In this document: positions 1-64,000 of the stretch, one piece after another
Layout of the letters: every line of letters starts with the position of its first letter
Position numbering within the stretch: the first letter of the stretch is position 1
DNA from: Planctomycetota bacterium
Lineage (GTDB): Bacteria; Planctomycetota; SZUA-567; H5-PLA8
Assembly (NCBI GenBank): GCA_038227875.1
Contig: JBBRPR010000038.1
Coordinates: 19,309-83,308, forward strand
Length of the DNA stretch: 64,000 bases
Direction of reading: 5' to 3'
The notes under the pieces: model-generated
What the model saw: the letters and a program-made list of their open reading frames with translations, nothing else
Told to the model about the DNA's origin: nothing
Database searches by the model: none
Program-made: the position numbers and the translations under genes

Positions 1-3000
1 CACCGCACTGCCCGCGGCCAGCGAACCGTCGACCAGCATCGTTCCCGCACTGACGGTCGTCGCGCCTGTGTACGTATTAACGCCAGAAAGTTTCAGCGTG
101 CCCGTTCCGGTTTTGCTCAGCGCACCCGTGCTGGAGATCACGCCGCTGAGCGTGAGCACATTCGTCGCGGTGTCGATCTGAAACGCGCCCGTGCCGCCCG
201 CGGCTAAGGTGAACGGCATCGTGCTGCTCGGCGACGTATTTCCGGTCAGTTCCAGCGTTCCCGTTTGTGTGTTGGAACCGAGCGTGACCGACGGAACGTG
301 GCCGAGCGGCTGATCGGTGCTGACGTTCGCCACCGTTCCCACCGAGATCGCACCCTGCGCGATGGTCGTGCCGCCCGTGAAGGTGTTGGTGCCGGACAAG
401 GTCAGCGTGCCGGTGCCGGACTTGGTGAGGAATCCGGTACCCGAGATCACGCCCGCATAGGCGGCCGGGCTGGTGTTGTCGGAACCGACCGTCAGCGTCG
501 CCGCGCCGAGTGTCACGTTGCCGCCGGTAGCTCCGCCGCCGGTGAGCGAACCGATGGTATTGTTGAAGCCAGTGGTGTCGAGAACCACGCCGGCCGTGTT
601 GGCCAGCGTCACGGCGGACGTCACACCAAACGCCTGCGTCGCGATACCGGCCTTCAGCGTTCCGCCGTTCACGGTCATCGCGCCGGTGTAGGCATTCGCG
701 CCGGAGACGGTCAGCGTTCCCGTTCCGGTTTTGGCAATGCCGCCGGTTCCGGAGATCACACCCGCGTACGCGGTGCTCGTGTTGTTCCCGCCCGCCGTCA
801 AGGTCGCCGCGCCCAGGGTCACATTGCCGCCCAGCGCTCCGCCGCCGGCGAGCGAACCGATGGTGTTGCTGAAGCCGGTGATGTCGAGCGTCACGCCCGC
901 AACGTTGGCCAGCGTGACGGCCGAATTGACGCCGAACGCCTGCGTCGCGACGCCGGCTTTCAGCGTTCCCACATTAACTGTAGTCGCGCCGGAATAGGTG
1001 TTGGTTCCAGACAACGTGATCGTGCCCGAACCATTTTGCGTCAACGTTCCTGTTCCGCTGATCGTGTTGCTCACGCCCAGTGCCGCGGTCCGATTGAAAA
1101 TCAGTGCGCCACTGTCGGTGACCGCACCGGTACCGAGCGTCCCGGTCGCTCCGCCGTTGCCGATCTGCAGCGTGCCCGCGTTGATCGAAGTGGTTCCCGT
1201 GTAGGTATTGGTTCCGGTGAAAATCCACGTGCCCGCGTTGCTCTTCGCAACAGACGTTGCGCCACCATTGTCGCCCACCACCGCGGCGAGAATATTGCTT
1301 CCGGCGTTCGTACCCGTCAGCGTCAGCGTGCGCGTTCCCGCGGCGGCGTTGAAGCCCATCGCGCCGGCATTGTTGAAATTCAGTGCGCCCGCGCCGGAGG
1401 AATCGATCGTGCCGCTATTGATTCCCACACTGAAAAGTCGATCGGTGGTGACACCCGCGCCGGTGTACTGCAGCGTGCCGCCGTCGAGGATCAGATTCGT
1501 CGCGACGTTCGTGGAGGCGCCGATGTTGCTGTTGGCGCCGCCGTTGGCCAGTGACGCGACGCTCAGCGTTCCGGCGGTCACGGCGGTCAGTCCCGTGTAT
1601 GTGTTCGTTCCCGAAAGCGTTAGCACGCCACTTCCGGCCTGCGCGACGCTGCCCGTGCCGCTGACCACGTTCGAGACGGCGATGTTGTCGGTGCGATTAA
1701 AGACCAGCGCGCCATTGTCGGTCACACCCGCGGTGCCCAGTGACCCAGTCACGCCGGCGTTACCGATCTGCAAGGTTCCGGCGCTGATGGTGGTCAGGCC
1801 GCTATACGTATTCGCGCCGGTCAGAATCGTCGTGCCGGTTCCCGCTTGAGTCAGGGTGCCCGTTCCACTGATGGCGCTGCTGACGGTGAGTGCATTTGTA
1901 CGGTTGAAGGTCAGAATCGCGTTGTCCGTGACCGCTCCAGTGCCGAGCGTACCGGTGAGACCCGCGTTGCCGATCTGCAGCGAGCCTGCGCTGATCGTCG
2001 TGGTTCCGGAGTAGCTGTTGGCACCGGCCAGGATCACCGTCCCCGCGCCGCTGCTGGTAAGTCCGCCGGTGTTGCTGAGCGCGCCGTTGATGGTCGTCGC
2101 GCCGGCTGAAGCCAGCGTCACCAGCAGGCCGCCGTTGTCGATGGCGCCATTGAGCGTCAGTGTGCCGCCGGCGATCGTCGTCACGGTCGGCGCGGCAGTG
2201 GCGAACGTAATCGCATTGTTGATCGTGTTCGCTCCGGCCGTCGCGCTGTAATTCAACGCCGTGGCTCCGCCGGCCAGCGTCACGCCATTGCCGTTCAGGA
2301 TGTAACCGGCGCTCTGGAACTGGATGAAATTGAAACTCGTTCCCGCCGCAATGTTGTTGGTGTTGGTGGTCTTGCGCGCTGCGCCGGCGGCTCCGAAAAG
2401 CAGACTGTCGCCGACGCCCGGCGCCACGCCGCCGACCCAGTTAAACCCCGTCGACCAATTATTGTTGCTGCCACCGCCGTTCCAGATGTAAGTACCGACC
2501 ACGCGCGTCAGCACCACGCTGTTGGCGTTGTAGGTAATTTTGAAATTCTGGCCGCTGATCGGAAAGATCGTGTTGTTCGGCAAGCCGGCAAACGTGCCGC
2601 TCACCGCACCCGTGCTGGAAATGATGGTGAACGCCGTCCCGTTGACTGGAAAATAGCCGACGCCGATGGTGGAATTCAGCGTGCTGCCGCCCAAGTTGAT
2701 CGCGCCGGTGACGCTGAGCTGATCGTAATTCGTTCCAACAACCGGTCCGTTGATTTGAATATTCAAGTCCGCGGCGGCGTTGAGCGTAACGGCGCCGGTG
2801 GTCAGGATGCCGGGGTTGCTGTCGGGATCGCCGGGACTGATCGCGCCTCCGAGCGCCGACGACGTCACCGTTCCGAAAACGGTGCCGGTGCCGCCCAGCG
2901 TGCCGCCGGTCAGCGAGACGGCGCTGCCCGCCGCGATCGAACCATCAACCAGCAGGTAGCCGTTGTTGATCGTGGTGACGCCGGTGTAGGTGTTGACGGC

Positions 3001-6000
3001 CACGAGTTTCAGCGTGCCGGTACCGGACTTGGTCAACGCGGGCGTGTTGGTGTTGACGATGGGATTGTTGATCGTGAGCGTACCGGTGCCGGCCGTGACC
3101 ACGATCAATTCCGAAGTCGCGGAGGTCACTGTCAGCGCAATCGCGCCGCCGCCGATGGTCGCCGCAGCTCCGTTGCGCGCGATTAAGCCGCCCGCGCCGA
3201 CACTGACGGTGGTCGCGGCTCCGGCCGTCTGCGTCAAGCTGCCACCGGGGTTGAAGGCAATCGAGAATGGCACGTTGGCGGGCGCGCTGTTGACCGTCAC
3301 CGCGTTCTGAACAATCGCCACTGAACCGGCGGTCGGCGGACCGGCCGGCGTCCACGTGGATGGCGTATTCCAATCGGTGTTCGCTTGCGAGGTATAAACC
3401 GGAGCGGCGAAAGTCAGTCCGTTAACGATACCGTCGGCCGCGTTGGTCGTGTCGTATGTGGAAGAACTGGTCACACCGGCAATCGTCACCGTCGCGTACG
3501 TGACAGCTCCGGCAGCCTGTGCGGCGGAGGTCAAGTGCGCCAGCCCCGTTCCGCCGCCGGTGTTGCGAACGTAATTCAACGTCGCTCCGGACGTGCGCGA
3601 GAAGGCGAGCGTCGAAGCCAGGCGCGTCCGGCCGGTGCCGTTGGGCGTCAGCGAGATGCTGTTGTCGCCGCTGCTGAAGACGAGTTGCGATACCGTTTCC
3701 GTACGATCCGTGTTGGCCGGTGCTTCGATGCTGAAATTTCCGCCGTTGAACGTGACGACGGCAGCATCGGGAATGCGATTGGGATTCGCCACGCCGCTGG
3801 CATCGATATCCAGCGTGCCTCCGGTGTTTAGCGTAACACCGCTGGTGGCCAGTGTCCCGGTGTCGCCTTTCAGTTGCAGCGTGCCGCCGTTGACCGTCGT
3901 CGCGCCCGTGTACGTTTCGGCAGTGGTGAAAACCAGCGTGCCCAGCGCAGACGTGGAACCGGCCGTGATCGCAAAAGCTCCGCTAATCGTATTGGAGAAG
4001 GTCACCGTACTTCCGGTCGCCGCCGTAAAAAACGTATTCGAACCCATCGTCACCGTGCCATTAAACGTGCCGGTCGTGCCGGAGAGCGAACCGATCGTGT
4101 TCGTGGACGCGCCGTTACCTGTGGTCGTGATGTTCTGCGGAATCGTGACGTTGCCGTCGATCAGCAGCGCCGCGTTGGCGACCGCGCGGTTGAACGTCGC
4201 GCCGTTGACACCGATTGATGCCGGAGCGCCCAGCGCATTGTTGTTGGCCAGCGCCAGCGTGCCGCACCACACCGCAATGGCCCCGGTGAACGTATTGTTG
4301 CCGCTCAATTCCACCGTGCCGGTAAACGAGCCGGCGGCGTCGCTGTAGCCGACATTCAAATTCGGTCCGCTGACCACGCCGCTGTTGATCCACACCGTAC
4401 CGGGGTTGGCCAGGAAGAACGAGCTGTTGATGCTGATAGCGCGGTTACCCGTAAACGTCGTCGCGCCCACGGCCGCGATGGCGTTGTTGTTGGTCATGAT
4501 CAGCGTATTGACCGGGTCGCCGAAACTGGCGTCGCTGTTGAACTCCAGATTCGTCGCGTTGGCCATGGAAAGATTAGCGATGTACGTGTTGGCTCCGGCC
4601 AGCGAGAGCCATGCATCGGAATTTCCAATCAGGTTCAAAGTCTGCCCGACTCCGCCGCCGCTGATCACACCGGTGATCACGATGGGTGTGGCGGACGTGG
4701 TGTTGTTGGGAATGTTGATCGAGATGCCCGTCACGCCGGCGCCCAGCGTCATCGGATTGTTTACATTCGTCACGGCCGTAAGCGTAAATGTCGTCCCGTC
4801 ATTGAGTGTAATGGTCGTGGCGGGATCGCCGAGTTGGTTGGCGTTGCTGATCTGCAGAGTGCCTGCCGCAACGGTCAGGAATTCTCCCGCGCCGCCGAAG
4901 GTGTTGACGCCGGTCGGAAGCAGCGTTCCGGTGTTGGTCTTCGTCAGCGAATTGGCGCCCGAGATCACGCCGGAAAGCGTCAGCGTCGTGGCCGCCGCGA
5001 CGTTCAGTGTGCCGTCGCCCGCAGCCATGATGTAACCGCGGGCGGAGGTGAATGTCGCAGTCGTCGCCAGCGTACCGCCGCCGAGCGTCACGGTGTTGGC
5101 GGCGTTGCCCAGATTGTTGTCGGCTGCAATCGAGAATGTACCGCCGCTGAGAGTCACGGCGCCGGTAAACGTGCTGGCCACGGGACTGGTCAGTATTCCG
5201 GCTCCAGTTTTCGTCAGCCCCGCCGCGCCGCTGATGATGCCGTTGAGCGCCGTGGCGCCGTCGCTGTTGACCGTCACCAGCAGGCCGCCGTTGTTGATGG
5301 TTCCGCCGATCGTCAGCGTGCCGCCGGCCAGGCAGGTGATCGTCGGCGCGCTGGTGGCGAAGATCAGCGGGATGCTGATGGAGTTGGCACCCGCAAAATT
5401 ATTGTTCACCGCCGCCGCGCCGCCGTTGAGCGTCACGCTGTTGCCACTGAGCGTGTAACCGGAATCGGTGAATTGAATCGAGCCGAACGTCGTCGCCGCA
5501 GCGAAATTGTTCGTGTTGGTGGTCTTTCGTGCCGCACCCGCGGCTCCGAAAATCAGATTGTCGCCGACCCCTGGCGCAACGCCGCCGACCCAGTTGCCTC
5601 CGGTCGTCCAGTTGTTGTCCGCGCCTGCGCCGTTCCAGGTGAAATTTCCGACGAAGCGCGTGATCACCACACTGTTGGCGTTGTACGTGATCTGAAAATT
5701 CAATCCACCGATCGCAAAGATGGCGTTGTTGGCCAGCCCGGTGAATGTGTTGGAGATCGCGCCAGTACTGGTAAGAATCGTATACGTATCGCCGTTAAGC
5801 GGCACATAGCCCAGCGTGGCGTTGAGCGTACAATTGGTGAGATTGACCGCGCCGGTGACTGCAATCTGGTCGTACCCGGTACCGACCGTTGTCGAATTCA
5901 ATTGCACTTTCAACGATGACGCGGCGGAAAATGAGAGCGCACCGGTCGCCAGAGTTTCGGGATTCGTGTCCGGATCGCCGGCGCTCAGCGTGCCGCCCGC

Positions 6001-7599
6001 AACAGTGACGCTGCCGCCGACCGCTCCCGTGCCGCCGAGCGTCGCGCCAGCGCTTACGGTTACCGCGCTGCCGGCGGCAAGAGAACCGTCGACGAGCAGA
6101 ATTCCCGTACTCACCGACGTTGCACCCGTATACGTGTTGACGGCCGTCAGTGTCAGCGTGCTGGAACCCGCCTGCGTCAGCGTGCCCGTGCCACCGATGA
6201 CATTGCTGACGGAATACGCATTGGTCCGGTTGAAAACCAGCGCCGCGTTGTTGGTGACACCGGCGGTGCCGAGCGTACCTGTCGCGCCCGCGTTTCCGAT
6301 CTGCAACGTGCCCGCGCTGATCGTCGTTGTTCCGGAATACGTGTTGGCACCGGTGAGAATCGACGTACCTGTGCCCGCCTGCGTCAGCGTGCCCGTCCCG
6401 CTGATCACATTGGCCACGGTCATGCTGTTGGTGCGGTTGAAGGTCAGCGCCGCGTTGTCGGTCACCGCGCCCGTGCCCAGCGTTCCGGTCGCGCCTGCAT
6501 TGCCGATCTGCAGTGTGCCGGCGCTGATCGTGGTGGTTGCCGTATACGTGTTCGCACCCGACAGGATCACGGTCCCCGCGGAGGATTTGGTAAATGCCCC
6601 CGCGCCCGCGAGAATTGCCGAAACGGTTCCGGCCTGCATGTCGAACGCCGTCGCACTCGTCACCGTGCCGTTTTGCAACGTACCGTTGTTGACCACCGAT
6701 ACCGTCGGAATCGTCAGAGACTGGGCGCTCAGGTCGACCGTAGCGGTATCAACTTTTAGTGTCCCAGACACAGTTGTTGCGGCGGCGATGGTTTTCGTAC
6801 CGCCCACACTGCCGGTGAGATTGACGTACGCTTTCGCGAGCACCGCCTGATTCGCATTCGCGTCGTAGACGACCGTGGCGCCGGTGCCGTTCAGCGTAAC
6901 CGTATTCACACCCGTGCCGGATAGCGTCCACGGCGTCGCGTTGCCGAGGTTCAGCGTCGCGCTGCCATTGGTCATGGTAAAGCTTGACGTGTTGGCTGCG
7001 TTGGCGTTGACGGTCGTGAGTGTGCCGTTGACATCCACCAGCCCGCTGCCAAACGTGAAGGCAGCATTGTGAATGCGGGCGTTGCTGGTACCGATGAAAC
7101 TGTTGAGCGTCAGAGTGCCAGTCACTACAAACGACGCGATCGACGAGGTCATCGTCATCGCGTAGGTACCGTTAACCGTGGAAGCCACCGCCGTACCCAC
7201 GACCACCGTCGCGCACTGCAACGAGCCCGCGCCGGCGATAGTACACGCTGTGGCGCTGTTCAGCAGGCCTTTCAACGTAACGGAAGTGGTGACCGTCAGG
7301 GTAAAGCCGGCGTTCACCGTGACCGTTCCCGAAGTGCTGCCGAACGCCAGGGAATTGCAGGTCCGGTTGCCATCGACAGTCAGAGTGAAGCCCGTGCCGA
7401 CAACGATGTCATCGGTCGCCGCCGGAATAACGCCACCCGGCCACGGCGCGTTGTTCACCACGGAACTCCAGGCGCCCGATCCCGTCGTGGTGATTGTCGC
7501 CGCCTGCGCGCTGGCGCCAAGGAACAGTACCACCAACGCCGCAGCAAAAATCCCTGCGCGCATCCGTGACTGCACCTCTGGCCATCCAACCATCCTCAT
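1..7599 (-). CDS. Giant secreted adhesin with autotransporter-associated beta-strand (PATR) repeats; 3' end lies outside the window (>2500 aa)
   Basis: Missing from the ORF track because it has no stop in the window. The same minus-strand frame reads from ATG 7599 (alternative starts 7593, 7563) and at position 1, and the + strand shadow ORFs keep a constant phase in between. Signal peptide MRAGIFAAALVVLFLGASAQA; many LTKxGxGTLTLxGxNTYxGxTTxxxGTL repeats. Confidence 0.9.
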   Translation of the reverse strand, partial: MRMVGWPEVQSRMRAGIFAAALVVLFLGASAQAATITTTGSGAWSSVVNNAPWPGGVIPAATDDIVVGTGFTLTVDGNRTCNSLAFGSTSGTVTVNAGFTLTVTTSVTLKGLLNSATACTIAGAGSLQCATVVVGTAVASTVNGTYAMTMTSSIASFVVTGTLTLNSFIGTSNARIHNAAFTFGSGLVDVNGTLTTVNANAANTSSFTMTNGSATLNLGNATPWTLSGTGVNTVTLNGTGATVVYDANANQAVLAKAYVNLTGSVGGTKTIAAATTVSGTLKVDTATVDLSAQSLTIPTVSVVNNGTLQNGTVTSATAFDMQAGTVSAILAGAGAFTKSSAGTVILSGANTYTATTTISAGTLQIGNAGATGTLGTGAVTDNAALTFNRTNSMTVANVISGTGTLTQAGTGTSILTGANTYSGTTTISAGTLQIGNAGATGTLGTAGVTNNAALVFNRTNAYSVSNVIGGTGTLTQAGSSTLTLTAVNTYTGATSVSTGILLVDGSLAAGSAVTVSAGATLGGTGAVGGSVTVAGGTLSAGDPDTNPETLATGALSFSAASSLKVQLNSTTVGTGYDQIAVTGAVNLTNCTLNATLGYVPLNGDTYTILTSTGAISNTFTGLANNAIFAIGGLNFQITYNANSVVITRFVGNFTWNGAGADNNWTTGGNWVGGVAPGVGDNLIFGAAGAARKTTNTNNFAAATTFGSIQFTDSGYTLSGNSVTLNGGAAAVNNNFAGANSISIPLIFATSAPTITCLAGGTLTIGGTINNGGLLVTVNSDGATALNGIISGAAGLTKTGAGILTSPVASTFTGAVTLSGGTFSIAADNNLGNAANTVTLGGGTLATTATFTSARGYIMAAGDGTLNVAAATTLTLSGVISGANSLTKTNTGTLLPTGVNTFGGAGEFLTVAAGTLQISNANQLGDPATTITLNDGTTFTLTAVTNVNNPMTLGAGVTGISINIPNNTTSATPIVITGVISGGGVGQTLNLIGNSDAWLSLAGANTYIANLSMANATNLEFNSDASFGDPVNTLIMTNNNAIAAVGATTFTGNRAISINSSFFLANPGTVWINSGVVSGPNLNVGYSDAAGSFTGTVELSGNNTFTGAIAVWCGTLALANNNALGAPASIGVNGATFNRAVANAALLIDGNVTIPQNITTTGNGASTNTIGSLSGTTGTFNGTVTMGSNTFFTAATGSTVTFSNTISGAFAITAGSTSALGTLVFTTAETYTGATTVNGGTLQLKGDTGTLATSGVTLNTGGTLDIDASGVANPNRIPDAAVVTFNGGNFSIEAPANTDRTETVSQLVFSSGDNSISLTPNGTGRTRLASTLAFSRTSGATLNYVRNTGGGTGLAHLTSAAQAAGAVTYATVTIAGVTSSSTYDTTNAADGIVNGLTFAAPVYTSQANTDWNTPSTWTPAGPPTAGSVAIVQNAVTVNSAPANVPFSIAFNPGGSLTQTAGAATTVSVGAGGLIARNGAAATIGGGAIALTVTSATSELIVVTAGTGTLTINNPIVNTNTPALTKSGTGTLKLVAVNTYTGVTTINNGYLLVDGSIAAGSAVSLTGGTLGGTGTVFGTVTSSALGGAISPGDPDSNPGILTTGAVTLNAAADLNIQINGPVVGTNYDQLSVTGAINLGGSTLNSTIGVGYFPVNGTAFTIISSTGAVSGTFAGLPNNTIFPISGQNFKITYNANSVVLTRVVGTYIWNGGGSNNNWSTGFNWVGGVAPGVGDSLLFGAAGAARKTTNTNNIAAGTSFNFIQFQSAGYILNGNGVTLAGGATALNYSATAGANTINNAITFATAAPTVTTIAGGTLTLNGAIDNGGLLVTLASAGATTINGALSNTGGLTSSGAGTVILAGANSYSGTTTISAGSLQIGNAGLTGTLGTGAVTDNAILTFNRTNALTVSSAISGTGTLTQAGTGTTILTGANTYSGLTTISAGTLQIGNAGVTGSLGTAGVTDNGALVFNRTDNIAVSNVVSGTGSVAQAGSGVLTLSGTNTYTGLTAVTAGTLSVASLANGGANSNIGASTNVATNLILDGGTLQYTGAGVTTDRLFSVGINSGTIDSSGAGALNFNNAGAMGFNAAAGTRTLTLTGTNAGSNILAAVVGDNGGATSVAKSNAGTWIFTGTNTYTGTTSINAGTLQIGNGGATGTLGTGAVTDSGALIFNRTAALGVSNTISGTGTLTQNGSGTITLSGTNTYSGATTVNVGTLKAGVATQAFGVNSAVTLANVAGVTLDITGFSNTIGSLAGGGALGGNVTLGAATLTAGGNNTSTAYAGVISGTGGIAKTGTGTLTVSGANAYTGAMTVNGGTLKAGIATQAFGVTSAVTLANTAGVVLDTTGFNNTIGSLTGGGATGGNVTLGAATLTVGSDNTSPAAYAGVISGTGFLTKSGTGTLTLSGTNTFTGGTTIAQGAISVGTVANVSTDQPLGHVPSVTLGSNTQTGTLELTGNTSPSSTMPFTLAAGGTGAFQIDTATNVLTLSGVISSTGALSKTGTGTLKLSGVNTYTGATTVSAGTMLVDGSLAAGSAV

Positions 7600-7609
7600 C
7601 CGAATTCCG

Positions 7610-7918
7610 CTACTCCGCCTTTTCCGCCGCCGAAACCTTGATGTTCGCGTCGTCGATCTTCGAGCCCGTCAGTTTTACTTTCAGTCCCTTGGCCGCCCAG
7701 TCCTTCAGGTCTTTAGCCGTGTCGCTGTCGGCCCACACATTCACGACCACGTCTTTCGCGCCTTCCTTGAACGTCAGCGTTGCTACGACTCCTTCTTTTG
7801 CGCCCGCCGGGGCCGCCGCCAGCGTGCCCGTCCAGACCTGATTGATCGCACTGGCCGGCGCCGACAGCAGCAGTAAAAACACCAGCGCCAGCGGCACCGC
7901 CTGATTCATTCGTCGCAT
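7610..7918 (-). CDS. Small secreted hypothetical protein (102 aa)
   Basis: Signal peptide (LALVFLLLLSAPASA), beta-rich mature part, tight spacing inside the operon. Confidence 0.8.
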   Translation of the reverse strand: MRRMNQAVPLALVFLLLLSAPASAINQVWTGTLAAAPAGAKEGVVATLTFKEGAKDVVVNVWADSDTAKDLKDWAAKGLKVKLTGSKIDDANIKVSAAEKAE

Positions 7919-7929
7919 CGCGTCATCCT

Positions 7930-9111
7930 TTATTTTCGCTTCAGCACAAACCGAGCGTTGGCGTTCAGCACGTTCCGGCTGACTTTGTAGAGCACCTTCG
8001 GCTGATCGATGTACACCTGGTTGCTCAGCGTCAGACTGATCGGCAGCGACGCCATCGCGCCGGCCTTGGGCGTGGCCACGTTGGTCAGGCCGCTGGCCGC
8101 GAGCGCCGCCGCAAAGTCGCCGCGGAGGAAGAAGTTGATCTTCACCGGCCCGCCGAAGAACTGTTTCCGGATCAGTTTGCGGACGAGCGAGAAGCGATTG
8201 GTGCCGGACTTGCCACGTCCGTTCTTATCCATCGTGAATGTCGCCGTCACATTCCCCACAGCGACCTGCACCGTTTGTTTCAGCGGATTGAATCCCGCCG
8301 GCAGCGTCACCAGGCCGAAGACCTGAATTCGGTCGCGGCCCTTGATCTTGAAGTTTAAATTGATGCTCGCGCGCGTGACCGTCCACGGCAGCACCGTCGG
8401 CGGAATCACTGCCGCGCCCTGCGAAACCTTGACCAGCATCGGCACCAGCAACACGCCTCCGAAGCCATCGGTGACCGTGATCGTTGCCAGGTACGAATTG
8501 GCCGTGGGATAGTTATGCTGAACCGTCGCCCCGCTGCCAAACGTCCCATCGCCAAAATCCCACGAATAGTTCAGCGTCGCCCCGACCGGGCTCGTCGCCA
8601 GACACGTGAAGTTGACCATGTCCGCCGTCGTCGGCGCCGCCGGAGAAAAACTCGGATTGATCGTAAACACCGGCGGAATATCGCCGTAGTTGAAGGCCAG
8701 GCCGGAGCCCTTAGGTATCGGCACGTTACCGGGTGTGCGGAACACGTTGTCGAAGAGAGCCACCCGCTTGGCGCCGAAACTGTTCAGCGAACCATCGTAA
8801 AGTATATTGAGCGTGCGAGCGTCGGCCCAGACCAATTGACGCGCGGTCAGGCCGGCAGGCAGCAGGACCTGCTTAATGTCGATCTGCGTGATATTCATGT
8901 CTTCGCTAAAGACGAATTGAATCTGAGGTGTGGCGCTGGTGATTGTCGAACCGTCCGTCGGAAGTGTTGAGATAATGACCGGCGCGTTTCCGGTTCGGTT
9001 CGCGACCGTCGCGCTGATACCGACTCCCAGACCTGAATTCTTGCTTGCTGCCGCAAATACAGACGAAGCTGTTAGAGTTGCCAGCAGGCAAAGAATCCAA
9101 GATCTAAACAT
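7930..9111 (-). CDS. Secreted Ig-like (Big_5-type) + PKD domain protein with shared C-terminal domain
   Basis: Signal peptide; P-x-DG...FSEDMN Ig motif; PKD motif YSWDFGDG...HNY...Y.ATITVTDG; basic C-terminal domain shared with three other proteins in the window. Confidence 0.85.
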   Translation of the reverse strand: MFRSWILCLLATLTASSVFAAASKNSGLGVGISATVANRTGNAPVIISTLPTDGSTITSATPQIQFVFSEDMNITQIDIKQVLLPAGLTARQLVWADARTLNILYDGSLNSFGAKRVALFDNVFRTPGNVPIPKGSGLAFNYGDIPPVFTINPSFSPAAPTTADMVNFTCLATSPVGATLNYSWDFGDGTFGSGATVQHNYPTANSYLATITVTDGFGGVLLVPMLVKVSQGAAVIPPTVLPWTVTRASINLNFKIKGRDRIQVFGLVTLPAGFNPLKQTVQVAVGNVTATFTMDKNGRGKSGTNRFSLVRKLIRKQFFGGPVKINFFLRGDFAAALAASGLTNVATPKAGAMASLPISLTLSNQVYIDQPKVLYKVSRNVLNANARFVLKRK

Positions 9112-9157
9112 AACCAGGCCTTTTTCACAGTTGCATCATCAAGAAGTAGCGCACTTT

Positions 9158-10096
9158 TCACGGCTTTTTGGCCGGCGCAATGTCCGCGAGTGGTTGCAGC
9201 GCGATAATCGATCGCGCCCGCAGAAAATCAGTTACTTTGCCTTTCTCATCGGCGACAAAAACCAGCTCTTCATAGTTCTTGCCGCGCACTGCTGAGGAGG
9301 GCACGTTCACTTTCAACGATAGAGCTTTGGATTCACCCGCTTTCAAGGTGAAGGGCTTGTCCATTTCGATCCATTCGTCTTTTAGCACCGGTGTGCAACC
9401 TTTGCCGTAATAGCGTTCGTGGTGTCCGACTTCCTTTTCCACCTCGCCGATCCGCTTCAACGAGTATGTGTGTTCCTCTTTCGAATTATTCGTGAATTTG
9501 GTCAGCACCGTCCAGAACGTTCCTGGTTGCGTCTCCGGCATTTCCAGTATGGAAGGAATTACCGTCGTTTCGCCAAGCGCTTCTTTCGACATCGGTTCGG
9601 CGAGCGTTTCCAATTGAACTCGTGATGCAACTTGCAAGCCAACAACGCCCGTCGCATTGGCTTTACCAGGGCTGCAGCAGACCACAACCATCCATTTTTG
9701 ATTGTACAATTCTGGTTTGTCGGGAACTTTAACGAACAAGTTCACTTTGCCTTCGGATTTGGCCGGGACTTCCAACTCTTCTTTATCCAGCGAGCACCAA
9801 GCAGCATCAGGAATGTCACGGTATCCCAGTTCCCAAGAACCTAGAACGCCAGAAACCTTCCTCACAGCGATGTTGAAAACCTGCGCCTTGTCCGTACCGT
9901 TGTAGACAATGAATGAGCCTGTACCCGCGAAGACATCGACCTTGTCGGCTCCGGGGCGAATGTTCTCGACCAGAACCATTCCTGGCCCGATGCCAAATCC
10001 GGTTCCACCTTCAGCACCCCACGCTGGCGAGGTCGTAACTAGAACTGCCAGCACGATTACGAAAGAGCGAAATAAGGAAGAAGATGGAATGTGCAT
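9158..10096 (-). CDS. Secreted two-Ig-domain protein, chaperone-like (PapD/DUF916-like)
   Basis: Signal peptide ending SPAWG-A; two repeats of P..l...pG..N.....F/Y...W...l.a.e...V.VP......Y; sits directly downstream of the four paralogous subunits. Family assignment is inference. Confidence 0.7.
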   Translation of the reverse strand: MHIPSSSLFRSFVIVLAVLVTTSPAWGAEGGTGFGIGPGMVLVENIRPGADKVDVFAGTGSFIVYNGTDKAQVFNIAVRKVSGVLGSWELGYRDIPDAAWCSLDKEELEVPAKSEGKVNLFVKVPDKPELYNQKWMVVVCCSPGKANATGVVGLQVASRVQLETLAEPMSKEALGETTVIPSILEMPETQPGTFWTVLTKFTNNSKEEHTYSLKRIGEVEKEVGHHERYYGKGCTPVLKDEWIEMDKPFTLKAGESKALSLKVNVPSSAVRGKNYEELVFVADEKGKVTDFLRARSIIALQPLADIAPAKKP

Positions 10097-10178
10097 GCGT
10101 GTGCCCCTCAGAAAAGAGGACTTCCTCTCAAAAATTTAATTTGGCAAATTCCGGCAAAAACGTCCATGCGAGTATCCC

Positions 10179-11033
10179 TCAGTTAGCCGTTGCCGTCAAT
10201 GTAACGTTGTACTGATTCAGCACTCCCGCGTTTCCGGCCGTCACTGTGGTGGGGTTGTCCACTTCCAACACCAAGGGCATGTCGGTGGCAGTGGTCAAGT
10301 TCACGGTCAGATTCTGAGCGGTAAACAGAGAGGTGGGCGCGACACCGTTCATTCCGCCTTTGATGGCCACGACGTTTGGACCGGCCGCGGCGGCGAGATT
10401 GAAAGGCCCTGCAGTCTTCACAGCAATAGCGCTGATGGTGCAGGCACTGCCTGTGGCCGAGACATTCGAAACGTTGATCGTTTTGTTGTTTTGCGCATCG
10501 TCGCTGCGGTAGATCGTGGCGAGGTCTGTCTGACTAGCCGCCAATAGCGTGCTGTCCTTGACGGTCCACGCATAGTTGGAAACCCGATTGGCGGGCTGGG
10601 TATGATCCACGGACCCATCGTCCGGCGTAGTGCCGTTACCCCACTGAATCTGGGCGCGCTTGGAAACGGTGGTGCTAACGACGACAACCAACTGGTTGTT
10701 GCGGGAGACATACGTGTAGAAATTAGCGGCGGATACCGTGCCATTGACCGTAACCGTCACGGCGCCGGCCGATCCCGCGGGGGTCAAGGCGACATCCAGC
10801 GTGTTGTTGGCCACATTCACTGCGGTCACGGTTGCCGAGGTGGCGCCAAAGAGAACGGTATTGCTGGCAGGTGTTGCATTGATCGCAATACCGGAGGTGA
10901 AAATTCGCACGAGCTGGCCGCCTGTGGCGGGTCCGCTGTTAGGGGAGATCGAGTTGACGGTAGCTGCGAAGGTGTTGCCGAGCGAAGCGAGGAGAAGAAG
11001 CAGCGCAAGTTTGAACGTTCGGGTCATCGTCAT
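10179..11033 (-). CDS. Secreted IPT/TIG + conserved C-terminal pilin-like domain protein (paralog 4)
   Basis: Signal peptide; ISPNSGPATGGQLVRI IPT motif; C-domain KRAQIQWG...VTLTATAN. Confidence 0.88.
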   Translation of the reverse strand: MTMTRTFKLALLLLLASLGNTFAATVNSISPNSGPATGGQLVRIFTSGIAINATPASNTVLFGATSATVTAVNVANNTLDVALTPAGSAGAVTVTVNGTVSAANFYTYVSRNNQLVVVVSTTVSKRAQIQWGNGTTPDDGSVDHTQPANRVSNYAWTVKDSTLLAASQTDLATIYRSDDAQNNKTINVSNVSATGSACTISAIAVKTAGPFNLAAAAGPNVVAIKGGMNGVAPTSLFTAQNLTVNLTTATDMPLVLEVDNPTTVTAGNAGVLNQYNVTLTATAN

Positions 11034-11074
11034 TGAGTCCGCGTTTCAGGAAGTGTTGTCCCAAACAAACAAAG

Positions 11075-11101
11075 GTGGCGCCGTGCAATTCCCGGCGCCA
11101 C
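11075..11101 (-). terminator. Intercistronic hairpin / partial terminator
   Basis: 9-bp stem GTGGCGCCG/CGGCGCCAC followed on the minus strand by CTTTGTTTGTTTG. Confidence 0.55.
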
Positions 11102-11114
11102 ACTCGATCGATTC

Positions 11115-11987
11115 TTAGTTCGCCGTCGCTGTCATCGTCACGTTGTAGGTATTCAGCACGCCGGCGTTACCAGAAGTGACCGTGGTCGGCGTGTCGAATT
11201 CCAGAACCAGCGGCTGATCGGTCGTGGTGAGCAAACTTCCCGTCAATGTCTGAGCGGTGAACAGCGAAGTGAGTGCACCAGCGCCCATTGCTCCTTTGAT
11301 CGCGACAACGTCGGGACCGGCGGTGGCCGCGAGATTGAAGTTACCGGCCGTCTTGGTGGCAATCGCACTGATCGTGCAGGCATTTCCAGTCGACGAAACA
11401 TTGGAGACGTTGATCGTCTTGTTGTTTTGCGCATCGTCGCTGCGGTAGATCGTGCCTAGATCGGTCTGGAGCGAAGCCAGCAGCGTGCTGTCTTTCACCG
11501 TCCAGGCGTAATTGGAGATGCGGTTGGCAGCCAGTGTATGGTCGACAGCACCGTCGTCAACCGTTGTGCCAGTACCCCACTGGATCTGTGCGCGCTTGGC
11601 CACTGTATCGCTGACCACCACGACGAGCGTGTTGTTGCGAGAAACGAACGTATACAACGTATTTGCCACATTGGTGCCATTTGCGTTGGTGACCGTGACG
11701 CTCAGGTTCGCGCCCGCTACGGCTGCCAACGTCGTAAAGTCGCAGGTAGTGGTGGTCGCTGCACTGGCGGGAATGCCACCGGCGGGGAGACCGTTGATTT
11801 TGACCAGGTTGTTCGCCGCGGTGGTATCGAAATTGGTGCCGTAAATTCGAATGAGCTGCCCGCCGGCAATTGGACCGCTATTCGGCGAAACAGCCGTGAC
11901 GGTGGGGACGGCAGCGAGAGCCTGGCTGGACATGCCAACGGCGGCCACGACGGCTACAGCTAGAATGAGTGAGTTCAACTTTTTCAT
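11115..11987 (-). CDS. Secreted IPT/TIG + conserved C-terminal pilin-like domain protein (paralog 3)
   Basis: GGAG RBS; signal peptide MKKLNSLILAVAVVAAVGMSSQALA; IPT motif VSPNSGPIAGG; ends NVTMTATAN. Confidence 0.9.
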   Translation of the reverse strand: MKKLNSLILAVAVVAAVGMSSQALAAVPTVTAVSPNSGPIAGGQLIRIYGTNFDTTAANNLVKINGLPAGGIPASAATTTTCDFTTLAAVAGANLSVTVTNANGTNVANTLYTFVSRNNTLVVVVSDTVAKRAQIQWGTGTTVDDGAVDHTLAANRISNYAWTVKDSTLLASLQTDLGTIYRSDDAQNNKTINVSNVSSTGNACTISAIATKTAGNFNLAATAGPDVVAIKGAMGAGALTSLFTAQTLTGSLLTTTDQPLVLEFDTPTTVTSGNAGVLNTYNVTMTATAN

Positions 11988-12031
11988 GTCCGCTTCTCCA
12001 AGGTGTCTACTATTTCAAGTCTTGAAAGAAC

Positions 12032-12060
12032 CGCCCGCAGTCGTTACACGACTGCGGGCG
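12032..12060 (-). terminator. Intercistronic hairpin
   Basis: Perfect 13-bp stem CGCCCGCAGTCGT/ACGACTGCGGGCG with a 3-nt loop just after the paralog 2 stop; weak U-tract. Confidence 0.55.
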
Positions 12061-12076
12061 TTGGCACCGGTCTAGG

Positions 12077-12955
12077 TTAGTTGCCCGTGGCAGTCAAGGT
12101 CACGGTGACGACGGCGGTCTGGCCCTGATTTCCATTTGTAATGGTGGTCGGGGAATCAAATTCCAGGACGAGAGGCTGGTCTGAACCAACCGTTAGATTG
12201 TTCGTCAATGTTTTTGCAGTAAACAGGTTCTTCATTGCAGTGTTGTTCATTTCGCCGCTGACTGAAATGACGTCAGGAGCAGCCGCAGCAGCCAACGTGT
12301 AAGGTGCGCCACCCGTCGCAATTGCACTGATGGTGCAGCTCGAACCGGCAATCGAAGAGACGTTCGAAACGTTGATCGTCTTGCCATTGTTGAAATCGTC
12401 GCTGCGGTAGTTGGTTGCCAAGTCGATCTGTTGCTTGCCAGCGATTACGCCAATCGAGTTGTCTTTTACCGTCCAAGCGTAGTTGGTGATGTAATCGGCA
12501 GCCACCGTGTGATCGACGGAGGCATCGTCCACCGTCGTTCCTGTGCCCCACTGGATCTGCGCACGATTGGCCACTGTCGCGCTGATCTGCACAACCAGCT
12601 TGTTGTTACGAGAAACAAATTTGTAATTGACTGCGCCGCCACTCTGAGTGCTGGCGCCTGAAGAATTGGTATTTACAACAACCAAGCCTGAACCAGTCGT
12701 GGTCGTTGCCAGGGTTGTGCAGGTAAGCTGCGTCGCGGTTGCAGCCGTGACCGTGACAGCCACGCCGTTCAATGTCACGACGTTATTGGCTGCCGTCGTG
12801 TCGAATCCCGAGCCATAGATACGAACAAACTGACCGCCACCGGACGGGCCGCTGGTAGGCGAAATCGCGGTCACATCGGATACTGCTGCGAACGCGCTAC
12901 CGGATACCACCATCGCCGCCAAAACCATCACCACCTTCAGTAAGTTCGTCTTCAT
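12077..12955 (-). CDS. Secreted IPT/TIG + conserved C-terminal pilin-like domain protein (paralog 2)
   Basis: Start moved to ATG 12955 (MKTNLLK, AAGGAG RBS upstream); IPT motif ISPTSGPSGGG; ends VTLTATGN. Confidence 0.9.
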   Translation of the reverse strand: MKTNLLKVVMVLAAMVVSGSAFAAVSDVTAISPTSGPSGGGQFVRIYGSGFDTTAANNVVTLNGVAVTVTAATATQLTCTTLATTTTGSGLVVVNTNSSGASTQSGGAVNYKFVSRNNKLVVQISATVANRAQIQWGTGTTVDDASVDHTVAADYITNYAWTVKDNSIGVIAGKQQIDLATNYRSDDFNNGKTINVSNVSSIAGSSCTISAIATGGAPYTLAAAAAPDVISVSGEMNNTAMKNLFTAKTLTNNLTVGSDQPLVLEFDSPTTITNGNQGQTAVVTVTLTATGN

Positions 12956-13078
12956 CCCCGCGTCTCCTTTGCAAAAGCTCCTAGGTTGTAAAGTTTTCAC
13001 AGTATCCGAGTGCCGGTGGTTCCAATTCTGTTTCAAGTTTGACTTCCCTCCCCCACGCCGTGCGCGGTGCCCGTTTGG

Positions 13079-13921
13079 TTAGTTCGCTGTAGACACCAGC
13101 GTCACTGTTGAAGTCTGTGCCACTCCTGCCGCCGCCGCCGTAATGCTCGTTGGCGTCGCCATCTCCAGTACCAGCGCTTGGTCCGTACCCTTGACCAGTG
13201 CGTTGGTCAGCACTGTTGGCGCGGCGCTCAGTGCCACCGGAGCCGCGCCGCCCAGGGACGCGCGCAGACGAAAGGTGTTTGCTCCTGCGGCGGCGCCAAT
13301 GGTCCAGGACGCGGTGTTGGTGGCGATGGCATTGATCGTATTCGTGGCGTTGGTGGGCGAGATATTCGAGAGGTTGATGACCTTGTTATTCAACGCATCG
13401 TTGCTTTGGTAGACCGTGTTTACGTCCGCGTTCACGCCCAGCGAACTGTCTTTTACAATCCACATATAGTTGGTGATGCGGTTGGCACCGACAGTGTGGT
13501 CGACACCCGCGTCGTCGACGCTTGTACCGTTGCCCCACTGGATGTCGGAGCGCTTCGGGATCGTCAGCACCACGGACACCTGAACATTAACGTTTCCGTT
13601 CGTGTATGTGTAGCCATTCGCCAGCGTCGAGGTTCCGATTCCCGCTCCGTTGGTCACCGAGATCGTGACGTTGCCGACGGTGTGAGCGGGAACTACAGCG
13701 CTGATTGTAGCGTCGTCGATCACTGTAAAAGTCGCAGGCGAGATGCCGAAGGTGACGCCAGTTGCCGCACCATTGTTAAAGTTTGAACCAGAGATCGTCA
13801 CCGTCGTGCCGCCATTGATCGTGCCCGAATTCGGAACCACGCCAGAGATCGTCGGCACAGCGGCCCCGAATGCAGCGCGGGTCATGAACGCGAAGATGAA
13901 GATCAAGGTGCCGGTTTTCAC
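13079..13921 (-). CDS. Secreted IPT/TIG + conserved C-terminal pilin-like domain protein (paralog 1, most divergent)
   Basis: Probable GTG start at 13921 (AAGGA upstream); canonical IPT PTISGVVPNSGTINGGTTVTISGSNF; ends VTLVSTAN. Confidence 0.88.
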   Translation of the reverse strand: MKTGTLIFIFAFMTRAAFGAAVPTISGVVPNSGTINGGTTVTISGSNFNNGAATGVTFGISPATFTVIDDATISAVVPAHTVGNVTISVTNGAGIGTSTLANGYTYTNGNVNVQVSVVLTIPKRSDIQWGNGTSVDDAGVDHTVGANRITNYMWIVKDSSLGVNADVNTVYQSNDALNNKVINLSNISPTNATNTINAIATNTASWTIGAAAGANTFRLRASLGGAAPVALSAAPTVLTNALVKGTDQALVLEMATPTSITAAAAGVAQTSTVTLVSTAN

Positions 13922-14020
13922 GTGTGACTTTTCCTTCTCGATTGCACTGGTGCTGAGCTCGCGATGCAAATTGAATCAATTTGCGACTCAACTGTTTTGT
14001 TCTTCGGACGACGTCTGTAT

Positions 14021-14036
14021 TGCAAACGAGACACCA
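14021..14036 (-). promoter_or_regulatory. Putative sigma-54 (-24/-12) promoter of the surface-protein operon
   Basis: Minus strand TGGTGTCTCGTTTGCA = GG-N10-GC, about 100 bp upstream of the first gene. Confidence 0.6.
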
Positions 14037-14119
14037 TGTGCGGATTCCACTACACTTTGCTCGTTTCAAATCGGCAGGCCCTTCAGCATCAAGCGGTTAA
14101 CTTTTAAATTTCGATTTTC

Positions 14120-14185
14120 TGCAAAATTTGCAGTTCAAAATTTGGCATGAGTTTTGACTCAATTTGCCACTCCGCAAATTTTGAT
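14120..14185. promoter_or_regulatory. Cluster of near-palindromic CAAAATTTG/CAAATTTTG sites (candidate enhancer-binding-protein sites)
   Basis: Copies at about 14122, 14136, 14160 and 14175, roughly 85-150 bp upstream of the sigma-54 motif. Confidence 0.4.
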
Positions 14186-14553
14186 GTGACTCATTACGCG
14201 CCGGAAATTATCGGCTGTTGTCTGGCGCAACGGTTCTTGGAAGTTGTGATTCTGGAAGGAATTGCTGTCCGATTCGTTAACAATTTTTGGCGGCGCAAAT
14301 ATGCACGCGTTCGTCGCTCACGTTTAGAAACGTGTGCATCGACAACGCGAATATAACAATACTAAAAGGTAGGTTGTCGTCGTGTGCCAATTGGCACTTG
14401 GCATCTTTTTGTCATTGGTTCGAAGTCGATCCCGCGCCTTCGCCTCAAAGTGCGGCAACATGCGCGCGGCCACCATCGCGCGGTGATTTTCCTTAAGGCG
14501 CCGGCGTCGCAGCTAGACCGAGATCACGAACTCGACCATGGTGGACAAGGAGG

Positions 14554-16311
14554 TCACTGCTCGCTGAACGCCGCGCGCACTTTCGCTTCGATCTCCGGCG
14601 ACTTCTCGAAGTAGTGCTTCGCCAGATCCGGCTTGCCGGCGAGCAGGCAGAAGAACGCAGCCGTCGCGCGATCGGGCGAGTCGTCTTGTGCGACGCCGGC
14701 AGCGAGCGTCATCAGGTCGCTGGGGGCGAGTTGCTCCCACGCGTAATCCATTTCGCCGCCTTCGTTGAATTTCAACTTCATCTTGCCGTCGGCATCGCAG
14801 GTCTGAACTTGTCCGCCGGCGTGGAGCGCGGCGATCTCCAGTTTCGGATGTCCGCCATCGCTGATCGATTTCACGACCGCGTCTTTCAGTTTCGCTTTGA
14901 AGTTGTCGAGCGCCGTGGTGTCGCTGAGCTTCAGCGCTTTTGGTTTTGCTGCGACGGCGGTGCCCGTCGAAGTAGACGTCGACGTCGAGCTCGTCGTCGC
15001 CGCATCGTCTCCCTTCGCGCCATCGCCCAATTTTTTCAACGCGGGAATTTTTGACGCGGCAACCGCTTTGCCCAGGATCGGGCAGGGCTGCTTGTAGTAC
15101 TCGCCCACGCGCAGGCGGATGTACCCGCCGTCATCGTCGGCGTACTGCGCGGTGTTGCCGAGCGTCCCTGGAATCGCGTCGGGATTGGTGATGCCGTCCT
15201 TCTTCGCGTCCCACGCGCAGGTACTCTCGCCCTGCCCGCCCTGAAAAAGCCAGCCGCAGTATCCGGCTTGAACGTAGCGCGCGATCGTGTTGTTCTTTGG
15301 GTAGTCCTCGAGCAGCAGTTGCGCGAGATTGTCGCATTCGTGGCCGGGCGTGTTGTTGCAGGTTTTGAAGTAGGTGTTGCCCATTGCGACCTGCCAGACG
15401 ACGACGTAAAGTCCGGACGCTTCGTGAAATTCGGAGATCCACTTGATGTGGTTTTCGAGATTGCCGGTGACGCCAATCTTGTTCGCGTACGGCGGTTTCT
15501 CATTCGCCGCGCCTTTGTCACGGTCGGATGTTTCGAATGTCGCCAGCTCGTACTTGTCGGCGCAGAGCGCTTTAAACAGCGCGCCCAGTTTTTTGCCGCT
15601 CATCGAATTCTGCCAATCCCAGCCCGACGGATTGCACGCCAGCAAAACGTTATTCGGCGAATAGAGATCGCGCAGTTTCGCGAACGCCGCCGCCCAGCCG
15701 AATTCGTTATCGGGAAGGCCTTTCAGTTCGTCCATGCCGCAGCTGCCGACTTTCACGTCGACCTTATTCGGATCCATGCCGCCGCTGAGCAGCAAGTGGC
15801 ACCACTCATCGGGCTCGATCTGAATGACCACGACAGTGTCGGGATGCTTCGCGCAAATCTGCAGCAGCCGTTTGAAGTTCGTGAAGTACGCCTTCATCGT
15901 CGTCGCGATTTTGGCGTTGGCGGGCGTCGCCTGTGCGGGGCCTGGCTTGTAATGAGCAGGGGCCGACTGGGCCAGCGCGTACCACGTGTACCAGACCACG
16001 CAGCCGATGCTGGGGCCTTCCTTGAGCATGTTGTCGGCGGCGCCGTACTTGATCCACCACGGATCTTCCGGATCGCCCGCGCCGCCAGAAATGTAGGCGT
16101 CGCGGATATCCCAGCGCGCGCCGTTTTTCTCGATGGTCTCCTTCATCCAATCAATCGGTGCGGGAATGCCCCACATGAAATGGTCGAGCAGCCGGTCGTG
16201 CAGAATTTTCTGACGCCGCGCCTTCGCCCCGTCTTCCTCGCTCGCGCGTAGCGAGAAAGTCAGCATCGCGGCCGTGGCCATCGCAAAAAGTACAAGACGC
16301 AGAATCCGCAC
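14554..16311 (-). CDS. Secreted putative glycoside-hydrolase-like (TIM-barrel) protein with low-complexity linker and helical C-terminal domain
   Basis: Probable GTG start at 16311 (GAGG RBS, signal peptide); aromatic/acidic motifs such as IQIEPD and VWQVAMGN; S/T-rich linker. Function is inference. Confidence 0.7.
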   Translation of the reverse strand: MRILRLVLFAMATAAMLTFSLRASEEDGAKARRQKILHDRLLDHFMWGIPAPIDWMKETIEKNGARWDIRDAYISGGAGDPEDPWWIKYGAADNMLKEGPSIGCVVWYTWYALAQSAPAHYKPGPAQATPANAKIATTMKAYFTNFKRLLQICAKHPDTVVVIQIEPDEWCHLLLSGGMDPNKVDVKVGSCGMDELKGLPDNEFGWAAAFAKLRDLYSPNNVLLACNPSGWDWQNSMSGKKLGALFKALCADKYELATFETSDRDKGAANEKPPYANKIGVTGNLENHIKWISEFHEASGLYVVVWQVAMGNTYFKTCNNTPGHECDNLAQLLLEDYPKNNTIARYVQAGYCGWLFQGGQGESTCAWDAKKDGITNPDAIPGTLGNTAQYADDDGGYIRLRVGEYYKQPCPILGKAVAASKIPALKKLGDGAKGDDAATTSSTSTSTSTGTAVAAKPKALKLSDTTALDNFKAKLKDAVVKSISDGGHPKLEIAALHAGGQVQTCDADGKMKLKFNEGGEMDYAWEQLAPSDLMTLAAGVAQDDSPDRATAAFFCLLAGKPDLAKHYFEKSPEIEAKVRAAFSEQ

Positions 16312-16450
16312 GGCGTACCTCTTAAAGGTGAACTCACTAGTGCTGACGAAACGCCGCGCAGAAACTTGGGTCGATTTACATAGGGGCGTTGGCTTCTTGC
16401 ATGTGTTATTTGACGTGTCATAGTTACTACGCCATCGGGGAGAAAACCGC

Positions 16451-17623
16451 GTGTTTCGAATTCTGCTGCTTACCCTCCTCTGCCTGCCACTGATTCTTCG
16501 CGCGGAATCCGAACCCACGAAACCGGAGCTCAAGCCGCTGGCGCAACGCATCGCGGATCGCGCATTTCCGTCGGTCTTTCAAGCCTGGAGCCCCGCCGAC
16601 AATTTGAAGGGCGAAGACCGCTTCGTCACGATGGCGCGGCACGACCTGGTATTTCATTCCGCGCCTTCCTTTCTCAATCTGGCGTGGAAAGAGGCCAGCG
16701 CGGGTCTGGGGACGGAGTTCACTACAGAGAGCGTCGGCAGGGCAAAAATTATCCGCGACAAAATGCGCGCGTTGAATCCCAATCAGATTTTCCTTTCAGA
16801 AGTCCGCTACCGTGACGCGTGGGATGCGTATCTTCCCGCCGATCATAAATGGTGGAAACGCAAACCCGATGGCCAGCGCGTCCCGGGCTGGGAAGAAGGC
16901 AAGTTCTACATTCTCGATTTCCAGAACGCGGAATTCCGCGCTCACGTCGCGCGGCAATGCAAGGCGATCGTCGAGACCGGACTGGCCGACGGTGTCATGC
17001 TGGATTGGTGGGAAGACGACGAGGACCGACTCGCGCTGATCAAAGCCATTCGCGCAGCCATCGGCGAGCAGGCGTTGATCCTGGTGAACGCCAACGACCG
17101 CCAGATTCCGCGGACGGCGCAATTTATCAACGGCGTGTTCATGGAGTGCTACCGTAGCAAATCCGCCGACGATTGGGCGCGGATAGAAACGACGCTCGCC
17201 TGGGCCGAAGAACATTTACGCCAGCCGCGCATCAATTGCGTGGAGACCTGGTACGAAAAGTCGCGCCAGGATCTCAACCGCATGCGCGCCACCACGACGC
17301 TCAGTTTGACGCGCTCCGACGGCTACTGCCTTTTTTCTGATCCCAACGAATTACCCTCGCCGGACCACCTTCACGATTGGTATCCGTTCTGGGACAAAAG
17401 CCTCGGCAAGGCGACCGGTAAGGGAAAGCTCCGACCCGACGGCGCATGGGAACGCGACTACGAACGCGGCAGCGCCGTCTACAATTCTGCTTCCAATACA
17501 GCCGTGAAGATCACATTCGATTTCGACCGAACCAGCGCAGCGTCCGGAACAAAAGCGCGCGAGTTCACGCTCCCACCACTGGACGGCGATCTATTCCTGA
17601 AGCCCGACGAGCCGAAAAAATAG
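16451..17623 (+). CDS. Secreted putative glycoside hydrolase (GHL15-like)
   Basis: GGAG RBS; signal peptide; DGVMLDWW, NGVFME, WYPFWDKSLGKA and WERDYERGSAVYN motifs. Confidence 0.8.
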   Translation: MFRILLLTLLCLPLILRAESEPTKPELKPLAQRIADRAFPSVFQAWSPADNLKGEDRFVTMARHDLVFHSAPSFLNLAWKEASAGLGTEFTTESVGRAKIIRDKMRALNPNQIFLSEVRYRDAWDAYLPADHKWWKRKPDGQRVPGWEEGKFYILDFQNAEFRAHVARQCKAIVETGLADGVMLDWWEDDEDRLALIKAIRAAIGEQALILVNANDRQIPRTAQFINGVFMECYRSKSADDWARIETTLAWAEEHLRQPRINCVETWYEKSRQDLNRMRATTTLSLTRSDGYCLFSDPNELPSPDHLHDWYPFWDKSLGKATGKGKLRPDGAWERDYERGSAVYNSASNTAVKITFDFDRTSAASGTKAREFTLPPLDGDLFLKPDEPKK

Positions 17624-17641
17624 TGCGGCCAACGCCGGGGT

Positions 17642-20600
17642 TCATTCGCCCATCAGTATCAGGTCGCCCACCGTATCGATCTGCTTGGTGTGCGGGTTGC
17701 CGAACCATCCGATGAAACCCGTGCGCCCCTTGCCGTCGTCTTCGTTCACGATCATCGACAGCCCCAGATTCGCGCCCGCGACGGGCTTGAACGGAGCGAG
17801 GCGCGACCAGGGAATCGCCAGCTCGTAAACCATGCCGCCCTCGCGCGGTTTGGCGGCGACCACGATGTCCGTCAGCGCACCCACCGGCGTCGAACTGCTG
17901 CCGGAAAGAAAACACCACGCTTGCGGACCCTTCTTGCCCAGCGCCATGCCCAGATCGTACTTGCCCGACTTCTCGCTCGATTCGCGCTTCGGATCGATCA
18001 GAAATTGCAGCCCGTCGCCCGCCCAGAGTTCGCCGTCCTGCTTCGTGTTGGAGAAGACGTCGTCGCTCACGTCGACCGCGACGTACAGAAATTTCTCGTC
18101 CCACAAGTAGCGCATCGTTGCCGACAGATCCGCCGCGCCCTTCCACAGCACGTCCTTGTCGAGCGTGAAGTACTGCTGCTTCTGGTCGAGACGCTGAACC
18201 GGGGCGCGCTTCCAATCGGCTTCGTCGAGCACCCCGTCGATCGACGGCGGCGCAGCCACTTTCGGCACCGCGACGAAACCGCCGAGCATCCGTTCAGCCG
18301 TGAGATTGCCGCCGCTGGCGTCGGTGATCGTCGCGGTCACGGCATAGAGCTTGATCGGGTCGGCGCCGGATACCGGCACACTCACCGCGGCCTCCTGCTT
18401 GGCCGGCACAGTCAGCGTTCCGGTCGTGGCCTCGCTGAAAAACGCCTGCGTCGCCGTCTGCGCCGCGTACTGGCCGTCGATGAGGCTGCGTTCGCCGCTC
18501 AGTGAGATGGACCACGTCAGCGTCTGGGTGTCCGCGGAAAAATTGTGCACGAGAATCTTCGCCGCGGACTTGCCGTCCGCAGCCGCGGGCACGGGTCGCA
18601 CGTCGATCGTCAAATGTCCCGAGAGCGCCGGCCGGAAAGAAAGCTCGCCGGTAATTCCGCCCGCCGCATTGGCCACGCGGATCAGAATTTCACCCTCACG
18701 CACCGCGCTGGTTTCCGGTGACGTAATGGTGAAGCGAAGCGGCGTGCCTGGGGTCGTCTCCACCTTCCAGCCCAGCGGCGCAAGCAGTGAGACCAGCTTC
18801 GCATCCACGGTTCCCGCGACGTCGACCGTCGCCGGTACGCCGCGCACCATCGTGACCGGAATCCCGCTCAGCGAAACGGCCGGCTCGCCCAGCGCATCCG
18901 GCAGGTCCGCCGCGCCGTCGAAATTCAACAGCAGCGGATCCTCGTTCAGCGTCAACGTCAGTCCCTTGCCTTCTGCGTCCAGCGCGGAGCGTCGGCCGTC
19001 AATGTGAATCGCCTGCACCGCTTTGACATCCTTCAGCGCGACGAAGATATCCTTGCGCCCCTTGTCCTTCCACAGCACCGCGAACGCATGCTGCTCCGCG
19101 TCGCGGAAGAGCACGGCGTGGATCCCGTCGGCGTAGTTGCGCTCGGTCGAGAATTTCTTGATGCCGATGCCGTTGACAAGATTGTAGAGCGTCACCGCGT
19201 CCAGCCGCGCGGCGTACTTGCAGTAACGGCTGTCGAAGATGTTCATCGCGTCGCCGGAGCTGCCGAAGTTCTGCGCATCGTTGTCGGGGTAGAGAAAATC
19301 GAACCACGAAATATTTGCGCCGCCCGCCGCGAAGAAAACCGCGAACTTCCGGATCATGTCGCCGGCGATGTGCTGCCGCGTCAGGCCTTGACTGTTGAGG
19401 CCGATTTCCGTCGACCAGATCGGCTTGACGCAGTTGTATTTCTTCATCAGCGCCTGATAGCTCTTGATCGCCTCGCGCACATTCTCCGGCGCTTCGTAGA
19501 CGTGAAAATCGAAGGCGTCGCAGGCGTTCTGGTATCCGGCCTGAAAATATTCCTCGGTCGGCGGCACCGACGTCGCCAGCACGATAATCGTCGGGTCGAT
19601 CTTCTTCATTTCGTCGTAGACGATCGTGTACGCGTGAACGCTCTCCTTGAGACGCTCGCCTTTGTTGTTCGGCTCATTTCCCAGGTCGATGATCAGCGGC
19701 CGGTTCTTGCCGAACGTCGCGACGAAATTGCGCGCGCCTTCGCGCAAGGCTTTCTCGTCGTACTTTTCATAGCCGCCGTGATGTCCTTCGATCGTTCCCG
19801 ACGGACAACCCGTCAGGACTCCCATGTTCAGTTCCGTGCAGACGTCGTACATCGGCGCGTCCGGTTTGTATGGCGGCGTAGCAGACCAGCCGCCCCAAAG
19901 CCCGGCAACGCGAATGCCGACACGGTCGGTCAGGCGGATGTATTCCGGAAAGCGGTTGTCCCAATTGCGCGAGGTAAATGGAATCTGATCGGCCTTGAAT
20001 TTCTTATTCGGCGCTTCGGGCAGAATCACGAAGCCCGCGAAGTTCTTGAAGGGATCGCCCTCTCCCAGCGGCACTTCCGCGTGGACTTCGTAATAGCGTC
20101 CAATTTCCAGCGGCGCACCCGCCAGATCAATCTGGCCTTCGTAAACGAGCCGATTCTTGTTCTTGCCCTTCGCCGCCACCACGAGCGAACCGGCCGCCGT
20201 CTGCTCCGCGCCCCAGTAATCGCGTACGATCCAGGAGAGTTTGCGTTCTGCTTCCGTCAGTTCGCGATACGATTCAACCGTAATCGAAAACGTGCGCGGA
20301 TCGTCCGGATGAAACATATTTCCCAACTGCGGCGAGGCGAACACCACGCGGTTGACCACCGGAGCCCGCACGCTGCTGCCCGCCGACGACGCGGTGAGCG
20401 CATCGACCCAGAAGCGCCCCTCGCATTTGTTTAACCGCACTGAAAAACGTGCGGCCGCCGCCTGCTTCGGAATCTCCACGCGCTTGCGTGCCAGTTGCCA
20501 CGCGTGTTTGCCGAAGAGTTCGCCCACCGTGTGCGTCTCGATCTGTTTGCCCGACGCGTCGAAAATTTCAAATGAGACCATTCCGTTGAACGACGAATCC

Positions 20601-21445
20601 GGCGACGTCAGTTCCGACTTCAGCGCGCATGAAACCGTCCACTGCCCGGGCGTCACCGGAAATTTCGCGCCTTCCGCCGAGCACGGTTTTTCAATATCCG
20701 CCGCGGAGCGCTGCACCAGCAGCGCATGTTTGCCCTGAAACGCATCTTTCGGATCGATCGAGATTGCGCCTTCGCTCTTCCACTCGGGCGGCACCGTCGC
20801 CGCGTCCTCAAAGTCGCAGGAGTACGTCGCGGTGTGGGAACTGGCCGAGACGCCCGAGACCCAGATTTTCAGCGGTGTCTTGCCGTCGCCGATTCTTCCC
20901 AGCAGCAGCACAATCAGGTTCAGCTTGCCGTGCCACTTGCCATCGTTGGCGCCGCCCCAATGCTCGTACTTCGCGACGCCCTTCACCGCTTCAGCCGTGC
21001 CCTGGTTGGCGAAAAAGCGTTCGACGGGAAATGTCACCAGCCGCCAGTCGTCGGAGACCGGATCGAAGTGCAGCGAAATCTGATGGCATTGCTTCGAGCC
21101 GTCGATCAGGCGCATGCCAATGCCCGAGACGCCCGGCGCTTTGATCCAGAACGAGAGCGCCGACAAATTCAAATTCAGCGCCGCGACATCGCGGCTCATC
21201 TGCACGTAATTGCCGCCGCCGGTGAAATCGCCGCTCAGCCGCAAGCTCTCGCGGCCGTCGTGTTTCACCTCCGCGTCGGCCTCGAGTTCGCCTTTCGCGC
21301 CAGGAAATTCGCGGCCGTTATCGAACGCCCAGCCCAGCGCCGGCTTTCCCGAGACCAGCAGCTGCACGTCCTGCTCCGCGCGCACGGAGGACAGTGTCGA
21401 CAGTGCCACTGCAATCAGGACCACGATTGGCATTCGCATACACAT
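17642..21445 (-). CDS. Large secreted glycoside hydrolase (clan GH-A, GH39-like) with N-terminal CBM-like modules and a C-terminal CBM9-like domain
   Basis: Signal peptide; LGNEP (acid/base), DFHVY, PIWSTEIG (nucleophile); C-terminal IDGVLDEADW...WDEKFLYVAVDVSDD...YELAIPW. Confidence 0.85.
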   Translation of the reverse strand: MCMRMPIVVLIAVALSTLSSVRAEQDVQLLVSGKPALGWAFDNGREFPGAKGELEADAEVKHDGRESLRLSGDFTGGGNYVQMSRDVAALNLNLSALSFWIKAPGVSGIGMRLIDGSKQCHQISLHFDPVSDDWRLVTFPVERFFANQGTAEAVKGVAKYEHWGGANDGKWHGKLNLIVLLLGRIGDGKTPLKIWVSGVSASSHTATYSCDFEDAATVPPEWKSEGAISIDPKDAFQGKHALLVQRSAADIEKPCSAEGAKFPVTPGQWTVSCALKSELTSPDSSFNGMVSFEIFDASGKQIETHTVGELFGKHAWQLARKRVEIPKQAAAARFSVRLNKCEGRFWVDALTASSAGSSVRAPVVNRVVFASPQLGNMFHPDDPRTFSITVESYRELTEAERKLSWIVRDYWGAEQTAAGSLVVAAKGKNKNRLVYEGQIDLAGAPLEIGRYYEVHAEVPLGEGDPFKNFAGFVILPEAPNKKFKADQIPFTSRNWDNRFPEYIRLTDRVGIRVAGLWGGWSATPPYKPDAPMYDVCTELNMGVLTGCPSGTIEGHHGGYEKYDEKALREGARNFVATFGKNRPLIIDLGNEPNNKGERLKESVHAYTIVYDEMKKIDPTIIVLATSVPPTEEYFQAGYQNACDAFDFHVYEAPENVREAIKSYQALMKKYNCVKPIWSTEIGLNSQGLTRQHIAGDMIRKFAVFFAAGGANISWFDFLYPDNDAQNFGSSGDAMNIFDSRYCKYAARLDAVTLYNLVNGIGIKKFSTERNYADGIHAVLFRDAEQHAFAVLWKDKGRKDIFVALKDVKAVQAIHIDGRRSALDAEGKGLTLTLNEDPLLLNFDGAADLPDALGEPAVSLSGIPVTMVRGVPATVDVAGTVDAKLVSLLAPLGWKVETTPGTPLRFTITSPETSAVREGEILIRVANAAGGITGELSFRPALSGHLTIDVRPVPAAADGKSAAKILVHNFSADTQTLTWSISLSGERSLIDGQYAAQTATQAFFSEATTGTLTVPAKQEAAVSVPVSGADPIKLYAVTATITDASGGNLTAERMLGGFVAVPKVAAPPSIDGVLDEADWKRAPVQRLDQKQQYFTLDKDVLWKGAADLSATMRYLWDEKFLYVAVDVSDDVFSNTKQDGELWAGDGLQFLIDPKRESSEKSGKYDLGMALGKKGPQAWCFLSGSSSTPVGALTDIVVAAKPREGGMVYELAIPWSRLAPFKPVAGANLGLSMIVNEDDGKGRTGFIGWFGNPHTKQIDTVGDLILMGE

Positions 21446-21463
21446 TCCCCCTGACAGATACGC

Positions 21464-22606
21464 TCACACGTTTGCAGCAAATTTTCGCGTCGCGGATTTT
21501 CGCGCCCCCGTTTTGGCCGGGCACGACGACTCCCGCACGATCAGCGGCACTGTTTTCGGCTGCAGCAGCAGCGGACCGGCCCACGGCGTCTCGCGCTGCG
21601 CCACCCAATCCAGGCAGGTCGTCACATACGGCGCGGGATCAGTCGGCTCCAGCGCCGTCACCGACGGCATCAGCAACTGCGCGTAGCCTTCGCCGTTGAC
21701 CACGCCGATGGCCACGTCGCGGCCGGGCCGGATCTTGCAATCGGAAAGCGCGCGCATCGCGCCGACAGCCGCGGGCGCCGTCGTGCAGAGCAGCGCCGTG
21801 ACATCGAACTGCTTCGCCTTGATCGCCTGTCTCACCGCCGTGTACGCCGCCTGAAACGGCGTCGTCTGCACCGGCACCGGCGCATCCCACAACCGTCCGG
21901 TCAGTTCGTGCGCCGCGTTCCAGATCTTCCATTGCCCGATGCGTTCGCGAATCACATCGTCGTGCGGCTGCGTATTCAAGCAGCCGATCCGCGCGTGCCC
22001 CAGCGCCGCGAAATGATCGAGCAGCCGCTGCACGAACACCGGCGGAAAAAGCTGGATCGAAACAAATCCGCGGTCGCTCCAGTCGTCATCGACAACCACC
22101 AACCGCGGCGTCTCCTTCAGCCTCTGCAGCACCCGCGGCGGAATCGCGCCGGAGACCGGAATCAGAAACGACGCGTCGAATCCCTTCAGCGCATCCAGCA
22201 ACGTCGGGTCATCCCAGTGAACGTACAGCACCGGCCGCAGCGTCCATCCGCGCTTTCGCACCGCTGCGTCGAGCGCAATGCGCCAGCCTTCCACGTTGGG
22301 CGACGAGTACGTCGGCGCCAGCAGCGCGATCTGCCGCGGCGGCGGGAGCGGCGAGCCATTCCCGTTCGCTTTGCCGTTCCCTTTATTCGCGCCGGGAACA
22401 TTTTTGCGGCTGATCTCCAGCCGCCCGTTGGGCCGCCGCACGATCCAGCCGTCGTTGAGCAACTCCTTCACTGCGCGCCGCGCCGTCATGTACGAAACGC
22501 CAGTCTCGAGCGCCAACTGCCGCTCCGCCGGAAAATTCGTGAGCGCATAGTCCCCCTGAGCGATACGGGTGCGGAGCAGCGCGACGACGTGCGAATACTT
22601 CTTCAT
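21464..22606 (-). CDS. GntR-HTH / LacI-type sensor transcriptional regulator
   Basis: FPAERQLALETGVSYMTARRAV HTH; C-terminal ligand-binding domain ending LIVRES. Confidence 0.9.
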   Translation of the reverse strand: MKKYSHVVALLRTRIAQGDYALTNFPAERQLALETGVSYMTARRAVKELLNDGWIVRRPNGRLEISRKNVPGANKGNGKANGNGSPLPPPRQIALLAPTYSSPNVEGWRIALDAAVRKRGWTLRPVLYVHWDDPTLLDALKGFDASFLIPVSGAIPPRVLQRLKETPRLVVVDDDWSDRGFVSIQLFPPVFVQRLLDHFAALGHARIGCLNTQPHDDVIRERIGQWKIWNAAHELTGRLWDAPVPVQTTPFQAAYTAVRQAIKAKQFDVTALLCTTAPAAVGAMRALSDCKIRPGRDVAIGVVNGEGYAQLLMPSVTALEPTDPAPYVTTCLDWVAQRETPWAGPLLLQPKTVPLIVRESSCPAKTGARKSATRKFAANV

Positions 22607-22716
22607 AGCAACTGACTATACATTTGTTTCTAATTATAGCAAGATGCTATACATAACTTTTTTTGAGAGGAACCGACAAAGTTGGCGGCAGCGATTACGC
22701 CGCGTATTCTCAGCCC

Positions 22717-23556
22717 TCAGCCCTTCCCTTCCTCCCGCATCGCCACGCGCCGCCGGTACTCCAGTGGCGTCTGCGCCGTGTGCCGCTTGAAGAAGCGATA
22801 GAAGTAATACGCGTCTGCAAATCCCAGCTCGAGCGCCACGTCCTGAACTTTCTCGTCAGTCCCGGCCAGCCGCTCCTTGGCGCGTTGGATCAGCACGTCC
22901 TGCAGGTGTTTCTTGAGCGGGATGCCGAAGCTGCGCTGAAAGCCTTTCGAGAGCGCCGCGCGCGGACGGCGCAGTCGCTGCGCCAATTCGGCGACGGTCA
23001 TCGTCGCGTTGCATTTGAGGCGGATGTGATCGAGCAATTCGCGGTAGCGATGCGCGTGGTCCATGCGCGGCTGCAGGCGCTCGAAAAATGGCGCGCCGAC
23101 GCGGCAGATCGCTTGCAGCAGCGCTGATTGCCAGCGCATCCGCATCGCACCATCGCCAGGGAATGTGGCGTTGAGCTCCTGTGACAGCGCCGCGCAGTCC
23201 GGCACGTTCAGAATTCCGTCGGCCGTGCGGAACACGTCGAGCCCGGCAAAGTCCTGCACCTGGACGTGGAAAAATCGGAACTCGCTGCCGCCGCGGTAAT
23301 CGACTTCAAACGACTGACCCGCGGGCAACAGATAAATCTGACCCACCGCCAAGTTGCGTACTCGCGAACCCATCTGGATCCGGCAACCGCCCTTACGGAA
23401 CAGAAACAACCGGTTGAACGGCGGGCTGGGATGGTCGAAGTGCGTCTTCTGAGCAAACTGCGCCAAACCGCTCTCCAGGAAACACAACCGCACCGGCAGT
23501 TGCAGCGCCGGGTCGCGGAGCAGATACGTGATTTCGCTGCCTTCCTGCTGGATCAT
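22717..23556 (-). CDS. AraC family transcriptional regulator
   Basis: Cupin N-terminus; VALELGFADAYYFYRFFKRHTAQTPLEYR signature. Confidence 0.92.
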   Translation of the reverse strand: MIQQEGSEITYLLRDPALQLPVRLCFLESGLAQFAQKTHFDHPSPPFNRLFLFRKGGCRIQMGSRVRNLAVGQIYLLPAGQSFEVDYRGGSEFRFFHVQVQDFAGLDVFRTADGILNVPDCAALSQELNATFPGDGAMRMRWQSALLQAICRVGAPFFERLQPRMDHAHRYRELLDHIRLKCNATMTVAELAQRLRRPRAALSKGFQRSFGIPLKKHLQDVLIQRAKERLAGTDEKVQDVALELGFADAYYFYRFFKRHTAQTPLEYRRRVAMREEGKG

Positions 23557-23659
23557 GTCTCAAAAGTATAGTCATTTTGAACACATGTCCATTGTAGACC
23601 ACGCTCCAGTGGAGTTATTTTAACAGTCGTTGCGCTTGAACCTTCTCTGGGGACTATCC

Positions 23660-25096
23660 ATGAGCATCTTCTATTGCCCTCCAACTGAAAACGGCGGCGG
23701 CGTCGCGGCGGATTTCATTCCGTTTTACTGGCAGGGCGAATACCACATCTTTTACCTCCGCGACTACCGCAACGCGGAGAAACACGGCGAAGGCACGCCC
23801 TGGTTCCACCTCAGCACGCGCGATTTCGTGAACTTCACCGATCACGGCGAAGCCATTCCGCGCGGACCGGTCGGTTCGCAAGACCAGTGGATTTTCACCG
23901 GCAGTGTCTTTGAATCCGCCGGCGTCTTCCACATTTTCTACACTGGTCACAATCGCAATCTGAAGGACCGGCCGATCGAAGGCGTGATGCACGCGACCAG
24001 TTCCGATCTCAAAAACTGGACCAAGGATCCCGACTTCTTCCTGCGCGCGCCGGCGGAGTACGAGCCCAACGACTGGCGCGATCCGTTCATCTTCAAAGAC
24101 GAACGCAGCGGAAAATTCCAGATGCTCCTGGCCGCGCGACGCACGTCCGGTCCCGCGCGCAACCGCGGCTGCACCGCGCTGCTTTCCAGCCCCGACCTGG
24201 CGCGCTGGACGGTCGAACAACCGTTCTGGTCGCCCGACGCTTACTTCACGCACGAATGTCCGGACTACTTCCGCAGCGGCGACTGGCACTACCTTGTCTA
24301 CTCCGAATTCAGCGAAGGATGCCTGACGCGGTACCGCGACAGCCGCTCAATCGACGGCCCGTGGCGCACGCCGCCCGGCGCGGACGGCGGCGAGAGCTTC
24401 GATGCCCGCGCGTACTACGCCGCCAAAACCGCCTCCGACGGCCGCCAGCGCTTCGCGTTCGGCTGGCTCCCCACCCGCAACGGCGACAAGGACGACGGCC
24501 ATTTTCAGTGGGGCGGCAATCTGGTCGTACATGAAGTCGAGCAGCATCCCGACGGTCTGCTCACCGTCCGCGCGCCGCGCGCGGTCCTCGCCAGTTTCAA
24601 CCGCGAACTGCCGCTGAACTCCGCCACGAAACTCGGCGAGTGGCGCAGCGACGGCCGCTCCGTCTCCACGCGCTCTGAAGGAAAGCAGTCGCTGCTCACG
24701 CTCGGCGCAATGCCGGGCGAATGTCTCCTGGAGACCACGCTCAAACTCGATTCCGCCTCGCGCGCGGGCGTGCTACTCCGCGTCGATGAGAAAGCCGAAA
24801 CGTATTACCAACTCCGCGTCGAACCGCAGCGCCAGCGCGTGGTGATCGACCGCTGGCCGCGTCCCGGCGATCAGCCGTTCATGCTGGAACGCCCCGTCGC
24901 GCTTCCACCCGGCGCCCCGGTAAAGCTGCAACTCATCGCCGCCGGCACGTGCCTCGTCGCTTACATCAACGATCGTGTCGCGCTCTCCTGTCGCATGTAC
25001 GATCACGCCGCGGGCGAATGGGGCGTGTGTGTGGACGACGGACATGCCGAATTTTCCGAGTGCTCGATGCGCATTCAAGCTGGAAATAGCCTGTGA
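23660..25096 (+). CDS. Glycoside hydrolase family 32 (beta-fructofuranosidase-like)
   Basis: ADFIP, WIFTGS, WRDP and HECPD motifs; C-terminal beta-sandwich; start set at ATG 23660. Confidence 0.88.
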   Translation: MSIFYCPPTENGGGVAADFIPFYWQGEYHIFYLRDYRNAEKHGEGTPWFHLSTRDFVNFTDHGEAIPRGPVGSQDQWIFTGSVFESAGVFHIFYTGHNRNLKDRPIEGVMHATSSDLKNWTKDPDFFLRAPAEYEPNDWRDPFIFKDERSGKFQMLLAARRTSGPARNRGCTALLSSPDLARWTVEQPFWSPDAYFTHECPDYFRSGDWHYLVYSEFSEGCLTRYRDSRSIDGPWRTPPGADGGESFDARAYYAAKTASDGRQRFAFGWLPTRNGDKDDGHFQWGGNLVVHEVEQHPDGLLTVRAPRAVLASFNRELPLNSATKLGEWRSDGRSVSTRSEGKQSLLTLGAMPGECLLETTLKLDSASRAGVLLRVDEKAETYYQLRVEPQRQRVVIDRWPRPGDQPFMLERPVALPPGAPVKLQLIAAGTCLVAYINDRVALSCRMYDHAAGEWGVCVDDGHAEFSECSMRIQAGNSL

Positions 25097-25183
25097 ATGC
25101 TGGAAATTTCATGCACCCGTGGCGTATCCTGACGACACTCTTTAATGGTGTCCCTGACATACGATTCTTCAGGAGTGGTCACG

Positions 25184-26266
25184 ATGCGCACGAACGTTCT
25201 GTCCGTCTTTCTCCTTGTCGCCACGGCCCTTACGACAACTTCATGGTCGTCCGAACCCGTGCGAGCCATCGCGACGCCCGATGGCGGCGCCGCGCAGCAC
25301 GCAATCACCGATGCCGACGGCACGATCCACCTGCTCTATGACAAGGGCAACGAACCGTTCTACGCCAAATCCACCGACGGCGGTGCGACGTTCTCGGCGC
25401 CGCTCCCGCTGGTCGACGCTGCGTCGAAAAAACCGGAACTCAATTACATCGTCTGGGACATGGCGCTGGGCAAGAGCGGCCAGGTGTTTGCGGTGCTCGG
25501 CAATAACGCGTGGCAGCTGAAGTTGCCCAAGGATCAGTTTGGACTTTTTTTCACCACGCTCGAACCTGGCGCAAAAGCCTTCACGCCGCTGCGCAACATC
25601 AATCATGAACCCAGCGAAGGATTCGCCATCGCCGCCGACGGCAAAGGCAACGTGGCGCTCAGTTGGCTGAAAGGAAAGATCTTCGCCTCAATTTCACGCG
25701 ACGGCGGCAAGACCTTTAGCCCCGGCGCGGAATTGAGCCCCAGTTTGAATCCCTGCCCGTGCTGCACCACCGCGCTGACCTACGGCGCCGACGGCAAGCT
25801 CGCGATGCTTTACCGCGAACAGACCAACGATGACCGGGAACTTTACATGGTCCTCGTCGGCACCGATGGCAAGCAGACCCGCCAGAAAGTCAGCACGATC
25901 CCGTGGAAAGTCAACGCCTGCCCGATGACGTACTACAGCGTCAACCCGTCGAAGGACGGCTACACCACCGCGTACCCGATGAAGGGCGAGATTTATTTCA
26001 CGCGCCTCAGCGCCGACGGTAAGGTACTGCCGCCCGGCGAAATCAAAACCGCCGGCAAAAGCGGCATGCGCAGCGGCATCATCACGGTCAGCAATTCCAA
26101 CGGCGACACACTGGTCGCGTGGAACAGCGAAAGCAAAGTGAACTGGAAAGTCTACGACGCCAAAGGAGCGCCCGTCGCCGGCGCCGGTTCCGGCTCCGAA
26201 CCCACCCGCGGCAAAGGCCTGGCCGCCGCGCTGGCGAAGGACGGGACGTTTTTGATTTTCAAATAA
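25184..26266 (+). CDS. Secreted BNR/Asp-box (sialidase-like) beta-propeller protein
   Basis: AGGAG RBS; signal peptide; STDGGATF and SRDGGKTF Asp-boxes; CPCC and WKVNACP motifs. Confidence 0.85.
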   Translation: MRTNVLSVFLLVATALTTTSWSSEPVRAIATPDGGAAQHAITDADGTIHLLYDKGNEPFYAKSTDGGATFSAPLPLVDAASKKPELNYIVWDMALGKSGQVFAVLGNNAWQLKLPKDQFGLFFTTLEPGAKAFTPLRNINHEPSEGFAIAADGKGNVALSWLKGKIFASISRDGGKTFSPGAELSPSLNPCPCCTTALTYGADGKLAMLYREQTNDDRELYMVLVGTDGKQTRQKVSTIPWKVNACPMTYYSVNPSKDGYTTAYPMKGEIYFTRLSADGKVLPPGEIKTAGKSGMRSGIITVSNSNGDTLVAWNSESKVNWKVYDAKGAPVAGAGSGSEPTRGKGLAAALAKDGTFLIFK

Positions 26267-26300
26267 CGCCTCACGCGCGCCGCGAATAGAATGCGTGGGT

Positions 26301-26729
26301 ATGAAAACGGTCCACGCAATATGTACTCCCACGCAGTTCTTTCAAAACCTGGCCAGCGCCACGGAACGTTATTCAGATCAACGTTTCTTCACGTTCCTGG
26401 ACGGCAAGCTGGTCAGCGTCATCGCCGAACCGAATTTCAGAATCTGGCCTCGATCGAAAGGCTGCAGTCCCGTTGTCGTGGGACGCGTCGATAGTTCAGT
26501 CAATGGAATAACGGTCCATTGGCACTCCCGATTACCGCTGCCGATAATCCTTGTCTATTCCGCCATGGGTCTTTTCGCACTCGTTGCATTTCCATTGGAA
26601 GCGTCCATGTTTGTACTAGCTGCAATCTCGATCCTGGTGGCCATGTTCTCTTTTTTCGGCCGGACAAATCAGGCAAAGATCGAACGCCTCATTCATGAAG
26701 CCGCGGGCGCGGAGCCGCTCGAAAAATGA
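26301..26729 (+). CDS. Hypothetical membrane protein
   Basis: Two C-terminal hydrophobic helices; ATGA overlap with the next ORF. Confidence 0.6.
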   Translation: MKTVHAICTPTQFFQNLASATERYSDQRFFTFLDGKLVSVIAEPNFRIWPRSKGCSPVVVGRVDSSVNGITVHWHSRLPLPIILVYSAMGLFALVAFPLEASMFVLAAISILVAMFSFFGRTNQAKIERLIHEAAGAEPLEK

Positions 26730-26937
26730 ACGATGTCCCCGTCCGCCGTCCCTGGCGCATCCATCTCAGCACCGCGCTCATCCTGATGTTCGCCGCCGCG
26801 CTGATGATGCTTCCGATCAGCTCAATCATCCACGAAGCCACATCTCCCAACATTTCAACGCCTTGGTCATACTTTTCGCGATTGGATTCATCTCTGAGGC
26901 GGCAATCTTCCACCGCTTTGCGCGCCGTAATTTTTAA
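26726..26937 (+). pseudogene. Small two-TM membrane protein, apparently frameshifted
   Basis: Starts RRPWRIHLSTALILMFAAA; a plausible second TM helix (NALVILFAIGFISEAAIFHRFARR) lies in another frame ending at 26937. Confidence 0.4.
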
Positions 26938-26944
26938 ACCTTTC

Positions 26945-28108
26945 TCAATCGTCCCTATGTAGCCTTTTGGTGAGCTTCGTGATCTTGGCTTTCAAATCCG
27001 AATCGACAGCCAGCACATTGGCATGCACAACCCAGATCTTTGCGGCTTTCCACTGCCACCAATCGTCTTCCTCCGCGATCCAAAAGCAGCCCAGCGCCAC
27101 GGCATCTTTATTCTCAATTTTGTCGGCAAGTTTGAGTATGTCCTCGTCCTTCAGCACACCCGACTTTCCGAGCCCATAGATTGTTTCTGCGCAGTGCAAG
27201 CCGTCCTGCTTCGGTGCACCGGTCACGAGTATGTCCTTCAATTTCGCCACCAACTCCGCCCGTTTTGCTATCACCTCCAAAGCGGCATCCAGCATCAACG
27301 CTTCGCCGTTCGGGCTGGCAGCCTTTTTATAATCAATCGGAGTGGAGTTTGATTTCAGAAAATTCGTTAGGAAGTCTTCAAACCACGCATCGACAGCCGG
27401 ATCCTTTAACGACGCCAATGCTTCCATGAGATTGCGCATGCGATAAGAAGGAAAATACGGTTCCTCGGTTTTCAACAGCTCTGGCCGGAGTGCATCGGCG
27501 GCATGAATCAGTGCTGCAACGGCCCCATCTGAATGTTCGAGGACGTACGCCTTGCCACCGCGTGTGGACTCGACGCTGATGCCTTGAATGCGTTTGATCG
27601 CCTCGGCGAGATCTTTGATCTGCGACTTGGGATCACGAGAATCTCGCTGGCGCTGTTTCGGCCGTGGAGCTTCCGGATCCTTTTCGGCTTGTTCAGCGGT
27701 TAATCGGTCTGCCGCGTCAGCGTCTTTGTCCTCAATCTCCAATGACGCCAGAAAGCGAACTTCGTCTTCGTAGTCGAGCGTGAGAACTGGAAATTCAGGA
27801 CCCATATAATGCACGTTCAGGTATAGAATTTCCTTGTTCACATCCCCACCGTCGATGGAACGCATCCGCGCTGCGCTGATCTTATCGCCCGGCTTGTGCG
27901 TGCCGCGAATCGTCTTCACGACCTGAAATTGCGCGACTTCTTTTTCCGCGTCGTAACTGAGCACCTTTACAACATAGATCTCCGAAGCGAGGCTGACCGA
28001 ACTGGCCAGATAGTTATGAATGTTTCAAGCCGGACACGCGCGCGCTGGCGCGGGGAATAGCATAGACATGCAGAGGGTCAGTATCAGGGCGAGTCGGAAA
28101 TAGCGCAT
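26945..28108 (-). CDS. Secreted hypothetical protein with in-frame TGA at 28025-28027 (candidate CxxU selenoprotein, or nonsense lesion)
   Basis: GGAGG RBS + ATG 28108; MRYFRLALILTLCMSMLFPAPARA-CPA*NIHNYLASS continues in frame into the track ORF 26945..27964. Confidence 0.75.
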
Positions 28109-28420
28109 CGCGGCAGCCTCCCATAAAGTTCGTGAATCCTTCACACCATTGCGTTGCGTCGAGTCACGCGAGCAGTTGCATACGACTCAAAAATATTTTT
28201 CAAATTTATCCGCCTAACCACCCCCTCGGCGGAGATATATCCAATGAAAGGGGTGAGGACAATGCGCTCGGCAAGTTCATCCGAAATACCGCTGTCCTGC
28301 ACCCGTGCACAAGATTTGACTGAGGATTTTTCACAATTCAGTGCTGAAGTCAGCCGATGCTCAGTTTGATCTTTTGATGGGAACTGGCGGCAGGAAAAGC
28401 TAAAGAACGAGGAGCGAATC

Positions 28421-28651
28421 ATGGAACTTCAACCGCGCATCGGACAACGGGTACGCCGCATTCAATCCTGGGAACGCGCCGGCATGGAAGGCCAGCCCAC
28501 CGGCCCGGAACTGACCATCGTCAACGTTTTCCCCGGCGCCGATTTCGCCATCTGCAAACTCTCCGACGGACGCCACGAATTCGAATTCAACCTCGTCGCC
28601 TCCGCCTTCTCGTTCACCCAGAACAATCCGGTCCATCTTGCCGCGAGCTGA
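28421..28651 (+). CDS. Small hypothetical protein (76 aa)
   Basis: GAGGAG RBS; GC3-rich codon usage. Confidence 0.7.
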   Translation: MELQPRIGQRVRRIQSWERAGMEGQPTGPELTIVNVFPGADFAICKLSDGRHEFEFNLVASAFSFTQNNPVHLAAS

Positions 28652-28658
28652 TTGAGCG

Positions 28659-31600
28659 TCACTTTTCTGTAGGAGCCTGCCCTGAGCTCGTCGAAGGGCT
28701 TGTCGAAGGGCCCACCAGCACCAAGTCGCTCACCTCCATCGTCTGCTCCATATCTCCTGAAATCAGCCCGACCCCCAGCGTCGTGATCCGATCCAGATGC
28801 AGCGGCTCGTTCTGCATCCCCGGCGTGAAATAACGCAGCGTCTCAAACGGAATGTAAACCGTGTGCCACTTCCCGTCCGCGACGAACAGATCGTTGGCGC
28901 GAATGTCGCTGTGCCCGTCAACCAGGATCAGCATGATGCTCCGCCCGCCGCGCTTCAGCACGCGGCCGCGCAGCACAATTCCGGACGTGTTCTTCGCGTC
29001 GATCGGCTTGGGCACCGTGAAGTACGGGTACGCCCACGCGTCGCCGGCGCGGTGGAATGTCACATCCATGCGCCAGATCTTGCCGTCAGGGCTGGAGAAC
29101 ACTTCCTTGGAATCCCCGCCGCCGCGCACCTGCCAGCGCTTCAGCTCCGCGATCGGCAGCGCGTCCTGCCGCGGAAAACGCGCCAGAATCTCATCGCGCT
29201 CCCCTTCGACCAGAAACGGCAGCGCCAGCGGCAGAATGTTCGGCGCGGCGTCGCAGCTCGCGGTGATGCGAATCAAGCGGGCTTCGCACACATCCAGAGC
29301 GGCCGACGCGTCCACCGTCCACGACGCTTCAGCGATGGCGTGTGCCGCGAGGGTCACCGGCGCGTGCGCGAATTCCTTCGACCCCGCGCCCGGCAGATGC
29401 AGCGTCGGCGTCACCGTCAGCGGCGCATCGCCGAGATTCTGTAGCCGCACCGTCAGCGGCAACGCCGCGGCCGTGGCCCGGTCGACAAAATACGCCCGCT
29501 TGGAAATCTCACCCACCTTCGGCGAGTACGAAAACTGCAGCACCACCGGCGAAGCCGGCGCGCGCTTCGGCAGCGCCGTGCGGCTGGCCGCCAGCAACGC
29601 CGCCGCCGGCGTCTTGGTATTCAATGCCTCACCCAGTGTCCCGCGCGCAAACCACACGTAGCCCAGTCCATCCGGAAGCGGACAAGCGCCGTCGGCCGAA
29701 AGTTTCAACACGCGCCCATCGGCGCCGCTCACGCGCAGCGGCACCGCCGGCAATTTGACTTCGCACTTCGGGTCCACGTTCTCCGTATACAGCACTGCGA
29801 CGTCCTCGCCGTCCTGGTTGGAAAACACGCGCGCCAGCCGCACGCGCGGATCATCGACGCGCAAATCCCCGCTGTAGTCGCGTCCAGCAAGAGCGTCCGC
29901 GCACCACGCGTACGCCGCGAACGAACGCAGCGGCGTCACTTCGCGACCGAACATGCTGAAACTTTTGATTCCGCCTTCCTCGTAAAACGGCAGGCAGAAC
30001 GGAAAGTAGCGCGCCACGCCGCACGCGCGCGCTTCCACCGCTTTCGCGCTGATCTCCCGCGCGCTGTCGCGGTCCTGATCCAGCGGCGGGCGGCTGGGCC
30101 CCAGCACCCACGGATGCCCGCACTCCGTCACCCAGATCGGCAGTCCCGACTTGCCCGCTCCCGTCACGTACTCGCGGCACGCCTGGATCTGCCCCTGCAC
30201 CAACGGCGCGCGATCGTACTGATGGACCGACAGCGCATCGAGACACTCCAGCATCCCGTTGGCGGTGCACGCGTCGTAGTACGAACCTTGCGGCACATTC
30301 GCAAACACGCCGCCCACCGTCAGTCGGTGCGGCTCGCTGTGATCGGCCGCGTACGCCTGAGCTTTGCACATCACCGCGTACTGATCGGCCGGCATGCCGG
30401 GCATCGCCAGATCCGGCTCGTTGCCCACTTCACCCGCCGCCCAGCCCTGCCCCCAGCGCACCGTCAGCGCCGACCACGCCGTCGCCGTCTCGACCAGATT
30501 CTGTGAAAAACTGTGATTCAACCCCGGCTCAAAATGCGCCGGCTCACCCGACATCAGTTCCAGCACCTCCACGCCGGCGTCGCGGTACATCTTGCGCAGC
30601 GCGTCGCTCTGCCGCTTGCCGTTCTGCCAGTCGTACTCGCCCGGCTTGGGGTTGATCGCATTCATGCTCAGCCGTTCACGCGCGACGCCAATGCCCGTAC
30701 GCTTGAGCGCCGCGATCAGCCCCGCGCGCATCTTCTCGCGCGTCTCGAGCGTGGAGAGTGCCGCGTCGATCCCGAAAAACGGATCCGCGCGCCCACCTAG
30801 CCCGGTGTGAGCTTTCATCGCGAGCACGCCAAACGCCTGATGCGTCGGCCCAAACGCAATTTCATAATACCCGCGCGGCAGATTCACCGGCACCGCCAGC
30901 GTGCCGTCCGCCGCGAACACCGCGTCGCCGCTCGCGACGGTCTTTCCCGTGTAATCGCTCACCGTGTACGGCACGCGCTCGCTGGGCCCGCGCACCGCCG
31001 CCGTCCAGCGTAGCGTCACCGGAACATCCGGATCGATCAGCAGCGCCGCGAGGTCCACGGGCTCCAGCCCCGCCACCGTCGCGCTCTCCACCGTGATCTG
31101 AAAATTCCGGATCAGCGGCGCGTTGGGCGTCACCGGCTCGTTGAAACGAAAACCCGCCTCCGTGGATGCCTGCGCCGATGCGCTGCCCGGAAATGCTTTC
31201 GCGTCGAGCACCGTCGTGCCATTCAGCCGCGCCGTCACCGTCCGCGCTTCCGTATCGAGGACCAGCTCAGCCAGATTGAAACCCTTCTTCACCAGCGCCG
31301 CGTCCGTTTTGGGAATCAGATTGGTCTTGCCTACCATCAGCGCGTACCCGCCCTCGCGAATCGAAAACAGCACCTCGTATGATTTCCAGAAATCGCTCGA
31401 CAGATTGCCGTGCCCGAAAGCCAATCCCGCAAAACCGCACCCCGCCGGATCCAGTTCCGCGCGCAGCGTGATCTTCCCCGCGATCGCCGGAATCGGCAGA
31501 TGCCCGCCGCCCGGCGAAGCGTTCGACATCGTCGCGCCCTTCGCCGTCACCAGCACTCCGCTGAACGCCGTCCACGCCGGCTTCCCCGCGCCGAGTTCTC

Positions 31601-31742
31601 GTCCCTCCAGAGCCACATTCGCCGGCGCGATCAACGTGTCCGGAAAAACCAGCGCGCCGGCCGAGACCGGAGCGGGCGTCTCCGCCGCTGACAGCGCAGC
31701 AAACATCATGAACGCGGCGAGCACAGCGCAGATCGTTTTCAT
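28659..31742 (-). CDS. Large secreted glycoside hydrolase (clan GH-A, GH39-like) with CBM-like termini
   Basis: Signal peptide MKTICAVLAAFMMFAALSAA; EVGNEPD, SVHQY and PIWVTECG motifs; ATG overlaps the LacI stop (ATGA). Confidence 0.85.
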   Translation of the reverse strand: MKTICAVLAAFMMFAALSAAETPAPVSAGALVFPDTLIAPANVALEGRELGAGKPAWTAFSGVLVTAKGATMSNASPGGGHLPIPAIAGKITLRAELDPAGCGFAGLAFGHGNLSSDFWKSYEVLFSIREGGYALMVGKTNLIPKTDAALVKKGFNLAELVLDTEARTVTARLNGTTVLDAKAFPGSASAQASTEAGFRFNEPVTPNAPLIRNFQITVESATVAGLEPVDLAALLIDPDVPVTLRWTAAVRGPSERVPYTVSDYTGKTVASGDAVFAADGTLAVPVNLPRGYYEIAFGPTHQAFGVLAMKAHTGLGGRADPFFGIDAALSTLETREKMRAGLIAALKRTGIGVARERLSMNAINPKPGEYDWQNGKRQSDALRKMYRDAGVEVLELMSGEPAHFEPGLNHSFSQNLVETATAWSALTVRWGQGWAAGEVGNEPDLAMPGMPADQYAVMCKAQAYAADHSEPHRLTVGGVFANVPQGSYYDACTANGMLECLDALSVHQYDRAPLVQGQIQACREYVTGAGKSGLPIWVTECGHPWVLGPSRPPLDQDRDSAREISAKAVEARACGVARYFPFCLPFYEEGGIKSFSMFGREVTPLRSFAAYAWCADALAGRDYSGDLRVDDPRVRLARVFSNQDGEDVAVLYTENVDPKCEVKLPAVPLRVSGADGRVLKLSADGACPLPDGLGYVWFARGTLGEALNTKTPAAALLAASRTALPKRAPASPVVLQFSYSPKVGEISKRAYFVDRATAAALPLTVRLQNLGDAPLTVTPTLHLPGAGSKEFAHAPVTLAAHAIAEASWTVDASAALDVCEARLIRITASCDAAPNILPLALPFLVEGERDEILARFPRQDALPIAELKRWQVRGGGDSKEVFSSPDGKIWRMDVTFHRAGDAWAYPYFTVPKPIDAKNTSGIVLRGRVLKRGGRSIMLILVDGHSDIRANDLFVADGKWHTVYIPFETLRYFTPGMQNEPLHLDRITTLGVGLISGDMEQTMEVSDLVLVGPSTSPSTSSGQAPTEK

Positions 31743-32782
31743 TTCGGGATTCCTGTACACGACGCACGTTCAACAATTTTCGGAGACAAGCGGATCGTCC
31801 TAAACGGACTCGGCGGAATCTTCCCCGCGATCACGTCCAGCAGCAGCGCGATCGCCGCCCGGCCGTTTCCGCGCGCTTCCAGAGAAACAGAAGTGATCGG
31901 CACCGGCCCGCTCGCATCCCGCGGCGCGTCGTCGAAACCCAACACGCTCATCCCCGACGGCACGCCGATTTCCGCCACGCGCAGCCCCATCACCACCGCG
32001 CGCGCCAGCATGTCGTCGGCCGCGTAGATCGCCGTGGGCCGCTCCGCCGCAGGACGCTCACGCAGCGGAATGGCGAACTCCACGCCGCCGTACTCGTTGT
32101 CGCCCGTCTCGAAAATATCCGCCGCATCCACGCGCGCGCCGACCGCCAGCAGCGCGTCGCGCAGCCGCTGCAGCCGGTTGCGGTGAAGTTCCCCGCGCAG
32201 CCCGGGCACCCGCGTCGCCGTCGCGATCCCAATGCGCCGATGCCCCAGCCCGACGAGATAGTCCGCGCCCAGCTTCAGCGCCGAGAATTCCGACATGCCG
32301 ACGAGGTGCCCCATCTTGGACGGCCCGCCCAGAATCACGAACGGCATCCGCGCCGCATGCAACTTCTCGACCGTCGCTTTCAGTTGCTCGTTGGATCCGC
32401 CGGCCGGGCACCAGATCACGCCGTCGACGCGGTTTTCGCAAAACTGGAGCAGCCCGGCGAGTTCGCGCTGCGGATCCCAATCGCAGAATTTGATCGCGAT
32501 GGCATTCTTGCTCTGCTCCGCCGCCGCCTGAAATTCTTCCAGATGCGGCGCGAAAAACTGATTCTCCATCCCCGGCAGCATCACGCCGATGACCCGCGAG
32601 CGCCCGCTGGAGAGCGCGCTGGCCAATTGATTGGGCACATAATTCATCCGCCGCGCCACATCCGCAACGCGCAGCCGCGTCTGCTCCGCAATCCGCCGAT
32701 CGCCCCGCAACGCCAGCGAGACGGTGGAATTATCCAACCCGGTCTCCCGAGCCACTTCGACGATGGTGACGCGCTTCCCCAT
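31739..32782 (-). CDS. LacI family transcriptional regulator
   Basis: VTIVEVARETGLDNSTVSLAL HTH; YVPNQLASAL hinge; SVLGFDD; IVERAS. Confidence 0.93.
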   Translation of the reverse strand: MGKRVTIVEVARETGLDNSTVSLALRGDRRIAEQTRLRVADVARRMNYVPNQLASALSSGRSRVIGVMLPGMENQFFAPHLEEFQAAAEQSKNAIAIKFCDWDPQRELAGLLQFCENRVDGVIWCPAGGSNEQLKATVEKLHAARMPFVILGGPSKMGHLVGMSEFSALKLGADYLVGLGHRRIGIATATRVPGLRGELHRNRLQRLRDALLAVGARVDAADIFETGDNEYGGVEFAIPLRERPAAERPTAIYAADDMLARAVVMGLRVAEIGVPSGMSVLGFDDAPRDASGPVPITSVSLEARGNGRAAIALLLDVIAGKIPPSPFRTIRLSPKIVERASCTGIPK

Positions 32783-32794
32783 AATTTCCCGCCC

Positions 32795-32816
32795 AAAATT
32801 CAAACGTTTGAATTTT
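32795..32816. promoter_or_regulatory. LacI-type operator (autoregulatory)
   Basis: Perfect 22-bp palindrome AAAATTCAAACGTTTGAATTTT just upstream of the LacI gene, with a minus-strand TTGACA about 20 bp further upstream. Confidence 0.75.
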
Positions 32817-33155
32817 TAGCGAAATTGAGCCCATTGTCAATCCTATTCGCCGCTTCTGGACCGGCCTTTCGCCAACCCACTCCGGGTGGGTGAGCAACGC
32901 GAACAAGAACCTCTTAAATAAGTTCGCTTCAGCAAACACCGTTCCGGAGAACACGGAAGCACGGTCTAATGCCACCACGATCAGTGCCGTTGCTGTTCTT
33001 AGCGTCTTTGCGGCTTTGCGTGAGATCAAGACGTACAGCCACAACAATCACGCGCAGCAGGGCGGATTCGAGATTTTCTCCAAATTCCCCCTCCAAAATT
33101 TGCAATCCCGCAATCGCGTGGGGTAAAGTGGTTGTTCACCTTTGGAGGACTTCTG

Positions 33156-33493
33156 ATGAGCGACGAAACGCCAGAGGAAACGCCCCCCCGGTGGCGCAAG
33201 AAGAGCAAGACCCGCAAGACCCGCAAGACGAGCAGGAGCCGCAGGAAGAACGCCTCTGCCAACGCTGTAACGCCGTGATCCCCGCTGAGCGCGTCGAAGC
33301 GCTCCCCGACACCGAAGTCTGCATCGCCTGCAGCACCGCCATCGGCGGCGAATTCAAACTCGCCGTCATCCCCGACAGCATCGGGAAAAGCACCAGCATG
33401 AAGAAAAATTACGGCGTCTTCTCCCTCCAGAAAACGCGCAAGCGCATCTGGCCGGTGAAGCCCAAGCCCCCTCAGCCGAACCCGGACGCATAA
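33156..33493 (+). CDS. DksA/TraR C4 zinc-finger protein; frameshift in C7 run at 33183-33189
   Basis: CQRC-x3-IPAERVEALPDTEVCIAC. The GGAGG RBS + ATG 33156 is out of frame with the zinc finger unless one C is added to the homopolymer. Confidence 0.75.
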
Positions 33494-33543
33494 AGCCGCG
33501 TCCGCCTCGCGGCGCAACCGTGGACTCCAAGACAATTTTGAAT

Positions 33544-33603
33544 TTTGAATTCTTAATTTTGAATCGCTGCCGCCGCGAAGTAATTCAAAATTAAGAATTC
33601 AAA
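33544..33603. repeat. AT-rich perfect 21-bp inverted repeat built from heptamers
   Basis: TTTGAATTCTTAATTTTGAAT (33544-33564) / ATTCAAAATTAAGAATTCAAA (33583-33603). Confidence 0.85.
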
Positions 33604-33672
33604 TTTGTCTGAAAGCCGCATGCAAGCATGAACTGTTGAAGACTCACGCGCCGCCATTACGATGGCCCACGC

Positions 33673-34707
33673 ATGGCCTATCAGCTCCTGGCACCGATGA
33701 ACGTCTTCTTCCTGCTGATCCTCGTGCCGGCGGCGCTGGCCTGCGGAGCGTGGGTGTTTGATCCGGTCAGAACCATCAAAAATTCCCGCGCCAAATGGCA
33801 ATGCCAGTTGCCGGATGTGCTCCTGCTGATCGGACAACTGGGCCTGGCCGGAGCACTCGTCTTCCGCCTCGAACCGGAATTCAGTGTCGTCGAAGAAGTG
33901 CTGGGGCTCTTTCTGCTCTGGGCGCTGATGGCGCTGTGGTGGTATATGGGCATCCGCGCGCTCTCGCGTGGCGCCGTCTCCGATCCGCTCCGCCGCTTCG
34001 TCATTCTGGGCATCATTTGCCCGGTCCTGTATTGCTGGCCGCTGAGCGAACTGGTGGTCAATCCGTTGTTCATGGTCATCTTCGGAAATGTGTTTCTCGT
34101 TATTCCCGCGCTGATGATGTTTGTCCTGTTCCGCTTCTGCCGATCGATCGTGAAATGGGCGGTGACGCCACCACCGCCTGCGCCACCCGAACTACCCGAT
34201 CAACCCGATCAACCCGCCCAACCCGCGACGGGTCTGCGCTCCGCGCGGCTCCGGCCCATCTACTTCTCCGCCTGCATTCTCACGTCGGCGCTGGTCGTGG
34301 TCGGCGCCACCGCGCCGCTCTGGTGCGACGTGACCATCGGTCCGGTCTACTACGTCACCGCCCTCCGCCGTTTCCGCGGCGCCATGCGCCGCAGCGCCGA
34401 CATTCCCGCGATCCAAGCCTGGCTGAAAAGCCGCGCCGCGACGATCGCTCCGGCCAGCGTCACCGGCAACACGAGCGGCAACAACATCCGTGAAATCCTG
34501 GAGCAAGAGCGACCCGAATGTCTCCAGCACTTGTCGCACCGCGCTTACTACAACAATTCCGGCGCCCTCCGCTTAACCTGGGGCGGCGGCTTCGGCCACT
34601 GGGGGCTGGACGTGGCTCTCCCCGGCACACCCATGCCCCCCAGCACCGGCCGCGAATACCACCTGCACCTCAGCGACGGCGCCTGGGTCTGGCACGAGAT
34701 TCAGCAA
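33673..34707 (+). CDS. Multi-pass membrane protein; true end probably near 34707 (stop apparently lost)
   Basis: Several TM helices, a Pro-rich linker, then WGGGFGHWGL...WVWHEIQ. The remainder of the 956-aa track ORF is an antisense shadow of the convergent gene. Confidence 0.65.
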
Positions 34708-34731
34708 GCACGATCCAAAACTCGACGACCG

Positions 34732-37134
34732 TCAGTTCTCAACAATCGTGAATTTATGATTCAACGCGTTGTAGTGAACAGATTGATAAAACACCGTATG
34801 GTAGAACAAAACATAGACAGGAAAATTGGCGTCGCTTTTTTCATTGAACCCATTTTGTTCCAGCACCGTCTTGTAGCTGCCCTGCAAGGTCATGGAGAAC
34901 GACGCGTTCTCAGTGCCCACTTTCGATTTGCGATGACTGATGCGCACGCGCAGATCTTTATTCAGCGTCGAACCCTGCCCCGATTTTCCCAGCAGCATCT
35001 TTTCCACTACGCCCGATGCCAGAAAAATCACCTGCTCCTTGTCGACGGTGTAGCCCGCATCCATCGGCAGCGCGCCCGTCAGGGTGATCTTGTCTCCGTT
35101 TTTGCCCAACTTTATGTCGAGATGTTTGAGCGTAAACAAGCGCGTCCCCGAAGAGGTCGCGTTTCCTGCGAACGGCGTCGACTTCGGATCGAACGGATTC
35201 GAGCCGAGAATTTTCTCAAAGCTGTTCGGGACTCCGTCGCCGTCTGCATCGCCGTCAGACGGCAAATCCTGGACGACGAACGTCAGGAATTGCTGTGTCG
35301 TCCCCACGGCATTGGTGGCCGTGATGAGCACGCCGTACGTGCCAGCCGTGGCGAACTGGCCGTTCAGAATATACCCGAGCGAAAATGTAACGCCCGACGG
35401 CAGCGCACCCACCGAAAAGTAGATCGGCTGCGAGCCACTCGCGAAAATCGACAGCGAAAACGGCTGGCCCACGAACAGCGACACGCTACTGGGATTGGTG
35501 AAGGTCGGCGGAAGCCCCGGCGCGATCGTGATAATCAAGGTCTGGTTGGTCGTGCCGCCGGCGTTGGTGGCGGAGAGAATGACCGTGTACGTACCGGCCA
35601 CCGTCGGAGTTCCCACGATGGAAGAACCGCCGTTGATCAATCCCGGCGGCACACCAAACGCGTTGAGCACGATCGGATTGGTGCCGGTCGCCGTGATGAT
35701 GTACGTGAACGGAATTCCCACGGTACCGCTGGCCGTCAGCGGGCTGGTGATGACCGGCTTGGGCGTAAGCCCGGAGGAGATGTTGACGCTGCACGCGTAA
35801 ACGTCACAACCGGAAAGCGCGCCGTCAGGGTTGTCACCGGTGCTGTTGGAGTTGTCCGACCAGCACGGATAAAACACGCCGGCGTAAAACGACAGTGCCG
35901 TGTAGTCTCCAAAGTCGTTGGGATCGGCGGCATCGGCGCTGTTGGAGACGCCGGTGGAAACGCGAAAGTTCGGCACGAACGTGGCTCCGCCGTCAGTGCT
36001 GAAGGTCGCGTAAAATTCAACGTCGTCGTTGGGATTGCCGTTGGTGTCGCCCGGGCCGCTTCCATTATCGTTGCGGCAGTCGTACCACGAAAAGGCGATA
36101 TTTCCCGTCGTCGGGTCCAGCGCAATGCGCGGCATGAACTGACTGTTCGCCGTCGCGTCGTCGTTCACGCGCGCCCGCGGCGACCAGCTCGCGCCGCCAT
36201 TGTCGGAATAGCGCAGGTAGATATCCAGATCCGTGTTGCTGGGCGCCGGCGCATCGGTATAGACCATGTACACGCGCCCGGCGTGCGCTCCGCTGGTGCG
36301 ATCCCATGCCAGTCCCACTTCGGCATCGACGCTGCGTGTCATCTGCGGCGGGATGAAATTGAACCCGCCGATACTCGTTGTGGTGACGAAGGTTTGTGGG
36401 CCAAAGCCGCCGGGCCCCAGTCCGTCGGCGTCCACGTGAATAAAAATATTCGACGGCCCGACTCCGCCACTGTTGTCCTGGTAGGCGATCATCACCTGCC
36501 CCGCCGGCCCGATCGCAATATCGCCAAAATTACAGCCGTTTGAACCCGGCGCGGTTTGCAGCGGGCTGAAACCCTGAACCTGCCCCAGACCCGTGATGCG
36601 CGCGCCCGTGGCTACAAGGTTGTTCGCGGCGTCCTGAAAAAAGAACCAGACACTTTGCGACCCCGGCGTATCGCCAGGACCCGTGACCAGCGTGGGCTGG
36701 TCACCGGCCGGAAACGAAGCCAGCTTCTGAAAGGTCTTGCCCCCATCGGTGCTGAGCGCCATGACCGCAATCGTGGTCGTTGAATCGAGGTAGCCGAAAA
36801 AACAATTTCCGAACGAATCGAAGCCAATAGTCGGATCGCAGCACGCCGGGATCAAGCTATCGTTACCGTCTGCAATCACAGACGTGCTCCAGGTAACACC
36901 GGCATCCATACTATAGGCCTGAAGAATCCCGGTGGCCAAATCGTTGGCGTTGGCCGCCATCACCAGGTTATTGGGATTGGTGGGATTGATCGCGATGGCT
37001 TCTTCACACTGATGCAGCGGCCGCCGCAGGATGTTGACGTTCGCTCCGACGGTGGCCGCGACCGCGACGTCTGCGCAGAGACCGCACACCGCCAGCGCCA
37101 GAACTCCGACGCAACGAACCGCAAATCGACTCAC
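34732..37134 (-). CDS. Secreted Asp-box (sialidase-like) propeller + putative Ig repeats + DxDxDG motif + shared C-terminal domain
   Basis: GGAGG RBS + GTG 37134; SMDAGVTW, STDGGKTF, SDNGGASW and FGDY motifs; PPGL...GTPT.AGTY Ig repeats; DADGDGVPN. Confidence 0.88.
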   Translation of the reverse strand: MSRFAVRCVGVLALAVCGLCADVAVAATVGANVNILRRPLHQCEEAIAINPTNPNNLVMAANANDLATGILQAYSMDAGVTWSTSVIADGNDSLIPACCDPTIGFDSFGNCFFGYLDSTTTIAVMALSTDGGKTFQKLASFPAGDQPTLVTGPGDTPGSQSVWFFFQDAANNLVATGARITGLGQVQGFSPLQTAPGSNGCNFGDIAIGPAGQVMIAYQDNSGGVGPSNIFIHVDADGLGPGGFGPQTFVTTTSIGGFNFIPPQMTRSVDAEVGLAWDRTSGAHAGRVYMVYTDAPAPSNTDLDIYLRYSDNGGASWSPRARVNDDATANSQFMPRIALDPTTGNIAFSWYDCRNDNGSGPGDTNGNPNDDVEFYATFSTDGGATFVPNFRVSTGVSNSADAADPNDFGDYTALSFYAGVFYPCWSDNSNSTGDNPDGALSGCDVYACSVNISSGLTPKPVITSPLTASGTVGIPFTYIITATGTNPIVLNAFGVPPGLINGGSSIVGTPTVAGTYTVILSATNAGGTTNQTLIITIAPGLPPTFTNPSSVSLFVGQPFSLSIFASGSQPIYFSVGALPSGVTFSLGYILNGQFATAGTYGVLITATNAVGTTQQFLTFVVQDLPSDGDADGDGVPNSFEKILGSNPFDPKSTPFAGNATSSGTRLFTLKHLDIKLGKNGDKITLTGALPMDAGYTVDKEQVIFLASGVVEKMLLGKSGQGSTLNKDLRVRISHRKSKVGTENASFSMTLQGSYKTVLEQNGFNEKSDANFPVYVLFYHTVFYQSVHYNALNHKFTIVEN

Positions 37135-37397
37135 AGATTTTCCTCCGAATGAAGCGAGCATTATTTTTCGTGATACAAATATATGCTTTTCTATGATCGT
37201 AATGTCTTGTAATATTACTTTCAACTCTATTGTTTATATTAGTTATTTATATGTTTTACGCGCTGTCTTTCTGGGGATGGGGTCCTTGGCACGGGTTGGA
37301 ACCAATAGATTTTTAGGGCCCGACAGCCCGAACCATCGAACCGCGTCGACTCCCACGCGCTACCGCTATTCCCAAATGTAAATCGGCCAACCTACCG

Positions 37398-37934
37398 GAG
37401 GAACATTGATCTCGCGAAGACAGTCATCGGCTCGCCGTGCCGCACCGCTTGGAAGTTAAGGGCCAAAGGCCCGCCGCTATACCAGCCCAAGGCAACGCCC
37501 TGGTTGCCGTTCATGCCGTTGCCGTTCATGCCGTTGCTGTACATGCCGTTGCTGTACATGCCGTTGCTGTACATGCCGTTGCTGTTCATGCCGTTGCTTG
37601 CCATCGCCTTCAGGCGGTGGTCGCCGTTGATGCTGTTGCTGTCAGCCGGCTTCAGCCGGTCTTTCCGGCCGTTGCTGAGGAACATTGATCTCTCAGCGAT
37701 TGTCATCTCATCGCCGTGCCGCACCGCCTGGAAGTTAAGGGCCAAAGGCCCACCGCTATACCAGCCTGGGGCACCGCCCCAGGAAAAATCACGCCATCAC
37801 CTGAGAGGGCTGTAAGCCCGAACTATCGAACGCAGGCACGCCATTGTTCGGGCTTTCAGCCCTTAACGATAATGGGGACATCCAATTCCTGGGGCGTTGC
37901 CCCAGGCTGATATAGCGGCGGGCCTTTGGCCCTT
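37398..37934. repeat. Composite REP/MITE-like repeat region
   Basis: About 90-bp direct repeats at 37398-37487 and 37677-37766; an ~47-bp inverted pair at 37737-37783 / 37888-37934; an inner inverted pair at about 37806-37822 / 37846-37863. Confidence 0.85.
37503..37598. repeat. 15-bp tandem repeat, about 6.4 copies
   Basis: Unit GTTGC(C/T)GT(T/A)CATGCC. Confidence 0.9.
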
Positions 37935-37990
37935 TGCTCGCTACGCTCGCAACGGCAAACGGTAAAACGGCTAAACAGAAAACGGTAAAA

Positions 37991-39130
37991 CTACGGAGTC
38001 CTGAACGCAGGCACCACCACCACCACCCGAAAACCGAAGTTGTAGCTGCGGTAGTCCGGACCGTTCCCGAAGCGGGAAGCCGACCGACAGTACAAGGGAG
38101 AGTAGCCCCAGGAACCGCCACGCAACAAACGCGCGGCACCGTGATCCGGGCCTTGTGGGTTCTCAGTGGATGACTTCGCGTAATAATTTTCATCCCAAAG
38201 ATCCTGGCACCATTGCCAGACGTTGCCATGCATATCGTACAGTCCGAATTTGTTTGGTTCTTTCTGGCCGACAGGATGCGTTGTATTCTTACTGTTTCCG
38301 TCATACCAGGCAACGCGGCCCAGATCGGCTTCAGCATCGCCGGAATGGTATGCGGTCGTCGTTCCCGCCCGGCAGGAATATTCCCATTCGGCTTCGGTGG
38401 GCAGGCGAACAGTCTGCTTCGTTTGCTCTGTTAACTTCTTGCAGAATACCTGCGTGTCATCCCATGAAACCATTTCAACCGGGTTGTCCTTACCTTTGAA
38501 CTGGCTGGGATTCGTTCCGATCACGGCTTGATAGTGCTCTTGCGTCACGTCGTACTTCCCAATGTAAACCGGCTGAGTCAGCGTTACTGTATGCGCCGGC
38601 TTCTCTCTTTCGTCTGCGCTTTTAAATCGCGCTTCAGCAGCGGTGTATTCCAATCGTGCCGCCTGTAGTCCGTTCGCCGATTGCCTCCAATGCAGCCCGC
38701 TCAGCACGCATCCGCCCGTGGCGACCGTGACCAGCAGCAGCAGGCCCAGCGACACTTGCGGGCGGCGTCGTTTACGGATGGCCTGCACGAGAACGAAGCC
38801 CAACAGGACCAGCAACGCGCCACCGCTTACCGCCAGACCAAACTGCCCTCTTGCAATCTTCTTACTGAATCCGGTTTCATCCACGGGCGTGGGAGGTGGC
38901 GTCCCCATCATGAACTTCCCAGCCGGGATCAGCACCAGTTCGAGCTTCACTCCGTTGCCGAGGTCCAGCGTCTTCGTCGGCGGAAGGTTGACGCGTTTAG
39001 CGTAATCGGCGACGGATTCGTGACCGTCCCAGAGCGGGTATTGTGGCTCGGCGCAGTTAACGATTGAGCAGGCTGCAGCTAGTGCGACGAGAAGCGAAAC
39101 GCAAATGCGAATGGGCAAGGGGTTGCGCAT
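37991..39130 (-). CDS. FGE-sulfatase/C-type-lectin-fold protein with TM hairpin; putative DGR target 1
   Basis: Start at ATG 39130; IPAGKFMMG, RLPTEAEWEY, NKFGLYDMHGNVWQW and RGGSW...CRSA...FGFRV motifs. Confidence 0.9.
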   Translation of the reverse strand: MRNPLPIRICVSLLVALAAACSIVNCAEPQYPLWDGHESVADYAKRVNLPPTKTLDLGNGVKLELVLIPAGKFMMGTPPPTPVDETGFSKKIARGQFGLAVSGGALLVLLGFVLVQAIRKRRRPQVSLGLLLLVTVATGGCVLSGLHWRQSANGLQAARLEYTAAEARFKSADEREKPAHTVTLTQPVYIGKYDVTQEHYQAVIGTNPSQFKGKDNPVEMVSWDDTQVFCKKLTEQTKQTVRLPTEAEWEYSCRAGTTTAYHSGDAEADLGRVAWYDGNSKNTTHPVGQKEPNKFGLYDMHGNVWQWCQDLWDENYYAKSSTENPQGPDHGAARLLRGGSWGYSPLYCRSASRFGNGPDYRSYNFGFRVVVVVPAFRTP

Positions 39131-39132
39131 GG

Positions 39133-40173
39133 TCACGGAGTCCTGAACGCAGGCACCAACACAATCCGAAAACCGATGGAGCCGTAGCGGATGCGTGGAA
39201 CGTACCAGCAGCGGTAAGCCGACCGACAGTACATGGGAGGGCAGAGCCAAGAACCGCCGCGCAACTCACGGATGGCACCATGATCCGGGCCTTGCGGATT
39301 TTCTGCTGGAGATTTGGAGTAGTAGTCTTCACCGTACCAGTCTTGACACCATTGCCACACGTTGCCATGCATGTCGTACAATCCAAATTTATTGGGATCA
39401 TTCTGCCCAACAGGATAAGTTGTGCTCTTGCTGTTCGCGGAGTACCACGCCACGCGATCCAAATCGGAATCCAAGTCGCCGGAATAGAATTCCGTTGTAG
39501 TTCCCGCACGGCACGCGTACTCCCATTCCGCTTCGGTAGGCAATCGCACGCCGTCTTTTGTTTGCTCGGTTACTTTTTTGCAGAACGCCCGCGCATCGTC
39601 CCAGGATACTTGCTCAACGGGGTTATCCTTGCCTATGAAATTACTAGGATTCGTTCCGATCACCGCTTGGTACTGCTCCTGCGTCACGTCGTACTTTCCC
39701 ATATAAAACGGCTGAGTCAGCGTCACCGCATGCGCGGGATGTTCGTTGGGAAAATTGTCTGGATGTTTCAACGCTTCGTTCCAGCGCACGCCGCCCCAGA
39801 CGCCAATGGCCGCTACGAAGGTCATCACCAGCATCAACCCCATGGAGAACTGAGGCCGCTTGTGATTACGCCGGGCGCGGATCAACCAGACCGCCACCAC
39901 GAGAAGAAGTATGCCCCCGCTGATCCCTGTCATCGATTGCCCAACTACAGGTTTTTCGTGCTCCGGCGTCCCCATGACAAACTTCCCAGCCGGGATCAGC
40001 ACCAGTTCAAGCTTCACGCCGTTGCCGAGCTCCAGCGACTTCGCCGGCGGAAGGTTGACGCGTTGGGCGTAGTCGGCGACGGACTCGTGATTATCCCAGA
40101 GCGGGAAGGCTGGCGTGGCCTCAGCGGCCGCCAGCGAACTCGCGAACAAGAAGAGCAGCATCAACAAGCGCAT
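39133..40173 (-). CDS. FGE-sulfatase/C-type-lectin-fold protein with TM hairpin; putative DGR target 2
   Basis: Start at ATG 40173 (signal peptide); same motifs; 24 nt at the 3' end are identical to target 1. Confidence 0.9.
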   Translation of the reverse strand: MRLLMLLFLFASSLAAAEATPAFPLWDNHESVADYAQRVNLPPAKSLELGNGVKLELVLIPAGKFVMGTPEHEKPVVGQSMTGISGGILLLVVAVWLIRARRNHKRPQFSMGLMLVMTFVAAIGVWGGVRWNEALKHPDNFPNEHPAHAVTLTQPFYMGKYDVTQEQYQAVIGTNPSNFIGKDNPVEQVSWDDARAFCKKVTEQTKDGVRLPTEAEWEYACRAGTTTEFYSGDLDSDLDRVAWYSANSKSTTYPVGQNDPNKFGLYDMHGNVWQWCQDWYGEDYYSKSPAENPQGPDHGAIRELRGGSWLCPPMYCRSAYRCWYVPRIRYGSIGFRIVLVPAFRTP

Positions 40174-40299
40174 AGTTGAAGCGTAGTAAATTTGGAGTGC
40201 GCATGCCATACGGGATCGGTCGCGAGCGCGTTGCCCTGATTCAATTCGGTCGCATCGCCCCGGGAAATGAAAATGCCCCCGCCATTACAATCGGTAAAA

Positions 40300-41340
40300 C
40301 TATCGAGCCCCGAACGCGGGCACCAACCTAACCCGCATTCCAAAGAGGTAGTGGCGTTGAACCGGATCGTGTCTCACGCGGCGCGCCGATCGGGAGTCCA
40401 CGGGATTGAGGTTCCAGGAGCCGCCGCGCAATACACGGTAGGCTCCTTCCGCAGGGCCTTGTGGATTCTCATTCGGCAAGTTCGCATAATTTTCTTCCCA
40501 CAGATCCTGACACCATTGCCAGATGTTGCCATGCATATCGTACAACCCGAAATTGTTGGGTTCCTTCTGCCCCACGGGATGCGGGGTGCGCTTGCTGTTC
40601 GCGGCGTACCACGCCACGCGATCCAAATCAGATTCCACATCGCCGGAATAGTATTCAGTCCTCGTTCCCGCGCGGCACGCATACTCCCATTCCGCTTCGG
40701 TGGGCAGACCCACACTCGAATTCGTTTGCTCAGTTACCTTTTTGCAGAACGCCTGAGCATCATCCCACGACACGTTCTCAACAGGTTTGTCCGTGCCCTT
40801 AAAATTGCTGGGATTCGTTCCGATCACCGTTTGGTACTGCTCCTGCGTCACAGCGTACTTCCCCAGATAAAACGGTTGGGTCAGCGTCACCGGACGCGCC
40901 GGATGCTCGGCGGAAAAGTAGTATTGATGTTTCAACGCTTCGTTCCAACGCACCCCGCCCCAGACACCAACCGCCGCCACAAAGGTCATCACCAGCATAA
41001 ACCCCATCGAGAACTGAGGCCGCTTGCGGTGACGCCAAGCGCGGACCAACCACACCGCCACAACGAGTAGAAGTAAGCCCCCGCTAATCCCCGTCATCGT
41101 TTGCCCGACCACAGCCTTTTCAGGCTCGGGCGTCCCCATCACAAACTTCCCCGCCGGAATCAGCACCAGCTCGAGCTTCACGCCGTTGCCGAGGTCGAGC
41201 GTTTTCGTGGGCGGGAGATTTACTTTCTTGGCGTAGTCGGCCACGGACTCCACCCCGTCCCAAAGCGGATAGGCTGGCGCAGCTTCAGACGCGGCCAGCG
41301 ATCCGGCCAGCACGATGACGATGAGCGGCAACGGGCGCAT
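40300..41340 (-). CDS. FGE-sulfatase/C-type-lectin-fold protein with TM hairpin; paralog 3 (more drifted 3' end)
   Basis: Signal peptide; same motifs; ends VPAFGAR; TAGTTTTACCG at the stop, as in target 1. Confidence 0.9.
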   Translation of the reverse strand: MRPLPLIVIVLAGSLAASEAAPAYPLWDGVESVADYAKKVNLPPTKTLDLGNGVKLELVLIPAGKFVMGTPEPEKAVVGQTMTGISGGLLLLVVAVWLVRAWRHRKRPQFSMGFMLVMTFVAAVGVWGGVRWNEALKHQYYFSAEHPARPVTLTQPFYLGKYAVTQEQYQTVIGTNPSNFKGTDKPVENVSWDDAQAFCKKVTEQTNSSVGLPTEAEWEYACRAGTRTEYYSGDVESDLDRVAWYAANSKRTPHPVGQKEPNNFGLYDMHGNIWQWCQDLWEENYANLPNENPQGPAEGAYRVLRGGSWNLNPVDSRSARRVRHDPVQRHYLFGMRVRLVPAFGAR

Positions 41341-41401
41341 GGCCGCATTGTAACATGGATGGTGGACGAGTGCTGAATGCGGCGGCCGGGAAAAGTTGGC
41401 C

Positions 41402-41635
41402 TTATCTAAGAAGGCTCAAAAGAACGAAGACGAAACCCGCGCAGGCAACAACAACGTAAACTGAAAATAATGCAACGCCCATACGGTATCGCTGCGGCGA
41501 TTCAGTCTTTCGTACCCAACGCCAAGATTGATCCATCCATCGCTGATAAAATGCAATGTTGTAGATATTGAAAAGACCGACGCATCCGATGACTCCAATG
41601 ATGCAAAGCAGCAACTCGCCTTGGGCAACACGCAT
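41402..41635 (-). CDS. Small two-TM hypothetical protein
   Basis: Two hydrophobic helices flanking RKTESPQRYR. Confidence 0.5.
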   Translation of the reverse strand: MRVAQGELLLCIIGVIGCVGLFNIYNIAFYQRWMDQSWRWVRKTESPQRYRMGVALFSVYVVVACAGFVFVLLSLLR

Positions 41636-42330
41636 ACCGTCAGTGTGCCGCGCTCAAGGACAGAATCAAGAACGGAGACAACGCCCCTGGAAAAGCGCCC
41701 CGGAGATCCACAGAGCTCTGAAAGAGCGCAATCACCAGCCCGCGACGCGCCCTCTCGCAAGGGCCCCACATTCGCGCTCCAGAAGCCTGTGGCGCCGCCA
41801 AAATCTCAACCCGACGACAAACACATGCGACACCCCGCGACATCGCCTCAGCCCCGCAAAACGCAAAAGAGAGGAGGACCCTTCCACTCCCTTCCGCCCA
41901 CCCGTAGGCAGTTCTTTGCGGCTTAGCGGCTTTGCGTGAGATTTGGAACTCTTCCAATCGAGCGAGCTCGCCACGCTTCACCCCGTGCACTGCTGCACAT
42001 CCTGTATTATAAAATCTTTATATCGAATCTAGAAAATAACACTTGACTTTTGGGTTCGAGAGTTGCTTAATACAATAGGAAAATATGGCGATGCTGTCGT
42101 TTATGCCCGTCCCCGGTTCATTTCTGCCGCCAGCACGAAGCGCCCGTCGTACCGACCACTTTTAGCCAGACTCCAACCCCAACCTCGCACACGACCATTT
42201 TAAAGGACACCACCATGCACACGCCGCACGCCCCCTACCGACCACCGACTAATTTTCGCCGGACAGAGATTTCCGAGCCGTGCAGATACCTCAAACATCA
42301 TGTGCACCTATAGAGGAGAACCCCGCCCAC

Positions 42331-42358
42331 GTAACATTTTGTAACATTCCGTAACATT
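42331..42358. promoter_or_regulatory. Three phased GTAACATT direct repeats (10-bp period)
   Basis: GTAACATTTT GTAACATTCC GTAACATT about 130 bp upstream of the 42491 gene. Confidence 0.6.
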
Positions 42359-42490
42359 GCACATTAGGAGGACGACCCCCGAATCCCCACTCCGAATCCT
42401 GCCGCCTTCAATTCTAGTGTACAATCTTCAACATCCTCCGCCCGCCGGTGTATAACAAGCAGCACAGTTTAAAACTCAAAGGAATCCCCC

Positions 42491-45289
42491 ATGCGCAACC
42501 GCTTCCCCGCCCTGCTCATCCTCCTCGTCGCCACTCTGACAGCTCAAGCCGCCGAGCCCGTGAAATGCCCGGACACGCGCGACATCTGGATCTCTGTCGT
42601 CGACGACCACGGCGAAACCAGCGGCGGCAAAGCGGGCAGGATCAAGCTCAAATGCTGGCAGGAATACGGGCTCCTCGACTTCGACGTCTCCGCGCTGAAA
42701 GGCAAGAAGATCGAGAAGGCCCAGCTCTTCATCGCGCCCGAAGGCGGCGCGGTCTTCGGCGGGAACCGTGGTACCGACCTGCGCTGGTTTACCGTCTCCA
42801 CTGTCAGCAGCGAGTGGGTCGAAGGCGAAGGCCAGCAGTACGGTAAGGACGACGCCGGACACGGCTCGACGTTCAACGAAGCCAGCTACAAGACGCGTCC
42901 GTGGACGGTGCCAGGCTCGAAACTCTGGGACGTCACGCTCGGCAATGGCAAGACGCTGCGCTTCGATATCGATGCCGGCGACCCGCAGAACGGCTGGTTC
43001 GCCATCCCGCTCGACAAGCGCCTGGTCGAAGCGCTCGTCGCCAAAGCCTCGTACGGCTTCATGCTGATGGACGGCTCGACGGGCGTCGACCGCAACTGCA
43101 GCGTCGGATCGCGCGAGAGCGGCAATCATGCCCCCTACCTCCTGGTGACGCTCGCCGGCGACAACGTCGAAGCGCCGAAAGCGCCGCAGGGCCTGAGCCT
43201 CAAGCCCTCACCCAACGACGCCAGCACCGCCAACGGCGCGGCGACGCTAACATTCACGGTTCCCGAGAATGCCTTCGCCTACCAGATCAAAGTCGACGGC
43301 AAGGAACTCCCGCGCTGGCAGATTCCGTTCGCCGCCAAGGCTGGCTCGCAGCAGACGATTTACCTCGAATACCTCGCGCCAGGCGCGGACGTCAACGTCG
43401 AGGTTGCGGCCGTCGACGTCTCCGGCAACGTCTCGCCGGTGGCCAGCGTCAAAGGCAAAGCCAGCCCGAATATCACGGTGCCGTCGCTGCCGGAGTCCGA
43501 TTGGAAGCCCAAGGGTGGCGAGTCGGGCGGCGATGCCGCGCTGAAAGTCTGGGCCTTCCCGGAAGTCTCGAAGCTCGATCCGCTCAGCGGCAAGATCGCC
43601 TGCGAACCGGGCATGGATACTGCCAGTGCGAAGAACAGCGTCTGGGACGGAGCGACCTCGACCGTGCGCGTCGCGGCGGCGCGCGGCGAGATTGCGTCCT
43701 TCCAGCTGGCCCTCAACGCGCCCGGCGGCGCGGCCAGCGGCATCAAGATCGACATCAAGGGACTCGACGAAATCAAGACGCGGCTCTGGCGCGCGTGGTT
43801 CTTCTCCTTGAACAAACAGTGGCAGGGCGATTACGCCATCCCGCTGGCGGCAGGCGCGGCGCTGGCGATCCCCGCAACCGACAACAATATTCCGGGCCAG
43901 AAGTCGGCGGTGGTCACCGTCGACCTGATCGTCCCTGAATCGGCCAAGCCCGGCGACCACGACGGCACGATCTCGATTACCTACGAAGGCGGCGCGGAGA
44001 TCAAGCTGCCACTGAAAGTGAAAGTTTACGCGGCGGTGATCCCCAAGGAGCCGCACTTCAATCCCGAGATGAACTGCTACGGCGGTCCCGGCGACGCGGG
44101 CACGGATTTCTTCTTCGATTCCTTCCGCCTCGCGCACTACCACCGCTCCACGATCAACCGCGTGCCGTACTCGCAGAGCGGCAATGTCCATCCCGACTAC
44201 GCGCCGAAAGTCGGTCCGGATGGCAAGGTCACCGACTGGTCGGTCTTCGACAAGAATCTCGGGCCGCTGCTGGACGGATCCGCCTTCAAGGACAACCCGC
44301 GCGCCAACGTCCCCGTCCCAACGCTCTACCTGCCGATGATGGAAAACTGGCCGCTGCCGATGCTGCCCAACTACAACCCCGGCGGCACGTTCACCGGGAA
44401 GAACTGGAATCCGATCCACCACATGAAGGCCAAGTCGCCCGAGCAGTCGTTCACGCAGAATTACAAGGACGCCTTCACCAACAACGTCGCCGACTTCATC
44501 AAGCACTTCGAAGAGAAGGGCTACACGAAGACGCTGGCGGAAGTCTTCTTCAACAACAAATACAGCTTCAGCAACGATGGCATCAAGGGCACGGCGTGGA
44601 TCATGGACGAACCGTTCATCGCCCTCGACTGGAATGCGCTGGCCTTCTACAGCCGCCTGGCGCATGAAGCGATGAAGCAGCAGAAGACGGCGCACATCGT
44701 CTTTCGCGGCGACATCAGCCGCCCGATGTGGCAGGGCTCCGCGATGGACGGCCTGATGGAACTGCTCTGCGCCAACAACGAACAATTCCAGATGTTCCCG
44801 CTGATGAAGGACCACAAGCGCCGCATGCCCGCGATTCTCTACAGCTACGGCGGGTGCAACGACCAGAGCCGCGCCAACCACGAAACCACGGCGTGGTGTG
44901 TCCAGGCTTACCTGCACGAATGCGACGGCGTGCTGCCCTGGCAGAGCCTCGCCGGCGACGCCGCCTTCGACAAAGGCGATGGCGATGCCGGCGGCGGTAA
45001 CGCGCTGATCGTCGACGGCCGCAAGCGCTTCAACGTCAACGCCATCGCCTCCTACCGCGTCCACGCCTTCCGCGCCGGAGCGCAACTGGCCGAACTGCTG
45101 CGCCTGCTCGAATTGAAGAACAACTGGGGCCGCGCTCACAGCGACGCGATCGTCTCGCAGGTGCTGCAGCTGCATTCGGAGTTCCATCAAGGCGCCATGG
45201 ACGAAGCCGCCGCCGTGACGTTCAAGAATCTCAATGGCGATCAGTTCGTGCGGCTGAAGGAGGGCATCTTAAAGCTGCTGGAAAAGTAG
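42491..45289 (+). CDS. Large secreted protein; N-terminal beta-sandwich modules and a GH123/DUF4091-like C-terminal region
   Basis: AAGGA RBS; signal peptide; LLDFDVSAL...KAQL, AARGEIASFQL and WIMDEP motifs. Product is inference. Confidence 0.8.
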   Translation: MRNRFPALLILLVATLTAQAAEPVKCPDTRDIWISVVDDHGETSGGKAGRIKLKCWQEYGLLDFDVSALKGKKIEKAQLFIAPEGGAVFGGNRGTDLRWFTVSTVSSEWVEGEGQQYGKDDAGHGSTFNEASYKTRPWTVPGSKLWDVTLGNGKTLRFDIDAGDPQNGWFAIPLDKRLVEALVAKASYGFMLMDGSTGVDRNCSVGSRESGNHAPYLLVTLAGDNVEAPKAPQGLSLKPSPNDASTANGAATLTFTVPENAFAYQIKVDGKELPRWQIPFAAKAGSQQTIYLEYLAPGADVNVEVAAVDVSGNVSPVASVKGKASPNITVPSLPESDWKPKGGESGGDAALKVWAFPEVSKLDPLSGKIACEPGMDTASAKNSVWDGATSTVRVAAARGEIASFQLALNAPGGAASGIKIDIKGLDEIKTRLWRAWFFSLNKQWQGDYAIPLAAGAALAIPATDNNIPGQKSAVVTVDLIVPESAKPGDHDGTISITYEGGAEIKLPLKVKVYAAVIPKEPHFNPEMNCYGGPGDAGTDFFFDSFRLAHYHRSTINRVPYSQSGNVHPDYAPKVGPDGKVTDWSVFDKNLGPLLDGSAFKDNPRANVPVPTLYLPMMENWPLPMLPNYNPGGTFTGKNWNPIHHMKAKSPEQSFTQNYKDAFTNNVADFIKHFEEKGYTKTLAEVFFNNKYSFSNDGIKGTAWIMDEPFIALDWNALAFYSRLAHEAMKQQKTAHIVFRGDISRPMWQGSAMDGLMELLCANNEQFQMFPLMKDHKRRMPAILYSYGGCNDQSRANHETTAWCVQAYLHECDGVLPWQSLAGDAAFDKGDGDAGGGNALIVDGRKRFNVNAIASYRVHAFRAGAQLAELLRLLELKNNWGRAHSDAIVSQVLQLHSEFHQGAMDEAAAVTFKNLNGDQFVRLKEGILKLLEK

Positions 45290-45290
45290 C

Positions 45291-45527
45291 GCCGCAAGCC
45301 GCGAGGGGTCAGGGGCCAGGGGCCAGAGTAGATGAGCGTTTGGCGAGTTGCGATGGACACGGAATTTGAGCGCGGTTTTAACAACAGGAACAGCTGGAGC
45401 AAAGGCAGACCGATCACCCAACATAAAAAAACGGATGCCTCGCTCACGCGTGGCATCCGTCAACTCGCCGAACGCTCGTCTACTCTGACCCCTGGCTCCT
45501 GACCCCTGACCCCTCGCGGCTTGCGGC
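45291..45527. repeat. Inverted-repeat element between convergent genes with an internal terminator-like hairpin
   Basis: Arms 45291-45330 / 45481-45527 (GCCGCAAGCCGCGAGGGGT + CAGGGG[T/C] heptamers); inner ACGGATGCC/GGCATCCGT hairpin preceded by an A-run (45425-45460). Confidence 0.8.
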
Positions 45528-45538
45528 TTGCCGCGCGC

Positions 45539-48500
45539 TCATTCCTTCTTCGACTCTTCCTTCTTGGCGTCCGTCTTCGATGCGGCGGGGCTATCCTTCT
45601 TCTCGGCCTTCTCCTTGGCGATGCGCTCCAACTTCTTCCGGCCCAACTCCGCCAGATACGTGGCTTCGCGCTTCATGTCTTCATCGCCGGGGTTGCATTC
45701 CAATGCCACGGACGTGGCGGCAATGGCCTGCTCGATCGCATCAGCACGGTAGGCTTCGTAGATCACCGTAAAGTACGATGGACGTGACTTGATATGCTTG
45801 GTGAACATGCGGTACTGCGCTTTGAATTCCTCCGGCGTAACGAAACGCGCGCCGCGGCCGAAGGATTCGGCGACATCGGACGTCAACCGCGCCCAGTTGC
45901 GCTTCTCGGTTTCGGCCACCACCTTCTCCAGACCGGCCCAGTCCTTGGCGAGAAACGCGCGGAACACCTGCGCGCTCATCAACTGGAATTCAGCGCTGGC
46001 CAGCGAGCCGAACTGCTTGGTCTGCTCGGCGGCCTTGGTCATCGCATCGGTCAGCTTGATCGCATCGTCGCGGCGCCACTTCTCCGGCGGGTCGTCCATG
46101 TCCAGCGCCTGGCCAATGGCAATCGAGTACGACGGCAGCGCCATGCGGATCCAGTTCCAGTCTTCGGCCTCCGGATCCTTGCGGTTGGTGTGATCGCGGG
46201 GCTTGGCCGGCGACGGGAACGGTCCGCCCTTCAGCAGCTCGGCCGTCAGCTTCTCCTCGCCCTGCTTGCCGGCGTAGTAGGTGCTCAGGAAGGCGTACTT
46301 GCGCTGGATGTCGCCGAAGTCGTCGCTGCGTTCGAAGAGCCGGTTGGCATAGAACCAATCGAGAATCTTCTCGAGGTTGCCCATCTCGTCGGTCTCGGTC
46401 TTGGTCGGCTTCTTGCCGTCGCGGATCTGGTCCTTCATCTTCTGGTAGACACCGGTGAGGCCGCCGACATGTTCGCTCTTCAATTCGCCCTTGCGCGCCA
46501 GGAAGATGATTTCCCGGCTGACCAGGTCCCACGCTTCCCACGGGCGGTCGATGGAGACCAGCAGACCCATGAATTCGTGGCGCGTGCTGGAGAACGAGAA
46601 CGTCTGCGGCGACGAGTAGAGATCCTTGAGCTCATCGACAGTCTTCTTGATCGCGTCGTACGACTTCTGGTTGTTGTGCTCGGTGCGCCACATCAGGCCG
46701 ATGCGGAATTCTTCGCTCATGCGCGAAAGTTTCTCTTCCGGCGAGAACTGCTTCAACGCTTCGTTGGTCCACTTGACGGAACTCTCTACTTCGCGGATCT
46801 GGCCGTAGAGGCCGGCGAGTTCGATGCAGTTTTCCGGCACGCGGTCGCCCTTCTCGATCATCGTGGTCATCGTCTCGATGCCGAGCTTGTAGAAGTGGAA
46901 ATGCCAGTAGCTCTGCACGCGCTCCATCGCTTCGCCGTAGTCCTTGTCAACGAACATGCGCGACGACAGGTAGTAGGGCGTGCGCGTGGGTTCGTTGTTG
47001 AAGCGGAAGAGGAAGCCGAGGCTCTTGGGATCGAAGCGCATGGTGTTGTCGTCGTCGTAGGCGCGCTCGGCCATCTCGATGACTTTGTCCATATCCGGAT
47101 TGCGGAAGATGCGCGGCGGGCCGGTGTCATCGATGTGGAAGATGTATTCGGTTTCGCCGGGGTGCTTCTCGACCCAGCCGCACGCAGCGTGCTGCGGCAG
47201 AGCCATGACGAAGCTGAGCTTCCCCTGGCGGCGCGTGACGTTCATGAAGAATTCCGCGAGGTCGTCGCAGTCGCCGACATAGCGACCGCCCATCATGCGC
47301 GAGAGCGACTGGTACGTGGTCTGATGGATGTCGCCGCAGTGGGGGCGCGAGCCGAGCAGTTCCGGCTGGGAGGTCACGGGGCTGTCGAGAATGTATTCGA
47401 AGAAGTAGCGGAAGTAGAGATGCAGGTAATTGGCCGTCGGCAGCACCTTGGCCATCTGGTTGAGGAATGCTTCCATTTCCTTGGTGCGCTGGGGTTCGGG
47501 GATGCTGCGGAAGTCCTTGATGTCCAGCTTGCCGAAAGGCGTCACGATGCTCTTGGTGTTGCGGTAGTAATCGACCAGCAGCACGTGCGGCGGCAGGGCC
47601 CAGCTGGGCGTACCCATGCCTTTGTTCAGACGGTAATCGGGCGGCGTCGGCGGCAGTTCCAGCGCGGCGGCGAGATTCCACGGCTCCATGTTCGCTTCCA
47701 TCTTACCGCTGGCCGGATCGTACGACGCTGTCACGCCCACAGCCTGATGGGTCATGCGCACGCGCTTGGGCGTCGCGGAATCGGAGAAGGTTTCCACCTT
47801 GCCCGGGAAGTCATAGAGGATGAACAGGCAGTTCTTTTCGTCGTCGGGATTGTCGATCGCGAACGTGGTGGTGTCGGACTCCTTGTCGTACGTGCGCCAG
47901 ATCGGGTGGTCTTCCAGCGTTCTGAATTCGGTCGCTTCGTCACCGGTCTTGGACGTGCCGCTGAAATTGAAGACCGGCTTGTTGAGCTTCGTGTACGCCT
48001 CGCGCCACTCGGCCAGTTCCTTCTTCAGGCGTTCGGCCGAGCCGGGCATGTTCTTTTCGATGTAACCATCGGCGATGACCTTGCGCACGTATTCGCCGGG
48101 GAGATGGTCATACCAATCGGCTTCCTTGATCGTGGCATGAATGTCTTCGAGCATGATCTGGCGCACTTCTTCGGGGGTCGCCGTGTCCTTCTTGACGGCC
48201 GCCGCGAGCGCTTCAGTCTTCTTCTCAAAGTCCGTGCGGTCCGCGACCCGGGCATCATCTTTTGGTTCGGGCGCGCCGACATAGACCCGGTCGCCGAGGA
48301 AGACGTACTCCTTGCCGTCTTCACCCATGCGGCGGGCGGAAACCAGCGGCGCTTCCGCGTGCGCGTCCCAGACGACGTCGGGGCCGACTTCCGCCTTCTT
48401 CATCGCTTCGCCGAGATTCTTGGCGTGCTGCAGCACGCGCAGCGGATGGCGCTGCAGGTCGTTCATCTCGATGCGCAGGCGGTTGCCGGCGGAATCAATG

Positions 48501-49798
48501 AACAGCTGCTTGTCCTTGCCTTCGTGCAGGTAGCCCAGGCGCAGCGACTTGCCGTCGACTTTCAGGCCGACCGTCTCGCCTTCCAGCTTTTCAGGCTCCA
48601 GGCTGCGATCGAAATTCTTGAGGTTGTGGACGAGATTGGTGAGTTCCTTGGCGTCGTCGGGATTGATCTTCTTGGTGCGCTTCTCTTCCTCGTTCAGCGA
48701 GATCTTGAGCTCGTTGATCTTGGCGTAGAGCGGCTTGAGGTCTGCGTTGGTTTCGTCGATCGCTTCCAGCTGCTTGGTGAGATCGCGCTTGGCGTTGGCG
48801 TAATTTCCGGACTTGGAGGACAGGCGGATGTCCCGCGCGGCCTTCAGTTGCTCGGCGCGCTTGCGCAGCACGCGCGTGCGGCTCTCGATTGCTTCGTCCT
48901 GCACGGGCGGCTTGGAGGCCATGTCGCGGACGAGCGTCTCCGCCTTTTCCGCGGCGTCTTCGATCTTGCCGTCGGCGTAGAGCTTGTTGGCGTTGGCCAG
49001 GTCGGCCTGGAGCTTGGTGACTTTCTGCTTCTGCTCGAGTTTCTCCAGATCGGCCAGGAGCGTTTCGACCTTGAGCACCGCCGGGCGGTTCTCGTCGGTG
49101 ACGGCGCCCAGCAGCGTCTTCTTGTTCATCAGCTTGTCGCGCGTGCCGGAAAGGTCCTTCTCGGCATCGGCGAAGATCTTGTCGAGCTGCGTGACCTGCT
49201 CCTTGAGGTCGGTGATCTTGCCCAGCTGCGCGTCCCACTTCTTCTTCTGGTCGGGGTCGAGTTCCTGCGGGCTGGTCTTGATCCGTTCCTGCGCGTCCTT
49301 GACGTTCTTGATCGCCAGGTCCATGTCGTTGACCGAGACAGCATTCTTGGCGTTGGTGACCAGCACCGTGACTTCCTGCTCGATCTTGGTGCGCTGCATG
49401 CCGTTGCTGATCGAGAGGCCGGCGAAGGCCAGCACGCCGAGCACGACCACAGCCGAAACGCCCATCAGCGCCGAGCGCGAGGAGACGGCCGGGCGGGCGG
49501 CATCGGATTGCGAAGCTCGGCGCGGCGGGTACTGGCGTTGAGGGGGCTTGGGTGCATCGGCGGCGGGCGCCGACGCTGCTTTGAATTCCGGGCTGGCGTT
49601 GGGATCGATGGCTTCCGCGGAGGCCATCGCCGCGATGCCTTCCGGCTGGGAGGCCATCGATGGCTGCGGCACCATGGCAACGGCGTGACAACTTTCGCAG
49701 GTGATGCTGGATCCGCCCTTGTCGGCCGGCGCGCTCAGCGCGGCGCCGCAGTTACTGCAGGCGAATTGGATTGGAGCATTGACGGACGCGTCTGCCAT
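45539..49798 (-). CDS. Membrane-anchored protein: N-terminal zinc ribbon, TM helix, coiled coil, transglutaminase-like domain, TPR-like helices
   Basis: GGGAG RBS; CSNC...CESC; one TM helix; GDCDDLAEFF...PQHAAC...IDDTG. Confidence 0.85.
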   Translation of the reverse strand: MADASVNAPIQFACSNCGAALSAPADKGGSSITCESCHAVAMVPQPSMASQPEGIAAMASAEAIDPNASPEFKAASAPAADAPKPPQRQYPPRRASQSDAARPAVSSRSALMGVSAVVVLGVLAFAGLSISNGMQRTKIEQEVTVLVTNAKNAVSVNDMDLAIKNVKDAQERIKTSPQELDPDQKKKWDAQLGKITDLKEQVTQLDKIFADAEKDLSGTRDKLMNKKTLLGAVTDENRPAVLKVETLLADLEKLEQKQKVTKLQADLANANKLYADGKIEDAAEKAETLVRDMASKPPVQDEAIESRTRVLRKRAEQLKAARDIRLSSKSGNYANAKRDLTKQLEAIDETNADLKPLYAKINELKISLNEEEKRTKKINPDDAKELTNLVHNLKNFDRSLEPEKLEGETVGLKVDGKSLRLGYLHEGKDKQLFIDSAGNRLRIEMNDLQRHPLRVLQHAKNLGEAMKKAEVGPDVVWDAHAEAPLVSARRMGEDGKEYVFLGDRVYVGAPEPKDDARVADRTDFEKKTEALAAAVKKDTATPEEVRQIMLEDIHATIKEADWYDHLPGEYVRKVIADGYIEKNMPGSAERLKKELAEWREAYTKLNKPVFNFSGTSKTGDEATEFRTLEDHPIWRTYDKESDTTTFAIDNPDDEKNCLFILYDFPGKVETFSDSATPKRVRMTHQAVGVTASYDPASGKMEANMEPWNLAAALELPPTPPDYRLNKGMGTPSWALPPHVLLVDYYRNTKSIVTPFGKLDIKDFRSIPEPQRTKEMEAFLNQMAKVLPTANYLHLYFRYFFEYILDSPVTSQPELLGSRPHCGDIHQTTYQSLSRMMGGRYVGDCDDLAEFFMNVTRRQGKLSFVMALPQHAACGWVEKHPGETEYIFHIDDTGPPRIFRNPDMDKVIEMAERAYDDDNTMRFDPKSLGFLFRFNNEPTRTPYYLSSRMFVDKDYGEAMERVQSYWHFHFYKLGIETMTTMIEKGDRVPENCIELAGLYGQIREVESSVKWTNEALKQFSPEEKLSRMSEEFRIGLMWRTEHNNQKSYDAIKKTVDELKDLYSSPQTFSFSSTRHEFMGLLVSIDRPWEAWDLVSREIIFLARKGELKSEHVGGLTGVYQKMKDQIRDGKKPTKTETDEMGNLEKILDWFYANRLFERSDDFGDIQRKYAFLSTYYAGKQGEEKLTAELLKGGPFPSPAKPRDHTNRKDPEAEDWNWIRMALPSYSIAIGQALDMDDPPEKWRRDDAIKLTDAMTKAAEQTKQFGSLASAEFQLMSAQVFRAFLAKDWAGLEKVVAETEKRNWARLTSDVAESFGRGARFVTPEEFKAQYRMFTKHIKSRPSYFTVIYEAYRADAIEQAIAATSVALECNPGDEDMKREATYLAELGRKKLERIAKEKAEKKDSPAASKTDAKKEESKKE

Positions 49799-50178
49799 GC
49801 GAATTCTCCCTGGGACCCTTCGCGCGATGGGGACTGGAGACAGTCAATACCGCGCAGGTGGGGGTGAGCTTAAAACCAGATTTTAGATCACGGCGCACCG
49901 CTAGTAGTTAGACGTTCTAAACCGCTCAGACCGGCAAGTGAAGCACTAAAATCTGCAAGATTCCTGTGGCGCCGGAGAGCTGCAGAGGCCAGACCTCACC
50001 AGTCGGCATTGTGTGTAACGTTAGGTATTGACTGTGACGGTAAATTCAAAATTTAAATCCGAACACAAACGCGACTTTTGCTATCACCGCAACCAATAGC
50101 AAAATTGATTACTTATGATTTGGTCTGATGCAGACGTGAGATAAGGTATGCCGGTCATCCCCCTTCAGGAGGAACGAA

Positions 50179-52847
50179 ATGATGCTCCGAATTTATCGTG
50201 CCACGTTAACACTAGTGCTGGTGCTTGGCGGACTAAGGGCCGCGACGGCCGCGGAAGCGGGCGGCGCTCCGGCACCGATGCCTTGGCAACTGGATGAAGT
50301 CCGCCGGGAACTGGCCCTCAACCCAGGCGACCCGTACCTCCAATACGTGGCACTGCAGCTGGCGCGGCGCGAGAAGTCCAACGATGTCCTGGAAGAGATC
50401 GACCGCACCGTGACCGGGCGCTGGGGTGCGCGCACCTCCAGAGGCCGGCGCGACCAGGTCGACGTCTTCAGCATTTTCAGCGGCGCGCTGGCCGTGCAGG
50501 AGAGTTTGTAGCTCGACACCATGCGCGGCGAGTCCTTGTCCCAGAACGGCAAGCGCGTCGAACTCTCCTCGTTGCATGGCCCGGAGGTGAAGAGCCATCC
50601 GTGGGACTCGATGCTGGGCAACAGCAAGCCGGAGATGTCGGCGCTCTCTCATCAGGTCCCCGCCGACTACTACTTCGTGGAATTTCACTCGCTCAACAAG
50701 CTGCTGGAGACGATGGAGGTCAAGGACCTCTGGGGCAACCACCTCTTCAGCCAGGCGGCCAACGACGCCAAGTCGCCGGAGATCAGCGCGCGGTTGAAGC
50801 AGCAACTGGCGATCGAAACCAATCCGCTCCTGCGCCCGTTCTACGACATGATCGTGGAAGGCGTCGCCGCGACGGGCAGCGATCTGTACGTGAACGAAGG
50901 CAGCGATGTCACGCTGCTCTTCCAGATCAAGCAGCCCGAGGTCTTCAAAGCGCGCCTGGATGGTTTTCTCGACAGCGCCGAAAAAGCGCATCCCGACGCC
51001 AAGCGCGAAGCGGGCACGTTCCTCGATGTGCCGTACGTGTCGCTGACCACGCCGGGTCGGGATCTGAACGTGTTCTCCGCGTACCCGACGCCAAACCTGC
51101 ATGTTCGCAGCAACTCGCTGACGGCCTTCAAGCACGTGATCGAAGCGATCAAGGGCAAGGCGACTTCGGGCACGCTGGCGGAGACGAAGGAATTTCAATT
51201 CATCCGCACACTGATGCCCATCGGCGCAAAAGAGGAAGACGGGCTCATCTACCTGTCCGACCCGTTCATCCGCCGCATGGTCGGCCCGGAAGTGAAGCTG
51301 ACCGAACTGGAACGCCTGAACTGCTACAACCACATGCGCATGCTCAGCCACGCCGCGCTGATGTACCGCACCGAGAAAGGCCAGGCGCCCGAATCGATCG
51401 CCAAGCTCGTGGAAGCCCGCTGCCTTCCCGACGAATTTATCAAGGAGGCATGGTCTGTCCGGCCGGCGGACTTTATTCGCTGACGCCGCAATGCATGGGC
51501 ACGTGCAGCCTGCACGGCCGCTCGCATTTTCTGACGCCGATATGCGAAGTGCCGGTCAAGACGGTCTCTCAATCGGAAGCGAACAGCTACACGGAATTCG
51601 TCAATGAATACAATCAGTACTGGCGCACTTACTTCGATCCCATCGCCATCCGCGTGCAGGTGCTGCCGCAGAAACTGCGCGTGGAAACCATCGTGCTGCC
51701 GCTGATCGACAATTCGATCTACACCAATCTCGCGAAAGTGTTCGGCGGTGCGACCGAACCGCTGGATGCGCTGCCTGTGCCGTCGCGGAATATTCTCAGC
51801 GCCGCATTCAAATGGAATAAGGGCGAACTGCTGAAAACGCTCTCGAAGAACGGTGTCCCGCTGGAGTTTTTCCTGATCAGCGCAAGCACCGACAAAAGTA
51901 CACTGAACTCCAGGGAGTTTTTCGCCAGTGGTCTGGGCAACCAGATTGCGTTCCACGTGTACGACGCGACGCCGACGTTTGATCTCAACGTGCCGGTGGT
52001 ACTCGCACAGTCCATGCGCAGCATAGGAGGCAGCACTTCGGTGCGCAGCGAAGGTCTTTTCGCGGCGTTTCTGATTGGGTCGCTAAACACGCCCGTGTAC
52101 ATCTCCGCGCCGGTTCAAAACACGAAGGTGGTCGACGACTTTCTCGACGCGCTGGACGAAGTCCTCGTGACGCAAGCGCACAAGGTCGATTCCGGCGGCT
52201 GGTTCCGCGTGACGGAAGACGCCTACACCTCCGACGTGACGGCGAAGGCCAGCTTCAAGATCCATTCGCACACGTTCGGCGTCGAAGGCGTCAAATGGCG
52301 CGTCTGCTGGGCGCGGATCGGGAGCGGCCTGTACGTCGCCAGCAAGCCCTTCATCCTCGACGATATCGCCGCGCTCGAAGCCAATCCCGCTCCTGCTCCC
52401 GCCGAAGCCGGCCCGACCGGCCACGCGATGGTCCGGGTGCGCGCGCAGAACTGGCATGACACGCTGCCCGACTTCCGCCTCGGCTGGGCCGAGAACAACC
52501 GCCACGCGTGTTTGAACAACCTCTCGCCACTCAGCGATCTCTCGCGCGCGTTTGCCGCGTCCGGCGATCTTCCTGCCGCTCGCGACGCCTTCGTCGCCGA
52601 TCAGGCACGCACCCTATACGGCGCGCGACTGTTCTGTCCGGAAGGCGGCGCGTACGTGGTTTCCGCGGATGGCAAAACCGTGACGTGCAGCAAACACGGC
52701 AGCATGCTCACGCCACGCCAACCCCTGGCCCCGGACGAGACATCGCCGGCCGGAAAGGCCATCAGCACCTTCGGCGGAATGACCGCGACGCTGACGTTCA
52801 TGGAAGACGGCTTGCACGCGGTCGTCACCGTGGAACGGAAACCGTGA
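50179..52847 (+). pseudogene. Large secreted hypothetical protein interrupted by TAG (50509-50511) and a 1-bp frameshift (~51443)
   Basis: AGGAGG RBS and signal peptide; QESL*LDTM continues in frame into ORF 50521; coding then shifts to the frame of ORF ..52847 at GGMVCPAGG; two CPxGGxY...CSxHG motifs. Confidence 0.8.
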
Positions 52848-52849
52848 CT

Positions 52850-53013
52850 CTGGTGCCACGGATGCCTAAGTTTCTGAGCGTAGCGAAGAAACTTATTCAT
52901 CCGTGCGTTCGATGTCCCATCTGTATTCGATGTCCCATCTGTAAAGGTAGCGCAACGCACGGATGAACGGACACTTTCGCTGCGCTCAAGTGTCCGCGCA
53001 TCCGTGGCACCAG
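52850..53013. repeat. Multi-arm palindromic intergenic element
   Basis: Outer 16-bp IR CTGGTGCCACGGATGC; inner 14-bp IR TTCATCCGTGCGTT; two side hairpins with GAGCG(T/C)AGCGA loops; an 18-bp tandem duplication. Confidence 0.85.
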
Positions 53014-53096
53014 GGTTCTTGAATTCCCCCCGCGTCTTCTTGCCGCGCTCAGTTACCTCGCTACCATCCACGACTCACCCCAGGAGATCGCCCGCC

Positions 53097-54746
53097 GTGA
53101 TCCAACGCTCGTACCTCGATCCGCGTGTCCGCCGTTACGTTTCTCCGGCTCGCATTGTGTGGCAATCGTCCGATGCGCCGGGCGTCGAAGGCTCGGACGT
53201 GCTCCTTAAAGGGGGCGAGGAACAGGCGACGCTCGCTGCGCATCCCAGCTGCACGCTGCGGAATGCCGGAACGGCGCCGGGGATTCTGCTCGATTTTGGG
53301 CGCGAACTGCACGGCGGTGTCCAGTTGGTCGTGAACTCGACGAAGGACAACAAGCCCGTCCGCGTGCGCGTGCGGTTCGGCGAATCGGTGACCGAATGCA
53401 TGCGCGAACCGATGAACGACCACGCCATCCACGATCACACGATCTCCGTGGCGTGGCTGGGCAGCACAGAAGTCGGCAACACCGGCTTCCGCTTCGTGCG
53501 CATCGACCTGCTCGACGACGGCGCGACGCTGGAACTGCGCAAAGTCCGCGCGGTCTTTCTCTACCACGACCTGCCGTACAAGGGCACGTTCCGCTGCAAC
53601 GACGCGCGCTTGAACGAAATCTGGAAGACCGGCGCCTACACGGTGCAGCTCTGCCTGCAGGATTACCTCTGGGACGGCATCAAGCGCGACCGCCTGATCT
53701 GGGTTGGCGACATGCATCCGGAGACCTCCGTCGTCGCCGCGGTCTTTGGCGACGTCGATGTCGTGCGCCGCAGTCTCGACCTGATTCGCGATGAAACGCC
53801 GCTGCCGAAATGGATGCAGGGGATCAGTTCGTACTCGATCTGGTGGCTGCTGATCCACCAGCAGTGGTACCTGCACTTCGGCGATGCGGCGTGGCTGGCG
53901 CAGCAGCGCTCGTATCTCTGCGGACTAACCGAGCAGCTTCTGGCGTGTATCGGGCCAGACGGTTCGGAGACGCTGGCGCCGTGGCGCTTCCTCGATTGGC
54001 CGACCTCGGAGAAACCCGACTCGATTCACGCCGGGCTACACGCGCTGCTGACGCTGGCGCTGCAGGCGTCGGCGGAGCTCTGCGGACCGCTGAACGAGAC
54101 GGTGCTACGCGACAAATGCCTCGCCGGATTGGCGAAGCTGAACACGCACGTGCCCTCTCCGGGCAACAGCAAACAGGCCGCGGCACTGCTGGCGCTGGCG
54201 GGGATCAGCGACGCGCGCGAAGCCAACGCAACGGTGCTCGCCAAGGATCCGCTGAGCGGACTCTCCACCTTTTACGGCTACTACGTGCTGCAGGCGCGCG
54301 CGAAGGCCGGCGATTACCAGGGCTGCCTCGATGTCATCCGCAACTACTGGGGCGCGATGCTCGACTTTGGCGCGACCACCTTCTGGGAGGACTTCGACCT
54401 GGCGTGGACGCCCGGCGCCGTCGGCATCGATCAGCTCGTGCCGGAAGGCAAGAAGTGCATCCACGCGGATTTTGGCAACTACTGTTACAAGGGGCTGCGG
54501 CACAGCCTCTGTCACGGCTGGGCCGCGGGTCCGACGGCGTGGCTGACCGAGCATGTGCTCGGCATCCGTCCGCTGACGCCGGGCTGCAGAACCGTGCGCA
54601 TCGCGCCAAATCTGGCCGATCTGGAATGGGCCGAAGGCAGCCTCCCGACCCCGCGCGGCGAGATCCGCGTGCTCCACACGCGCAGCAAATCCGGCGCGGT
54701 CCAATCGACCGTCGAACTGCCCGAAGGCGTGACGGTAGCGCCGTAG
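53097..54746 (+). CDS. Alpha-L-rhamnosidase (GH78)
   Basis: AGGAG RBS + GTG; LDFGRE, DGIKRDRLIWVGD, GATTFWE, SLCHGW and PTPRGEI motifs. Confidence 0.92.
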   Translation: MIQRSYLDPRVRRYVSPARIVWQSSDAPGVEGSDVLLKGGEEQATLAAHPSCTLRNAGTAPGILLDFGRELHGGVQLVVNSTKDNKPVRVRVRFGESVTECMREPMNDHAIHDHTISVAWLGSTEVGNTGFRFVRIDLLDDGATLELRKVRAVFLYHDLPYKGTFRCNDARLNEIWKTGAYTVQLCLQDYLWDGIKRDRLIWVGDMHPETSVVAAVFGDVDVVRRSLDLIRDETPLPKWMQGISSYSIWWLLIHQQWYLHFGDAAWLAQQRSYLCGLTEQLLACIGPDGSETLAPWRFLDWPTSEKPDSIHAGLHALLTLALQASAELCGPLNETVLRDKCLAGLAKLNTHVPSPGNSKQAAALLALAGISDAREANATVLAKDPLSGLSTFYGYYVLQARAKAGDYQGCLDVIRNYWGAMLDFGATTFWEDFDLAWTPGAVGIDQLVPEGKKCIHADFGNYCYKGLRHSLCHGWAAGPTAWLTEHVLGIRPLTPGCRTVRIAPNLADLEWAEGSLPTPRGEIRVLHTRSKSGAVQSTVELPEGVTVAP

Positions 54747-54885
54747 CTTTAACGTACAGAACTCTCAACCCTGCAAGGTCTTCCGTTCTGTGATCCAACA
54801 GCGACGGGATTTGTCGCGCCCCTAGTTAAATCCATATAGATCCATAAGTATCATCAAAATAAAGTCTTATAACATGCACCATGAG

Positions 54886-54901
54886 TGGTCCGGCACTTGC
54901 A
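54886..54901 (+). promoter_or_regulatory. Putative sigma-54 promoter
   Basis: TGGTCCGGCACTTGCA = GG-N10-GC about 60 bp before the ATG, preceded by an AT-rich tract. Confidence 0.6.
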
Positions 54902-54963
54902 ATATATTCACCCGCGTACCGTGTCTCACCTCTACTTGCCCTTAAAGCTTTGGGAGAATCTGT

Positions 54964-56553
54964 ATGTTTAAGCCAGCCCACCTGACCTCGAAACACCTCG
55001 TCTCCGCTCCACGCGGATTGATCGCGGCTGCGATGACCGTCGCGCTCTCGGTCTTCAGCGTCAACGTCTCGCTCCGCGCGGCGGACGCGGGCAACCGGGT
55101 CATCAACGGCACCAATGTGCCGACCTCACAGTATCCGACCGTGGGCGAAGTCGGTGACTCGACCGACGCCACTTTCTTTGGCTGCACGGGCACGCTGATC
55201 TCGCCGACGCATGTGCTGACGGCCGGACATTGCCTGACCAACACGAAAGGCGCGCTGACGGTCGGCCAGACCGGCGGCCGCTTCCGCTTGAACGGCGTGA
55301 TCTACAACAGCGTTCACATCTTCGTGCATCCGTCCTGGAAAGGCGGCAACAACGGCGACGCGGAAGGCGAATTCGATGCGATCGTGATGGAGCTCGACAA
55401 GCCGGTGCCGAACGTGACGCCCTCGCCGCTCTACCGCCAGGTTCCCACGGTCGGACAACTGCTGACGATCGTCGGCTACGGCGAACAAGGCACAGGAACG
55501 AAAGGCAGCGACGGCACGATTCCGGCCTCGGGCACCGTCAATTTCGGCACAACGACGCTGGACATCGTGACGCCCACCTACCTGAAGTGGAGTTTCGAAA
55601 ACAAGCAGCCGGTGGAGAGCAACACCGCGCCGGGAGATTCCGGCGGCCCGCAGTTCATCACCGTCAACGGCGTGCTGACGGTCGCCAGCATCACCAACGG
55701 TGGCAGTCTTGATTCGGCCGGTTACGGTGACGTCAGCTACAACACACGCGTCGATGCGATTGCCGCGTGGATCGACCAGGTCAGCAACGGCGCGACCAGC
55801 GGCAACGCGGGCTCGGGTGGATCCGGTGGAACGGGCGGCGTCTCGATCGCCTCCGCGGCCAGCGCATCACCGTCCAATCCGGCCGCGAAGGTTTCCGTGG
55901 CGTTCAGCGTCTCGGGCGCCGATGCCAACGGCGACGCGCTGACCTACGCCTGGGACTTCGGCGACGGCGCGCAGGGCACCGGTGCGAACGTCAATCATGC
56001 CTACGCTGCCGATGGGGATTACACCGCAACGGTAACGGTCACCGATGGCAAGGGCGGTTCGGCATCGAGCTCGGTTAACGTCACCGTGGGCAACGGCGGC
56101 GGAAATGGCGGCAATGGCGCGGACATCCCGGTCAGCGCTCAGAAGTGCAAATTCAAGCTCAACTTCCGCGTGAGCGGCCGCGACACGCTGGACCTGACTT
56201 TCAGCAATGCCGCGTTCCGCTACTCCGATCGCCAGACGTTCTCGTCCTCCGTCGACGGCCTCGCCGCTTCCGTCTCCATCGGCGACACGTCGCTGGACGA
56301 CCTGACCTTCTCGCGCTCCGGCATGGGCACCGGCAACGGCCGCCTGCGCTGGGATTCCCGCAATGGCCTCATCCGCTACCAGCTCCGCAACGCCGACCTC
56401 GCCGATCTGCTGGATGGCTATGGCGCCAGTAACGACGACATCGACGCCTCGGTCACGGTCCCTCTGGCGCTGGTGATCGACGGCCAGACGTACACGTCGA
56501 GCTACACGTTCTCCTACCGCGGCAAGGCGGACATCTCGGGACAGGGGAAGTAG
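54964..56553 (+). CDS. Secreted trypsin-like (S1) serine protease + PKD + shared C-terminal domain
   Basis: RVING activation site, LTAGHC, D, GDSGGP; YAWDFGDG PKD motif. Confidence 0.93.
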   Translation: MFKPAHLTSKHLVSAPRGLIAAAMTVALSVFSVNVSLRAADAGNRVINGTNVPTSQYPTVGEVGDSTDATFFGCTGTLISPTHVLTAGHCLTNTKGALTVGQTGGRFRLNGVIYNSVHIFVHPSWKGGNNGDAEGEFDAIVMELDKPVPNVTPSPLYRQVPTVGQLLTIVGYGEQGTGTKGSDGTIPASGTVNFGTTTLDIVTPTYLKWSFENKQPVESNTAPGDSGGPQFITVNGVLTVASITNGGSLDSAGYGDVSYNTRVDAIAAWIDQVSNGATSGNAGSGGSGGTGGVSIASAASASPSNPAAKVSVAFSVSGADANGDALTYAWDFGDGAQGTGANVNHAYAADGDYTATVTVTDGKGGSASSSVNVTVGNGGGNGGNGADIPVSAQKCKFKLNFRVSGRDTLDLTFSNAAFRYSDRQTFSSSVDGLAASVSIGDTSLDDLTFSRSGMGTGNGRLRWDSRNGLIRYQLRNADLADLLDGYGASNDDIDASVTVPLALVIDGQTYTSSYTFSYRGKADISGQGK

Positions 56554-56572
56554 GAAAGGCGGTTTCTGGTTT

Positions 56573-56605
56573 TGGTGGCGCCTCGGTTAGGCGCCACCAT
56601 TTTTT
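56573..56605 (+). terminator. Rho-independent terminator
   Basis: TGGTGGCGCCT-CGGTT-AGGCGCCACCA-TTTTTT. Confidence 0.85.
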
Positions 56606-59004
56606 CATACGGTGAGCTTGTAAATTCCCGTCTCCGTGCCGAGCAGCAAGCCGCCGGAGACTTCTGCGTACGCGTTCACTCGGATTGCTTCTTCGAGAAT
56701 TGAGAACTGACCATCGCGCCATGTTCCAAAACCGAAGTCGGTCGAAACGTAAATGCTGTCGGGCTCGGATACGCGGACGTACGGATAGTAGAAGCGTCCG
56801 GCACAGAGCAGAGCCCACGTGCGCCCACCATCGACGGTCTGCCAGAGTCCGCCCAGATTCGCCGCGATTGCCCGCTTCGGGTCGAGCGGATGTGCGCAGA
56901 TTTGACGCACGATGCCTTCCGGTGGCGTGGCCGCCGGTACGAACTGCGCTTCACCCGTTTTCTCATCGGAGGCCAGATAGTAGATCGTCTTGTAGTCGCT
57001 GGCGTACACCACTTTTGAATCGGCGGGGCTCATCGCCAGGGTCCAGACCCAGTTCGGCACACCCTTGATCGCCTTCCACGACATGCCGCCATCGTCGCTG
57101 ACCTGAACGCCGGGATGGCTGCCCAGGAAACGACCCGGGCTGCGCGGATCGGCGATGATCGACCAGAACTCCGGGCCGTTCTTCGACTGCTGGAAACTCA
57201 AGCCGCCGTCCGCGCTGCGGAAGTGGGCGCCAGCCAGGTTGCTGACGATGCAGCTGCGCCCGCTGGCGTCGAGCGCCACCGAACAATGCGTCCAGTCGGC
57301 ACAGGCACTGATGCCGCCGGCCTGAGACCAGGTCATCCCGGCGTCGCGCGAGTGATACACGCGAGCGTCACTGCGAGCGACGACATGCCGGGAATCGGAT
57401 GGATCCACCGACAATCCCACCACGCTGGAGTGCCGTTGCAGATTGTCATGGGCAGCGGCGAAGGTCAGCCCGGCATCGGTCGAGCGATACAGGCCATCGG
57501 CCGTCCCCAGCAGCACCAGGCCCGCCGTCGCGGGACTGACATACATGGCGACAATTTGTCGCGCGTAACTATCCAGCACGCTGTCGGCGACGGGATTCCA
57601 CGTGCGGCCTTCGTTGCTCGTCACGGTCAAGCCGGTCAGGCGGTCATAGGCGTAGAAACGGTTCGGCTGAACGGGATCGAACGCAAGTTGATCGATGTAA
57701 CTCTTGCCGACACGGCCGAGGTCTTTCCACGTCGCACCCGCGTCTTCGGACAGATACAGATGCTGGAACGCGACGATCACGCGGGATCGGTTGCGCGGAT
57801 CGACCGCCACCGCCATGGGGTATTCCAGACCCTTGGGCAGTTCCTGGGCCGTCCATGTCTGGCCGTCGTCCGTGCTGCTCAGAATGGACTTCTCGGTCAA
57901 GAGCGTAAAGTGGCCTTTACTCGGATCCTCATGAAGGATGTCTTTGATGTAGGCATCGTGAAGCAAGCTCACCTTTTTTGTGCGGAGGTTGAGCCGGAAT
58001 GCTTTCGGCGCGTATAGGAAAATATAGACGAGCTCCGGATCCTGAACCGAGAAGCAGATCTGCCATTCAAGCTCCTGCCTGCCGATCGGATGGGAGGCGA
58101 CGTCCGACCAGTTGGCTCCGCCGTCCAGGCTCTGCGAGATGACGATGTCGGTGAGTGTGCTCCGGCCAACCAGAAGGTGGTCCGCGTTCACCGGCGAGAC
58201 GCCGATTGTGCTGCAGGCCCGGTAGGGCAGTGGCTTGATGGTCCACGTGGCGCCGGCGTCCCTGGAAAGGTAGAGGCTGTTGGAAACCCCCAGAGCGTAG
58301 AGCCGTTTGGGATCGGCAGACGTTCCGACAATCTGATGGAAACGGATGCTCGGGCCCGCACCCGGCAATCCACCCAGCGCGGTCAATACGGGAGTTGTGG
58401 TGTTTGTGTTCATGGCTTTTATCCCTTTTTGTTTTCGGACTTTTTGTCCAATGTGAATTCGGCCAGCGTCAGTGCTACTGGCTGAGATCCTCAACTCCGC
58501 GAGCGCATTACTGGCTCGTTTGGCGAGTGTGTTCTCAGCACAGCCCGCCAGCTCGGCGGATTCTTTTTCGCTGTAGCCTTTCAGGTACCGCAGCACGACT
58601 GCCTGCTGCTGAATTTCAGAGAGTCCTGCGATCGCGTCGTACACCCACTCCAAGGCGCTCTCCTGCAGCGCGGCCGCGTCGTTTTCCGTGCAGAGTGGTT
58701 CGCTGATTTCCCCTGTTTCGAACGGCCGCGTCCGCTTGCGCAGCATCTGCAAACTCAGGTTTCGGGCCACGCCAAAGAGCCACGGCGCCAGCCGCGAAGT
58801 GTTCTTCAGACCCCCGGCTTTCTGCGCCAGTAGTGCGAAAACTTCCTGACTGGCGTCCTCCGCTTCGTATTGATCGTGGAGAACCTGGCGGCAGACCCGG
58901 AAGACCATTCTGCTGTGCCGCGAGACAATCTCCGCGAAGGCAGCTTGATCCCCCTTTGTTACGAACAGGGACAGCAGTTCATCGTCTGATCTTTCCGGAT
59001 TCAT
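56605..59004 (-). CDS. ECF sigma factor in frame with an Asp-box beta-propeller (possibly two genes; internal ATG at 58413)
   Basis: SDDELL...AEDASQEVF...WLFGVARN...LRYLKGYS sigma regions 2 and 4; many SxDxGxTW repeats downstream. Confidence 0.85.
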   Translation of the reverse strand: MNPERSDDELLSLFVTKGDQAAFAEIVSRHSRMVFRVCRQVLHDQYEAEDASQEVFALLAQKAGGLKNTSRLAPWLFGVARNLSLQMLRKRTRPFETGEISEPLCTENDAAALQESALEWVYDAIAGLSEIQQQAVVLRYLKGYSEKESAELAGCAENTLAKRASNALAELRISASSTDAGRIHIGQKVRKQKGIKAMNTNTTTPVLTALGGLPGAGPSIRFHQIVGTSADPKRLYALGVSNSLYLSRDAGATWTIKPLPYRACSTIGVSPVNADHLLVGRSTLTDIVISQSLDGGANWSDVASHPIGRQELEWQICFSVQDPELVYIFLYAPKAFRLNLRTKKVSLLHDAYIKDILHEDPSKGHFTLLTEKSILSSTDDGQTWTAQELPKGLEYPMAVAVDPRNRSRVIVAFQHLYLSEDAGATWKDLGRVGKSYIDQLAFDPVQPNRFYAYDRLTGLTVTSNEGRTWNPVADSVLDSYARQIVAMYVSPATAGLVLLGTADGLYRSTDAGLTFAAAHDNLQRHSSVVGLSVDPSDSRHVVARSDARVYHSRDAGMTWSQAGGISACADWTHCSVALDASGRSCIVSNLAGAHFRSADGGLSFQQSKNGPEFWSIIADPRSPGRFLGSHPGVQVSDDGGMSWKAIKGVPNWVWTLAMSPADSKVVYASDYKTIYYLASDEKTGEAQFVPAATPPEGIVRQICAHPLDPKRAIAANLGGLWQTVDGGRTWALLCAGRFYYPYVRVSEPDSIYVSTDFGFGTWRDGQFSILEEAIRVNAYAEVSGGLLLGTETGIYKLTV

Positions 59005-59305
59005 CTCTCGCCTGCGCCTCTTTCATTCATGAAGTACTCGCGCCCGGCCCGATTTCCTGAACTGTGTTCTTGCGAATAATATAGATTTTCGAGCGAATCC
59101 AAACCGCGTTGTGCGCCGCAATCTTCAGCAAACAGGTTGAATGCAGGAACGGCGATAAATCAAAGGGCGAAGGAGATGGGTATGGCGTGGCATACAGGCA
59201 CGGGATGTGGCGCCTTGGCTTTGGGGAGCGCCGGGAACTCAACGGACTCCCGCCTGACCGACAGGACGCCCAAGAGCCATGAGCTGACTGCCCAGAGCCG
59301 TCCCG

Positions 59306-59746
59306 TCACTTCTTCTTTTTGATCTCGTCTTCCAGGAAATCGATGATCTTCTTCACCAGCGACGGGGTCAGGCTTTTGCGGATCTGGGAGGAGATCAGGA
59401 AGCCGTGGTCCATGAAGGAGATGAAGTAGAAGCAGACCTGGCTGACGGCCTTGGCTTCGTGCTTTTTCAGGTTGTTCTGATTCTGCGCGGCCCAGTCGAA
59501 CATGATTTCGCGCGCGGCCTGGTCGGCGTCGCAGCCGGTGTCGTCGCAGCGGAGCTTGATGCGCTGGTCCATCTTGCGGGCCATGGAATCGCGTTCGGAT
59601 TTGTCGACGCAGGCTTCCAGGTAGCGCTGAGCCGTATCCTTGATCGTATCCCACGGCAGATCGGGTTCCTCAGCGGCCACTGCGTCGGCAGGGACGCAGA
59701 GGGGCACAAGAGTGGCGAATAGCAGGGCGGCAATCAGAGTTTTCAT
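59306..59746 (-). CDS. Small secreted helical hypothetical protein
   Basis: Signal peptide MKTLIAALLFATLVPLCVPADA; high GC3. Confidence 0.8.
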   Translation of the reverse strand: MKTLIAALLFATLVPLCVPADAVAAEEPDLPWDTIKDTAQRYLEACVDKSERDSMARKMDQRIKLRCDDTGCDADQAAREIMFDWAAQNQNNLKKHEAKAVSQVCFYFISFMDHGFLISSQIRKSLTPSLVKKIIDFLEDEIKKKK

Positions 59747-60095
59747 ACCGTGAATTTAGCCGAATTCGGAAGCAGCGTCCATAGGGGAAATTAAGGGCAA
59801 AGAGCTCATCCGAAGGCTATGGAATGGGCATAAGCGGAAGGCACGAATTGAGGCACATGTGTCTTCACGGGTAGACAAGATTGCCGAAGGCGAAATGCCT
59901 CGAAAAATGTGCACAAAATAGCCAACTTTAATGGCGGTTTGCAAGGTCTCAGGCGTCTAATTTTTAGATCAGCAAGAGAGTGATTCTGGGAGATGAAAAA
60001 AGGATTCGAGGAAGTGTCAAACAGGGCTTCAAATGTTTGACGTCCATCGAAATACATGGTTAGTTAAAAAGTAACAACCGGACAGTTTTAAAGCT

Positions 60096-60555
60096 CGCTG
60101 TCCCGGGTGTTACTCAAAGAGACGGAGTCCCTGGAAACCCCTCCTCCACTTCCGTCTCAATGGGTAACTATCCGGGACAGCGGTTCTGAGGAACTTCCGG
60201 GGCAGTCGCAGCAAAGGACATTGAAGCTGGAGCGCCGACGACGGTCTAGTTGAGTGAAGTAGGCGAAGGTGAAGAAGCTGGAACCGTTCGGCAGATTTTG
60301 CAAAAACCAGTGCATTTTCAGAAAGATGGAATTTTTAGAGACCCTGATACGTTGTAAAGGGTGAGATTAGACAGCAACCCAACAGTGCGGGAGATTGAGA
60401 CGAAAATCGAGGCTCTCATCGTAAGTCAAAGCACCACACCAAGAACAACCCTCGAGAGTAGTCCTCAACCTCTGCAGTAACCGGCCTCGGCTTCCGGCTC
60501 TTTTTCCCGCACTTATGATTGGCTCCGACAAACCGCGCTCAAAGCGCGGTTTTTT
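60096..60555 (+). ncRNA. Candidate structured non-coding RNA of unknown family
   Basis: Two long stem domains (60096-60182 and 60384-60513) and a terminal intrinsic terminator; no credible ORF. Confidence 0.5.
60530..60555 (+). terminator. Rho-independent terminator
   Basis: AAACCGCGCT-CAA-AGCGCGGTTT-TTT. Confidence 0.85.
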
Positions 60556-60623
60556 CATGGCTGGGAATCCTGCCGCTTACTACGCTCGCTCCATCCAATT
60601 CAGCCTATATGAGGGAGAAGAAC

Positions 60624-61091
60624 GTGGCCGAGGCATCGCCCAATCCAAAATCCGGCAAAGTCGTCTCCATCCATCGCGTGGCCGTCAAGCTCGGCCCAAC
60701 CGAAGAGCTGACCGCCGCGCCCTTCGTTACGAATTTCGGTCTGGAAGGTGACTGGCGCTCACGCAAAAACCGCGGCCGGCAGATCACGCTGATCGAAGCC
60801 GAAGTACTCACAGCCCTGGCCTCCGCCCTGAAGCTCAGCGCCGTCCCCAGCGGCGCCTCCCGCCGGCAGGTTGTGGTGCAAGGCCTGATCCTCAAGGAGA
60901 CGCTTGGCAAGCGCCTCCGCGTCGGCCCGCTGCTGGTGGAAGTCCACGACCTCTGCGACCCGTGTTCGAACATGGAGCGGATGATTGCCCCCGGCGCCCG
61001 CGCGCTACTGGACCTCAGCGGCGGCGGCGTCTGCGGCCGCGTGCTGGAAGGCGGGACGCTGCGGCCGGGGGATGAGGTCGTTGTGCTGTGA
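60624..61091 (+). CDS. MOSC domain-containing protein
   Basis: GGGAG RBS + GTG; GLEGD...RQITLI...LRVG...CDPC...G.LRPGD. Confidence 0.9.
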   Translation: MAEASPNPKSGKVVSIHRVAVKLGPTEELTAAPFVTNFGLEGDWRSRKNRGRQITLIEAEVLTALASALKLSAVPSGASRRQVVVQGLILKETLGKRLRVGPLLVEVHDLCDPCSNMERMIAPGARALLDLSGGGVCGRVLEGGTLRPGDEVVVL

Positions 61092-61244
61092 ACGGGCGGG
61101 GGTTTCTAACGGCGGGATTCGGGATTCGACCGCGAGGCGTTGCTGACGCGCTTTAAAACCGTCGAGGGTTACCTTCGTAAAAGCTGGCGCTAGGAGTGTT
61201 GCCTTCTAACCAGCGCGTAAATTTACACACAGGTCCCCTTGCCC

Positions 61245-61279
61245 AAAAAACACGCGCCGCTGAAAGCGACGCGTGTTTT
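61245..61279. terminator. Bidirectional terminator between convergent genes
   Basis: AAAAAACACGCG...CGCGTGTTTT. Confidence 0.75.
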
Positions 61280-61294
61280 CCTCAGTCCTCGCCC

Positions 61295-63861
61295 CTAAGG
61301 CACCTTCGCCCGCCCCGTCTTCGCATGCGCCTGGAAGGTCAGCGGTTGGAGCGCGACGAAACCTTCGCCGCCGAAGAGCACCGTCAGCGGCACGGTGACC
61401 GACGTCTTCTTCGTCGCGGTGCTCACCAGGCCGTAGCCGGCCAGCGAAGTCGAGAACGTTCCCTTCTTCAGCGCCAGGACGAAGCGAAAGACCTTGAACT
61501 TGCGGTCGATGCTGAAGGCGATCGAGCCGACGGCGGTCTTCGCGCGGAGCTTCTGGTCGAGCGTGAAGGCGACCACGTTGCCGCCGACATCCACCGCGAT
61601 GCGCTGGCCCTGGAACGCGATGTTGGTCGGGAACGGCGTCAGCACCTGGAGCGTAATGCTGTCGTGATTGGTCTTTCCGAAGGCCAGCGCGATGTCCAGC
61701 TTCTGGACGTTGAGCTTTAACGGCGCGGCCGGGTCGCCGGGCGGGTGCGAGATGGCCAGGTTCGGATTGGTACCGTAGGCGGTCTCCAGTGTGTCGGAGA
61801 AACCGTCGTTGTCACTGTCCGGCCCGGTGCCGAAGACTCCGGCGTAGACAGTGACGGAGAGCGTGGAACTCACCGCCTGCCCCGCCCCGTTGGTCGCGGT
61901 GACTTTGACGGCGTAAATTCCCGCCGACATGTAGTGATGAACGATCGAGCTGCCCGAGCCAAAGGCGCCGTCGCCAAAATCCCAGAGATACGTCAGGCTC
62001 TGAGCGTTGATCGTGTCGGTGGCCATCGCGGTGAAGGTGACGGCCGCGTACGTGCCGTCGGCGTGCGTGGCAATGGTCGCGGGGTTGGGCGTCGCGAAGG
62101 GCGAGTTGATCGTCGGGTTGGTGATGAAGATGAATTCCGTGGCCAGATTGGACGCGACGTAGCCGTTGGAGCATTGGAAGAGGATCAGATCCAGCCCTGA
62201 CGCGCCGGGCTTGGGCTTGTACGTGAACGCGCCCGTCGTTGGATCGGTGATCGTGGCCGTGCCGAGATTGCCGTTGGTGACAATGCTGAACGTCAGCGCC
62301 AGCGGTGGAGAATTGAGCGAATCGCTGCCGGTCAGCGTGCCGCTGCCCGTGGCGTTGCTGGCGACGGAGATCGACCCGTTGGCCGCGACCGGCGCGCCGG
62401 CGACGACGATGGTCAGGAACTGCGGCGCGGACGTATCGATGCCGCCATTGGCCGTGCCGCCGTTGTCCATCAGCAGCACCTTCAGCACCGCCACGCCGTA
62501 AACATTGGGCGTCGGCGTGAAGCTCAAGTTGCCATTGGTGGTCAACGTTGGCTGCACCGCGAAGAGCGCCGCGTTGGAGTTGCTCGTCAGCGTGAAGGCC
62601 AGCGCCTGGAAGCTCTCGTTGGGCGGACCGGCGAGCACATTCGTGACGACGCCATTGACCGTCACCGCCGGCGAGTTGATGCCGACGATGACGGTCGGCT
62701 TGGCCAGCGTGAACGTCGGCTGCTGATTGACCGGCGCGATCACGATGGTGAAGGTCTGAATCGGCGACGTATCGATGCCGCCCAGCGTCGTGCCGCCGTT
62801 GTCCTGCGCCTGAACGCTGATGACCGCGCTGCCGGTCTGGTTGAGTGCCGGAACGAAGCCGAGATTGGCATTGGAGCTCAAGCCCGTCCGGAAAATCTGC
62901 GGCGCAATGGCAAAGAGCGCCGGGTTGGAGTTGGTGGTGATCGTGAACGTGATGGCCTGGGAGGACTCGAAGGCATTCAGGCCGGGGGAGATGTTGGTAA
63001 CAAAGATGGGATTGAGGTACGGGGCATTTTCAAAGCCCGTGGCGACGTTGGGATTGATCGTGAAGCTGGGTGGCGTGTTCACGGGACCAATGGCGATGTT
63101 AAACGTGTGTTGGACCGACGTGTCCTGACCTCCATTGGCGGTTCCGCCGTTGTCCTGAAGCGTGACTGTAATCGTCGCCAATCCGGCAGCGCCTGTAGCA
63201 GGCGTAAAGGTAAGCGTTCCCGCCGAATCCAGCGCGGGGCCGGAAGCAATTAGGGCAGAATTGGAATTTCCTACGATGTTGAATTGGACGGTCTGCCCGG
63301 ATTCATTGGCGGGACCAGGAGAAATCGCGGTGGCGACGTTTGGAATTGTCGCGGGACCCGAATTCTGAGGGACGGCGACGTTTGGAACTAAAGAAAACGT
63401 CGGCGCCTGATTTCGGAAGTTCACGTTGATCGTGAAGCTTTGGCTCAGAGATGTGTCGACGCCGCCATTCGCTACACCACCGTTGTCTTTAACGAAGGCA
63501 AACAGTGTGGCACTACCGATGGTATTTGTAGCGGGTGTGAAGGTCAGAGTTCCCGCCGCGCTGATCGCGGGCTGAACACTGAAAAGCGCCGTGTTCGAGT
63601 TGGATGTCAGGGTGAAAGCCAGCACTTGACCGGATTCGTTCGGGGGGCCTGCAAGAATGGACGTGGCGAAATTGGGAATGCTCGTCGACCCGGCGTTTTC
63701 AAACACGTTCGAGTTGGTTGACAGGGTGAATGACGGAGCTTGATTTACGAAATTGATTGAGATTGTGAACGTGTGTGAAATGGAAGTATCGATGCCGCCA
63801 TTGGCGGTGCCGCCGTTGTCCTGCAAATTCACAGTAATCGTTGCCGATCCTATTGCATTAA
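61295..63861 (-). pseudogene. 3' part of a large cadherin-like/Ig-repeat adhesin (PKD, DxDxDG, shared C-terminal domain) interrupted by an IS
   Basis: Repeats VNQAPSF...GTLTFTPA...DNGGTANGGxDTS begin mid-repeat with no signal peptide; upstream sequence is an IS end. Confidence 0.85.
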
Positions 63862-64000
63862 GGGGGGTATCCATTTCGAGCAAGTAATCCTACTTTGCCA
63901 TAGCTGTCGCCTCCGTTCCGCCGAGGAGATTCCGGTAGTATGTCGAGGGCGTAGACGCCGCCTGCTGCATAAGCCGGTAGAAGAGCAGCCCGCGGGTGGC
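63862..64000 (-). mobile_element. End of an IS1595-family insertion sequence (transposase C-terminus 63890..>64000)
   Basis: Minus strand ATRGLLFYRLMQQAASTPSTYYRNLLGG...* matches the RGxLFYRLxQQA tail of IS1595-family transposases; terminal GGGTATCCATTTCGAGCAAGT; exact boundary uncertain by a few bp. Confidence 0.8.

Follow-up and report, generated by a model that had tools for sequence, protein, structure and literature searches.

A planctomycete gene cluster with the predicted parts of a donor-strand fibre and no detectable usher

Introduction

What would four tandem secreted paralogs, lying beside a two-Ig protein, a PKD protein and a giant adhesin in a planctomycete genome, build on the cell surface? 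Chaperone-assisted strand exchange with an usher is known from Gram-negative bacteria, and both TasA and the Saci_0406 threads are donor-strand filaments. Planctomycetota have two membranes, and the four-part logic described below, in a phylum where we found no usher, raises the question of how a fibre would cross the outer membrane. Usher-less chaperone-assisted strand exchange is known in single-membrane cells from two 2026 preprints, whose accessible text reports the WxL/Elr pilus of Enterococcus faecalis as confined to Bacillota (bioRxiv 10.64898/2026.10.17.759780) and Pam pilins only in CPR (PMC13278184). The literature that we consulted (open texts without supplements, titles and the starts of abstracts) describes no donor-strand or chaperone pilus for Planctomycetota.

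Results and discussion

Organisation of the cluster

We analysed a stretch of 64,000 nucleotides (hereafter the window), in which seven genes and an adhesin gene, all on the minus strand, occupy the open reading frames given by the initial annotation (Table 1). All parts of the system carry a signal peptide without a lipobox. The co-oriented 102-aa protein was initially counted as a cluster member, and we rejected it as a core part: related clusters have no match to it and its three paralogs elsewhere in the genome stand alone. It is probably outside the system. Promoter and terminator scans of the region remained near the level expected by chance (9 terminator-like sites observed, 9.1 expected).

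Table 1. Features of the cluster (positions in the window).
Feature	Position	Strand	Description
Adhesin, likely tip	1..7599	-	residues 1-2533 of 3270; 15 PATR repeats
102-aa secreted protein	7610..7918	-	co-oriented; probably accessory
PKD protein, likely base/terminator	7930..9111	-	signal peptide, donor strand, Big_5, PKD, basic C-terminal tag
Lysine-rich C-terminal domain of PKD protein, unnamed	7933..8406	-	24 K+R, 4 D+E
Donor-like strand NSGLGVGISATV of PKD protein, residues 25-36	9004..9039	-	score 16.5 vs maximum 7.7 among 82 control proteins
Two-Ig protein, likely chaperone	9158..10096	-	signal peptide and two PapD/ASH-type Ig domains
Candidate chaperone donor strand VVGLQVASRVQLET	9605..9646	-	last strand of domain 1, after low-confidence loop; invariant Arg
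S4 pilin	10179..11033	-	layout as S1; C-domain 81% identical to S3
S3 pilin	11115..11987	-	layout as S1; copy used for modelling
S3 acceptor domain, residues 133-290	11118..11591	-	predicted groove between strand 159-164 and last strand 281-288
S3 donor strand, residues 115-132	11592..11645	-	unpaired in monomer model, inserted into next copy in three-copy model
Hairpin of 13 pairs, S2/S3 intergenic	12032..12060	-	possible attenuator or mRNA stabiliser
S2 pilin	12077..13036	-	layout as S1; likely start 12955
S1 pilin	13079..13969	-	signal peptide, IPT domain, donor strand 13565-13600, incomplete-Ig acceptor domain; likely start 13921

Four subunits with an incomplete Ig domain

Each of the four paralogs (S1-S4) has one IPT/TIG domain above the Pfam cut-off (E 1.5e-15 to 1.1e-6) followed by a conserved C-domain, as initially annotated, and their alignment holds the motifs quoted there. 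The lengths of about 280-295 aa proposed at that stage fit the likely translation starts, which we placed by the signal peptides (280 aa for S1; 292 aa for S2, also the length of database protein P0006), at the price of correcting the annotated starts of S1 and S2. Pairwise identity is 45-81% between C-domains and 31-50% between IPT domains, with S1 as the most divergent paralog. The C-domain matched no family in Pfam or NCBIfam and ends at most five residues from the C-terminus in 85/85 full-length matches. The subunits thus consist of an IPT domain, a free strand and an incomplete Ig domain.

The fold queries carried the IPT domain, and the C-domain matches come from lists that IPT dominates. 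Only two pilin-type folds matched the C-domain in these lists, both of them donor-strand filaments and both weak: AbpA (7ueg; Z 7.0, rmsd 3.6, 123 aligned, with the whole subunit searched, IPT included) and the Saci_0406 thread (7pnb; Z 7.1, rmsd 7.5, 138 aligned, Z <8). They are the nearest solved folds found for this domain (Z about 7). A repeat fold search with the subunit returned IPT matches only; the WxL, TasA, Csu and TLP-1 subunits were absent from this IPT-filled list, and neither PamA nor PamB was among the structure matches listed for the subunit, which IPT also filled. Comparison by sequence with solved structures likewise gave IPT matches only, and a language-model atlas offered a weak lead to a cluster with 20% WxL (0.90).

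Predicted strand donation between subunits

In the monomer model of S3 (pLDDT 91.5), residues 116-134 are confident (84-97) yet unpaired and the groove is open. Hence, the model does not show the self-complete monomeric domain that the initial annotation had set against its own proposal, a surface structure polymerising by strand complementation. When three copies of S3 (residues 114-290) were modelled together, the strand entered the neighbouring copy, with a score of 0.74 against 0.01 for the best of three controls, contacts that agreed between runs at 90% or more and a partner pLDDT of at least 90. Of 30 true one-chain pairs, 20 pass the mark used for this score, as does 1 of 23 single chains; these counts apply only roughly here. 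Residues 121-125 of the donor run antiparallel to residues 285-281 of the last strand and touch W162 and L262, which line the predicted groove and are two of the three near-invariant residues among 59 homologs. The complex model covers the donor strand and acceptor domain of S3 with S3, and its pass may reflect likeness to solved donor-strand filaments. The products of S1-S4 are predicted from this model to form a head-to-tail fibre by strand donation, which lends support to the proposed polymer, still as a prediction. The terminal VTLTATAN strand emphasised initially is conserved, but the donated strand is LVVxVSxTV at the start of the C-domain and VTLTATAN lines the receiving groove.

A likely soluble chaperone

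The two-Ig protein is encoded in single copy in the genome. It lacks a C-terminal membrane helix, and none of its 38 homologs exceeds a hydropathy of 1.6 over the last 70 residues (maximum 1.03). Its best structural match is WxLIP (9i1y; Z 11.7, rmsd 3.5, 121 aligned, 22%), and it also matches chaperones of chaperone-usher systems with Z of 8.7-10.0 (YadV 10.0, SafB 9.7, CupB2 9.5, EcpB 9.2, CsuC 8.9), in line with the chaperone-like partner of the initial annotation. Ciliary ASH-domain proteins and a Vpr domain lie within 1 Z of the WxLIP match, and Foldseek puts these non-chaperones first. At the sequence level, no solved structure matched significantly (WxLIP at E 1.4-1.6). The protein scores 20.6 bits against PF06030, below the cut-off of 27.3, and 28 of the 38 homologs match this family at E <=0.1 (best 8.3e-6); PF11797 is absent from the 22 families found in these homologs. 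The strand VVGLQVASRVQLET, which has a conserved alternating pattern at the donor position, is a candidate for the chaperone's donor strand by its position relative to WxLIP. We conclude that the two-Ig protein is likely a soluble chaperone.

Acceptor-only and donor-only ends

The adhesin, initially described as exceeding 2500 aa, does so, and its full length is 3270 aa since the gene extends 2213 bases beyond the window edge (to G000:C38:17095). Its C-terminal acceptor domain lies outside the window (G000:C38:17098-17532) and was detected by a profile built from S1-S4 only (E 3.2e-8), aligned from column 19, i.e. past the donor strand (98%). In a filtered scan of the genome, a deeper pilin profile did not pick up the adhesin, and other profile searches recover it. 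Upstream of the acceptor domain, the donor score has a median of -4.5 in 10 tips (maximum 0.1), against 14.2 in 19 subunits, each left out in turn (minimum 3.3). The adhesin is therefore, on sequence evidence, the likely tip: it has the acceptor domain and lacks the donor strand. Large size does not always indicate a tip, as the donor strand is retained in 7 of 16 large proteins that bear the domain.

The PKD protein presents the opposite pattern. It starts with a donor-like strand, has no acceptor domain and ends in a basic tail, which makes it the likely base or terminator. Base N-termini have a median donor score of 7.4, against -0.7 for 82 controls; 5 of 13 do not outscore the controls, and in one case the best window is shifted in register. 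The motif LGVNITVTI is common to subunit and base in one relative (G242). Subunit and base of the same locus are more alike than shuffled pairs (0/20000 shuffles, or 5/20000 without G242), in a test on related genomes with strand registers chosen by eye. The acceptor domain of the adhesin and the donor strand of the PKD protein, both read from sequence, go beyond the initial annotation.

The basic tail matched no family in Pfam or NCBIfam. It occurs in 87 ORFs of the genome and is C-terminal in 74, which links the donor strand to an undescribed tag carried by dozens of large secreted proteins. None of the 13 bases has an LPxTG motif or a hydrophobic tail. A PorP/SprF search of the genome (PF11751) gave no match, as in the control genomes, and is thus uninformative. 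We rejected a genome-wide tag as a general feature of bases: in one family of clusters (f19) the base ends in a different domain, found about once per genome (0-3 copies in each of 5 genomes).

Comparison with known systems

The cluster is predicted to work like the WxL/Elr and Pam pili, yet it lacks several of the features that define each of them. According to the available text on WxL/Elr pili (bioRxiv 10.64898/2026.10.17.759780), these share with it a two-domain chaperone, a donor-plus-acceptor shaft, an acceptor-only tip with variable payload and a donor-only base in the locus (here assigned by sequence), the lack of an usher, and a donor antiparallel to the acceptor's last strand (here in the predicted S3 model only). 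For ElrD and ElrE, a subunit that remains monomeric or is degraded alone, and polymerises only together with its chaperone, is reported. Unlike the pilins described there, S1-S4 carry IPT domains and have no WxL match. The WxL family (PF13731) was absent from the four paralogs and from the genome, with a positive Lactococcus control, and from the families listed for the 59 subunit homologs (25 of 28). The two-Ig protein differs from the WxL/Elr chaperone, as described, in falling below the PF06030 cut-off and in lacking PF11797 and a membrane helix, and the PKD protein has its basic tail in place of LPxTG. The hosts of WxL/Elr and Pam pili are presented in these sources as single-membrane cells, as opposed to two membranes here.

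Pam pilins, in the accessible text (PMC13278184), also combine an N-terminal beta-sandwich (here IPT), an internal donor strand and a truncated Ig domain, and are accompanied by PapD-like chaperones, an acceptor-only tip and a donor-bearing terminator, with no usher. Membrane helices are reported to anchor both their chaperones and their terminator, in cells that lack an outer membrane; the planctomycete cluster instead has a soluble chaperone, a base with no such helix and, as its likely tip, a giant PATR adhesin. With chaperone-usher pili (type 1, P, CFA/I, Csu, Saf), the cluster shares a soluble two-Ig chaperone fold, found also in non-chaperones, incomplete Ig subunits ending at the last strand, and a tip adhesin without donor strand. 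In contrast with these pili, its donor strand is placed after the IPT domain, its donor-only base has a sorting-type tail, and neither a PF00577 usher nor PapD_N was found. The usher family had no match in the cluster, in the genome (88% complete) or in five cluster-bearing relatives (89-96%), in searches with a positive E. coli control that a very divergent usher could escape; PapD_N (PF00345) was absent from the genome, with positive controls. AbpA bundling pili (PMC9245690) and TLP-1 fibrils (PMC11494351) are donor-strand filaments too, for which the available text describes no PapD-like chaperone, unlike the two-Ig protein here.

Conservation and alternative readings

The gene order subunit-chaperone-base recurs across Planctomycetota, so the cluster is conserved in relatives, where the initial annotation had seen a possible weakness. 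All four roles occur together in 9 loci. In genomes, the gene immediately upstream of the chaperone encodes a pilin in 13 of 17 loci, and the product of the one immediately downstream starts with a donor strand in 13 of 17; in metagenomes, the pilin is upstream in 22/26. The base gene is missing after the chaperone in 4/18 metagenome and 2/17 genome loci. A secretin-linked cassette (G287) was rejected as a member of the same family, its subunits being not detectably related (0.4%) and its chaperone weakly so (66%).

We consider it probable, given the models, that the cluster encodes an usher-less donor-strand fibre made with a chaperone, a shaft of S1-S4, an adhesin tip, a PKD base and a general export route. 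The same chemistry could build a short stalk of defined length, in which S1-S4, each present once or a few times, join the base to the adhesin and raise the latter above the envelope. The divergence of the IPT domains among the four paralogs, and that of S1, would suit adaptors added in a fixed order; the adhesin, with 3270 aa, is long by itself, and a short chain would pass more easily through a general export pore. However, the majority of related clusters encode only one subunit, implying a homopolymer, and S3 is predicted to accept its own strand, which counts against an ordered short stalk. We regard such a stalk as unlikely.

The best C-domain fold matches, AbpA and the archaeal thread, point to a matrix fibre of TasA/AbpA type, polymerising unaided after export with the two-Ig protein as nucleator, cap or scaffold. 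AbpA has no chaperone or usher candidate in the accessible text (PMC9245690), and PapD-like folds exist in non-chaperones too. Such a fibre is nevertheless quite improbable: the two-Ig gene adjoins the pilin in 13/17 genome and 22/26 metagenome loci, its product best matches WxLIP and has the conserved alternating strand at the donor position, and a family search found no signal peptidase gene within the cluster. Marginally less credible again is a static envelope complex without fibre, possibly periplasmic, where the two-Ig protein permanently stabilises a docking or wall-binding domain (the older WxL platform idea), which would suit the lack of a detected usher or dedicated pore and the presence of the acceptor domain at the end of unrelated large proteins, but does not account for a split into proteins with donor only, with both donor and acceptor and with acceptor only, for the match between the donor strands of subunit and base, or for the head-to-tail model.

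Proposed assembly and export

In the usher-less fibre that we favour, all parts would enter the periplasm by Sec, as their signal peptides suggest. The two-Ig protein would fill the open groove of each subunit with its own strand, given its fold and the domain's position, and would grip the subunit's free C-terminus, consistent with the strictly terminal domain. The adhesin, having only a groove, would start the chain and become the tip. S1-S4 would then add on, each strand antiparallel to the last strand of the previous subunit (as predicted for S3), with the IPT domains presumably projecting from the shaft, as in the decoration envisaged initially. The PKD protein, a donor only, would stop growth and hold the fibre via the basic tail that many further exported proteins of the organism share.

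The weakest step is passage through the outer membrane, for which the fibre may rely on general machinery; a secretin encoded in the genome is the most plausible candidate, but only a guess. No export channel linked to the cluster was found. The genes downstream of the adhesin, where the initial annotation proposed to look for an outer-membrane channel, include none: a 231-aa ORF is followed by an opposite-strand gene for a 1673-aa secreted protein.

Even so, the cluster yields testable parts for a planctomycete surface fibre, and defines an unnamed pilin family and a chaperone family. It is conceivable, if rather doubtful, that it represents a third route to chaperone-built pili, with a two-membrane host, a soluble chaperone, exit through a secretin, any cargo before the donor strand and a base tied by the tag of ~74 large proteins. 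In that case, the base would also give access to an undescribed planctomycete surface-sorting system. The slot before the donor strand takes IPT domains and much larger cargo, which would make the fibre a natural scaffold for multivalent display.

Gene layout and subunit architecture

We consider it probable that the cluster builds a pilus by chaperone-primed donor-strand exchange, in which each subunit lends a strand (donor) to the groove of an incomplete Ig domain (acceptor) in its neighbour. The adhesin would enter the chain first, as tip; the subunits S1–S4 would follow as shaft, by donor-strand exchange primed by the two-Ig protein (the putative chaperone); and the PKD protein would come last, as base. 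Chaperone binding, this order of assembly, anchoring and export are what we infer. The sequences themselves show the division of the proteins into donor-only, donor-plus-acceptor and acceptor-only types, the gene order and the lack of an usher match. That they form a short stalk instead is unlikely.

The genome holding the window (G000, contig C38) spans 9.3 Mb and is 88% complete, and close homologs of the two-Ig protein carry the database label Planctomycetota. The initial annotation had described four paralogous subunits followed by the two-Ig protein, the PKD protein, a small secreted protein and the adhesin, a layout borne out by the positions of the ORFs. Each of S1–S4 has a signal peptide, a single IPT domain and a 175-aa C-region that is 45–81% identical among the paralogs and matches no Pfam or NCBIfam family. 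The adhesin carries 15 PATR repeats and totals 3270 aa.

Features of the cluster and of related loci
Feature	Location	Strand	Remark
Adhesin (likely tip)	window 1–7599	minus	runs off the window
102-aa protein	window 7610–7918	minus	small lysine-rich secreted family without Pfam match
PKD protein (likely base)	window 7930–9111	minus
Two-Ig protein (likely chaperone)	window 9158–10096	minus
Hairpin, S3/S4 gap	window 11034–11114
Hairpin, S2/S3 gap	window 11988–12076		the only one to pass the terminator scan
665-aa protein	window 14554–16551	minus	no Pfam match; upstream of S1, 584 bases away
1267-aa protein	window 17642–21445	minus	CBM9 and weak glycoside hydrolase matches
Other lysine-rich copies	G000:C116:2699–3115, C30:31528–32202, C19:56794–57222		each stands alone
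Lipoprotein-like chaperone homologs (f19)	L057:4861–5946, L059:9515–10648, L061:5702–6739
Secretin cassette	L062 (G287:C89:1000–12818), 6994–11452
713-aa barrel protein (G137)	L056:5823–7964		between base and tip genes
Fn3-repeat proteins (metagenome)	L068:8857–10914, L069:4420–6714		after the chaperone

The probable chaperone

The two-Ig protein is predicted to fold as two Ig domains (pLDDT 92.0). Its closest structural match is WxLIP (9i1y; Z 11.7, rmsd 3.5, 121 aligned, 22%), for domain 1 only; ciliary ASH-domain proteins and a Vpr domain tie with it, and chaperones of chaperone-usher systems reach Z 8.7–10.0. Foldseek places ciliary proteins on top, WxLIP having E 4.9e-8 and FimC 2e-7. Domain 1 closes with a low-confidence loop followed by a conserved strand, VVGLQVASRVQLET, that contains an invariant Arg. 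Judging from the aligned ranges and the Elr preprint (10.64898/2026.10.17.759780), this strand would lie at about the position of the ElrE donor strand. A C-terminal membrane helix is absent from all 38 homologs. By eye, three homologs from family f19 open with what looks like a lipoprotein signal, followed by a Pro/Ala-rich linker, and may be lipid-tethered to the membrane. A matrix fibre assembled without a chaperone is very improbable.

Predicted head-to-tail insertion of the proposed shaft subunits

The AlphaFold2 monomer of S3 (59 homologs, pLDDT 91.5) predicts a free strand: the IPT domain stops at residue 115, a beta-sandwich spans 135–289, and residues 116–134 are unpaired but have pLDDT 84–97. 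Three copies of residues 114–290 scored 0.74 against 0.01 for the best control, with at least 90% of contacts agreeing between runs and partner pLDDT of at least 90. Among true one-chain pairs 20 of 30 passed this score mark, as did 1 of 23 single chains; these counts apply only approximately to S3, which was run as three copies with a custom alignment. Residues 115–132 of one copy are predicted to sit in the next, between strand 159–164 (parallel) and the last strand, 281–288 (antiparallel). There V123 and V125 contact W162 and L262, both among the three residues that are near-invariant in the pilin family. No confident contact is listed for the scored copy's own groove, in keeping with an open chain. 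The passing score may stem from a resemblance to donor-strand filaments already solved. A static complex is very improbable.

Fold searches with S3 were filled by IPT matches. Two pilin-type structures matched the C-domain. For AbpA (7ueg) the Foldseek E was 3.6e-4, with Z 7.0 and rmsd 3.6 over 123 aligned residues; for Saci_0406 (7pnb) Z was 7.1 and rmsd 7.5 over 138. Both are donor-strand filaments (for AbpA, see PMC9245690), but with Z under 8 the matches may mean no more than a common arrangement, unrelated sandwiches having reached 6.3–6.6.

Proposed tip, cargo and base

The last 100 residues of the adhesin are matched by a profile from the four paralogs alone (E 3.2e-8). On the pilin profile this tail aligns from column 19 onwards, past the donor strand (98%). 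Donor-pattern scores before the domain had a median of -4.5 (maximum 0.1) in 10 tips and 14.2 (minimum 3.3) in 19 subunits, each scored against a pattern built without it. The donor strand is kept in 7 of the 16 proteins above 400 aa among 87 representatives, weakening a strict tip rule for large proteins. Several large proteins (P0026, P0034, P0029, P0046, P0019, P0020 and P0027) carry a donor strand and an acceptor domain at the C-terminus, behind varying N-terminal cargo. They are likely shaft subunits with large cargo, which would make IPT one case of a general slot. Unlinked large proteins with acceptor-only tails (open frames 528–3993 aa; G159:C9, G393:C86, G393:C240, G257:C45, G255:C7) are possible alternative tips. 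The pilin domain ends within 5 residues of the C-terminus in all 85 hits reaching the model end, as expected if the chaperone grips this end; scrambling the last strand reduced binding in the Elr system, according to that preprint.

After its signal peptide the base begins with NSGLGVGISATV. Over 13 base genes the best donor score had a median of 7.4, versus -0.7 in 82 control proteins (all 87 G000 ORFs with the tail, leaving out this base and four ORFs of at most 300 aa); 8 lay above the 90th percentile of the controls, 6 of them above the maximum, and 5 were unremarkable. Strands of same-locus base and subunit were more alike than shuffled pairs (0/20000; 5/20000 without G242, where both contain LGVNITVTI), in 11 loci with both genes, registers set by eye and kin not independent. 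L081 has a minimal base, in which signal peptide and strand are followed by a single small domain. The two Fn3-repeat proteins have the donor-like strand at the extreme C-terminus, not the N-terminus; the strand thus acts like a portable module.

The C-terminal domain of the window's base is basic (24 K+R versus 4 D+E) and has no Pfam or NCBIfam name. A profile of 7 base tails matches 87 G000 ORFs, in 74 of them no more than 25 residues from the end; most of the proteins are large and have apparent signal peptides. We infer a sorting or anchoring tag. In f19 the base ends in a different domain (0–3 copies per genome), so the anchor varies by lineage.

Conservation and gene order

Of 41 sampled genomes of relatives, 6 carry the pilin domain, all from the organism's own family. 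Across 401 genomes of the phylum, chaperone and pilin each occur in 10, 8 in common; the pilin profile was built from chaperone loci, so that the informative part is just the 2 further genomes matched. At 17 chaperone loci in genomes, a pilin lies directly upstream in 13 (3 cut by the contig end, 1 divergent) and a donor-starting gene directly downstream in 13 (2 none, 1 cut, 1 secretin); 9 hold all four roles on one contig. Among 26 metagenome loci, two of them duplicates of genome loci, 22 have the pilin upstream; of the 18 visible downstream genes, read by eye, 12 have a donor-like strand at the start, 2 have it at the end and 4 at neither. Two distant pilin homologs are labelled Omnitrophota (10 of 87 looked up).

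Known systems and export

The cluster resembles two known systems in how it would work: the WxL/Elr pilus (10.64898/2026.10.17.759780) and the Pam pilus (PMC13278184), the latter offering in PamA/B the nearest precedent for the two-domain subunit. It belongs to neither: it has no WxL domain, its chaperone is unanchored, and its base lacks both LPxTG and a membrane helix. No usher was found in G000 or five relatives (88–96% complete), and neither PapD_N nor WxL matched in G000 (88% complete); we do not class the cluster as a chaperone-usher system. We found no planctomycete description of such a pilus in the literature; supplements of these papers could list such loci.

G000 has 9 secretins, one amid genes reading, by eye, like a type II secretion cluster. 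In G287, a secretin (PF00263, E 4.5e-45) lies directly behind a 413-aa chaperone-like protein. This divergent cassette also encodes three small secreted proteins, each with N-terminal and terminal strands and no detectable relatedness to the pilin family; it may represent a strand-exchange pilus of a different family that leaves through a secretin. The 713-aa protein of G137 joins a long acidic N-terminal part to an outer-membrane barrel of the Pom family (PF17251, E 1.7e-13); the barrel was not seen in the other clusters. Fibre export via a secretin is thus a guess.

GntR and AraC regulators lie upstream of the 1267-aa protein, and the two hairpins could set subunit ratios.

Follow-up and report, generated by a model that had tools for sequence, protein, structure and literature searches.

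A basic C-terminal domain, predicted to be a beta-sandwich, on diverse planctomycete exported proteins: a candidate surface anchor that also ends the putative base subunit of a predicted pilus operon

The window analysed here is a stretch of 64,000 nucleotides from a Planctomycetota genome, in which a first-pass annotation had pointed to four unrelated secreted proteins with a common C-terminal domain. When the ORF and tail coordinates were derived again, the four frames (here A to D) and their tails were located where they had been described:

7930..9111, minus strand: protein A, 393 aa, with signal peptide, donor-strand-like segment, Big_5, PKD and the C-terminal domain
7933..8397, minus strand: domain copy on A, the copy modelled (alignment, profile, structure model)
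34732..37224, minus strand: protein B, with Asp-box/BNR propeller, Ig-like stalk, TSP3-like motif and the C-terminal domain
34735..35148, minus strand: domain copy on B (alignment, profile)
54964..56553, plus strand: protein C, with signal peptide, trypsin, PKD and the C-terminal domain
56119..56550, plus strand: domain copy on C (alignment, profile)
61295..63883, minus strand: protein D, with cadherin-like/Big_9 repeats, PKD, TSP3-like motif and the C-terminal domain; 5' end absent or disrupted where the contig ends
61298..61726, minus strand: domain copy on D (alignment, profile)

The four tails are copies of one domain of about 148 residues. In pairwise local alignments with 1000 shuffles, five of the six pairs were significant (z 7.2, 7.3, 10.9, 4.6 and 7.1), the pair B-C being the only one that was not (z -0.9), and a profile built on other copies from the genome, with these four excluded, matched A at 1.3e-32, B at 1.2e-15, C at 1.5e-13 and D at 6e-28, confirming the proposed relationship. 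The heads of the proteins are diverse as claimed, but the four are not wholly unrelated: a PKD domain lies shortly before the tail in A, C and D, and B and D have a TSP3-like motif in common. Concerning secretion, A and C do carry a signal peptide, while the frame of D opens in the middle of a repeat, behind an in-frame stop that lies some 110 bases from where the contig ends; since no signal peptide is visible in this truncated frame, secretion of D is deduced from its domains.

Across the genome the profile counted 124 carriers. This number was obtained with a model restricted to the domain core, an iteration that drifted into the upstream PKD domain having been set aside; hmmsearch on whole frames returned 105, because very long carriers were missed. 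The expectation that the domain would always be C-terminal was met almost without exception: 112 of the 124 carriers end in it, 11 have a diverged second copy, related and also basic, behind it, and a single one has it internally, so that 123 copies occupy the last or penultimate position in their protein. Among the best 150 global matches, 148 are terminal and 7 contain tandem pairs; a protein has either one copy or one tandem pair, and the only N-terminal candidate was weak (E 4.6e-4). The expected link to signal-peptide proteins was likewise found, with 89 of 98 carriers passing our own signal-peptide heuristic compared with 1695 of 4189 genes overall, a background of 40%.

The cargo is very heterogeneous. 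Comparison of 114 carriers gave 83 N-terminal families, and the domain copies themselves are 22% identical at the median. Together the 124 proteins amount to 137,743 aa, about 4% of the genome, including frames of 2,000-6,200 aa with adhesin-type repeats; the domain is found on at least 71 of the 83 proteins with a PKD motif and on all 19 with a TSP3-like motif. Worldwide it has matches in about 3,000 clusters (50% identity), those with a name being mostly from Planctomycetota, and it is present in at least seven families besides that of the host. Several genomes of other families gave only 1-4 matches each, values to be taken as lower bounds because 13 candidates were scored per genome.

The copies are strongly basic, with a median net charge of +11 and 62 of 64 positive (two are not), compared with -3.2 per 150 aa for the passengers, of which 2 of 97 are positive. 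The same holds at low-copy loci in other genomes, where 20 of 21 copies have a net positive charge. The last strand is conserved and rich in Gly and Lys, and 83 of the 124 carriers end in Lys or Arg, compared with 4 in Phe or Trp. The copy of A is predicted to fold as a beta-sandwich with one helix of seven residues (pLDDT 94.5), whose neighbours in VIA-align are generic soluble sandwiches (best Z 6.5); an autotransporter or other small outer-membrane barrel was rejected on these terminal residues and neighbours. In agreement with the earlier statement that membrane helix, LPxTG and PEP-CTERM tails are lacking, the 124 tails contained no PEP motif, one LPxTG-like sequence and six tails whose hydropathy exceeded 1.6 in some 19-residue window, and it is on these low counts that the absence holds.

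No name could be attached to the domain. In a comparison of 64 copies with Pfam and NCBIfam at E <= 1, three members were the most that any family matched; the PDB sequence search gave a best E of 0.36 and no family match, Foldseek with the model gave no match at E <= 0.001, the ESM Atlas matched only with unnamed clusters, and literature searches (outside subscription journals and bioRxiv supplements) yielded nothing describing it. The comparison with family catalogues that had been recommended thus returned no family, CBM families included, and a catalogued CBM was discarded on the Pfam, NCBIfam and PDB sequence results. The initial suggestion, that a domain expanded in this lineage sorts or anchors diverse exported proteins, draws support from this, together with the positional and signal-peptide counts.

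A module behaving like a CBM without being a catalogued one could bind a polyanion outside the cell (acidic polysaccharide, mineral, humic matter or DNA, for example), keeping enzymes and adhesins on particles or biofilm matrix rather than on the cell. The strong positive charge, the generic sandwich with its weak likeness to many binding modules and the tandem pairs, which suit avidity, are all compatible with this. However, binding modules usually shuffle through internal positions, only one carrier in 124 has the domain there, no CBM family matches and the 83 unrelated N-terminal families include a protease and a pilus base, so that we regard this explanation as improbable.

The terminal position itself counts against anchoring, as it is typical of export signals, while non-covalent anchors are often found at either end. 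The domain could therefore be an address read in the periplasm by an outer-membrane machine (a secretin system or another translocon), in the manner of a T9SS tail; on such an account the base of the pilus described below would draw the fibre out and anchoring could come as a second step. This is consistent with the conserved last strand and basic terminus, with the single copy or tandem pair per protein, with the coverage of most Ig-stalk exoproteins and with a genome that encodes nine secretins and no usher (PF00577, 0 hits, the control search being positive in E. coli). BamA is also encoded, indicating that the host has an outer membrane. We consider this account rather unlikely, because the genomes with only 1-4 matches show no shared neighbour, the T9SS barrel does not track the domain, and the giant tip and pilins of that same pilus do without it.

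The first-pass annotation had further placed the corresponding machinery elsewhere, which could not be demonstrated: no neighbour, lipoprotein or barrel family tracks the domain. The neighbours of 20 loci from low-copy genomes had only Ser/Thr-kinase-like genes in common, and the 415 neighbours of carriers in this genome yielded regulators and one porin family. Four of the nine members of this Porin_O_P-like family adjoin a carrier gene, two of these being paralogous loci. As a dedicated partner it was rejected, since it occurs in 16/16 genomes of the host's family, including those with 0-1 domain copies, and close orthologues are absent from carriers elsewhere (0/6 in family f28). Within the host's family the domain varies widely in number, G002, G007 and G010 having 0-1 matches and G001, G008, G015 and this genome dozens. 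A lipoprotein for each cargo, as in the family f18 discussed below, was also rejected, a lipobox gene following 0 of 122 carriers. PorP/SprF barrels numbered 0 in this genome and 0/7 in its family; the search matched weakly in 6 of 301 genomes of the phylum, none of which carries the domain. SprA and a PorU-type C25 peptidase were not found in this genome, which is 88% complete and where control searches were also silent.

That the genome searches found no dedicated outer-membrane route would suit a third explanation, in which the domain binds peptidoglycan or self-associates as a periplasmic tether or lattice, leaving many carriers on the inner side of the outer membrane; the existence of tandem copies and the position of the four porin genes fit it too. 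Nevertheless the porin family does not follow the domain, and carriers of 2,000-6,200 aa with adhesin-type repeats, like a fibre base with a giant tip, make most sense outside the cell. We therefore hold it to be very unlikely.

The genetic context of protein A also bears on function. Around it lies a conserved operon comprising predicted pilins, a chaperone and a tip of 3,293 aa:

1..7599, minus strand: predicted tip adhesin, 5' part of a frame of 3,293 aa (G000:C38:17095-26976), with autotransporter-passenger-type repeats
7610..7918, minus strand: 102-aa ORF between A and the tip gene, with a signal-peptide-like start
8995..9048, minus strand: donor-strand-like segment with which mature A begins (residues 22-39), similar to the strand in pilin 2 (12077-13036); binding presumed
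9158..10096, minus strand: predicted pilus chaperone, with signal peptide and two Ig-like parts and no C-terminal membrane helix
10179..11033, minus strand: predicted pilin 4, with signal peptide, TIG, donor strand and pilin domain
11115..11987, minus strand: predicted pilin 3
12077..13036, minus strand: predicted pilin 2
13079..13969, minus strand: predicted pilin 1

In this setting the carrier at 7930-9111 looks like the base subunit of an usher-less donor-strand pilus, its donor strand coming first and the cationic domain last, as in a terminator. The frame of the tip runs on beyond the window and closes with a pilin domain lacking a donor strand (pilin profile i-E 8e-7); judged by sequence only, the operon contains both an acceptor-only tip and a donor-only base. 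In a model of a relative's pilin (pLDDT 74.6) the N-terminus is free, some 19 residues staying out of the sheet. Donor-strand pilins make up most of its highest Foldseek rows, as individually weak matches of which none reaches E <= 0.001, and its best VIA neighbour (Z 7.4) is not a pilin. In 12 operons the base N-termini scored on average 28.9 against the pilin strand of their own operon and 20.5 against those of others (0 of 2000 permutations), the cognate pilin having been picked by eye where an operon had several; scores of bases range over 22-50, and those of other cargo N-termini reach up to 36. The chaperone had no match in a PDB sequence search and matched WxLIP_PGBD (PF06030) weakly, below the cut-off (E 4.7e-4); with this sub-threshold match and no terminal hydrophobic helix, a DUF916/DUF3324 chaperone with a C-terminal membrane helix was rejected. 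A barrel gene in the pilus operon of genome G133 was rejected, having no homologue in this genome. Our literature searches, with the coverage given above, found no such pilus described in Planctomycetota.

We also compared the ends of orthologous base subunits. Among 18 with a visible end, 10 finish in the cationic domain and 4 in a tail of about 105 aa that is unrelated to it (hhalign probability 0.8%). In the planctomycete family f18 this second tail is present in 15/16 genomes and the cationic domain in 0/16; all 20 of the copies checked were terminal, and at least 16 of them had a lipobox ORF as the next gene. The other four bases have neither tail, so a base does not always show an anchor: G301 ends in PKD, G151 in another Ig-like end, and L103 and L104 differ again, their donor-like strand following Fn3-like repeats at the C-terminus. 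Because some bases carry, in place of the cationic domain, a tail whose gene usually precedes that of a cognate lipoprotein, anchoring is favoured over a pure export signal. A pure export tag is also the less simple account since the tip and pilins, which lack the domain, presumably reach the outside as well. The pilus context thus leans towards attachment rather than export.

On this evidence the domain likely fastens its carriers to the cell surface. Our preferred reading, to which we give roughly a 50% probability, is that this unnamed basic sandwich at the end of more than 120 proteins is a non-covalent anchor, held on the outer surface through an anionic envelope component common to all of them. 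Carriers would be exported by Sec through cleavable signal peptides, and some general pathway would take the folded cargo across the outer membrane, the most plausible choice being one of the nine secretin systems. The head, catalytic or adhesive, would then be held out on the PKD/Ig stalk, with the cationic domain bound to the common ligand, for which LPS, capsule or an abundant outer-membrane protein are candidates. In the pilus, the strand at the N-terminus of protein A would be donated to the last pilin, and the cationic domain of A would tie the fibre down; we propose that A moors the fibre and that the pilins and tip therefore need no copy of their own. A broader proposal, which we offer tentatively as a possibility, is that the domain tags these >120 proteins for an undescribed planctomycete export-and-display pathway that does not depend on T9SS, sortases or autotransporter barrels. 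It would also moor the usher-less donor-strand pilus to a cell that has an outer membrane, with different planctomycete families plugging different tags into the same base, be it this domain or a tail with a lipoprotein of its own.

Little is known of how planctomycetes get large enzymes and adhesins onto their surface. In one family most of the Ig-stalked exoproteome bears this domain; being so widespread, it may serve to flag surface proteins in the genomes of uncultured organisms and as bait for the receptor or export route. What is new is the putative terminator-like base in an usher-less donor-strand pilus operon. This operon reduces the question to parts small enough for testing, as a base of 393 aa joins a donor strand to the domain. 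It also points to usher-less donor-strand pili in an outer-membrane phylum, the two recent descriptions covering only Bacillota and CPR.

Among known systems, T9SS tails of Bacteroidota (type A, Por_Secre_tail PF18962/TIGR04183, and type B) are likewise terminal beta-sandwiches on many unrelated signal-peptide proteins, usually behind an Ig-like stalk. The analogy drawn at first with T9SS holds in function only: the domain here has ~148 aa, no PorP/SprF barrel was found in the host family, and no T9SS tail family was among the matches of the 64 copies listed at E <= 1 (25 of 28 Pfam families, all 22 of NCBIfam). By fold, the best 50 VIA-align rows were generic sandwiches and included no T9SS tail. 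The tags of PEP-CTERM/exosortase, GlyGly-CTERM/rhombosortase and LPxTG/sortase, of patchy distribution, are also many-to-one, but consist of a short motif, a membrane helix and a basic tail, whereas our domain is folded and soluble, with neither motif nor helix. BTD/FPm-1 of Fibrobacter succinogenes is reported as a lineage-specific basic C-terminal module on exported enzymes (24 genes), with a proposed role in transport or outer-membrane binding (PMC3079729); lineage specificity, charge, position and exported cargo are alike, while the phylum and the number of genes (24 versus 124) differ, and no library family matched our domain.

As regards the pilus, a report on the Pam pilus of CPR bacteria describes usher-less, chaperone-assisted strand exchange between two-domain pilins, with PamR proposed to terminate and anchor the fibre, chaperones and terminator tied to the cytoplasmic membrane, and cells without an outer membrane (PMC13278184). 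Chaperone-assisted strand exchange without an usher, two-domain pilins and an anchoring terminator, as predicted for the operon of A, are common to both, whereas our chaperone looks soluble and our base has no membrane helix. The Elr/WxL pilus of Enterococcus faecalis, reported as confined to Bacillota, is usher-less too, with pilins, a two-domain chaperone, an acceptor-only tip and a donor-only base, ElrB, that combines donor strand and LPxTG anchor (10.64898/2026.10.17.759780). WxL in Pfam did not match 8 pilin and 3 tip domains from our side at E <= 0.1, the host here has an outer membrane and its chaperone lacks the C-terminal membrane helix; the layout, however, is the same as in the operon of A, where the cationic domain occupies the LPxTG slot of ElrB.

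The first-pass annotation had proposed that four proteins of the window end in a common tail, and all four tails are present, with a common part of about 148 aa that we call the cationic domain; proteins bearing it are carriers and their remainders passengers. These proteins and two further features of the window, which corresponds to G000:C38:19309-83308, are:

7930-9111, minus strand: protein A
34732-37224, minus strand: protein B
54964-56553, plus strand: protein C
61295-63883, minus strand: protein D
56605-59004, minus strand: fusion of an ECF sigma factor and a BNR/Vps10-type propeller, encoded convergently to protein C
37991-41340, minus strand: tandem FGE-sulfatase-domain genes with an internal hydrophobic insert (FGE-type matches in the genome: about 25)

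Five of the six tail pairs aligned above shuffled alignments (z 4.6-10.9; 1000 shuffles), and the B-C pair did not rise above 1000 shuffles. An HMM built from the other genome copies alone finds all four tails (E 1e-32 to 2e-13). PKD or TSP3-like elements often lie upstream of the domain but are separate from it. Protein D, also annotated as secreted, has no visible signal peptide, its 5' end being lost or broken at the contig edge. The final ~110 bases of the contig (window 63884-64000) do not continue the D frame and contain an in-frame stop and unrelated-looking sequence, marking a broken gene or an assembly edge.

A profile from only the four tails matched dozens of frames in the source genome (G000; 9.34 Mb, 176 contigs, 88% complete), and the iterated profile matched 105, of which 98 end within 20 aa of a stop, and no reversed decoys. 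The final census, searching 260-aa chunks of 6,374 gene calls with a core-only model (best decoy E 0.024), gave 124 carriers on 67 contigs, totalling 137,743 aa (median 1,011 aa). The expectation that the domain is always C-terminal held for 112 of the 124; in 11 it is next to last and in one internal. The domain that follows non-terminal copies is probably a diverged second copy, since it is terminal and basic, and hhalign pairs 56 columns of it with the core (64%, E 6.5e-5). Among the best 150 global matches, 148 have the domain at the C-terminal end and seven are clear tandem pairs. Four weaker candidates fall just below threshold in the genome, one of them N-terminal (G000:C12:56306-57841; E 4.6e-4), directly after the signal peptide and before an Ig-like domain; the region beyond presumably resembles an ice-binding domain. 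Signal peptides, expected on all carriers, were recognised by our own heuristic in 89 of 98 (background 1695 of 4189 genes), and one carrier has a possible lipobox. Median identity between copies is 22%, and the 114 carriers tested have N-termini of 83 families. Of the 83 proteins with a PKD motif, no fewer than 71 bear the domain. Three PKD proteins without it terminate in another Ig-like domain rich in Lys, which may represent a second kind of basic tail:

G000:C4:142215-144989
G000:C21:118941-121202
G000:C1:2699-5494

Net charge of the domain is positive in 62 of 64 copies (median +11), and in 20 of 21 copies from low-copy loci of other genomes; passengers have a net charge of -3.2 per 150 aa. 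Lys content is 9.5% in the domain versus 1.8% in passengers, and the last residue is Lys or Arg in 83 of 124 carriers. As annotated, there is no TM helix or sortase motif, and a barrel-type terminal aromatic is absent as a feature. We favour, at a probability of about one half, a non-covalent surface anchor; a tether acting in the periplasm appears very unlikely. When 64 copies were compared with Pfam and NCBIfam, each Pfam family matched at most one copy and each NCBIfam family at most three. A PDB sequence search gave no match, and the literature search found no paper describing the domain. The AlphaFold2 model (pLDDT 94.5, pTM 0.87) has strands throughout and one short helix; with it, Foldseek returned nothing at E <= 0.001 and VIA-align reached Z 6.5 at best, with generic sandwiches. 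The domain belongs to none of the families tested. We consider it unlikely to be a module for an external ligand.

Concerning the other genomes, a single query matched 14 of 16 in the source genome's own family, and the profile matched at least 28 of 301 in the phylum, from the own family and families f28, f40, f60, f65, f85, f89 and f97; the phylum counts are lower bounds because only 13 candidates were scored per genome. With the same scoring, none of 16 genomes of family f18 matched. Globally, 3,001 clusters at 50% identity match the domain (E <= 0.001). Atlas neighbours are unnamed clusters, mostly from Planctomycetota; in one, Ca. Binatota is commonest.

An export address, recognised by dedicated machinery, is a rather doubtful reading. 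PorP/SprF was found neither in the source genome nor in any genome with the cationic domain (301 phylum genomes searched), and 6 of the 301 gave weak matches. Weak PorP/SprF-like matches were noted in five f18 genomes. SprA and C25 were not found in the source genome, and the controls for these searches were silent too. Neighbour analyses of carrier genes yielded no dedicated partner. A porin family was also considered as partner and the lead came to nothing: for the Porin_O_P-like barrel at G000:C13:147392-149014 and its paralogues, 4 of 9 adjoin carrier genes, and such barrels, with an N-terminal coiled-coil-like segment, occur in 16 of 16 relatives at 3-15 matches each, a family-wide expansion.

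Gene A lies within a tight run of pilus-like genes, where A is the predicted base and the 3,293-aa protein the predicted tip adhesin:

window 1-13969, continuing to G000:C38:17095, minus strand: usher-less donor-strand pilus-like operon, with four predicted pilins that contain TIG, a chaperone that looks soluble, a base with a donor strand only and a tip of 3,293 aa
gene order, minus strand: four TIG-plus-170-aa genes, 312-aa two-domain gene, A, 102-aa ORF, 3,293-aa repeat protein

The four-pilin profile matches the end of the tip (i-E 8e-7), but its part for the pilins' N-terminal strand does not. No usher was found in the source genome (the positive control matched), which has one BamA and nine secretins. 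With the chaperone-like gene as marker, this operon was recognised in 7 of 301 phylum genomes, as well as at 19 loci from metagenomes and 10 from genomes, with duplicates among them. The operon is kept in several families of the phylum. In the model of a relative's pilin (pLDDT 74.6) the first ~19 residues lie outside the sheet; among its top-ranking Foldseek matches donor-strand pilins predominate (archaeal bundling pilin, FimG, PapG, CfaB, TasA, Csu), none at E <= 0.001, and the best VIA match is not a pilin. The gene after the chaperone encodes a signal peptide and then a copy of the pilin strand, which scores 28.9 against its own pilin versus 20.5 against others' (12 operons; 0 of 2000 permutations; cognate pilin picked by eye where several); strand scores of other cargo N-termini reach 36. 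Variants were seen at other loci:

L103:8845-10911 and L104:4417-6711: donor-like strand at the extreme C-terminus, not the N-terminus, of the gene after the chaperone; Fn3-like repeats
L074:8826-10967: gene for a Pom-like outer-membrane barrel with a long acidic N-terminus, lying between the base and tip genes of genome G133; no homologue in the source genome

Among the matches listed, 18 distinct base genes have a visible end. The cationic domain ends 10 of them (G000, G001, G005, G008, G011, L102, L106, L109, L120, L125), four others (G133, G244, L111, L113) end in a tail of about 105 aa that is unrelated to it, and the remaining four (G301, G151, L103, L104) lack both, an observation that speaks against a strict anchor rule. 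Two of three autotransporter-repeat proteins carry the cationic domain and the tip adhesin is the one without, as expected if the tip is held through the fibre. The ~105-aa tail is present in 15 of 16 f18 genomes, with weaker matches to internal repeats elsewhere, and is terminal in 20 of its 20 best copies. A lipobox ORF of FGE-sulfatase type is next in at least 16 of the 20, and tail and lipoprotein gene are a candidate one-to-one cargo/lipoprotein display system; no per-cargo lipobox partner gene was found for 122 cationic-domain carriers.

L075:14293-18435, L130:988-4854, L131:322-5073 and L132-L151: large adhesins of family f18 that bear the ~105-aa tail, whose own end is Gly-rich; in most cases the next gene codes for an FGE-sulfatase-type lipoprotein

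T9SS tails act as a C-terminal address common to an exoproteome, and by analogy the cationic domain may work in a like manner. The basic tail of Fibrobacter is likewise proposed to be a C-terminal address of an exoproteome (PMC3079729). The planctomycete operon has the layout of the Elr pilus, in which, as reported, the base ElrB combines a donor strand with LPxTG and the tip is acceptor only (10.64898/2026.10.17.759780). This layout is also that of the Pam pilus, whose terminator is proposed to anchor the fibre (PMC13278184).

Follow-up and report, generated by a model that had tools for sequence, protein, structure and literature searches.

Two adjacent C-type-lectin genes with variable C termini

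The window, by which we mean the whole 64,000-nt stretch of DNA that was analyzed, carries on its reverse strand two adjacent genes, g1 and g2, the stop codon of g2 lying 2 nt ahead of the g1 start, together with an intact paralog, g3 (Table 1). The products of g1 and g2 are built alike, each combining an FGE-sulfatase/C-type-lectin domain (PF03781, also found in g3) with a signal peptide and a membrane hairpin of two helices. A variable region (VR) lies at the C terminus, the placement expected of an FGE-type C-type-lectin target of a diversity-generating retroelement (DGR). Searched against solved structures, g2 gave TvpA (2y3c) as its top PDB match (E = 4.8e-38), with VR2 aligned to the C-terminal variable stretch of that protein. 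The PF03781 match begins only at profile position 20, past the membrane-hairpin insertion, and an AF2 model of g2 places the helices at residues 75-103 and 111-135. This model, built from a 65-row alignment, is poor overall (mean pLDDT 60, below 50 in the C-terminal half) and confident for the membrane hairpin alone (ten-residue block means of about 81-86 over residues 81-130). A catalytic FGE role was considered and is not supported: catalytic FGEs are marked by a conserved cysteine pair in the active site, and C311 and C316 of g2 do align with both cysteines of the bacterial FGEs 6muj and 2q17, but among 65 homologs column 311 is hypervariable (Y in 13, D in 12, G in 7 and, among others, C in 2), while C316 is kept in 62 of the 65.

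Table 1. Features of the target genes in the window (positions are those of the window).
Feature	Position	Strand	Length	Description
g1, DGR target gene 1	37991..39130	-	379 aa	ORF; PF03781, E = 3.6e-49; codon alignment
VR1, 24 variable codons of g1	38036..38107	-		Flanked by TGG (38108-38110) and GGT TTT CGG (38027-38035)
IMH-like 3' tail of VR1	37994..38014	-		GTGCCTGCGTTCAGGACTCCG
Hairpin element behind VR1	37936..37950	-		GCGAGCGTAGCGAGC; about 45 nt past the VR1 tail
g2, DGR target gene 2	39133..40173	-	346 aa	ORF; PF03781, E = 2.8e-50
Two-helix membrane hairpin of g2	39769..39951	-		Residues 75-135 in the AF2 model, inserted past the opening strands of the FGE domain
VR2, 24 variable codons of g2	39175..39246	-		Codon alignment
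IMH-like 3' tail of VR2	39136..39156	-		Same as VR1 tail; no hairpin element behind
g3, intact paralog, former target	40300..41340	-	346 aa	
VR-equivalent of g3	40342-40413	-		NNC layout kept but drifted; tail degenerate

Variation is confined to sites of expected template adenines

In a DGR, a reverse transcriptase (RT) copies template-repeat RNA and misreads adenines, and the resulting cDNA overwrites the VR of any gene with a 3' recognition tail (IMH). The original prediction attributed the C-terminal differences between g1 and g2 to such a system, and codon alignment bore out the observations on which it was built. Across the 24 codons from TGG (GSW) to GGT TTT CGG (GFR) the two genes differ at 22 nt (11/24 at codon position 1, 10/24 at position 2 and 1/24 at position 3, a CCG/CCA pair), with TGT CGG TCG GCT, both CGC codons and GGT TTT CGG invariant. 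The claim that only synonymous differences occur just upstream holds for all seven differences in KFGLYDMHGNVWQWCQD, and both genes end, as stated, in the same 24 nt (TGGTGCCTGCGTTCAGGACTCCGT). Over the 150 codons upstream of the VR, by comparison, differences fall at 23/150, 17/150 and 76/150 of positions 1, 2 and 3, so that the codon-position pattern of the VR pair is more than chance (Fisher's test, VR versus upstream codons: position 3, p = 8.5e-6; positions 1 and 2 combined, p = 3.4e-6).

Counting this pair, the assembly contains a family of eight VRs, spread over five contigs and built on a common codon framework with a common 3' tail. The clean copies are the window pair on contig C38 and two on contig C135; the other four are drifted or broken. 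The four clean VRs vary at 30 nt (17/11/2 at codon positions 1/2/3) and agree at the other 42; adenine occupies only 2 of these fixed sites, both of which vary in other copies. VR1 has no departure from the framework common to the four, none of the 42 sites fixed among them departs, and of 88 third-position sites at most one does (GAT in the C135 target C135_4743). Variation is thus confined to the sites where the putative template would hold adenines, in AAY codons, as expected of a DGR. Paralogs of the family otherwise differ at about 45-50% of third positions, and because non-adenine sites, synonymous ones included, are frozen across paralogs, the predicted DGR origin from a single template is strongly supported. 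Among 65 homologs, VR columns have an entropy of 2.5-3.7 bits versus 0.88 for the domain, and their residue sets are those of NNC, NTG (M/L/V), NGG (W/G/R) and NTC (I/V/F/L) codons.

The remaining copies depart from this framework to varying extents. Those with mutated tails or broken genes carry 3-6 non-adenine framework departures, and g3 departs at 8 of the 42 fixed sites, a tally that includes the two adenine sites, with third-position differences from the clean four at 34/96 sites in its VR-equivalent and 254/596 upstream. Two metagenome loci (L039 and L040) were considered as orthologs by which to date the VRs and set aside, as their gene bodies are about 75% identical and unusable as a clock. 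Sequencing runs were compared as Logan contigs (run X1 and three others); those of X1, which is probably the source sample (0.86 of words), have no differences over VR1 and VR2, in contigs that drop rare variants.

A conserved tail and a downstream hairpin

VR1 and VR2 have the same 21-nt tail, from which the two C135 copies differ by one mismatch and three drifted copies by 2-3; the tail of the copy on C24 carries more changes. The clean four share an exact 20-nt tail, with the 21st base different in both C135 copies. The remaining genome match to the VR1 tail, at three mismatches, is unrelated. Both window tails carry GGAC, and in 4/4 cassettes inspected in relatives the VR tail likewise has GGAC versus GCAC in the template repeat (TR). 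A 4-bp inverted repeat within the tail (CCTG..CAGG) is not kept in relatives and was dropped.

Behind the VR1 tail lies a hairpin element that is absent behind VR2. It occurs four times in 9.3 Mb, each time behind a VR tail or at a contig edge, and also behind VRs of relatives, intact cassettes included. In a pair test of a structure specified by hand, 75% of cells pair, a value reached in 0/500 shuffles, and one pair changes from C-G to T-A; RNAalifold predicted no pairs in the regions behind the VRs.

The assembly holds a truncated avd and no DGR-type RT or template

The original prediction found neither RT nor TR in the window, and this was upheld: contig C38 has no RVT_1 match, and nhmmer and fixed-column scans for a TR were empty. 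Extending the search to the whole assembly (G000; 9.34 Mb, 88% complete) revealed no RT of the DGR clade (motif [LIV]GxxxSQ). Both RVT_1 matches are retrons of type XIII, with SWIM_XIII partners (RT_XIII, E = 2e-160), and a retron RT was also the sole match of a DGR-RT profile against all six-frame ORFs. A P0001 match on C68 (best E = 0.42) was dismissed as noise, and an over-lax tblastn of RT against C135 gave chance matches only. No TR was found in the assembly by nhmmer with a VR profile, by a fixed-column scan (highest adenine count 15 of 47 variable columns), or, even as a fragment, by TR-motif and AAY-density scans. Beyond this genome, exact framework scans returned one match in GTDB species genomes, four in JGI metagenomes and none in IMG/VR, all of them VRs; 401 sampled genomes of the phylum, scanned for the framework at up to two mismatches, likewise gave VRs only, and when viral contigs were scanned neither the framework nor the tail had a match. 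A TR with the framework of the window was thus found in none of the collections scanned.

Of three bAvd-like matches in the assembly, that at C135:4406-4618 alone has E < 0.001, the others reaching E = 0.009 and 0.36. With 36 bits the C135 match stays below the 40-bit cut-off; it spans profile positions 6-76 of 107, and its identity to the 115-aa Avd of a relative (G137), over residues 5-76 of the latter, is 36%. This truncated avd stands directly behind a target and its hairpin with no RT beside it; past it lie a 3' fragment of tRNA-Thr, a multicopy IS end of 117 nt and istA/istB of IS21. Two Avd-like PF05635 genes on C9 and C10 were rejected as DGR parts, as no RT is near and, judged from the translations, their neighbors are murB/ddl-like and biotin/fatty-acid genes. 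Three contigs end inside the VR family (C113 in the hairpin element that trails a VR, C130 inside the N terminus of a paralog, and C74 in a copy that it cuts), so that at least one target is unassembled; a second core could lie beside it.

Intact cassettes in relatives

Relatives in the same family and phylum possess intact DGR cassettes of the same clade. Cassettes from G013, G011, G137, G052, G055 and IMG/VR contigs combine GNLTSQ RTs and avd with AAC-rich TRs of the window codon layout, tails with GGAC in the VR and GCAC in the TR, and the hairpin element seen behind VR1. The predicted template has the codon layout of these real TRs beside DGR RTs. The order is target-avd-RT in the one cassette where both were read in order, and the TR directly follows the RT in G013 and G011; a motif search for the TR of G137, whose cassette runs off the contig, did not find one. 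Several cores per genome do occur, since G011 has at least three RT copies, on contigs of <3 to about 6.6 kb. Five of the eight genomes with VR-like copies in the family sample (G003, G008, G009, G010 and G015; 86-91% complete) showed no DGR RT. Target family, TR codon layout, RT, avd, tail and hairpin element of the Planctomycetota cassettes (G013:C572, G011 and G137:C86) are of the same kind as in the window family, but the frameworks differ at synonymous sites (for example TGC CGT TCC GCG versus TGT CGG TCG GCT), so none of these cassettes holds the cognate template.

Proposed recent orphaning and its alternatives

g1 and g2 are real DGR targets, remote from a core. We propose that one template of about 24 AAY-rich codons wrote at least eight paralogous targets on five contigs, of which the window pair, far from the core, are remote targets. 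We give an even chance to the reading that the core was recently destroyed and that the window VRs were thereby recently orphaned and frozen. On C135 the truncated avd would then occupy, behind a target pair, the place where relatives carry avd and RT, with the tRNA-Thr fragment, the IS end and the IS21 transposase standing in place of RT and TR, and the window VRs would have been written shortly before this loss and frozen since. On this reading the C135 locus, rather than another core, would have written the window VRs, and its loss would be recent. Against orphaning, the clean VRs are nearly undrifted and their genes and tails intact, as an active core would give, so any loss of the core must have been very recent; the incompleteness of the assembly and its breaks inside the VR family count against it as well. 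Of the trans-acting template originally predicted, the remoteness of the targets from any core stands, but a live template is unsupported by an assembly with neither TR nor DGR RT; the fallback offered at the time, orphaned historical targets, is no less likely than a core that is live and remote, the truncated avd on C135 being the only core trace.

It is nonetheless quite conceivable, if short of an even bet, that the targets are live, and that an intact avd-RT-TR core of the same clade in the unassembled or unbinned 12% of the genome rewrites the VRs in trans, with the C135 avd remnant as an extra, dead copy. Such a core would explain four intact targets without framework drift beside tail-less copies that drifted by 3-8 sites, from which it follows that homing outlasted those copies. 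Besides the contig ends at C113, C130 and C74, 4/5 VR loci lie <5 kb from a contig end, and DGR loci do assemble poorly, given the short contigs that hold the cassettes of G011, a genome with several cores; trans action on remote targets is, moreover, documented in two published accounts (PMC5758913, PMC10907252). Against this, the RVT_1, P0001 and DGR-RT-profile searches yielded two retrons and one chance match in place of a DGR-type RT, 9.34 Mb held no TR fragment and only a truncated avd, and the exact-pattern scans of GTDB species genomes, JGI metagenomes and IMG/VR returned VRs alone.

We regard it as distinctly unlikely that the core sits outside the chromosome bin on a mobile element of its own, whether integrative element, plasmid or phage, and serves the chromosomal targets when present. 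The avd remnant does have IS sequences next to it and, about 580 nt away, a 3' fragment of tRNA-Thr such as integration leaves behind, five of eight VR-bearing genomes of the family have no DGR RT, and two IMG/VR records hold a cassette of the same clade. Viral contigs matched neither framework nor tail, however, the intact cassettes of relatives adjoin their own targets, and MAG incompleteness explains the missing RTs equally easily. That such an element comes and goes, with chromosomal target families in several genera of Planctomycetota rewritten only during its residence, is likewise unlikely; if true, its last departure would have left the truncated avd beside a tRNA-Thr fragment on C135 as a scar. 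Diversifying selection on the binding pocket combined with gene conversion among paralogs is a highly improbable substitute for a DGR, for although lectin pockets are frequently under positive selection and paralogs do swap segments (the membrane regions of g1 and C135_4743 are nearly identical), selection can neither keep C/T as the third base of 17 variable codons that take any base at positions 1 and 2 nor freeze synonymous sites of interspersed codons, the residue spectra of the 65 homologs are those allowed by N-substitution of template adenines, and relatives carry the same layout with real TRs and RTs.

Relation to known systems and significance

The prototype DGR, that of Bordetella phage BPP-1, is ordered mtd-avd-TR-brt and possesses an IMH and a downstream hairpin. 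The window family resembles it in adenine-specific variation, in the conserved tail at the VR 3' end and in having, behind the VR, a GC-rich hairpin whose loop is of the G-N-A type. Where Guo et al. 2011 (PMC3240598) give stems of 7-10 bp, GRNA loops and spacings of 4-34 bp, the window hairpin differs in its shorter stem with tandem G.A mismatches, its 3-nt loop, a spacing of about 45 nt and its presence behind VR1 only. Also unlike BPP-1, the one relative cassette read in order runs target-avd-RT, the TR directly follows the RT in G013 and G011, and the system is chromosomal and multi-target rather than a phage tail fiber. TvpA of the Treponema denticola DGR (PDB 2Y3C) has the same FGE-type C-type-lectin fold with its VR in the aligned C-terminal stretch, and that system combines one core with many non-adjacent targets, seven being reported (PMC5758913). 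In contrast, the window family is scattered over five contigs, half of its eight copies have decayed and no core is assembled; its proteins add a signal peptide and, within the FGE domain, a membrane hairpin. Thiohalocapsa PB-PSB1 (PMC10907252) similarly has incomplete DGR loci, candidate remote targets, transposon-shaped loci and FGE-type C-type-lectin targets, but its RTs and TRs were located elsewhere in the genome and its diversification was seen in metagenomes, neither of which was found for the window family.

DGR surveys start from the RT, and the largest one states its blindness to remote targets (PMC8144416). The family described here shows that targets are recognizable from the VR alone, by frozen third positions, the NNC residue spectrum, a common tail and a hairpin, and adds a widespread, unnamed Planctomycetota family of membrane-anchored TvpA-like variable lectins. 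These proteins would be anchored in the cytoplasmic membrane via the helical hairpin and may expose a TvpA-like C-type-lectin pocket lined by the VR. This single genome holds a graded natural series that runs from four pristine targets, through four that are drifting or broken, to a paralog abandoned long ago and a truncated core. The series would allow the fate of hypervariable genes to be measured once homing stops, and would test whether the integrity of the tail decides which copies stay in step.

Variable regions of the two target genes

Across the 24 codons between GSW and GFR that form the variable region (VR1 in g1, VR2 in g2), the two DGR target genes differ at 22 nt, as the original prediction held, with the differences falling 11/10/1 by codon position. 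The codons described there as invariant (TGT CGG TCG GCT, CGC and GGT TTT CGG) are the same in both genes, synonymous sites included, and the last 24 nt of g1 equal those of g2. Over the 150 codons upstream of the VR, 23/150, 17/150 and 76/150 sites differ by codon position (Fisher P for VR versus upstream, 8.5e-6 at third positions and 3.4e-6 at positions 1+2), so that near-frozen third positions in the VR beside diverged third positions upstream invert the usual codon-position pattern.

Features of the window and of other contigs of the assembly (C numbers are contigs, L numbers are loci)
Feature	Contig	Position	Strand	Remarks
Target gene g1	C38 (window)	37991-39130	minus	379 aa; tandem paralog
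Target gene g2	C38 (window)	39133-40173	minus	346 aa; tandem paralog
Drifted paralog g3	C38 (window)	40300-41340	minus	346 aa; tandem paralog
Hairpin element GCGAGCGTAGCGAGC	C38 (window)	37936-37950		~45 nt beyond the VR1 tail
Membrane hairpin	C38 (window)	39769-39951		g2 residues 75-135; equivalent region in g1 and g3
Spacer behind g1	C38 (window)	37392-37990 (as given)		765 nt
15-nt tandem array GTTGCTGTACATGCC	C38 (window)	37503-37598		6.4 copies
Framework copies	C38 (2, window), C135 (2), C77 (2), C74, C24
Avd-like ORF	C135	4648-4214	minus	Directly behind second C135 target and hairpin element; first ~80 residues Avd-like
IS21-family istA/istB pair	C135			Behind truncated avd
tRNA-Thr(CGT) 3' part with flank	C135	3760-3829		71-nt copy behind truncated avd
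Multicopy insertion sequence end	C135	3584-3701		117 nt; 97-98% identical to nine contig ends
Mobile-element junkyard (L120)	C135	232-3829		Also two unknown ORFs
Type XIII retron (L009)	C83	1285-3587		Adjacent SWIM_XIII
Type XIII retron (L010)	C4	1249-3570		Adjacent SWIM_XIII
Contig end	C113	13321-13329 region		Exactly the VR-following element
Contig end	C130	7689-8033		N-terminal 115 residues of a paralog

A genome-wide family of variable regions

Searching the whole assembly (9.34 Mb, 176 contigs, 88% complete) by BLAST, nhmmer profile and fixed-column scan recovered eight copies of the framework, the fixed codons common to VR copies. The four intact ones, two in the window and two on C135 (the clean four), vary at 30 nt (17/11/2 by codon position) and are fixed at 42 (23 C, 10 G, 7 T and 2 A), and both of these A sites vary in other copies; variation covers essentially all adenines of the inferred template and spares every other site. 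Pairwise comparison of the clean copies (six pairs) gives 401/900 differing third positions upstream versus 8/144 in the VR, indicating that a shared source overwrote the VRs long after the split of the paralogs. An internal control is provided by g3: compared with the clean four, 34/96 third positions differ in its VR equivalent, on a par with the 254/596 upstream. Among 65 full-length homologs from public metagenomes, alignment entropy is 2.5 to 3.7 bits in VR columns versus 0.88 for the domain, and the residue sets per VR column match N-substitution of one codon: M/L/V (NTG), W/G/R (NGG) and I/V/F/L (NTC), with D/G/N/Y/F/S/C/H for AAC; K, E, Q, M and W are seldom seen. The proposed origin from a single template thus stands as regards the shared framework and the adenine-site variation across copies, while the template itself was not found in the assembly; its predicted codon layout matches the template repeats (TRs) of relatives, with different synonymous sites.

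The other copies form a decay series: one C77 copy (C77_4820) retains 169 aa after an internal deletion, the C74 copy is a fragment with a frameshift, truncated where the contig stops, and the C24 copy has lost its stop and has a changed tail. These three and the second C77 copy (C77_4311) show 3 to 6 non-adenine departures from the framework, and g3 departs at 8/42 fixed sites (two adenine sites counted). The clean four, which have an exact 20-nt tail in common, show 0 departures at the 42 sites, a zero that is partly by construction as the sites were defined from them, and among them the NNC layout is broken at a third position only once, by a GAT. As the damaged copies drifted while the clean four stayed in step, homing outlasted the dropout of the damaged copies, and the clean four appear to have been written recently, with neutral divergence since the last writing estimated at no more than ~5% (1 departure in 88 third positions).

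Target proteins

All three paralogs match PF03781 (FGE-sulfatase; E 4e-44 to 3e-50). The closest solved structure to g2 is TvpA (2y3c; E 4.8e-38), the Treponema denticola DGR variable protein, with whose C-terminal stretch the g2 C-terminus aligns; true formylglycine-generating enzymes come next (1e-26). Each protein runs from a signal peptide through the first strands of the FGE domain to two hydrophobic helices (g2 residues 75-103 and 111-135, joined by a short Arg/Lys-rich loop) and on to the remaining domain, and the Pfam match starts at profile position 20, past this insertion. The AF2 model is poor overall (mean pLDDT 60), the two helices being its sole confident part. We infer a lectin-like ectodomain that would be held in the cytoplasmic membrane.

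The membrane hairpin shows PVV, helix and Arg cluster in order and resembles below threshold (23.6 bits, cut-off 27) the PVV-CTERM sorting-signal model NF051874, a C-terminal-type signal that here lies mid-protein. The spacer behind g1 contains short repeats dispersed over up to 19 places in the genome, together with a tandem array, and looks like REP/MITE-type filler.

Search for a core

We searched the genome for the remaining DGR core, avd, reverse transcriptase (RT) and TR. The eight VR copies were recovered, and neither a TR copy nor a DGR RT was found in 9.34 Mb. An A-rich VR copy is absent, a profile scan yielding VRs and distant paralogs only; in the fixed-column scan, the A count at the 47 variable columns peaks at 15 (a distant paralog, on C84), whereas a template would approach 47; a generic TR-end motif had 0 matches at up to 2 mismatches; and no 30-codon window holds more than 8 in-frame AAY codons except two simple repeats. 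Neither P0001, a bona fide DGR RT of the relative G013 (motif IGNLTSQ), nor a profile of eight DGR RTs run against all six-frame ORFs of at least 30 aa had a match. The RVT_1 search returned two RTs, the sole reverse transcriptases of the assembly, which were rejected as DGR RTs and belong to type XIII retrons (RT_XIII, E 2e-160; SWIM_XIII partners, E 6e-45). Beyond this genome, exact framework scans found VRs and no TR in GTDB species genomes (1 match) and JGI metagenomes (4 matches) and 0 matches in IMG/VR, and 401 sampled genomes of the phylum yielded, at up to 2 mismatches, nothing but VRs. Two metagenome loci (L039 and L040, one JGI metagenome) carry the window's exact framework and tail on gene bodies only ~75% identical to the paralogs here, indicating that the same template family was kept across species.

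Intact cassettes and recognition tail

Relatives carry the system complete. In G013 (C572), the TR follows right after the RT stop (TGG AAC AAC AAC CCG AAC AAC TGC CGT ...), and three VRs differ from it at adenines only; in G137 (C86), the order is target VR, hairpin element, avd (115 aa, bAvd 73.7 bits) and RT; and the same cassette occurs in G052, G055 and two IMG/VR records. At least 3 RT copies with TRs are present in G011, two with in-frame stops (L074 on C1027, 1 TGA and 2 TAA; L076 on C569, 1 TGA) and adjoining TRs and VRs, which are either decaying cores or assembly errors. Because the relatives' TRs differ at synonymous sites, none is the cognate template. VR-like copies occur in 8/16 genomes of the family sample, a tally including G017 (flagged unpublished), on which no claim rests; a GNLTSQ RT occurs in 3/8 of the VR-bearing genomes (G007, G011 and G013) and was not found in the five others searched, all being incomplete MAGs (86-91%). 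The two IMG/VR loci filed as viral (L097 and L098) hold a complete cellular-clade cassette in the order VR, TR, avd-like stretch, RT, and their classification as viral may depend solely on the RT.

In VR1 and VR2 the 21-nt tail GTGCCTGCGTTCAGGACTCCG shows no mismatch, against 1 in each C135 copy and 2-3 in the two C77 copies and C74, and it has no further related match in the assembly; the C24 tail is altered at several positions. In four intact cassettes from relatives, GGAC in the VR tail stands against GCAC in the TR, a difference of the IMH/IMH* type seen in the prototype DGR, and the window's tails carry GGAC. With any centre base, the 15-nt hairpin element has four occurrences in the 9.3-Mb assembly: one follows VR1, two follow the C135 VRs and the fourth lies at the extreme end of C113. 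The same or a compensated form (TCCGCG-N-AGCGGA in G013) lies behind the VRs of relatives, some next to live cores. Tested on a structure that we had named ourselves, 75% of cells pair, with 0/500 shuffles as high; at one pair C-G is replaced by T-A, and where one group has tandem G.A/A.G another has C-G/C-G. The element is reminiscent of the GC-rich, GRNA-looped hairpin needed behind the VR of BPP-1 (Guo et al., PMC3240598), although its stem is shorter and its spacing longer. No element lies behind VR2, since g1 begins 2 nt past the g2 stop.

Possible loss or concealment of the core

Behind the second C135 target lies a truncated avd. Its product matches PF22296 (bAvd) with E 1.1e-8 and 36 bits (cut-off 40) over profile positions 6-76 of 107, is 36% identical to residues 5-76 of the G137 Avd and reaches 45-50% tblastx identity to RT-adjoining avd genes of G013, G055 and an IMG/VR cassette; it is the genome's only bAvd-like match below E 0.001 (two others, 0.009 and 0.36). 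Homology ends near C135:4405, with no RT and no TR behind it. As position and order are those in which intact relatives carry avd-RT, we take C135 to be the place where the core, or one such core, once lay.

We propose that the window's VRs would have been recently orphaned after loss of the core, a reading with about an even chance of being right. That a live core escaped assembly is a serious possibility, if short of an even chance: the clean VRs remain pristine; the assembly, 88% complete, breaks within the VR-target family, with 4/5 VR loci no more than 5 kb from a contig end; and relatives can carry several cores. The last bases of C113 are the VR-following element and C130 stops inside a paralog N-terminus, so one or more additional target genes are missing from the assembly. 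Against a live core, however, the only remnant of a core is truncated, and the searches of 9.3 Mb turned up nothing more. A core on a mobile element is improbable, and a non-DGR origin very improbable indeed. Elsewhere, C23 and C120 open with uninterrupted hexamer repeats in tandem (TGCAAC and AACGGG), where assembly probably stopped inside microsatellites.

Relation to known systems

Remote and multiple DGR targets are already established, with seven non-adjacent targets in Treponema and eight in tandem in Stenotrophomonas (Wu et al., PMC5758913) and incomplete, transposon-shaped loci diversified in trans in Thiohalocapsa (PMC10907252), and an RT-centred survey was, by its own statement, unable to detect remote targets (Roux et al., PMC8144416). 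Among the matches listed for DGR literature, the word "orphan" is absent from titles and abstract openings; PMC4372165 alone contains it, twice. Particular to the target family described here are the membrane hairpin within the FGE domain, the 15-nt element, the GGAC/GCAC tail and a decay series accompanied by a truncated core.
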